From the NCBI RefSeq assembly GCF_004010195.1, contig NC_057718.1:10555181-10590946 (forward strand): a stretch of DNA of 35,766 nucleotides, read 5' to 3'. The notes under the pieces are model-generated. The model was given only the letters and a program-made list of their open reading frames with translations, ran no database searches and was not told the DNA's origin. The number at the start of each line of letters is the position of its first letter. Positions within the stretch are counted from its first letter, which is position 1. The position numbers and the translations under genes were made by a program. This document shows positions 1-35,766 of this stretch, in pieces. Origin of the DNA: Chiloscyllium plagiosum (taxonomy: Eukaryota).

Positions 1-75
1 TGAAACATTAGCTAGCTGTCACTCCATGGATGATGTGTGACCTGCTGTGATCTCCAGTATTTGTTGTTTTCAGTA
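1..75 (+). mobile_element. Decayed Penelope-like terminal (pLTR) fragment
   Basis: gaaacattag...gatg...tgacctgctg...tccagtatttgttgttttcag resembles the pLTR ends at 4170-4220, 11940-12010 and 30460-30545. Confidence 0.45.
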
Positions 76-262
76 TGAGATAGCAATTTGAATAGCAATA
101 AAAAGTGGATGGAAAATGTAGAATGATTCATACAGAGAGCTAGCGTGCTGATGAAGGGCTGAATAGCCTCTTCCTGCAGAGTAATCAATTCTAAGAGCAA
201 TTGCATTTATTGGCAGTGGCACTCAACTGATCAAACTGAAAATAGTCTCTATCCAGATAACA

Positions 263-2410
263 GTTAAAAATCACACAACACCAGGTTATAGTCCAACAGG
301 TTTATTTGGAAGCATTAGGTTTCAGAGCACTGCTCCTTCATCAGTTAGCTGTAGAGCAGAACCACAAGACGTTAAGGACAAAAGGGTAACTAGGGACAAA
401 ATAGGACCCCTCAAAGATCAGCAAGGTGGCCTTTGTGTGGAGCCGCAGAAAATGGGGGAGGTACTAAACGAGTAGTTTGCATCAGTATTTACTGTGGAAA
501 AGGATATGGAAGATATAGACTGTAGGGAAATAGATGGTGACACCTTGCAAAATGTCCAAATTACAGAGGAGGAAGTGCTGGATGTCTTGAAACACAAAGG
601 TGGATAAGTCCCCAGGACCTGATCAGGTGTACCCTAGAACTCTGTGGGAAGCTAGAGAAGTGATTGCTGGGCCTCTTGCTGAGGTATTTGTATCATTGAT
701 AGTCACAGGTGAGGTGCCGGAAGACTGGAGGTTGGCTAAGGTGATGCCACTGTTTCAGAAGGGTGGTAAAGACAAGCCAGGGAACTATAGACCAGTGAGC
801 CTGACATCGGTGGTGGGCAAGTTGTTGGAGGGAATCCTGAGGGACAGGATGTACATGTATTTAGAAAGGTAAGGACTGATTAGGGATAGTCAAGATGGCT
901 TTGTGTGTGGGAAATCATGTCTCACAAACTTGATTGAGTTTTTTGAAGAAGTAGCAAAGAGGATTGATGAGGGCAGAGCGGCAGATGTGATCCATATAGA
1001 TTTCAGTAAGGCGTTCGACAAGGTTCCCCATGGGAGATTAATTAGCAAGGTTAGATCTCATGGAATACAGGGAGAACTAGCCATTTGGATACAGAACTGG
1101 CTCAAAGGTAGAAGACAGAGGGTGGTGGTGGCTGGTAGTTTTTCAGACTGGAGACTTGTGACCAGTGGAGTGCCACAAGGATCGGTGCTGGGTCTTCTAC
1201 TTTTTGTCATTTATATAAATGATTTGGATGTGAGCATAAGAGGTACAGTTAGTAAGTTTGCAGATGATACCAAAATTGGAGGTGTAGTGGACAGCGAAGA
1301 GGGTTACTCAGATTACAACAGGACCTTGACCAGATGGGCCAATGGGCAGATGGAGTTTAATTCAGATAAATGCGAGGTGCTGCATTTTAGGAAAGCAAAT
1401 CTTAGCAGGACTTGTACACGCAATGGTAAGGTCCTAGGGAGTGTTGCTGAACAAAGAGACCTTCAAGTGCAGGTTCGTAGCTCCTTGAAAGTGGAGTCGC
1501 AGGTAGATAGGATAGTGAAGAAGACGTTTGGTATGCTTTCCTTTATTGGTCAGAGTATTGAGTACAGGAGTTGGGAGGTCATGTTGCGGCTGTACAGGAC
1601 ATTGGTTATGCCACTGTTGGAATATTGCGTGCAATTCTGGTCTCCTTCCTATCCGAAAGATGTTGTGAAACTTGAAAGGGTTCAGAAAACATTTACAAGG
1701 ATGTTGCCAGGGTTGAAGAATTTAGCTATAGGGAGAGGCTAAACAGGCTGGGGCTGTTTTCCATGGAGCGTTGGAGGCTTAGGGGTGACCTTATAGAAGT
1801 TTACAAAATTATGAGGGGCATGGATAGGATAAATAGACAAAGTTTTTTCCCTGCGGTTGGGGATCAGAACTATGAGCATAGGTTTAGGGTGAGAGGGGAA
1901 AGATATAAAAGAGACCTAAGGAGCAACGTTTTCACACAGAGGGTGGTACGGGTATGGAATGAGCTGCCAGAGGAAGTGGTGGAGGCTGGTACAATTGCAA
2001 CATTTAAGAGGCATTTGGATGGGTATATGAATAGGAAGGGTGTGGAGGGATATGGGCCGGGTGCTGGCAGGTGGGACTAGATTGGGTTTGGATATCTGTT
2101 TGGCACGGACGAGTTGGACCGAAGGGTCTGTTTCCATGCCGAACATCTTTTGACTCTATGATCTTGTAATGAGAGTACAGAGGCAGTATCTTCCTCTGGG
2201 GGTGAAGGGCAAAGCTGGAGGGGGAAGGTTGTGTTTCCATGCTGTACATCTCTATGACTCTAAGACACAGAATTTATAGCAAATTAAATTCTGTATCTTA
2301 TGGTCCTACTCCAAAATCTGGTGCTTCCAAATAAACTTGTTGAATGATAACCTGGTGTTGTGTGATTTTTAACTTTGTCCATCCCAGTCTAACACTAGCG
2401 CATCCACATC
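263..2410. mobile_element. Palindromic Penelope-derived element (arms 263-370 and 2262-2410) split by a CR1 insertion
   Basis: gttaaaaatcacacaacaccaggttat...tttatttggaagca (263-314) is the reverse complement of ~2322-2374. Same family as 14669-14806 and 18225-19527. Hammerhead-like core on the - strand at 314-344. Confidence 0.8.
371..2261 (+). mobile_element. 5'-truncated CR1 (HER1-like) LINE, decayed ORF2 reverse transcriptase + 3' UTR
   Basis: KSPGPD, NYRPVSLTS, DFSKAFDKVPH, GVPQGSVLG, FADDTK motifs with stops and frameshifts. (gactctat) tail. Apparent TSD AAGAC at 366-370 / 2262-2266. Confidence 0.95.
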
Positions 2411-2439
2411 TGGGTATCCAAATGCATAAATTTCCACAA

Positions 2440-3480
2440 CCCGCCTACCTGTGCATCCCGGATCTAATTGGTTGCTGCAGCCGTCACTAGACTCAATTGG
2501 CGGGTAAGCATTGGTCGGAAAGGTTACCAGGAAGCGGTTGAATCCCTCCAATGGGGAAGGCGGCCGGCGTTGGTCTGTCCTGCCTTCTTCAGCGCCTCGT
2601 AAAGCACGTGACATAACCGTTGATCTGCCACCACGCGCGCCTGTCTCTGACTGGTCAATATCAAGATGTCAAACTGTCGCTTAGGAGGAAGCAGGTAGCT
2701 GCGCTCCGCATACCAAACGCGTGGCGCTGATTGGATCATCCCGAAGTTGCTGTCGCCGTCACGGAGGCGAAGTGGGTTGTGCCGGCCCGGCCCTCAACCA
2801 TTTCGAGCGCTTATTGGTAGCCTGTACTGTCAGTCAAACCGTCGCCCGGGGGAGTGGGCGGAGAGGCGCGTGCAATCCCCACTCCGGATTCCTATTGGTC
2901 CGTTCCGCTGCCTGGCAAACCATCGCCCTGGGGAAGTGGGCGGGACGGCTCGTGAGCTCGAGCGAATGGAGCCGTGGTCGCCATTAAACGTGGGGCTGAG
3001 GAGATTTTAACGCCCAGGTGGGATCGAGAGGAAGAAATCGGGCGATCTTTTACGAAAGCTTCCCACATCTTCAAATGGTAGCCCCCTCAAGAAGGTAGAG
3101 CTGATTTGAAATCATCCGACCAGGAGTTGTCGGTGTTTCACCTATCCCCGCCCCCCTCCCTTCTCTCTTCATCCGGTCTCTGGGCCCTGAGTGTTTCTTT
3201 CGCCCCCCCTGTTTCGAGGGGAGAAGGAGGGGGGCGGGATGTCGGAAGGCGAAAAGACGGCCGTGGTGGCCGCAGCGGCGGACAAGGCGGCCGAGGCCAT
3301 GAACGCCGCCGCCGAGGTGGACGACGAAGAGGAGGATGAGAGCGAGGACGAGAGCGAGATCCTGGAGGAAAGTCCGTGTGGCCGCTGGCAGAAGCGACGG
3401 GAGGAGGTGAGCTCCTTTGATGACGGAGATGGATGGATGGATTGGGGGGGATGGATGGATGGGGGGGAGGGGGGGGTTGA
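2440..3480 (+). promoter_or_regulatory. CpG island / TATA-less promoter region of NRBP1 with multiple CCAAT (ATTGG) boxes and GC boxes
   Basis: CpG-rich stretch in otherwise CpG-poor DNA. ATTGG at 2467, 2496, 2510, 2730, 2813, 2894 and CCAAT near 2548. GGGCGG at ~2856 and ~2938, E-box CACGTG ~2605, YY1-like CGCCAT ~2979. Overlaps the ATG exon. Confidence 0.85.
3239..3406 (+). CDS. NRBP1: NRBP1 first coding exon (MSEGEKTAVV...EEEDESEDESEILEESPCGRWQKRREE)
   Basis: Recognisable NRBP N-terminal motif ESEDESEILEESPCGRWQKRREE. ATG at 3239 has G at -3. Ends at GAG|GTGAGC donor, phase 0. Confidence 0.95.
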
Positions 3481-3950
3481 TTAGGGGGAAGCAACCCCTT
3501 CTGAATGGGTGATCTGTCCCTCGCCTTTAACTGAAACATTTCAAACCCAAGTTTCTCCTTTTTAAAAAAAAACACGAATGCGATAAAGCTTGACAGGAGC
3601 TTGTGCCTTTGGTATCAGACTTTTTACCTTGCAAGTTGAAGACACAGGGAGGATGTGGTTGCCCCAGTGGGTTTGCAGAGTAGATTCACTAACGTGATGT
3701 CTGGGCTCTGCTGGAATTATTCATAGGGAAAGGAGTAGGCCATTCAGCCCCTCCGGCTTGTTCTGCCATTCGTGACAGTGCCCCATGCACCTGCTTTTGG
3801 CCTTCATACCTTTTGCTGAACAAGAAAAAAAACTACCTGAAATTTATTACTAATAACTGATCCAGCGTCAATTGTTATTTGTAGTAGCATGTACCAAACC
3901 TCTGCCACCCTTTCTGGGTAGGACTGCTTCCTGAAATTACTCCTGAATGG

Positions 3951-4238
3951 GTAAAAACAATAACTGCAGATGCTGGAAACCAGATTCTGGATTAGAGGTA
4001 CTGGAAAAGCACAGCAGTTCAGGCAGCATCCGAGGAGCAATAAAATCGACGTTTCAGGCAAAAGCCTTTCATCAGGAATACAGGCAGAGTGCCTGAAGAG
4101 TGGAGAGATAAATGAGAGATAAATCTCTCCACCCTTCAGGCACTCTGTCTGTATTCCTGATGCCCGAAACATCGATTTTACTGCTCCTCGGATGCTGCCT
4201 GAACTGCTGTACTTTTCCAGCACCTCTAATCCAGAATC
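3951..4238. mobile_element. 288-bp non-autonomous palindromic Penelope-derived element with 12-bp TSD
   Basis: Inverted arms 3983-4109 / 4123-4238. TSD ACTCCTGAATGG at 3939-3950 and 4239-4250. Confidence 0.9.
4046..4077 (-). ncRNA. Minimal hammerhead ribozyme-like motif (PLE type)
   Basis: Minus strand reads UC-CUGAUGA-A-AGGC-UUUU-GCCU-GAAA-CG-UC-GA. Confidence 0.6.
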
Positions 4239-4859
4239 ACTCCTGAATGGTCTGACTCTGATATTTATACCTTGCTCCCTAGTTCAAGAATCGCCAACCA
4301 GTATTTCTTTGACCACCTAGTCTGTTTGTGTTATTATCTTTGAGATCACCCCCAACCATCTAAATTCTAGAAAAACATGGCTAACTTTTATATTCTCTCC
4401 TCATAACTTAACCCTAAGTACAAGTATCATTCTTGTAAACCTACATTGTACTCCTCCCAAGGACAATAAACTGTTCCTAAGAGTTGGTGTCCAGATCTGC
4501 TGAGGGTAGTGGGGTCTAACCAGGGGTTTGTATAGCTGCAAAATAACTTGTGCATCTTTGTGCTCCAGTCTTCTCAATATAAAGGCTGGCATGCCAATAG
4601 CTGCTTTGATAATTTTCACTTGTTCATGGCATTTTCAAAACTTAAACACCTGAACTGCAAGCTTCTTTGGCTGTTTAATTTCATGCCACATAGCAAGTAT
4701 CCTTGCCTTTTTGCTTGACAAAAATGGATAAACTTGCACTTATTTACATTGTAATCTGCCTGCTGCTGTTCACCTAGTCTCTCAATATTTAGCTGTGGAG
4801 ATAGACTAGATAGGTTGGGATTGTATTCCTTACAGCAGATAATCTTTTAAGATTAATTC

Positions 4860-5750
4860 ACAATGAGGATGTCACTGGCATTTATTGCTCATCCCTAATT
4901 CCCCAGAGGGCAGTTAAGAGACAACCACATTGCTGAGAGTCTGGAGTCACATATCGGCTAGACCATATCTCCTTCCCTAAAGGACATTAGTGAATGACAT
5001 GGGTTTTCTGACAATTGATAATGGATTCATAGGTTAACAGTCCAGCAATAAAATCGCTCGGCTGTTGCCTTCCCCTTTTAAGGAAATCTTATTGAGGTTT
5101 ATGAGGTTCTGAGGAGCATGGATAGGATATGTAGAAAGAATCTTTTTACCCTTAGAGCGCTTAGCTAAAATTATTGGGGACAAAGAAATACAAGTGCTTG
5201 GGAGAATGTGAAAACAATGTACTGAGTGGAATTATGAACTATAATCATAATGAATGGTGGAGCAAGCTCACAGAGCCAAATGGCCTATTCCAGCTCTTAT
5301 TCTGTGTTTTAGGGGATTTGAGATATTTCTTTTTGTGCAGATAATGGTGGGTGTCTGGAATTTACTGCTTAAGAGGGTGGTAGAAACTGGAAACAAGGGG
5401 TATTAAACTGGATGACTAGTGGATGGTGCAGAATGATGCCAACTGTACAACTTCAATTTTTACGCCAACTGAGGCCCCCGTGAAGGTGCCGACTTTACAA
5501 CCTTGTCTATCACTTGAGGCTTGGTGACCGTCATGGTAAACTCACCACTAATTGTCTCTGTGTAATAGAATAGCAGCCCTATGGTCCTCTGGGAATATAA
5601 TGACTTTACCTCTTTAGATGAGCACTTGAAACACCACAGCATACAAGGCTATGGGCCAAGTGCTAGAAAATCAGGTTAGAACAGATAAATTCTTGAATAC
5701 CAGCATGGACTCAATGGACAAAAAAGTCTTTTTCCATACTCTGACTCTAC
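4860..5750. mobile_element. Cluster of old LINE 3'-end / SINE-like fragments
   Basis: CR1-like 3' segments (gaggtttatgaggtt...ggataggat; aaggctatgggccaagtgct) and a reverse-oriented 3' end 'ggcatttattgctcatccctaatt' related to ~13880 and ~20430. Confidence 0.5.
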
Positions 5751-7039
5751 AACTTGAAGTAGAACAAACTGATGATTTAAAACAGGCAACTCAGTATCTC
5801 TGGTTTATATCTGGGCTGTGAAAGCTCTTAATTAGATAACTTGCAAAATAGCAGAAATTAGTTGTGAATGTTTCTGCTAACTTGTTTTTTTTATCAATTT
5901 TAATTATATTACTGGCGAAACAGCATTTTTCTAATATATCTTTTACACTGCTAGCGATTGGATTCTGGTGTCATTTTTTTCACAGAAGGTGCAGCTGTTT
6001 TCAAGACATGCTTTCTTAACATCTGCCATTTCCATATATAGTCTTCAAAAGCTTGGAATATAGGCGACAGATATTCTATTTATTCCATCAAGTATGTAAT
6101 GTCAGTTTGGAATGGTGGGGAGTTTATTGGGCTTGAAATTTGTTGACAGCAGATACCCGAGATAGATACGGATATTTTACAATGGTGATTAAAACCTGTT
6201 TTTTGAGTGCAGTTGTGGAAAATTTAGTTCGCTGAATGCTAAAGGAAATCAGTTGGTCGATTTTTTTTAAAAGGTGATTTATCATTCCATTTCAAAGACG
6301 TCAACATTTTACAGAAATAATCTTGTGTGTAGTTCCAGGTTTGGAAATCCCATGCAACAAAAAGGAATTGACCCATTTATGATCCCGGTTTCCTTCCTCT
6401 GTAAAGGGTTCCTGACTTTGATGCATATGACTTTAAATTCAACTGCAGCCTGTTAGCAACCACTTCCTCGCTGAATCAGGGTTATGTAAGTAATGTTTGA
6501 GTTTCTGAACCTGGAGGTTCATCTTCAGAAAAGGCAACAACACTTTGCTGTAACTATTATTCATGCCTTCTCACCACCAGACTTGACTATTCCAGTGTTT
6601 TCCTGCTGGTTTCTCTCTCATGATTCGCATTAGCTTCTATTTTTTCAGTTTTGAATTCCTGCTCGTCGCTATTTGTTTGTGGCATCATCCCTTTCTAACT
6701 ATTGCTGCTTCCAGTTTCCCTGCTCCAATTTTTTTTTTAAGTTATTCTGGAGTTAAGGACCCTAGATAAGTGATGACATAGTTGATAATGATAGGGTGAA
6801 GGAAGAGGGATGGGGAGAGCTGACCTGTGTACTGGAGGCCAGAGTTCGAGTAACATCAAGATGTTGTATTAGGTGAGGTTACATGAGGGAGTACACCATA
6901 AAGGGATATGTATAGCAGCAAAAGTAGAAGAAATTGGTGCTGCAAGAATGTTGGTCACTCAATCAAACATCAATCACACTCCATCATAAGGTCAGAGTGG
7001 TGATGTGCAGTCACCACTCTTTGTGTCTTCTCAGACTGA

Positions 7040-7470
7040 AGCAGTCCATGTTCAGATGCAACAAGATCTGGACACTATCTAGCCTTGGGCTGAGAAATGG
7101 CAACTAACATTCACTCCACATGAATGCTAAGCGATGGTCATCTCCAATAAGAGACCATCTTATCTAGACTCCTTGATATTCACTGAACTCCCCACCATCC
7201 ACATTCTTGGAGTTACCATTGACCAAAAACTCAACTGAATTTGTCACATAAACATAGTGGTTACAAGAACAGGTCAGAGGCTAGGAATACTCTGGAGAGT
7301 AACTCGCCTCTTAACACCCCAAAGTCTGTTTACCATCTACAAGGCACCAGTCAGAAGTATGATGGAATATTCCCCACTGGCCTGGATGAATGCAGCTCCA
7401 ATAACATTCAAGAAGCTTGACGCTACTCCGGCTAAAGCAGCCAGCTTGACTGACACCACGTCATCAAACG
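7040..7470 (+). mobile_element. LINE (CR1/L2-group) ORF2 C-terminal fragment, second family
   Basis: QQDLDTI.PWAEKWQ...TIYKAPVRSMMEYSPLAW. Similar to 19580-20465. Confidence 0.75.
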
Positions 7471-7818
7471 TGGGCTCCACTCATCCCCTTATGTTCACGT
7501 CCAAAATCATTTATATAAATGCTGAAAAGTAGTGGACCCAGCACCAATCCTTGTGGTGCTCCACTATGACTATTGGTTCCTTTCCCCAAGGGTTATCAAA
7601 TTCCAATGATATCTTATCACCCCTTTTCAACAACAAAAAGGACACACAACCGCTTTGGTCTTGGAAACTCCCCCACTTTCCATAAAAGAGCATATTTATT
7701 ACCTCTCAATGTGCACCTTTTCATACTTGAACCTCACCAATTAATTTCCTACCTTTTTAAGTAGAATGAATCCAAATCGCGACAGTTTGTTGTGTCCCTT
7801 TGTATGGCGTTCGACATG

Positions 7819-8746
7819 CCACTGCACCTACAATTTTGGTGTCATCAGCCAACTTAGTGGACAGCGCAGAGGGTTACCTCAGATTACAACGGGATCTTGA
7901 CCAGATGGGCCAATGGGCTGAGAAGTGGCAGATGGAGTTTAATTTAGATAAATGTGAGGTGCTGCATTTTAGGAAAGCAAATCTTAGCAGGACTTGTATA
8001 CGCAATGGTAAGGTCCTAGGTAGTGTTGCTGAACAAAGAGACCTTGCAGTGCAGGTTCATAGTTCCTTGAAAGTGGGGTCGCAGGTAGATAGGATAGTGA
8101 AGAAGGCATTTAGTATGCTTTCCTTTATTGGTCAGAGTATTGTGTTCAGGAGTTGGGAGGTCATGTTGCGGATTTACAGGACATTGGTTAGGCCACTGTT
8201 GGAAGTTTGCATGGAATTCTGATCTCCTTCGTATCGGAAGGATGTTGTGAAACTTGAAAGGGTTCAGAAAAGATTTACAAGGATGTTGCCATGGTTGGAG
8301 GATTTGAGCTACAGGGAGAGGGTGAACAGACTGGGGATGTTTTCCCTGGAGCACCGGGAGACTGAGGGTGACCTTATAGAAGTATATAAAATCATGAGGG
8401 GCATGGATAGGATAAATAGGCAAAGCCGTTTCCCTGGGGTGGGGGGAGTCCAGAACTAGAGGGCATAGGTTTTAGGGTGAGGGGAAAGATATAACAAAGG
8501 CCTAAGAAGCAACATTTTCATGCAGAGGGTGGTACATGTGTGGAATGAGCTGCCAGAGGAAATGGTGGAGGCAGGTACAATTGCAACATTTAAAAGGCAT
8601 CTGAATGGGTGCATGATTAGGAAGGGTTTGGAGGGATATGGGCCAGGTGCTGTCAGGTGGGACTAGATTGGGTTGGGATATCTGGTGGGCGTGTACAAGT
8701 TAGACTGAAGGGTCTGTTTCTGTACTGTACATCTCGATGACTCTAT
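7819..8746 (+). mobile_element. 5'-truncated CR1 (HER1-like) LINE with a 38-nt inverted 5' segment
   Basis: Close similarity to 1285-2160. 7819-7856 is the reverse complement of the FADDTK-coding segment (cf. 1254-1290). Confidence 0.92.
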
Positions 8747-11064
8747 TAGGGCTAAGGAGCAAAATTAGGTGACCACCAGTTTAGTGGGAACTCTGCCAAG
8801 GGAACAAAGTTGACATGATGAACAGGATAAGCTCAGATGGCATGAGATTTTCAATGTATCCTTACAATATCTTGAAGTGTCATTTCACTTGAATGTGATT
8901 ACATGCTGAAAGGAAAGTATTATGTGGAAATCAATGTTTCATTTCCTTTCCCCTTTTTTCTTTGCTTTGCAACATAATGCTTACTGTGAAATGAAGGCAA
9001 AAACAGCATTAACTGAATTAGCTAGGGAGAAGTCACAGTCTGTTTTCCTTCCTACTGTTTATGATAGGGCAAAGATTTGTTTGTTATGCACACCACTATT
9101 TTCCAGCTTTTTCTGCAGAGTTGGGTGAGTGCAGGATCTGTTTGAATATCAAGTGGATGAATAATGTGATTTTCCTGCACTTGACTAATGTGGTCATACT
9201 TAGTGACCCCATGTCTGAATTCTGTAAACTTGGATAAGATAGCAGCGGGTGCCATGCAACTTGGATATGTAATTTAACTTTCCAAAGCAAGATCAGCGAT
9301 TCTTTTGTCTCTACTTATAAAGTATTGGTTTAGAGTTTATTTCTCTAGCTTGTAAGCAACATGCAGCCAGTACTTTGTCACCTTTAATGCTGGACAGATT
9401 TAATGTTGATTAATAAGTGCAGTAGCACTAGGGAGCATGTATTTGGAATGAAATTGGAAATCCTAGCAAATTGGCTTTTTCATTGGTGCAATACAAAGCT
9501 TCCTTGTGAAAGTTTCACTTACGGTGAAACTTTGTTACTTACATTGCACACAAAGGAGCAGTTAATCGTTGACTTGAACGAGAATGAAGAGTTATGGGGT
9601 TTTAAATTGGAAGGTACATCCCCATTTTCTCTTATAGTGGCAGCTTTCAGAGAGGTACATCTAACTAGATAACTCTTCAGATGAAGTCACTCTGTTGATC
9701 TTTCAGATTGCGAGATCCTGGAATAATTTCATTGGAAATCTGGATCATTTGTTCAGCAAGTGTGGTTGGAAATGCACGGAAACCATCAGTTTATCATCTT
9801 TTTTAGATAGGGTTGGAGAAAGTACTGTGCTCCAATGCATTTTAGTTAGCTTCAATGTGACTCATTCATAGGCTGTACAACAGTATGATTTTCATGTTTG
9901 GTTCAAGCCTAAGCATGTAACCCAAAATTTGCATTTAAATGCTTCAAACTGGGCGATAGCAGCCACTCATCCGAGCCTTTGTCAACATTAGAAAAGGAAA
10001 TCTGAAAATTTTATTTGAAAAATGGTTGGATATCAAAAGTGAAAAAGACAGAAAATTGATTACCATGGGAATTTATGAACAAAGGGAAAATATTAGGATG
10101 ATTCTCAAGGACACTTACTCAAGATGTAGAAAATTTTAATCACTGAAATATTGTATCTGTTGGGTAGCAAAAATGTGTTGGAGTGAGTTAAAAGAACTGC
10201 AAACTGATGCAGATTTCATTGTTTGTTAGATAATCTCTAGGCTACAAAATTCTAGGTGCCAGTTTATTCATCTTTTTAATTCCTGACTCCTGATGACCAA
10301 ACTGCATGAACAGCCTATTTATATTTCATTCTTGTGTATGGATGCTGAGTGTAAATGTGCGATTTTTGTTTTTGGGAATGGAGGTGTAATGTCAGGCAAA
10401 CCAGATTGTGTTCTTCCTCAATCTCTGTGTGCACTTCCAATATTTCTTATCCATTAGATTAAGAACCAGGACAAATTATGTATTTTGTTTTAGCTGAGGG
10501 ATCAGGAAAAATTGTGTGCATTGCCACTCCAATGAAGATCACAAAATGGCAAGTTCAGCACAAGGCTAATCTGTCCTCTACAGCTTTGTGCTACAGTACC
10601 ATTGATAGAAGGGATCCGAGCTGCTAAGGCAAAAATAATGCATTTGTGTTCTAATTTGCACTGTTGTAATGTACTGAGCCCACAATTTCAACTCTGAATT
10701 CATTGTTATGCAATCCTTTTGGCTTATATGCAGTGACCAATTTGAAACTTTGATTTGGTGATTTGATTTTTTAAAAAATAAAGACATTAATTGTATTTTT
10801 GTCTGCCTGTGCAATCTCTACTGTGAGAGGAATGTAAACATATTCAGTTGGTGTTAGGTTTTGGCAAAATACTGCTTTGTGCCAGTGGAGCTGTGTTTTT
10901 CTTTGCTTCAAACTTCATTTGACTGATTTGCAGAGTGAAAATAAACTACCCCTTAAAAATTGAACCAGACTTTTTCTAATATTGCCAGGATGACGAGACC
11001 ATTTCAATGTAATCTTGATGAACTGACATTTGAGTTGTTGTAAAACCTAAAAGGTGAATATTTT

Positions 11065-11786
11065 AGGTTTGCTTGCTGAGCTGGAAGGTTCATTTTCAAC
11101 ACCATACTAGGTAACATGAGTGAGCCTCTGGACGAAGCACTGCTGATGGTTCCTGCTTTCTATTTATATGTTTGGGTTTCTTTGGGTTGGTGATGTCATT
11201 TCCTGTTCTTTATCTCAGGGGGTGGTAGATGTGTCTAATTCGATGTGTTTATTGATAGAGTTCAGGTTGGAATGCCATGCTTCTAGGAATTCTCATGCGT
11301 GTCTCTGTTTGACCTGTCCTCGGATGGATGTATTGTCCCAGTCGAAGTGGTGTCCTTCCTCATCGGTATGTAAGTATACTAGTGAGAGAGGGTCATGTGA
11401 TTTTGTGGCTACCTTCGCTCACTAGTATCCTTACATACAGATTAGGAAGGACACCACTTTGACTGGGACAATACATCATCCTAGGACAGGTCAAACAGAG
11501 ACACGCATGAGAATTCCTAGAAGCATGGCATTCCAAATGGAACACTATTGACAAACACATTACTTGGACCCCATTTACCACCCCTTGAGAAAAAGAACAG
11601 GAAATGACATCACCAACCCAAAGAAACCCACACATAGAAAGCAGGAATCATCAGTAGTGCTTCGTCCGGAGGCTCACTGAAGATGTTACCTAGTATGGTG
11701 ATGAAACACCTGAAAATGAATCTTCCAACTCAGTGAGCAAACTTGCATCCAGAACCTCAACCTGAGCTACAAATCTTAAAACTTGC
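11065..11786. mobile_element. Palindromic Penelope-like element carrying the GIY-YIG C-terminal region in both arms
   Basis: Inverted arms ~11065-11393 / 11411-11744. Plus-strand EGHHFDWDNT...KQRHA*EFLEAWHS. Hammerhead-like CUGAAGA-U-GUUACC-UAGUAU-GGUGAU-GAAAC at 11677-11707. Confidence 0.85.
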
Positions 11787-11837
11787 TGATAGAACTAAGA
11801 ATTGCACTCCTGGAGATCACTTTCTTTTTTAAAAAAA

Positions 11838-12015
11838 AAACAAAAAATTGCTGGACAAACTCAGCATGTCTGGAAGCATACGTAGAGAGAAAAATTTTTA
11901 ATGTTTTGAATCCAGTGTTCTGAAGAAGGATCACTGGACGCAACATTAATTCTGTTTTCTCTCCACAGATGCTACCAGACCACCTGAGTTCCCCTTGTAA
12001 TTTGTGTGTTTGTTT
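11838..12015. mobile_element. Small decayed palindromic Penelope-derived element
   Basis: aaattgctggacaaactcagcatgtctgg... pairs with ...ccagaccacctgagttccccttgtaattt. Central decayed ctgaagaagg...caacattaa. Confidence 0.6.
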
Positions 12016-12950
12016 GATTTTGCCAGTCTCTTGGTTTCAGGAAATGCACTTTGGAGGCTGTAATATTATGTGCAGATAAATTCAGTTGTTTTGAGTAGCT
12101 ACTATGTGTCTGTGACTCTGGACTTGATTATAGCATGGACTTCAAGTTCTCTCTTGCAGATGTGAGGAACAGATTCAAAATGAAATTGTATGCATACAGG
12201 CCAAAGCTCTGTGTTCCTTTTAGGAATTTGATATGGTAATAAAATACTTTTAATTCACCTCGCTGAATTCAGTTTTGCCCAGGCCAAATATATTGTGGTC
12301 AATTTTGTAGAATTATTTCTTGCATCCATCTTGATGGATTAAGTCCTGCTAATTGCATAAGGATTGTATTGTTACCGCTGCCACCATAGTAACATTACGA
12401 GTTTTACCACTCTTTACTTGTTTCACTTAGGTGTTGTTTTGTGTGAGACTGTATGTTGATATTTGATGTGCAAAAGGATACCTGCTCATCACCATTCTGA
12501 GTTTGTTTCATTTGTTGCAACGTTTCATGCAACTTAGTTTAGAAGCAACTATTTTTCCTCAGTGTTTACATTCTTCTCAGTGTAGATTGATAACGTTGGT
12601 AATTACTATATCACAAAATGATACAGCATAGATTATTGTCTCACCATAATTACAATCTGGAGGGGAGGTTAACTTGTTCATAAGTCACTGAAATCTAGCA
12701 TGCAGGTATGGCATGCAATTAAGATAGGGATGCAATCCAAAACTGGTTCAGTGGAGAGCGCAGGTGAGGAGCAGTACAGGCATGCCTAAAATTGAGGTGT
12801 CAATCTAGTGAACCTACTAAGCAGGACTACTTAGATGCAGCATAATGAGCAAGACAAAGACAGGACTAAATTTATCCCACAACCAATGGATCAGATCTCA
12901 CCTCTGCAGTCCTGCCACATTCAGTTATGAATGGCAGTGGACAATTAAAC

Positions 12951-13604
12951 AATAGGATAGTGAAGAAAATGTTTGGTATGCTTTCCTTTATTGGTCAGAG
13001 TATTGAGTACAGGAATTGGAAGGTCATGTTGCGGCTGTACAGGACATTGGTTAGGCCACTGTTGGAATATTGTGTGCAGTTCAGGTCTCCTTCCTATCGG
13101 AAAGATGTTGTGAAACTTGAAAGGGTTCAGAAAAGATATACAAGGATGTTGCCAGGGTTGGAGGATTTGAGCTATAGGGAGCGGCTGAACAGGCTGGGGC
13201 TGTTTTCCCCGGAGCGTCGGAGGCTGAGGGGTGACATTTATAGAGGTTTACAAAATTATGAGGGGCATGGATAGGATAAATAGACAGTCTTTTCCCTGAG
13301 GTCGGGGAGTCCAGAACTAGAGGGCATAGGTTTAGGTTGAGAGGGGAAAGGTATAAAAGAGACCTCGGGCAACCTTTTCACACGGAGGGTGGTACAGGTA
13401 TGGAATGAGCTGCCAGAGGATGTGGTGGAGGCTGGTACAACTGCAACATTTAAAAGTCATTAGGATGGGTATATGAATAGGAAGAGTTTGGAGGGATATG
13501 GGCCGGGTGCTGGAAGGTGGGACTAGATTGGGTTGGGATATCTGGTCGGCATGGACGGGTTGAACTGAATGCTCTGTTTTCATGCTGTACATCTCTATGA
13601 CTCT
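12951..13604 (+). mobile_element. CR1 (HER1-like) LINE 3' fragment
   Basis: LYRTLVRPLLEYCVQF...LERVQKR and the same 3' UTR/tail as the 371-2261 copy. Confidence 0.93.
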
Positions 13605-13869
13605 AAAAGAAAACAAAAATATATTTAAATAGGGGATTAGGATCTCCTCAATTCAGGGGACTCAGTCTTGTACAGTGTGCAAGTAAATAAATGATGACTT
13701 GTTGATTGGGTATCGGCCTCCTTGCAGTTATTTCAGTTCTGTATTCTTTTATATTTCTGTGAAGCACTTTAAGCTTATGCTTTATAAATAAAAAATGTAA
13801 TTAATTTGTGTTCTTTACCTTTCTGTTAAGATTTACATGTACAAAGTATAGTGTTTTTGTCCACAGAAT

Positions 13870-14235
13870 CAGTGTTGCTGCCTAGGCCAGTACTTATTGT
13901 CCATTCTTAATTACCCTGGAGGTGGTGGTGAGTTGCCTTCTTGAGCCACTGCAGTCTTGTGGGTGTAGGGACAGCCACAGTCCTCTTAAAGATGAAAGTC
14001 CATGATATGAAACACATATAGTGAAGAACAATTTAGAAAGAAACTTTTGGTAGTAGTTGCCACCCCAGACCCGCTAGGTGATTGAGGTCACAAATTTGGA
14101 AGGTGCTGTCGTAGGAACTTTGAGAATTATTATGGTGCATCTGGTATCTGCTGCAGAGTGCTGTCAGGAGCCTCTGATCTTCTGTTTTGGCCACAGTATT
14201 CATATGGCTGTTCAGGATGTTGATTGTGGGGGATA
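13870..14235 (-). mobile_element. Second-family LINE 3' end, reverse orientation
   Basis: Reverse complement resembles 19900-20460 (tttggaaggtgctgtcgtagga vs tccttagacagtaccttcca). Confidence 0.55.
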
Positions 14236-14668
14236 AAGTTAGAGACAAAGCTTCAGATGCTGGAATCAAAAGTAAACAAGCTGGAGGGTGGAAGAACACA
14301 GCAAGCCGGGCAACATCAGGAGGTGAAGAAGTTGAAGTTTCTGGTATAACCCGACTTCGGAGTGGGGGAAGCTGTAGATAAAGAATTATGGGTGGGGACA
14401 GGGGCACGTAGTGAGGTAGTGACAGGTCAGTACAAGTAGTGGGTATGCCCTGGCTGGTCAATGAAAGGAATGAATCTGGTTGGTAGCTAGAAAGGAGGAG
14501 GTGGAGCTGGAAAGGGAGTTGGGAGGATGATTGGGAAGGTTATTTGAAATTGGAGAACTCCTGTGTTGAATTCTCAAGGGTGTGGGCTGCCCAGGTGGAA
14601 GGTGAGGTATTGTTCCTCCAATTTACGATCTGATTCACTGTGGTGGTGGAGAAGACCAAGGATGGATG

Positions 14669-14806
14669 ACATGATTTGGAGATGCTGGTGTTGGACTGGG
14701 GTGTACAAAGTTAAAAATCACACAACACCAGGTTATAGTCCAACAGGTTTAATTGGAAGCACACTAGCTTTCGGAGCATCGCTCCTTCATCAGGTGATTT
14801 TTTTTT
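14669..14806 (-). mobile_element. 138-bp solo pLTR insertion with 11-bp TSD, nested in another PLE
   Basis: TSD AAGGATGGATG at 14658-14668 and 14807-14817. Sequence shared with 263-345 and 19430-19527. Confidence 0.88.
14762..14796 (-). ncRNA. Minimal hammerhead ribozyme-like motif, intact core
   Basis: Minus strand reads CAC-CUGAUGA-A-GGAGC-GAU-GCUCC-GAAA-GC-UA-GUG (stem I CAC/GUG, stem II GGAGC/GCUCC, palindromic AGCU stem III). Confidence 0.7.
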
Positions 14807-17344
14807 AAGGATGGATGTGTCTGAGAGGGAGCGGCAAGAGGAATTGAAAAAGGTGACTGGGCGGTCAGGCTGGCCCTAAGGTCCAGGCTGTGATGCTTGA
14901 CAAAATGTTCCCTATGTTTATGTTTAGTCTGACTGATGTAGAGAAGACCTCATGTGGAGTACTGCAAACACTAAACTAGTCTAGACGAGAGGTAGGTGAA
15001 CCTCTGTTTTCACTTGGAAAGACTGTTTGTTTGTGATGGCAGGGATGGAGGTGGTGTGCCGGCAGGTTTTGCATCTTTTACAGCTGCAGGGGAAAGTTTT
15101 GGTTTGTTGTCTCTCTCTGTCTGTGTCTCTCTGTCTTGCCCAAATACCTGAAAATACATGGTTGCGAAATCTGCTAGTGTCCAGTGTGCAACATGAATAT
15201 TGAGACATACTGTGCTTTGCATGAGAAAGTAAGCTTGCCTGTAGTTTTTGCTGTGTGAGTAGACAGACACGCAGTGCAGAAGCTGGAATATTTTTGTCTG
15301 AAGATGAAGGGGAAAAGCTATAATTATATAATTCTGCTCGCTGGAGTTGTTTGTGTACGTTCAATGGAAACAAAAATTGTATCACAACAACTTCAGTTTT
15401 GAAAACTTCATTATGGTACAAATTTTTCAAATTTGTAGTAAGATCAGTATTTCATGAGCATTTCTCCATGTTTCCACAGTGCAGTGCTGTTATTTCTGTG
15501 AGATGTTGATCAGATTAACTCATCACTGTGTGGATTTCCAGGGAGTGGTAAATGGGTCACTAGGTTAGAATGAAGTTATGCTACTAAGTGATCTCTACAT
15601 ATGACCTGAAGAGGGATGATTTTATTCTAGTGCTTAATTGTTGTGAGCTGTGCACATCATTTGTTTGGTATTTCCTTTTGAAGGCAGCTGATAATAGAGG
15701 ATGTGCACATATGATTAATAGATAGCTGGCATCTGTAAACCAAAATTTGAATATCAGAAGTGGGGGAAATAACTTTTTAAGGAAAACGTTTCTTCTATTT
15801 CTAAATTTTTAGCTTAACTGCTTGAACAAAAATTTCAATGTGACCCATGTCTTGCAACCCTGTCACGAGTTAAGAAAAGGGAGAATTGTTGGAAATCAGG
15901 CGCATCGGAAATACACAAATGCATGATTCAGATGGGGCTACTTTGTCTAAATTTGTTAAATAAGCAACCGGTAACTGTAGGATTAGCCAAGACACACATC
16001 TGGGTTGGTTGGGGGAATAAATGCAGAATATAGATAATTTAATCTTAATAAAAGGCACATTTTTCATATTTTGGAATAAAGCAATGAAATTTTGCAAGGG
16101 TGGAAATTTAGTGAGTGCTTGGTTTCTTGTGCAAAGGGCAACTGTTATATGGCAAATCCATTAGAAAGACGAGATGAATACAAAGGCACCAAAATGAAAT
16201 GAAGAATTGAGTAGGAAATCAATTGGGACTAACATTTGAAACCACTAGGAGTATTCAGTTAACTATTGCTTGTTGTTGTGGTCATGCCATCAATCATGAT
16301 GTTTCTTGCAATTGTTCTGAGATCAGAAAATTTCATCTGATCCAATCAAATAAAATCTTGAACAGTTGGTTCAAGTATTTTCAGGCTAACTGATGAAATT
16401 TGCTAGTTCAAGCTCCAGATGAGGGAGAAGTGGAAAGATGCTCTTGACACATGCTGGGAGTTGGTTTTCTTGCTCGAATTCAAAGCAGCTCAGCAATGGT
16501 GTCGGAACCATGTTGTCTACTTATATTTGTTTTAAATGAAAATGTTTGTTTATTGAGTTACTGTAATTTTTATCACTGATATAAAATCAGTGATTAAGCT
16601 TGGAAAGTAACCGCAAACAAGAAGAAATTAGATTACAAAATTGACGCACTCAAAGGGCAGAGTATACATGTATAGAAGCAGTATAAAATCTGTGCAATGC
16701 TCACAAACCATAATTTGAGAGTGAATTTGTTAATAGCATTCTATGGGGGGGAAAAAGATGGCTGAATCTACCAAAACTTTGGATTCAGTAAGATTTGATA
16801 ATCTAGCTTTGAGTTGAAACAGTTATAACAATTGTAAGTAGTAATATTAATTTGCAGTATTGCAAATGTGATCATTTGAACATGGTTAATTTTCAGACAG
16901 TGATTAACTGTATAATTGGCATACTTTATAATTCCAAGAGGAAAAGAACAAAGCATATTTAAATAACATTCACAATATCATGTTAATCTATGAGTAAAAC
17001 ATAAGGAGGGGTCATTCCACACTGAAGTGAAGTGTATTTTACTACCAAATACAAAAGCCACAATTGTCTACTTATATTGGTTACGGCAATTTTAAATGCT
17101 TGCCGGTGCAATTATACTTTCATTGAAGCTGATTGCTTCTTAAACTGGAGGTTGTGTCTTTAAACAACAGGTGAACACTTTGAGCATTTCCAAGAATGAG
17201 AGGTGATCTTAAAAACAAATTTTGTCATGAGCCTGACTGTGTGTGGAAAAGTGCTCGGAGACTAGAATTAGGGGGAATCATAATGTCACTATATGTATAG
17301 TGGCAATTCTTCGCAAATGAGGATGATCATTTTCCATGAGTCCG

Positions 17345-17900
17345 CACATGACTGAGGCCAGTTCGGGATCTCGTTGTCTTTTGGGATGTCTGGCCATGTC
17401 TAATTGATTCTGGTCTTGGTTGTTTTTACTGCCTCTCTTGCTTCCATCTGGTTCAGACACAGTGTATAGCCTTTCAGGGATTAATGTTGCATTTCTTGTT
17501 GGCCTTTCAGCAAATCCTTTAAGTGCTGCTTCTGTCCTTGTCTAGTGTGTCTGCTTTGACTGAGCCAGAAAAGACAACTTGCTTTGTGACCACGGTGTCT
17601 GACATCTGAAACATTTGACTACCCAGTAAAGCTTAAAGCAGATGATTGTAGCCCTAATGCTTCTGGTGCCTTTTTGTGAAAGAGCATTGTTGGTATGCCT
17701 GCCTCTTCCTCAGGCAATGTTTATAGAGTACTTTGGAGCTACTTTGCAGCTAATCTTTTTTGTTTCTGTGGGGACCTCCTGAGGTCTCTGTACAGTCATG
17801 ATTTCTGGAATTGGACGTCAGTGATGCCAATTGCATCAGCGTGGCACTTGCTGTGTGCAAGTGCTCCGAGCAGCCGTGCACTTGTATGGCCATGAAGCTT
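17345..17900 (-). mobile_element. Heavily decayed RTE-like LINE fragment nested in an old CR1 fragment (~17170-18160)
   Basis: Minus-strand frameshifted translation resembles the RTE C-terminus (..SIRATII..L.W.G....MSD...K). Flanked by CR1-like 3' pieces. Confidence 0.4.
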
Positions 17901-18224
17901 AGGGTGAATGTTGGTTTGGAATAGAGTCTGCAACTTAGGACTGAACTGGGGTGAAATTTTGACTTGGGGTTGTGAATCTTTGAAATTGTCTATGCCAGCA
18001 GACTGGATACTCAGTCATTTTGAATATGTTAAAGATGGACATTGATTGGTCTTTTGGTGGTTGATATTAAGTTACGTAGGGATAATGTGGGAAAATGGTT
18101 CTTATTGAACTGTGGCACAGGCTCACTTGGCTAAGTGGCTTAGTCCTGTTACGTATGTATGAATTTGGAGCAGTCATGGCTCATTCGTTCTCTTTGAGCC
18201 TGCTGTGCAATTTATTTAGATTAT

Positions 18225-19527
18225 TAACTTAAAGATTACAGTCCAAGTTTATTTGGAAGCACTAGCTTTTGGAGTGCTGCTCCTTCATCAGATGGTAGTG
18301 GAGTATAAGGTCACAGGAGACAGAATTTATAGCAAAAGTTTACAGTGCGATGTAACTGAAATTAATGTATTGAAGAAGTCTCTCATTTTTTAGAATTGGC
18401 ATGTTGGCTTCAGTTCTTTCATATGTAAATCCCAGAACTTCCTTTTAAAGTTACATTCTCAAGTGAACTTTAACAATAGGTGCTGTGTTGACCAAGATAA
18501 TGCATTTAAGGTGTGAGGTGCCCTGTGTGAAGCTGTCTGTGCCCACATGAGTACCTCCCACCATGTACGTGGCAGGTACTCATGTGACTCTGCCAATGCT
18601 GTCTATCTCATACGCTGCAAGCAAGGATGCCCTGAGGCATGGTACATTGGTGAGACCGAGTAGAGGCTATAGCAATGGACACCACACAGCAATCAACAGA
18701 CAAGAATGTTCCCTCCCAGTCAGAACACTTCAGCGGGCCAGGACATTTGACCTCAGACCTTCGGCTGACCTCCAAGGTGGACTTTGGGACAGGCAACAAC
18801 ACAAAGTGGCCGAGCAGAGGCTGATAACCAAGTTCAGTACCCATGGGGATGGCCTCAACCAGGACCTTTGGGTTCATGTCACACTACAGGTGACCCCACT
18901 GCATTACACACTCTCTCTCACTCGCAGACAGAGACTGTCACATATCTATACCCCTTTACATTCACACTTCTACACATATACTGATCTCAGTCACACATAC
19001 TCCCCTGTGTGCGCACGCCCATGTGTACACGCGTGCACACAAGTCTGTGGGATGGATTTGTATTCGCAGAATTACATTTTATTTTGCTCAAAAACTGCAT
19101 GAATCCATGTAAGATTCTGTAAATCCCTTTTTTAGATTAGCATGAGTCTGAACATTGGGGCACAGCCTCACACAGGGCATCTTACACCTTTTTAATGTAT
19201 TAAGTACCATGTTGGCCCAGATATTGTTAAAGTTCACTTGAGAATGTAACTTTAATAAAGTTTTGGGATTTACATATAAAAGAACTGAAACCAACATGCC
19301 CATTCTAAAATATGAGATACTTAACAAACAATAAGGTCTTTTTCGATATATAATTTCAGTTGCATCATACTGTAAACTTTTTTTCCTATAAATTCTGTAT
19401 CCTATGATCTTATACTCCACAAGTACCTGACAAAGGCACAGCGCTTCGAACGCTAGTGTTTCCAAATAAACCTGTTGGACTATAATCTGGTGTTGTGATC
19501 TTTAACTTTGTACACCCCAGTCCAACA
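18225..19527 (+). mobile_element. Penelope-like element: inverted pLTR + GIY-YIG fragment + pLTR, 12-bp TSD
   Basis: TSD TATTTAGATTAT at 18213-18224 / 19528-19539. Inverted arms ~18240-18548 / ~19153-19480. 18562-18660 translates HVRGRYSCDSANAVYLIRCKQGCPEAWYIGETE (GIY-YIG: VY...YIG). Decayed hammerhead cores at 18260-18291 (-) and ~19427-19458 (+). Confidence 0.9.
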
Positions 19528-19579
19528 TATTTAGATTATAGCTGATATGATTGTGACCTCACTTCCACTTTGCTCCCTA

Positions 19580-20465
19580 CCACTTGTCTTTGGCCTAACC
19601 ATCTTCAGATGTCTCATCAATTACCTTCCCTCTATCATAAAGTCAGAAATGAGGATTTTCTCAGATGATCACATAATGCTTAGCACCATTTGCAACTCCT
19701 CTGATAAGTTAATGTCCAAATGCGGTAAGGCCTGGACAATATCCAAGCTTGGACTGACAATTAGAAAGTAAGGTTTGTGCTACACAAGTACCATCTTCAA
19801 CAAAGAATCTGACTCTCGTATCTTGTCAATCAAAGGCATTACCATGACTGAATCCCCCGCTATCGTCATTTTGGGTGTTACCATTGTCTAGAAACTGTGC
19901 TGGCGAGCTGACCTGTGGCTACAAGAACAGGTCAGGGGCTAGGGCGTGTGCACGGAGTGACTCTCCAAAGCATGTTCACTATCTAGCAGGAAGTCAGCAG
20001 AATGGAATATTCTCCACTTGCCAAGAAGGCTACAGCTCTGACAACTCTCAAGCTTGTCACTATCCAGGACAAAGCAGTCTGCTTGATTAATATCGCATCC
20101 ACAACAATCCACTCCCTCCATGACTGCTCTGTAGCAATGGTGCAACATTTACAAGATGCACTGCAGAAATTCACCAAAGATCCTTAGACAGTACCTTCCA
20201 GTTCCATGAGCACTTCCATCTAGAAGGACAAAGGTGGTGGATACATGGGAGCAACGCCATCTGCAACTGTCCTTTCAAGCCATTCGCAATTCTGACTTGG
20301 AATATATTGCTGTTCTTTCAGTGAGACTGGTTCAAAAACCTTGGATTCCTTTCTAATGGTCTACTGAAAGCATGTGACTTGCAGCAGTCAAGAAGGCAGC
20401 TTGGTGTCACTTTCCCAAGGACAATTTGGTACAGGTAGTAAATGCCAGCCCATTCTGCGATGCCA
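19580..20465 (+). mobile_element. Second-family LINE (CR1/L2-group) RT C-terminus + 3' UTR, decayed
   Basis: INYLPSIIKSEMRIFSDD (FADD-like) and MEYSPLA. Similar to 7040-7470. Confidence 0.75.
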
Positions 20466-22149
20466 GTGAATTAAGACTAAAATAAACACATCTGGCATCT
20501 TTATATTGAATGATGGAAGAGGTAACCATTTGTTCTTCTGTCATATTTCAGAGTAATTTTCCCAATTGTTCATGTTTCCTTCGATATTTATAATTTGAAT
20601 TTTTGTTTTAAAACATACTATTTGAGTGCCTAGATTAATTGAAATATGTATGCCCATAATTAGTTTGGTGTGCATTTCAACATAACTAATGGGAATGGGG
20701 TCAGGCAAGGGGCAGAATTCAACCTAGCCTTCAACCTCGTCTGTATTTTCTGGCTTTGAATCTATTGTCAGTTGACAACTGTCTGTTTTACTCCTAGTGA
20801 TGTATTATTGGAAACAATTTGTTTATTAGTATGGAATAAAGTTTTCCATCCACCCATTATAAATCATACCTAAGCTGACCAAGGTTCTTTTGTCCATATA
20901 TAAGTGGAGTCAATCTATCTGTTGAGTCAGTATTTCTAGCTTGTCAAATATTTTGATTGCCATTCTGTGTCAACTTCGCAATGGTTTGGTTTGGCTGACC
21001 CTTTTTTCTGTAATACGGTACTGTTATCAGAAAGAACTCGTGTCTATTCACTTCATGTTTTTCAGTCGCAAATACTCCAAAAGATTTTTCACCATGTGGC
21101 CTTTGCCAAACAAAAGAGGTAGATTCCCAATATTTTCCCCTAACTTTTTTGGATTCTGGTTTGCCACCCGAATAAAATTGCATTTGATTGCTCATTGTGA
21201 ATGTGAAAGTATCCTATCACTGTGTGCGCATCTACAATGTGAAAAAAAATCTTGCTTTTACTTCAAGGTAAAATATTTTCAAATGTCTCTTGGAAATGTG
21301 GCCATTGTCAAGAAGGCAATGTTGTTTTCACAGAGCAAATATGCCATAAACTACAAGTAAATAAATGATTAGTAACTGTAATTTGGTTTTGGTGATGGTT
21401 GAGGAAATAATATTGATCTGGACACTGGAAAAGCTCCATGTTGGTGACATGAAATCTCGTAATTTCTAAATCTCTTAATTTTCCTATGATTTGACTAAGC
21501 TGGCTTGGAGTCTGTGCCTTTTTTTTTATTTATAGTCATTTGCTATTTAAAATATTGTTGAAGTATTGTTTTTCTTTGTGGATTGAGGAATTCTGAGTGG
21601 CTCTTTTGCGCCTGCCTATCAGTATCATTTTCCTGTGCAGACCTTGTAGGCCTGCATGTTTATTTCACTCCAATGCCTTTCCAGATTCCTCTTGAAATAG
21701 GTTATGTTTCAACCATCCTGGTAGGCAACAAATTCTAAATCATTATCATTCAAATTTTTAAAAACATTTTTAAAACTTCTCATTTCTATACCCTGCCTGA
21801 CTCTGTTACCCAAAACTTGAAATCTCTGCAGTCGGGTTCTTATACCATCAGGTCATGGGAGGAATTTTTCTTTCAGTTAAATTTAAGGTTATGTATCAAG
21901 TCTCCACTTGGTCATGTTTTCTCCAATTCAGCTGCTTCAATGTTTCCTTGTTAAATAAACCCCTCTTTCCCCATATGGTAAAATCCCTATATACTCAAAA
22001 CCCTTGCTTCTTTCCTTTCTAAAGTGTTGTGACCAGAACTCACTGCAGAACTATAATTGTGGCTGATCTGGGCTTTTTAAAGGTTCAGCATGACTTCCTG
22101 CTTTTATATTCCTGGACCTTTTTTCAAGGTCTCTCACACTTTGACATCA

Positions 22150-22705
22150 GCGTTGTCGAACAAAGAGACCTAAAAGGTGCAGGTACTGAACTTAGTTCTT
22201 TGAAAGTAGCATCACCGAAGAAGGCATTTAGCAAGCTTACATTCATTGGTCAGAGCTTGGCGTACAGGGTTTGGAGTGTCATGTTACAGCTGTACAAGGC
22301 ATTGGTAACACCACATTCGGAGTATTGCGTACAACTCTAGTTGCACTGCTGTAGGAAGGATATTATTAATATTTACAAGGATGTTACTGAGTCTGGAAGA
22401 TTTTAGTTATAAGGAGAGGCTGGATTGCATGGGACTTATTTCCCTGGAGAGTCGGAGGCTGAGGGGTGACCTTATTAGAGGTTTTATAAAGTCATGAGGT
22501 ATGTAGTAAGGTGAATAGCCAAGGTCTTTTCCCCTGTGCACGTGAGTCCAAAACTAGAGGGCATAGGTTTAAGATGAGAGTGGAAAGATTTAAAAGGAAT
22601 CTGAGGGGCAACATTTTCACGCAGAGGCTGGTGCATTTATGGAATGGGCTGCTAGAGGAAGTGGAAGAGATGGGTACAATTCCAATATTCAAAAGACATA
22701 TGACT
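22150..22705 (+). mobile_element. Older CR1 LINE fragment
   Basis: LQLYKALVTPHSEYCVQ and KTRGHRFK...FTQRLVHLWNGL. Confidence 0.85.
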
Positions 22706-23534
22706 CGAAGGTCCATCCACGAGTTTCTGGATGAGTTTCATTTTTTTCACTCATTCACTTAGAACTCATCGGGTCTTTATAACCTTCCCCCTACCTCTTC
22801 TCCCACTTTCTGCCAACTTATCTGTTTTGTTGCAGTCAATTTAACATATCCTTATCTTTCATGCCTGGAAGATGGTTATCATCAAATTCTGAAAGTTTAT
22901 TCTTTACACCAGTAACTAAGACATGTAATTTTATGTGTAAACAGTTATAAAGTAGAATGCATGTACCCAAACTGACATTGTCCTATTTCATGAACTTGAA
23001 TTTTGTTAGCCAGTTTTTGTGGTATTAGGTCAACTCCGAACTACCTTCTACAAATCTAGTCTTGTTTAAATTATGGAAACTTTTGGACACAAGAGTTCAT
23101 GGGAAATTTCTCAAGTATTGAACTGAAGGTGTGGCTACCAATATCTAGGATTAGACTGGATGCTTTGGGGCAGGTTTGCAATATCAGTGTTGGAAATGAG
23201 GAGTGATCCTGTAAAGAGTCTTCAGCATGAAGGCAAGAATTTTAAATTGTGTTGGTGAAGGGCCAGAAATGAGTTGTAGGTCAACCAGAGGTGATGGAGA
23301 GGCAGGACTTAAGATGTGAGTAGTAGGATTTTTGTTGAGCTGGTTTTACTTAGTGTAGCTAATAGGAGATTGAGACCGAAAACATTGAAATAGTCGACCA
23401 AATGTGATGAAGGTTTGGTTAAAGGTTTGAGAAATGTGGGCTGAGGTAGGAGCCATTGCAAGCAAAGGTGGAAGTTGGCAGTTCTGCTGAAGAGAATTGG
23501 TTCCAAGCTAGATTTGGTGCCCTTTTCTGGGGAA

Positions 23535-23950
23535 GAACGATATGACTATAAAGGGGATTCTCTATAATTTAGAAATTTTAAGATTTGATATGATTAATGC
23601 CTTCAAGATCTTAACAGGAAAAGATAAGGTAGTTAAACTATTTGCATTGGATGGAAAATTCTTGAACTACAGGGCATTCTCAGAGAATTAGGGCCAGACC
23701 ACTTGCGAAATGTTAGGAAGCACTTCTACGCACGCAATGTTTGGCAGACGTTTGGAACGCTCTTCCAAAATGGCAGTGGATGCTAGATCAGTTGTAAATC
23801 AGTTTTAAATCTAAGATAATTGTTTTGTTAAGCAAAGGTATTAAGGGATATGAGTCAAGGGCAAGAATTATGGGAGTTTGGCCACAGATTAGCCATGATC
23901 TCAGTGAATGGCCGAACAGACTTGAAGGGTTGAACAGCTTGCTTCTGCAG
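23535..23950 (+). mobile_element. Old CR1 LINE 3' fragment
   Basis: actacagggcatt..., aaaggtattaagggatatg, cagattagccatgatctcagtgaatggccgaacagacttgaagggttgaa 3' UTR. Confidence 0.7.
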
Positions 23951-23962
23951 TAAAGGTTTACT

Positions 23963-24224
23963 AAGATTAGATTAGATTAGATTAGATTACAGTGTGGAAA
24001 CAGGCCCTTCGGCCCAACAAGTCCACACCGACCCGCCGAAGCGAAACCCACCCATACCCCTACATTTACCCCTTACCTAACACCTACAGGCAATTTAGTA
24101 TGGCCAATTCACCTGACCCTGCACATCTCCCACCATCCAAAGATGGTGCCTGAGGCGGGAATTGAACCCAGGTGTCTGACGCTGTGAGGCAGCAGTGCTA
24201 ACCACTGTGCCACCGTGCCGCCCA
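23963..24224 (-). mobile_element. HE1-like tRNA-derived SINE with (TTAGA)n tail and rearranged centre
   Basis: Minus strand starts gggcggcacggtggcacagtggttagc (A box)...gggttcaattccc (B box). 3' end shared with the CR1 tail. Confidence 0.9.
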
Positions 24225-24296
24225 CGAGATGGATTCCTGAGATGACTGCACTGGATCGGTTAGAATTAGATTCGATTGAGTTTGGAAATTGAGTAT

Positions 24297-24886
24297 TGTT
24301 AGGGTCTTTTCTGGGTTTTCACACAGGAGATGCAATTTGCACACATCAGCTTCTGCAAACAGTTAAAGTTTATTAGAGACTGTACAAGCTAGGTGACCCC
24401 TTTGACCCTTCTCGTAGGCATGTGAAGTAGAGTCAATAGAGGCCCTGAACAAAGAAAACCCATCCCCTTTATACAAGTCAGTTGGTAAGGCTTGCAGGTA
24501 TTCTGGCCACAACCCTCACCCACCATAATCACGTTACCCCAGGCTGTGGTCATCCTCAGATAATGTAAATGCCCTAATCCAGGGGAATAGTTATGCGACC
24601 GATTTCCCGACTGTTATTTCCCCAAGAAAATATAGGTGTGATATGTCGTGGCTTCGGGAGATGGCTATAAAACATATTTCTCTGAATGGAAGGGCTGAAT
24701 GATTGGTAGTTAATTTGATAATAGTAGGGAAGTAGTAGCAAATGACTGTCTAAATGGAGTGGGAGTCATCCGCATTGCTGCATGGATGTTATCCCCATCC
24801 ACTTCCAGGATGTTCAGCTACTGCAGTTTAACATTTTAATATCGCATTAATGTCCAGAGAGTCCAATTTAATCTTTTACCATTACA
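24297..24886 (-). mobile_element. Probable solo LTR (590 bp) of an ERV or LTR retrotransposon
   Basis: TGTTA...TTACA termini, flanked by GTAT / GTAC (4-bp TSD, 1 mismatch). Minus-strand CCAAT (24702-24706), TATAAA (24468-24473) and AATAAA (24369-24374) in LTR order. Interrupts a CR1 fragment. Confidence 0.65.
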
Positions 24887-24894
24887 GTACCCCA

Positions 24895-25212
24895 TAAAAA
24901 TCTATAAACATTTTAACAGGACTAGACAGGGTAAACACAAGACAGGATTCCTGATGATCAGGGAGTCCAAAACCAGAGGTTATAGATTAAGGATATGGGA
25001 TAGATCGCTTGGGACTGAGATGAGAAATTTCTCCACCTAGGTTGTTGAGGCCAAAACATGGAATGTTTTGAAGGAGTTAGATTTCTATCTTCATGTTAAA
25101 CGGATCAAAGAGTATGGAGCAAAAACAGGAACAGGATAATCAGCTGTGATCATATGGAATGGCAGGGCTTGAAGGACTGAATAGCCTTCTCTTTTTTCCT
25201 CTTTTCTATGTT
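24895..25212 (+). mobile_element. Old CR1 LINE 3' fragment (continuation of ~24228-24292)
   Basis: tataaacattttaacaggactagacagggta...gggagtccaaaaccagagg...gggcttgaaggactgaatagcct. Confidence 0.7.
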
Positions 25213-25319
25213 AATATGTAGTTCAGTTTGTGACCTGTGACTGGGAGGGGCAGGGAGACATTATCAAGGGAACACAGTTTGTGGTGGCAAAAAATGCAGT
25301 TGATCCAAAACTAGTTTCA

Positions 25320-25720
25320 TCTGTAGGGAGAGGCTGAATATGCTGGGGCTGTTTTCCCTGGAGCATCGGAGGCTGAGGGGTGATCTTTATAGAGGTTTAT
25401 AAAATCGTGAGGGGCATGGATAGGATAAATAGACAAGGTCTTTTCCCTGGGGTTGGGGATTCCAGAACTAGAGAGCGTAGGTTTAAGGTGAGAGGGGAAA
25501 GATTTAAAAGGGACTTAAGGGTAACATTTTCACGCAGGAGGTGGTGCTTGTATGGAATGAGCTGCCAGAGGAAGTGGTGGAGGCTGAAACAATTAGAACA
25601 TCTGGATGGCAATATGAATAAGTAGGGTTGACAGGGATTTGAGCCAAGTGCTGTCAAATGTGAATAGATTAAATTAGGATATCTGATCGGCGTAGGTGAG
25701 TTTTTGTGCCGTACACTCCT
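25320..25720 (+). mobile_element. CR1 (HER1-like) LINE 3' fragment
   Basis: IEVYKIVRGMDRINRQGLFPGVGDSRTR. Matches the other copies. Confidence 0.9.
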
Positions 25721-25734
25721 GATGCTATTACTAT

Positions 25735-26055
25735 TAGATTAGATTCCCTACAGAATGGAAACAGGCCCTTCGGCCCAACATGTCCACACCAACCCTTTGA
25801 AGAGTAACCTTCGCAGACCATTCCCCCACCCTCTATTTACCCCTAACTAATGCACCTGACACTCTGGGCAATTTTTAGCATGGCCAATTCACCTGACCCA
25901 CGTATCTTTGGATTGTGGGAGGAAACCGGAGCACCCGGAGGAAACCCACGCAGACAAGGAGAAAGTGCAAACTCCACACAGACAGTCGCCCGAGGTGGAA
26001 ATTGAACCCGGGTCCCTGGCTCTGTGAGGCAGCAGTGCTAGCCACTGTGCTGCCC
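25735..26055 (-). mobile_element. HE1-like tRNA-derived SINE, near full length
   Basis: Minus-strand A/B boxes, central ggtttcctccgggtgctccggtttcctcccac domain, LINE-derived 3' end. Confidence 0.92.
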
Positions 26056-26914
26056 TGAACATCTAGGCAACTGAATGGCTTAACTTTTATCTAATTCAGT
26101 GCATATCAACTTTATTTAAAACCACTGTTTCGGTAACCATGTTTAATTTTTGAAATTCACATTTTTGCTCTGTGCTAACAGGATGAACGTACTGATGGAA
26201 AGTGATGTTTTGTAATCTATGCCTACCTGCTAAGCACTTAGTCATAAAATATTGATTCCAATTTAACCACATAAAGAAATGTCACAGTAATTTGAGTTGT
26301 GCAGACCTTCCAGACCCAAAACTTTCCCCAAAGTAACTTCTGCACAGTTCTCTGAAGTTGCTATAATGAAACTCTGGAGATAAGTCTGTATCTTTTATTA
26401 TTGTAACCATCTTTTCTTAACATAATTGATAGTGCCCCTTGGATTTTATTTTCGACACACTCTTGCAAAGTCTGTGTACTTTGAAGCAATATTTGAAAAT
26501 CCAAGTCACAGGGTGTATGTGAGGTTAATTGCAATTAGGGAAAAGAGTATTGCCACATTCTTCATTAATGGCTTCTTACATCATTAATGAAGCATATAAT
26601 TTGTTTGCTATTAAATATACATGTGCACCTAAGGTTAACACTGCACAAAGAATTGCTATTGCATTTCTGATTAACATTGGGTTAGAGACATTGTTTTACC
26701 AGATTACATTGCTATAATGTAAGTTGTCATTTTGGTATCATAATTAATTTCTCTTGACGGTAGATAACGCTGTTCGTTAAACTTGATTCCCCTCTTAACA
26801 TCACTTGTCTCTACTATTCTCCATTTATGCTGTGTCTCGCTACCTGTAGCTGCTGGTTTTTTTTTTTGTCCCCCAAATCCTAAGACTGACTGACTTGAGT
26901 GTTTCAGGAATATT

Positions 26915-27130
26915 GAATCATAGAATCCTGACAATGTGGACAAAGGACATTGAGCCCATTGACTCCATACCAACCCTCCAAAGATCAGACCCAGACCAGT
27001 GTCCCTACTGTATCCCTGTAACCCTGCATTTCCTGTAAATAATCAACATAGCATGTACATTATGGGCAATTTAGCATGGCCGATCCACCTAACCTGCACA
27101 TTTTTGGACTGTCGGTGGAACCTCGAGCAT
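26915..27130 (-). mobile_element. 5'-truncated HE1-like SINE
   Basis: gggcaatttagcatggcc...cacctaacctgcacatttttggactgt core shared with the other SINE copies. Confidence 0.75.
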
Positions 27131-28014
27131 CTTCAAAAACCCTTCACTCAACACCCATCTTCATAGTAGCGTGAATTGCATGACCTTTGTATTCAGGTCG
27201 AAATAGTGATCAGTTATACTAGAAACTCTTTCTCAGCTCAGAAGTAAATGGACAATTTTGTGCACAACTGCTTACAACCTGACATTCTTAACTTTTTTTT
27301 TCTCTCTGGGACCTTAGACTGTCAGTCTGGCCTCTCTCAAGATGTAGACTGTGGCTATTATCTCCATGTGTGAACACTTTGCACCACTTCCCTAGCACTT
27401 TGGATGATCTTTAATCGGTGGCAATTAAACTAACCAGGCTTGCTTCAGAATAGGTCATTTGACCTTAAAAGGCACCATTCCAAAAATGTAACCATCTTTT
27501 AAACTTCATTACAACAATGCAAAAGAAAAGTCCATTGATATATTTTGGGGATTTTTGAAGGAATTAATTGAGGAAAATCATTTTTTTAAACCAATGATCA
27601 CCATCGGTGTATTTCTTTTCTGCTAGATCCTGAGATTTTTTCTTTGCTCAATAAAGGAATGGAAATATTTAACAAAAATTGAGAAAGTCATTCTTCTATA
27701 TCTTGTGTTGAAAATAATTCCTTATGTGCTCCATGAAATATCTCACAGAAGTGTTTATATTCCAAGGATTGGGTTAAACTGAACTGAACTATCTAGGCAA
27801 ACCTGAGGCTCATTTTGAAGCCTCGTCTGAAGGGCAGTTAAAAATATGCAAGACCATCAAAACTGACTGCATTTGGATCTTAATTTGGGTTGAAATTCTG
27901 AACTGCATTTGAGGTCAGAGTTTCACTATTTGATTCAAGTATAGTACCAAAGTTATGAAGTTTTTTTCAAAGGAAATTACATTGATTTTAATTTTATCTT
28001 TTTTTTAATTCTAG

Positions 28015-28137
28015 GTGAATCAACGCAATGTTCCTGGGATTGACAGTGCATACCTGGCAATGGACACAGAGGAGGGAGTAGAAGTTGTGTGGAATGAAGT
28101 CCAGTTCTCAGAAAGAAAAAATTTTAAACTGCAAGAG
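28015..28137 (+). CDS. NRBP1: NRBP1 coding exon 2 (VNQRNVPGIDSAYLAMDTEEGVEVVWNEVQFSERKNFKLQE)
   Basis: Polypyrimidine tract + ctag acceptor, 123 nt open frame, GAG|gtgaag donor. Pseudokinase N-lobe: degenerate Gly loop, VVWNE in place of VAIK. Absent from the ORF track. Confidence 0.96.
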
Positions 28138-28668
28138 GTGAAGATAACACTCAAATATTTAAATATGAAAAGCTAATGATTGTTCCTGCATTTGTTAACT
28201 TTAATACACTCAGTCCTCATTATCCATTGATATGCTATTCATGGATCCACACACTCATGAGGTTGGCCACAGATTGCATTTCTGTCTCTTTCCCATTATC
28301 TCATACGTTCTACCTTGGTCAACCAATTTTGCGGTTCTTCATGGTGTATAGGAGTGATATCTGCATTTATTGTCTGGTTTATTGTTAACCATGTGAAGTC
28401 AGTGTCCTATCCCTTGTGGATGATGAGGACTGGGTGTTGGTTTTTCTTTTGAAGTTAAGTATCATTGTAAGAATTGCAAGATCATTGCAAGAATTTTTAA
28501 ATCATTAAAAAAATTTAGGTCTCAAGCTTTAAATGATTTTACATGGAATGTCCAAGCAGTTTCTAACGACTAGACTTTTCCTTTCCGCGCTCCTTTCAAT
28601 TTTGGAAAAGTGGTAAAGGCATAAATCAAACTTGTTACCATTCTGATGAGTGTACTTTTGTTTCTTAG

Positions 28669-28770
28669 GATAAGGTAAAGGCTGTCTTTGACAATCTCAT
28701 CCAGCTGGAGCACCTGAACATTGTGAAATTTCACAAGTATTGGGCAGATGTGAAAGAAAATAAAGCAAGG
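28669..28770 (+). CDS. NRBP1: NRBP1 coding exon 3 (DKVKAVFDNLIQLEHLNIVKFHKYWADVKENKAR)
   Basis: tttcttag acceptor, 102 nt, AGG|gtaagc donor. AVFDNLIQLEHLNIVKFHKYWAD matches NRBP1 rather than NRBP2 as I recall the two sequences. Confidence 0.96.
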
Positions 28771-29104
28771 GTAAGCTGTCTTGATGCTGATTGATGTTTT
28801 TGTTACTCGACCTGACAATTATTTTTCCAGTATCTAATATGAAATTTTAAAATTGTTACATAGACTTTTTTTATACTTGTGACTGATCAATCTTTGGCTG
28901 AATTTTTTTCAGTCCTTAGTGTGCAGATATTTCATGATTAAGAAATGTTTAACAGTTCCAAACATGCTACCTTATGGTTAATATTGAAAAAAAATATTTA
29001 AGAATATAATAGAAGCAAAGTAGTCAAAGTCCATTGAATACAAAGGAAAATTAAGCCACCTTAATTTGCATCCATTGCAGTAAAGAATTTTTTTTTATTG
29101 TATC

Positions 29105-29346
29105 AGAGTCCTAGAGATGTACAGCGTGGAAACAGNCCCTGAGGTCTCTTTTATATCTTTCCCCTCTCACCCTAAACCTATGCCCTCTAGTTCTGGACTC
29201 CCTGACCCCAGGGAAAAGACTTTGCCTATTTACCCTATCCATGCCCCTCATAATTTTGTAAACCTCTACAAGGTCACCCTTTAGCCTCTGACTCTCCAGG
29301 GAAAACATCCCCAGCCTGTTCAGCCTCTCCCTGTAGCTCAAATCCC
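29105..29346 (-). mobile_element. CR1 LINE 3' fragment in NRBP1 intron, with an apparent internal gap at the N
   Basis: SYRERLNRLGMFSLE...RTRGHRFRVRGERYKRDL on the minus strand. The tail is joined to the body at the ambiguous base 29136. Confidence 0.9.
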
Positions 29347-29463
29347 AGAGATTTGGGAGACAAAAGCTAAATGATGGGAATTAAGTTTTGTATTGAAAGC
29401 ACATTTGCTAAAAATATTTGGAGTTGCTGAAGGGATTATTAATGTATATTTATGTTCCTGCAG

Positions 29464-29553
29464 GTTATATTTATAACGGAATACATGTCATCAGGAAGCT
29501 TAAAACAGTTTTTGAAGAAAACTAAGAAAAACCACAAAACTATGAATGAAAAG
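29464..29553 (+). CDS. NRBP1: NRBP1 coding exon 4 (VIFITEYMSSGSLKQFLKKTKKNHKTMNEK); gene continues beyond the window
   Basis: ttcctgcag acceptor, 90 nt, AAG|gttggt donor. Hinge region and basic KKTKKNHK segment of NRBP1. Confidence 0.96.
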
Positions 29554-29801
29554 GTTGGTTGCAGATTAGTTTACAAACATTTGGGGTGGCTTGGCTGTAT
29601 TTTTGCTACTTTTGCAGGGCATATTTATGAGCTGCTGCTGAAAGATTCTGTGGTTCTTTAGGTCATCTGGACAGCACATGGAGTTAATGTCTGAGGTGCT
29701 CTTATTTGAAGTATACATCTGTTCAAATACTCGTGCACACATGCTTAATTATTGCAAATGCGTCTAAGTGCAACTTACTATGAGGTGGAACATATGTGGC
29801 A

Positions 29802-31843
29802 GAGGATAACAAAGAGAGAAATAAGGAAGGAGAGGATCAAATATGAAGGTAGGCTAGCCAGTAATATTAGAAGTGATAGTAAAAGTTTCTTTCAATACAT
29901 AAACGACAGGCAAAAGTAGACATTGGATCACTTCAAACTGATGCTGGAAGGCTAGTGATGGGAGATAAGGAAATAGTTGGAGAACTTAATAATTACTTTG
30001 CGTCAATCTTCACAGTGGAAGACATGAGTAATATCCCAACAATTAAAGGGAGTCAGGGGCTGAGTTGAGTATGGTTGCCATTACAAAAGAGTGTGTGCTA
30101 GAAAAGCTAAAAAGTCTAAAAATTGACACATCTCCTGGCCCTGATGGGCTACATCCTAGAGTTCTGAGGGAGGTGGCTGAGGAAATAGTGGAGGCGTTGG
30201 TTGAGCTCTTTCAAAAGTCACTGGAGTCAGGGAAAGTCCCGGATGATTGGAAGATCACTGTTGTAACCCCATTGTTCAAGAAAGGATCAAGACAAAAGAT
30301 GGAAAATTATAGGCCAATTAGCCTAACCTCAGTTGTTGGTAAAATTCTAGAATCCATCGTTAAGGATGAGATTTCTAAATTCTTGGAAGAGCAGGGTCGG
30401 ATTAGAACAAGCTGAAAATGTGTTGCTGGAAATTCCTAAAGAAGGGCTCATGCCCGAAACGTCGATTCTCCTGCTCCTTGAATGCTGCCTGACCTGCTGC
30501 ACTTTTCCAGCAACACATTTTCAGCTCTGATCTCCAGCATCTGCAGTCCTCTCTTACTCCTCAGATTAGAACAAGTCAACATGGATTTAGTAAGGGGAGC
30601 CCGTGCCTGACAAACCTGTTAGAATTCTTTTGAAGAGGTGACAAGTAGGTTAGACCAGGGAAACCCAGTGGATGTAGTCTATCTGGACTTCCAAAAGGCC
30701 TTTGAAAAGGTGCCACACGAGAGGCTGCTGAGTAAGGTGAGGGCCCATGGTGTTCGAGGTAAGCTACTGGCATGGATTGAGAATTGGCTGTCTGACAGAA
30801 GGCCGAGAGTTGGGATAAGAGGTTCTTTTTCGGAATGGCAGCCGGTGACAAGCGGTGTCCCACAGGGTTCAGTGTTGGGGCCACAGCTGTTCACGTTATA
30901 TATTAATGATCTGGATGAAGGGACTGGGGGCATTCCAGCGAAGTTTGCCGATGATACGAAGATAGGTGGGCAGGCTGGTAGTACTGAGGAAGTGGGGAGG
31001 CTGCAGAAGGATCTAGACAGTTTGGGACAGTGGTCCAGGAAATGGCTGATGAAGTTCAATGTGAGCAAAGAATACAAGCATGGACTACTTTCTAAACGGT
31101 GAGAAAATTCATAAAGCCAAAGTACAAAGGGATCTGGGAGTGCTAGTCGAGGATTCTCTAAAGGTAAACATGCAGGTTGAATCCGTGATTAAGAAAGCGA
31201 ATGCAATGTTGTCATTTATCTCAAGAGGGTTGGAATATAAAAGCAGCGATGTGCTACTGAGACTTTATAAAGCTCTGGTTAGGCCCCATTTGGAGTACTA
31301 TGTCTAGTTTTGGGCCCCATACCTCAGGAGGGATATACTGGCACTGGAGCATGTCCAGCGGAGATTCTCACGGATGATCCCTGGAATGATAGGTCTAACA
31401 TACGAGGAACGGCTAAGGATCCTGGGATTGTATTCATTGGAGTTTAGAAGGTTCAGGGGAGATCTAATAGTAACTTACAAGATAATACATGGCTTGGAAA
31501 GGGTGGACGCTAAGAAATTGTTTCCGTTAGGTGGGGAGACTAGGGCCCGTGGGCACAGCCTTAAAATTAGAGGGGGTCAATTCAGAACAGAAATGCGGAG
31601 ACGTTTCTTCAGCCAGAGAGTGGTAGGCCTGTGGAATTCATTGCCGCGGAGTGCAGTGGAGGCCGGGACGCTAATTGTCTTCAAGACAGAAATTGATAAA
31701 TTCTTGATGTCACAAGGAATTAAGGGCTACGGGGCGAATGCTGGTAAGTGGAGTTGAAATGCCCATCAGCCATGATTAATTGGCAGAGTGGACTCGATGG
31801 GCCGAATGACCGTACTTCCACTCCTATGTCTTATGGTCTTATG
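29802..31843 (+). mobile_element. 5'-truncated CR1 LINE (different subfamily), decayed ORF2 + (tcttatgg) tail
   Basis: SPGPDGLHPRVL, NYRPISLTS, YLDFQKAF, GVPQGSVLGP, FADDTK. Possible short TSD TGGCA at 29797-29801 / 31842-31846. Confidence 0.95.
30412..30563 (+). mobile_element. 152-bp Penelope pLTR insertion with short inverted 5' piece and 12-bp TSD, nested in CR1
   Basis: TSD GATTAGAACAAG at 30400-30411 / 30564-30575. 30412-30432 is the reverse complement of 30504-30524. Hammerhead-like CUAAAGA-A-GGGC-UCAU-GCCC-GAAA-CG-UC at 30436-30463. Confidence 0.9.
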
Positions 31844-32170
31844 GCACAGTGGTTCAGTGATTAGCATTGCTGTCTCTCAGTGCCAGGGACCCGGGTTCAA
31901 TTACAACATCTGGTGACTGTCTGTGTGGAGTTTGCACACTCTCCTCGTGTCTGCGTGGGTTTCCTCCCACAGTCCAGAGATATGCAGATCAGGGGAATTG
32001 GCCATGCTAAATTGCCCATAGTGTTCAGGGATGTGTAGGTTAGGTGCATTAGTCAGGGGTAAATGTGGGATGGTGGCGTGGGGGAGTGAGTCTGGGTCGG
32101 TTGCTCTTTGAAGGGTCGGTGTGGACTTGTTGGGCCAAAGGGTCTGTTTCCATGCTGTAGGGATTCTAAT
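31843..32170 (+). mobile_element. HE1-like tRNA-derived SINE
   Basis: A box (tggttcagtgattagc), B box (gggttcaatt), conserved body and CR1-like 3' end. Confidence 0.9.
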
Positions 32171-32559
32171 TCGAAGAAATATACACTTCTCCACCTTCTA
32201 CTCCATTCATGTGCTGGTGTTCATTTGGATACACTTTGAATGTACTATTAGTATTTTGGTCAGGCCATTTTTGGGCAACTTTTGCCTTTCCGAAGTGGAC
32301 ACACCAGGAAATAAAATATAGGAATGGAGAAGGAAAGCATTTGAGATAATTTTGATGTATTGGATATGTGAATTTCCAGCATACCATGGCTGAAGTTGAA
32401 AATCTATTTTATGTGGATATATCATTGACTTGACAGGGGACCTGTCTCACTGAAATAGAGGCGGTCACAACTTCAGTGGTTTTGGATGAAAGTAAGTGCA
32501 ACAGGGTATCAAGCTAGTTTTGAGATTAGAGCTCTGTTTGGTAGGGCTGTAGTAGAGGA

Positions 32560-32790
32560 GGGCGACTTGTACCCAAAACCTATTAGCAAAAGAACTGGAA
32601 GTGATATCACCCACCACAACAAACCAAGGCACATAAGTAAAAGCGGGACAGTATACCAACGCTTCAACGGAGGCTTACAGATGATGATACCTAGCGTGGT
32701 GATGAAACGTCTGAGAACAAACCTTTCAGCTCAGTGATCAAACTTGCAACTTGAACCACAACCTGAGCTACAAATCTTCACAAAAATCGC
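32560..32790 (+). mobile_element. Penelope pLTR 3' fragment, related to 11560-11786
   Basis: ggaagtgatatcacc...cagatgatgatacctagcgtggtgatgaaacgtctg...caacctgagctacaaatctt. Confidence 0.7.
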
Positions 32791-32829
32791 AATTACCCTG
32801 TCTTTTCTGCATTGTGAAGTTAGCTTTTA

Positions 32830-33770
32830 GCGTCATAGCTGTCCAGTATGAAACAGACCCTTCAGTCCAAATAGTCCACGCTGAACAAGTTCCCAAAACA
32901 AACCATATATTTGGCCCATATCCCTCCCAAATTGAAATGTCTTTTAAATGTTGGAATTGTACCCGCATCCACCACTTCCTCTAGCATTCCACATAAGAAC
33001 TACTGTGTTTTTTAAAAAAAGTTAGCCCCCAAAACCTTTAAGTTTTTTCCTGTCATCTTAAAAAATGTCCTCTAGTTTTGAACACTCACCCTTGGGAAAA
33101 GATCCTTGCTATGCACCTTATCTATGTCCCTCCTGATTTTATAAACCTCGACAAGGTCACCTCTCATCCTCCTATGCTCAAGAAAGAAGTCCCAGCCTAT
33201 CCAACTGTTCTCTATACCTCAGGCTTCCATTTCTGGTAAATCCTTTCGAAACCTGCTCAAATTTAATATTCTTCCTATATCAGGGCAACCAGAATTGTAT
33301 ATTGAACTCAAGAAGCCTCACCAAAGTACTCAATATGATGTCCCAACTCCTATCCTCAGATGTTTGAGCAGTAAAGGCAAGCATGGTAAACACCACCTTA
33401 ACCACCCTGTCTACATGTCATGCAAATTTCAAAGAACTATGTACTTAAACTCCTAGGTTTCTCTGTTCTACAACATTATCCAGGGCCCTGCCATTAATTG
33501 TACAAATCCTGCCCTTGTTTGTTTTATCAAAATGCAATACCTCTCATTTTTCCACATTAAACTCCAACTGCTACTCCTCAGCCCATTGACCCAGTTGATC
33601 AATATCTCTTTGTAATCTTAGATAACCTTCTTCTCTATCCACTATACCACTGATTGTGGTCTCAACCACAAACTTAATAGCCATCCCCCCCTAAGTTCTC
33701 ATCCAAATATATAAAGGACAAACTAAAGTGGACTCAGTACCAACCCCTGTGGAACACCACTGGCAACAGT
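32830..33770 (-). mobile_element. Older CR1 LINE fragment, reverse orientation
   Basis: Reverse complement of GVPQG (cccctgtggaacaccactgg) through to the 3' UTR (gaaacagacccttcagtccaa). Confidence 0.85.
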
Positions 33771-34078
33771 CCACCAATCCAAATGAGCTTCCTAATAATA
33801 AAAGGAACAATCGAGGTAACTGAATTATTCAAGGATATTAATCGTATTTGTATTAGTAGTGATTCTGCTGAAGCCAAGTGAAATAAAAGTAGTAAGTGCT
33901 GGCAAAACTCAACAGGTCTATCAGTATCTGTGAAGAAATAAACTAGGTTAAGATGGAATGTAATTAAATTCTTCTTTAGAAAAACCGCATTGAAGATGCG
34001 GTGAGGATAAGCTTGTAATCAGGTGCAAGACAGCCTTCAGTCACTGTGGTTGTGTTTGCCGAGCTGGAAGTTTTTGTT

Positions 34079-34118
34079 GCAAACGTTTCGTCCCCTGGCT
34101 AGGCGACATCATCAGTGC
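34079..34118 (-). ncRNA. Minimal hammerhead ribozyme-like motif in pLTR
   Basis: GCA-CUGAUGA-U-GUCGCCU-AGCC-AGGGGAC-GAAA-CG-UU-UGC. Confidence 0.7.
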
Positions 34119-35391
34119 TTGGGAGCCTCCTGCGAAGCGCTTCTTTGATGTTTCCTCCGGTGTGAATAGTGGTCTGTCCCTGCCGCTTCCGGTTGTCAGT
34201 TTCAGCTGTCCGCTGTAGTGGTTGGTATATTGGGTCCAGGTCGATGTGTTTGTTGATGGAGTTTGTGGATGAATGCCATGCTTCTAGGAATTCCCTGGCT
34301 GTTCTCTGTCTGGCTTTCCCTATGATAGTAGTGTTGTCCCAGTCGAATTCATGTTGCTTGTTGTCTGCGTGTGTGGCTACTAAGGATAGCTGGTCGTGTT
34401 GTTTCGTGGCTAGTTGATGTTCATGTATGCGGCTTGTTAGCTGTCTTCCTGTTTGTCCTATATAGTGTTTTGTGCAGTCCTTGCATGGTATTAGTTTTGC
34501 TCATGTTGGGTATCGGGTCCTTCGTTCTGGTGAGTTGTTGTCTGAGCGTGGCTGTTGGTTTGTGTGCCGTTATGAGTCCTAGGGGTCTCAGTAGTCTGGC
34601 TGTCAGTTCCGAGATGCTCCTGATGTATGGTAATGTGGCTAATTCTTTTTGTTGTGGTATGTCCTCGTTCCGTGGTCTTTCTCTTAGGTATCTGTTGATG
34701 AAGTTGCGCGGGTATCCATTTTTGGCGAGTACCTTGTATAGGTGTTCCTCTTCTTCTTTTTGCAGTTCTGATGTACTGCAGTGTGTTGTGGCCCTTTTGA
34801 ATAGTGTCCTGATGCAGCTTCGTTTGTGTGTGTTGGGGTGGTTGCTTTCATAGTTTAGGACTTGGTCTGTGTGTGTGGCTTTCCTGTATACCCTTGTAGT
34901 GAATTCTCCGTTCGGTGTTCTCTGTACCATCATGTCTAGGAATGGGAATTGGCTATCCTTTTCTTCTTCTCTCGTGAATCGGATTCCTGTGAGTGTGGCG
35001 TTGATGATCCGGTGTGTTTTTTCTATTTCCGTGTTTTTAATGATTACAAACGTGTCTGACCCAGAGTTTGGGTTGAATTTGTGGTAGGACTGTTTGTTCT
35101 AACCTTTGCATAACTGCCTCTGCTATGAGTCCCGAGATTGGTGATCCCATGGGTGTTCCGTTGATTTGTTCGTATATCTGGTTGTTGAATGTGAAGTGTG
35201 TTGTGAGGCACAAGTCCAGTAGTTTAAGTATGCCGTCTTTGTTGATAGGTTCAGCGTCCTGTTTTCTGTTCTGTATGTCCAGTAGGTTGGCTATTGTTCT
35301 GTATGTCCAATAGCCAACCTACTGGGCATACAGAACAGAAAACAGGACACCGGAGGAAACATCAAAGAAGCGCTTCGCAGGAGACTCCCAA

Positions 35392-35431
35392 GCACTGATG
35401 ATGTCGCCTAGCCAGGGGACGAAACGTTTGC
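35392..35431 (+). ncRNA. Minimal hammerhead ribozyme-like motif in inverted pLTR (sense to NRBP1)
   Basis: Identical to the 34079-34118 motif, on the opposite strand. Confidence 0.7.
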
Positions 35432-35597
35432 AACAAAAACTTCCAGCTCGGCGAACAGAACCACAGCGACTGAAGGCTGTCTTACACCTGATTACAAGCT
35501 TATCCTCACCGCATCTTCAATGCGGTTTTTCTAAAGAAGAATTTAATTACATTCCATCTTAACCTGTTCTGTATGTCCAGTAGGTTGGCTATTGTTC

Positions 35598-35766
35598 TAG
35601 AACATAGAACATAGAACAATACAGCCCAGAACAGGCCCTTCGGCCCACGATGTTGTGCCGAACTTCTAACCTAGATTAAGTACCCATCCATGTACCTATC
35701 CAAATGCCGCTTAAAGGTCGCCAATGATTCCGACTCTACCACTCCCACGGGCAGCGCACTCCATGC
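35598..35766 (-). mobile_element. 3' end of a CR1-type LINE with (TAGAACA)n tail, running off the window
   Basis: tagaacatagaacatagaacaatacagcccagaacaggcccttcggccc...aaatgccgcttaaa is a reverse-oriented CR1 3' UTR. Confidence 0.8.

Follow-up and report, generated by a model that had tools for sequence, protein, structure and literature searches.

Several repeats in a 35,766-nt stretch of the Chiloscyllium plagiosum genome (NC_057718.1; hereafter, the window) carry a short motif built around the boxes of the hammerhead ribozyme, raising the question of what these motifs are and to which elements they belong. The initial annotation had described them as one minimal hammerhead core recurring in Penelope-type families. 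We re-read all the sites that it quoted from the letters, and found coordinates and sequences as described.

In family A, the minus-strand motif at 14762–14796 is intact by published criteria for minimal hammerheads, and scored 65.3 bits with a covariance model (R1). Its parts are CAC/GUG, CUGAUGA, an extra A, GGAGC-GAU-GCUCC, GAAA and AGCU, with A at H17; the copy is 5′-truncated just 5′ of the motif, and its tail extends to about 14660. A decayed minus-strand motif at 314–344 (52.4 bits with R1) has lost stem I and carries ACCU for AGCU and U at 11.1. A longer plus-strand copy (18550–19527) begins with what remains of the C-terminus of the PLE endonuclease (18550–18810; PLE, Penelope-like element), followed by a CA-rich stretch, a non-coding pLTR of about 430 nt, a decayed hammerhead with G8 replaced by A (19421–19461), and the tail. 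Its inverted, 5′-truncated partner (18233–18536, minus strand) carries a hammerhead at 18260–18291, in which G12 is replaced by A and stem II contains a C·A mismatch. The plus-strand copy at 2270–2410 has the upstream part and the tail, and the hammerhead segment between CUG and GUG is missing.

Two family B motifs, at 34079–34118 (minus) and 35392–35431 (plus), are also intact by the published criteria. They are identical in sequence, with one G·G mismatch in stem II, ACGU, and U at H17, and the latter lies inside an inverted 219-bp arm (35347–35565 versus 34163–33945; 97.7% identity). The related family B′ is represented by a plus-strand PLE 3′ end at 11218–11777, which comprises head-to-head fragments of the endonuclease C-terminus (minus strand, 11415 to 11218; plus strand, 11419 to 11585), a decayed hammerhead at 11677–11707 (CUGAAGA, G·U at 10.1–11.1 and the non-palindromic ACAC) and a tail. 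In another B′ copy (32585–32778, plus), the decayed hammerhead at about 32678–32714 has A in place of U4 and A at 10.2. Family C is present as a minus-strand copy of subfamily C2 (3963–4079), whose hammerhead at 4046–4077 has A-U in place of G-C at 10.1–11.1 and is otherwise intact, and as its inverted partner (4157–4222, plus), in which stem II is missing its 5′ half. A plus-strand copy of subfamily C1 (30432–30547), nested within a LINE reverse-transcriptase remnant (30047–31099), has a hammerhead at 30436–30463 with G5 replaced by A (CUAAAGA). Several individual copies in the window are core-dead, though the family consensus sequences are intact.

To describe the core, we counted features in distinct copies only: 22 of family A, 15 of family C and 3 of family B (the intact window sequence and two B′ copies), 40 in total. 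The catalytic boxes C3-U4-G5-A6-N7-G8-A9 and G12-A13-A14 were kept in the consensus sequences of all three families, with U or A at N7. The unpaired base between A9 and G10.1, already pointed out in the initial annotation, was present in 40/40 copies; it was A in 22/22 family A and 15/15 family C copies, and U in 3/3 family B copies. H17 was A in 21/22 copies of family A, and C or U in 15/15 of family C and 3/3 of family B. The 10.1–11.1 pair was G-C in 19/22 (A), 13/15 (C) and 1/3 (B) copies; departures were G·U, or A-U in the window motif at 4046–4077, and the genome listing of family B has G and C at these positions. Helix III was absent. Its replacement by a 4-nt palindrome at 15.1–16.1, also noticed previously, held as a family feature, with AGCU in 19/22 copies of family A and ACGU in 10/15 of family C; departures were single changes, mostly at CpG. 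In family B, ACGU was found in 1/3 copies (the intact window sequence), and the B′ copies have AUGU and ACAC.

All four of the emergent features that Cervera and de la Pena (2014; PMC4209133) list for metazoan PLE minimal hammerheads are found in this anatomy. That study reported a conserved base between 9 and 10.1, G10.1-C11.1 and a palindromic 15.2–16.2, built its descriptor for exactly the extra-base form, and presented a dimer model, families 'full of covariations' and motif pairs on opposite strands. The extra-base, dimer-dependent variant that the initial annotation had inferred for these families is thus not new. Dimer cleavage of PLE minimal hammerheads is also attributed to Lunse et al. 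(2017) in the accessible part of PMC6765202. Shared with the metazoan motifs are the CUGANGA and GAAA boxes, the unpaired base between A9 and G10.1, the G10.1-C11.1 pair, the absent helix III with a palindromic 15.2–16.2, a short helix I with no defined loop 1, the position at the 3′ end of PLEs, compensatory changes in the consensus families, opposite-strand pairs, and thousands of mostly solitary copies. The host differs, being here an orectolobiform-like shark, with the closest proteins from Chiloscyllium punctatum. An extra A between A9 and G10.1 is also found in the CChMVd (+) hammerhead (De la Pena and Flores 2001, as far as it is cited in PMC4209133); unlike the shark motifs, that ribozyme is of type III, has full helices and tertiary contacts, and is unrelated to retrotransposons.

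The stems vary by family and subfamily yet still pair, as originally claimed; this conclusion is based on a descriptor parse and hand counts, with no formal test such as R-scape. Stem I has 3 bp in families A and B and 2 bp in family C, compared with 4–5 bp in metazoan PLE minimal hammerheads, and helix II has 5 bp in A and 4 bp in C, compared with 7–8 bp in Schistosoma (PMC4209133). The 10.2–11.2 pair is G-C in A and C, and U-A in the B lineages. Similarly, 10.3–11.3 is A-U in A, G-C in C, and U-A, U·G or C-G in the B lineages, and 10.4–11.4 is G-C in A, C-G in C and A-U in the B lineages (one G·G). The 2.3–1.3 pair is C-G in A, unpaired in C (mostly U·U), and G-C, C-G or U-A in the B lineages. 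By hand count among the matches listed for family C, copies with A at 10.2 had U at 11.2 in 21/29 cases when the loop was not UUUU and in 0/16 cases when it was UUUU. The copies with A10.2-U11.2 are a compensated subfamily. The MAFFT alignment (A1) was not structural and there was no joint covariance model across families; R1, which was built from family A, gave only about 11 bits for C and B.

We then asked which elements carry the motifs. Upstream of the motif, in the same orientation, each of the three families had an ORF encoding a reverse transcriptase (RT) and a GIY-YIG endonuclease (B in the window, A at locus L038 and C at locus L013), bearing out their assignment as minimal type-I hammerheads at PLE 3′ ends. 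The 5′-truncated family B ORF (34105–35297, minus) aligned from 35297 to 34105 with residues 57–462 of P0001, and is 85–89% identical to an uncharacterised C. punctatum protein. Its homologues have RVT_1 and, at the C-terminus, a GIY-YIG domain (P0008, E 1.8e-4; P0073, E 1.2e-9). The TAG stop of this ORF falls in loop 2 of the motif at 34079–34118, and the same motif is traversed by the sequence that codes for the N-terminus of the next unit. In L038(-), the family A hammerhead lies 340 nt downstream of an open frame of 355 aa. This frame, which contains YIDDIF and a VVYLISC...YIGE block, aligned colinearly with P0015, which is of the B type (E 1e-15). In L013(-), the ORF ends about 200 nt upstream of a C2 hammerhead; its homologues P0090 and P0091 have RVT_1 and GIY-YIG and are colinear with P0008 (E 1e-12 and 2e-8). 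The link of family C to a PLE ORF comes from this one locus, and the sequence upstream of C1 was N in 4/6 copies examined.

Proteins of the PLE lineages were only about 23% identical to one another, and the window holds at least three such lineages. Families B and B′ have no zinc-finger linker and resemble Penelope/Poseidon, with a hammerhead that overlaps the ORF stop and the start region of the next ORF; a CX4CxxC linker is present in A and C, which are similar to Neptune/Nematis and whose hammerheads lie a few hundred nt 3′ of the ORF. According to the available part of the report on Poseidon PAc of Anolis carolinensis (PMC11167929), family B shares with PAc a hammerhead at the ORF-start junction, in which A9, the extra U and G10.1 form AUG and the predicted cut site lies about 25 nt past that codon. 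A 'tail' after the motif is likewise common to both, and the both-strand priming of PAc fits the inverted pairs seen here. Unlike PAc as described in that part, family B also holds the preceding ORF stop in loop 2, so that the motif lies within two overlapping reading frames.

Head-to-head inverted pairs were found in the window for A, B, B′ and C. Among the first 100 matches listed for each of three patterns, head-to-head (-,+) and tail-to-tail (+,-) pairs closer than 2 kb numbered 21 and 4, respectively (9:2, 6:1 and 6:1 for the individual patterns), and copy 3′ ends lay at fixed distances beyond the motif. An inverted structure and a 'tail' are described for PLE insertions in the accessible sections of Craig et al. 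(2021; PMC8557442), and the insertion architecture seen here is PLE-like. Family B RNA reads were strand-biased, with the bias reversed between the two inverted arms, which also counts for the PLE reading. Inverted PLE junctions also scored as weak microRNA-like hairpins.

Taken together, the motifs are very probably minimal hammerheads of PLEs, located near the 3′ end in the pLTR. Most copies are 5′-truncated insertions, which retain the motif only because of its position, 5′ of the 'tail' and about 40–120 nt away from the 3′ end. After insertion, individual copies would decay neutrally, and pairing and core would be conserved between families because selection acts on a few source elements. 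Since helix III is absent, the literature suggests that two motifs, from tandem units or separate transcripts, may pair via the AGCU or ACGU palindrome into a double hammerhead that would be cut 3′ of H17, with an activity that is probably weak and protein-assisted.

The genomic copies bear no footprint of such cleavage. Copy alignments started at the predicted cut site in 0/26 (A), 1/50 (C1) and 0/45 (C2) cases, and RNA reads showed no pile-up of starts or ends there, which is a weak test given a poly(A) single-cell library of low depth. The 5′ ends of copies gathered at or just 5′ of the CUGANGA box, away from the cut site (within about -12 to +6 of the box in 13/26 A, 27/50 C1 and 27/45 C2 copies). 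Many family C copies are inverted dimers with the junction at the motif, and L017(-)9027, a simple insertion with a 13-bp direct repeat on both sides, begins inside the core box. The 5′-end clustering, the inverted dimers and this insertion speak for a reading in which hammerhead and tail are kept mainly as a cis element for internal initiation by the PLE RT, or as an RT stop or template-switch point, with self-cleavage in vivo marginal or absent and short hammerhead-tail units being SINE-like PLE parasites. In the same direction, the part of PMC11167929 available reports for Anolis Poseidon that hammerhead mutants leave in vitro insertion unaffected, that reverse transcription is initiated internally and that none of the RNA-seq reads terminate at the cut site, and the consulted portion of PMC8557442 reports that hammerhead-less PLE clades proliferate well. 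However, the 5′-end clustering is inflated by cross-subfamily BLAST matches, because the subfamilies have only hammerhead and tail in common. Moreover, conservation of the exact catalytic nucleotides across deeply diverged PLE clades and the restriction of N7 to U or A are predicted by a ribozyme, not by a protein-binding site, and in vitro cleavage of PLE hammerheads does occur in dimers or in the presence of protein, according to the accessible text of PMC4209133 and PMC11167929. We consider this reading of a mainly cis-acting role unlikely. Somewhat more doubtful still is the proposal that the hammerhead-tail module (about 100–150 nt) has become independent in this shark and, amplified to more than 10^5 copies, parasitizes two or more PLE clades in the manner of a SINE, serving chiefly as an RT entry and stop/template-switch signal and not as a nuclease, its ribozyme core being kept for a structural or protein-binding role; such a module would explain why copy 5′ ends and inverted-dimer junctions lie at the core box and not at the cut site.

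It is very improbable that the motifs belong to non-LTR retrozymes (tandem arrays of about 170–400 bp, expressed as circular RNAs) instead of PLE 3′ ends. Short non-coding forms do exist in families A and C, and the accessible part of a 2026 preprint (10.64898/2026.07.22.740005) reports retrozymes derived from PLE pLTRs in its one sampled chondrichthyan. By contrast, Tandem Repeats Finder detected no head-to-tail tandem arrays of hammerhead units within the window, and the genome matches listed were dispersed or in inverted pairs, with few same-strand neighbours. Helix III and loop-loop contacts, both present in canonical retrozyme hammerheads, which Rfam detects, are missing from the shark motifs. 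As had been anticipated, Rfam hammerhead families (type I, II, III, HH9 and HH10) gave 0 matches, whether the cutoff was the gathering score or an E of up to 10, and also when the search was confined to 71–76 nt; the catalytic core nucleotides are common to both, and the helix III and loops that the models expect are absent in the shark motifs.

To estimate chance occurrence, we used a descriptor consisting of CUGANGA, one extra base, stem II of at least 4 bp and GAAA. The window contained 6 such sites and 200 kb of random genome contained 20, as against 0 in both reversed controls; of the 20, 17 were assigned to one of the families (6 to A, 10 to C and 1 to B′). Without the extra base, the window had 1 match versus 0 reversed, and the 200 kb had 4 versus 3 reversed. 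CTGATGA-N4-30-GAAA matched 5 times in the window, compared with a shuffle mean of 1.26, and 5 was reached in 1/100 shuffles. Genome-wide, three disjoint core patterns gave 121,473 matches in sum (16,625, 18,594 and 86,254) versus 180 in controls (0, 180 and 0, respectively). The motif frequency is far above chance expectation. A reading of the motifs as chance look-alikes, CUGAUGA and GAAA boxes around a hairpin in abundant SINE/LINE tails unrelated to hammerheads, can appeal to the short motif, the stem I of just 2–3 bp, the lack of an Rfam match and the fact that high copy number alone is mere repeat amplification, but is already disfavoured and deserves almost no credence, given the empty reversed-sequence controls, one architecture across PLE lineages with such divergent proteins and different stems, consensus sequences that keep all conserved core positions (H17 never G, G10.1-C11.1, palindromic tetranucleotide), and the LINE reverse transcriptases in the window, which are elements separate from the hammerhead copies.

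The shark motifs add new members to the known class of PLE minimal hammerheads, and are unusually numerous. Core-intact copies number at least 121,473, compared with about 4,000 in coelacanth and about 9,000 in Xenopus (PMC4209133), although the different descriptors do not allow a strict comparison. The question of the purpose of PLE hammerheads predates the shark data, which restate rather than add to it. As a practical warning, annotation by Rfam overlooks all of these motifs. In one genome, two PLE clades have the minimal architecture in common with different stems, and the known range of PLE hammerheads is extended to a cartilaginous fish that carries them in very large numbers, counted over three disjoint patterns.

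All ten hammerhead-like sites that the initial annotation proposed for the window were inspected, and their content was as quoted there. We grouped the sites by flanking sequence. Family A has an AGCU palindrome and a GGAGC/GCUCC stem II; family B and B', an older relative of it, combine ACGU with a 6-7-bp stem II; family C has ACGU and a GGGC/GCCC stem II, with subfamilies C1 (CUGAAGA, loop UUAU), C2 (CUGAUGA, loop UUUU) and C3. The genome list of motifs in which 10.2 is not G added family D (GAGUC-AUCUA-GACUC) and a further family C subfamily (GAGC/GCUC). Three window copies, at 14762-14796(-), 34079-34118(-) and 35392-35431(+), have every feature of the minimal type-I hammerhead (min-HHR), and the copy at 4046-4077(-) departs solely by an A-U pair at 10.1-11.1. 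In the remaining six, an invariant position is altered or stem I is gone: G5 is replaced by A at 30436, G12 by A at 18260, G8 by A at ~19427 and U4 by A at ~32679; the copy at 11677 pairs G.U at 10.1-11.1 and its ACAC is not a palindrome, and that at 314 has ACCU and no stem I. Separately, a family A copy at 2270-2410(+) retains the upstream pLTR and tail but is missing the hammerhead segment, the gap running from just past the core CUG to just short of the stem I GUG.

The bare box pattern matched the window five times against 1.26 expected, and 1 of 100 shuffles reached five. A stricter descriptor required stem II to begin directly after the core and to span 4 bp or more. In its one-extra-base form, it matched 6 times in the window and 20 times in 200 kb of random genome, with no match in either sequence when reversed; the form with no extra base matched once and 4 times, respectively, with 0 matches in the reversed window and 3 in the reversed 200 kb. 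The extra base was A in 22/22 distinct family A copies and 15/15 distinct family C copies, and U in all three distinct family B copies. The descriptor counts, set against the reversed controls, indicate that the extra base is a real and consistent feature, in line with the claim of a single A or U past A9. Rfam cmscan, the comparison suggested for the claim that canonical descriptors miss these motifs, gave no hammerhead match in the whole window or in two short pieces, and for the Rfam models that claim also stands.

Because copies within a family mostly decay neutrally, the informative comparisons are those between lineages. A MAFFT alignment of families A, B and C together contained no internal gaps, so the alignment is not structural. 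In stem II, the pair 10.2-11.2 is G-C in A and C and U-A in the B lineages; 10.3-11.3 is A-U in A, G-C in C, and U-A, U.G or C-G in the B lineages; and 10.4-11.4 is G-C in A, C-G in C and A-U in the B lineages (with one G.G). In stem I, 2.1-1.1 is C-G in A and C and A-U in the B lineages; 2.2-1.2 is A-U, U-A and C-G in A, C and the B lineages, respectively; and 2.3-1.3 is C-G in A, unpaired (mostly U.U) in C, and G-C, C-G and U-A, one each, in three B-lineage copies. A hand count over the first 100 matches listed in the 10.2-not-G search found 45 C-type copies with A at 10.2. The 16 of these with a UUUU loop all had C at 11.2, and their A.C mismatch reflects simple decay. Of the 29 with other loops, 21 had U at 11.2, the mark of a subfamily in whose source a compensatory double change became fixed. 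The between-family pairs and this hand count together uphold the proposal that the stems change yet still pair. When a covariance model was built solely from family A, it recovered 21 family A copies at E <0.01 in 235,766 bases but scored families C and B at ~11 bits. RNAcofold of two copies yielded intermolecular pairing limited to the palindromic stem II, and was uninformative on a double hammerhead.

The assignment to Penelope-type repeats proved right for families A, B and C, each with a reverse transcriptase (RT)/endonuclease ORF upstream of the motif (for C, by one locus). The family B ORF, from 35297 to 34105(-), aligns at 85-89% identity with a 463-aa protein of Chiloscyllium punctatum (residues 57-462), and in its homologues a C-terminal GIY-YIG comes after RVT_1, the domain order of Penelope-like elements (PLEs). 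Its TAG stop falls within hammerhead loop 2, and residues 2-40, at the N-terminus of a homologous 656-aa protein, are coded through the same hammerhead in a different frame. A9, the extra U and G10.1 form an AUG in family B, as described for the Poseidon element of Anolis carolinensis, PAc (PMC11167929). At 11677, an endonuclease C-terminus lies upstream of the B' motif, as it does at two other shark-genome loci, L003 and L022.

In long family A copies, a CA-rich stretch and non-coding sequence of ~430 nt separate a remnant of the endonuclease C-terminus from the motif. At locus L038, a better family A copy retains an open frame of 355 aa in which YIDDIF, a CX4CxxC linker and a GIY-YIG-like block can be read; the hammerhead lies 340 nt downstream. 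A Pfam search recognized no domain in the A-type ORFs, the L038 frame included, and PLE homology was therefore established by BLAST against B-type PLE proteins, with which this frame is colinear (E 1e-15). No homologue of the decayed window ORF 18551-19099 turned up in a search, and the Pfam GIY-YIG profile gave one marginal match in the shark's own genome among 150 scored of 14,403 candidates and was of no help in locating PLEs. At L013, the one locus linking family C to such an ORF, the reading frame ends ~200 nt before a C2 hammerhead begins, and its homologues in C. punctatum and Rhincodon typus carry RVT_1 and GIY-YIG and are colinear with the B-type protein. Runs of N start ~90-170 nt upstream of the C1 hammerhead in 4 of 6 copies examined (L017, L028, L038), and in L028 they sit between two inverted C1 copies. 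A CX2-5CxxC linker is present in A-type and C-type proteins and absent from B-type proteins; judged by the linker description in PMC8557442, this groups A and C with Neptune/Nematis and B with Penelope/Poseidon. After sharks, the best matches of the B-type protein were in the parasitic flatworms Spirometra, Sparganum, Opisthorchis and Trichobilharzia (44-50% identity in a word-seeded ranking, not a phylogeny). A further protein, P0086, is annotated as MAP3K7 isoform X3 of C. punctatum; its last ~160 residues match the PLE endonuclease region, with 84-89% identity to the window copy at 34180-34648(-), and this gene model probably has a terminal exon of PLE origin.

LINE-type enzymes with no relation to the hammerhead motifs account for the RVT_1 matches at 873-1739 and 30623-31099. 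A reading of the C copy at 30436 as the pLTR preceding the RT at 30623 was rejected, as that RT is LINE-type (FADDTK) and split by the C insertion. The C1 copy concerned is inserted, at ~30412-30623, in a LINE RT with YINDL...FADDTK. A LINE family whose RT carries YINDL...FADDTK is present at seven or more places in the window (1162-2159, 7855-8746, 12952-13605, 22217-22703, 25321-25693, 29138-29345 and 32931-33763), and is likewise unrelated to the hammerhead-bearing repeats.

Exact core patterns were counted on the 3.56-Gb Chiloscyllium plagiosum assembly, with reversed patterns as control. The family A pattern matched 16,625 times (control 0), the family C pattern 86,254 times (control 0), and the 10.2-not-G pattern, which takes in B, B' and D along with variants, 18,594 times (control 180). 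Since the three patterns are mutually exclusive, these lower bounds sum to at least 121,473 core-intact motifs in the genome.

Each of A, B, B' and C has a head-to-head inverted pair in the window. Among the first 100 matches listed per genome search, sites <2 kb apart formed 9 head-to-head (-,+) versus 2 tail-to-tail (+,-) pairs in family A, 6 versus 1 in the 10.2-not-G search (one mixed-family pair excluded) and 6 versus 1 in family C, or 21 versus 4 overall (one-sided binomial ~5e-4, hand calculation). A few same-strand pairs were spaced at 2.4-2.6 kb, as expected for pLTR-ORF-pLTR. The same architecture is described for PLEs in PMC8557442: strong 5' truncation, partial tandems, a 3' tail and, adjoining the element, an inverted copy that is 5'-truncated.

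In the family B insertion, the 219-bp inverted repeat continues ~100 bp past the genome-repetitive part (33945-34044 and 35466-35565), and DNA contig depth over these segments drops to near single copy or zero. RNA reads depart from the window sequence at 35465-35467 into a different, canonical-looking tail. A low-copy segment seems to have been duplicated and inverted, flanking both sides of the insertion. The weak Rfam microRNA-like matches at the E-value threshold were all below gathering score: those to mir-4716 (41 bits; 11327-11477) and MIR6462 (4071-4161) are long hairpins from head-to-head PLE insertions, and that to mir-4774/mir-4520 (35250-35359) is a palindrome adjoining the family B junction. 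A tRNA-like SINE (GGCACGGTGGCACAGTGG...GGGTTCAATTCC) breaks a family A tail at locus L007, ~1350-1450(-), and occurs in the window at 25944-26031, with a weak Rfam mir-1296-like match.

No footprint of cleavage was found in genomic copy ends (an unbiased 236 kb, comprising the 200 kb of random genome and the window) or in RNA read ends (33900-35700). When full-length-like queries were compared with the 236 kb by BLAST, 0/26 family A, 1/50 C1 and 0/45 C2 alignments began at the predicted cut site, and 13/26, 27/50 and 27/45, respectively, began at about -12 to +6 of CUGANGA. Part of this clustering is artefactual, because subfamilies have only the motif and tail in common and cross-matches begin there. 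Individual copies have genuine ends and inverted-dimer junctions within ~12 nt of the box; L017(-)9027, with a 13-bp target duplication, starts inside it. Alignment artefact, template switching at stem II or reverse transcriptase stalling could account for the clustering. RNA data came from one poly(A) single-cell raw-read run with the same species label, of which ~2% was read; run X20 contributed 0 reads. The 521 reads on 33900-35700 were strand-biased, with the bias reversing between the two inverted family B arms, which fits sense-strand transcripts provided that the first mate is antisense. They showed no pile-up of molecule starts or ends, library type and depth making this a weak test. 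Likewise, no RNA-seq reads end at the cut site in the report on Anolis PAc (PMC11167929).

The motifs had been taken for a new extra-base, dimer-dependent elasmobranch variant; they are instead the published min-HHR (PMC4209133). Cervera and de la Pena (2014) defined this motif and reported it from fish elements of the Xena, Poseidon and Neptune types, and at ~4,000 copies in coelacanth and ~9,000 in Xenopus. Its emergent features, as they list them, are covarying families, a conserved base separating position 9 from 10.1, G10.1-C11.1 and a palindromic 15.2-16.2; they further describe pairs on opposite strands at distances of 100-700 bp, and an in vitro activity that is weak and requires a dimer (PMC4209133). 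Evidence for the dimer, including Lunse et al. (2017), is summarized in a review (PMC6765202), and a retrozyme survey in a 2026 preprint sampled one chondrichthyan. Sharks are absent from the main texts that our literature search covered, and the search turned up no paper dealing with PLE hammerheads in sharks. What is new here is a very high min-HHR copy number without a genomic footprint of cleavage, together with the shark host, in which two PLE clades with the same architecture occur together.
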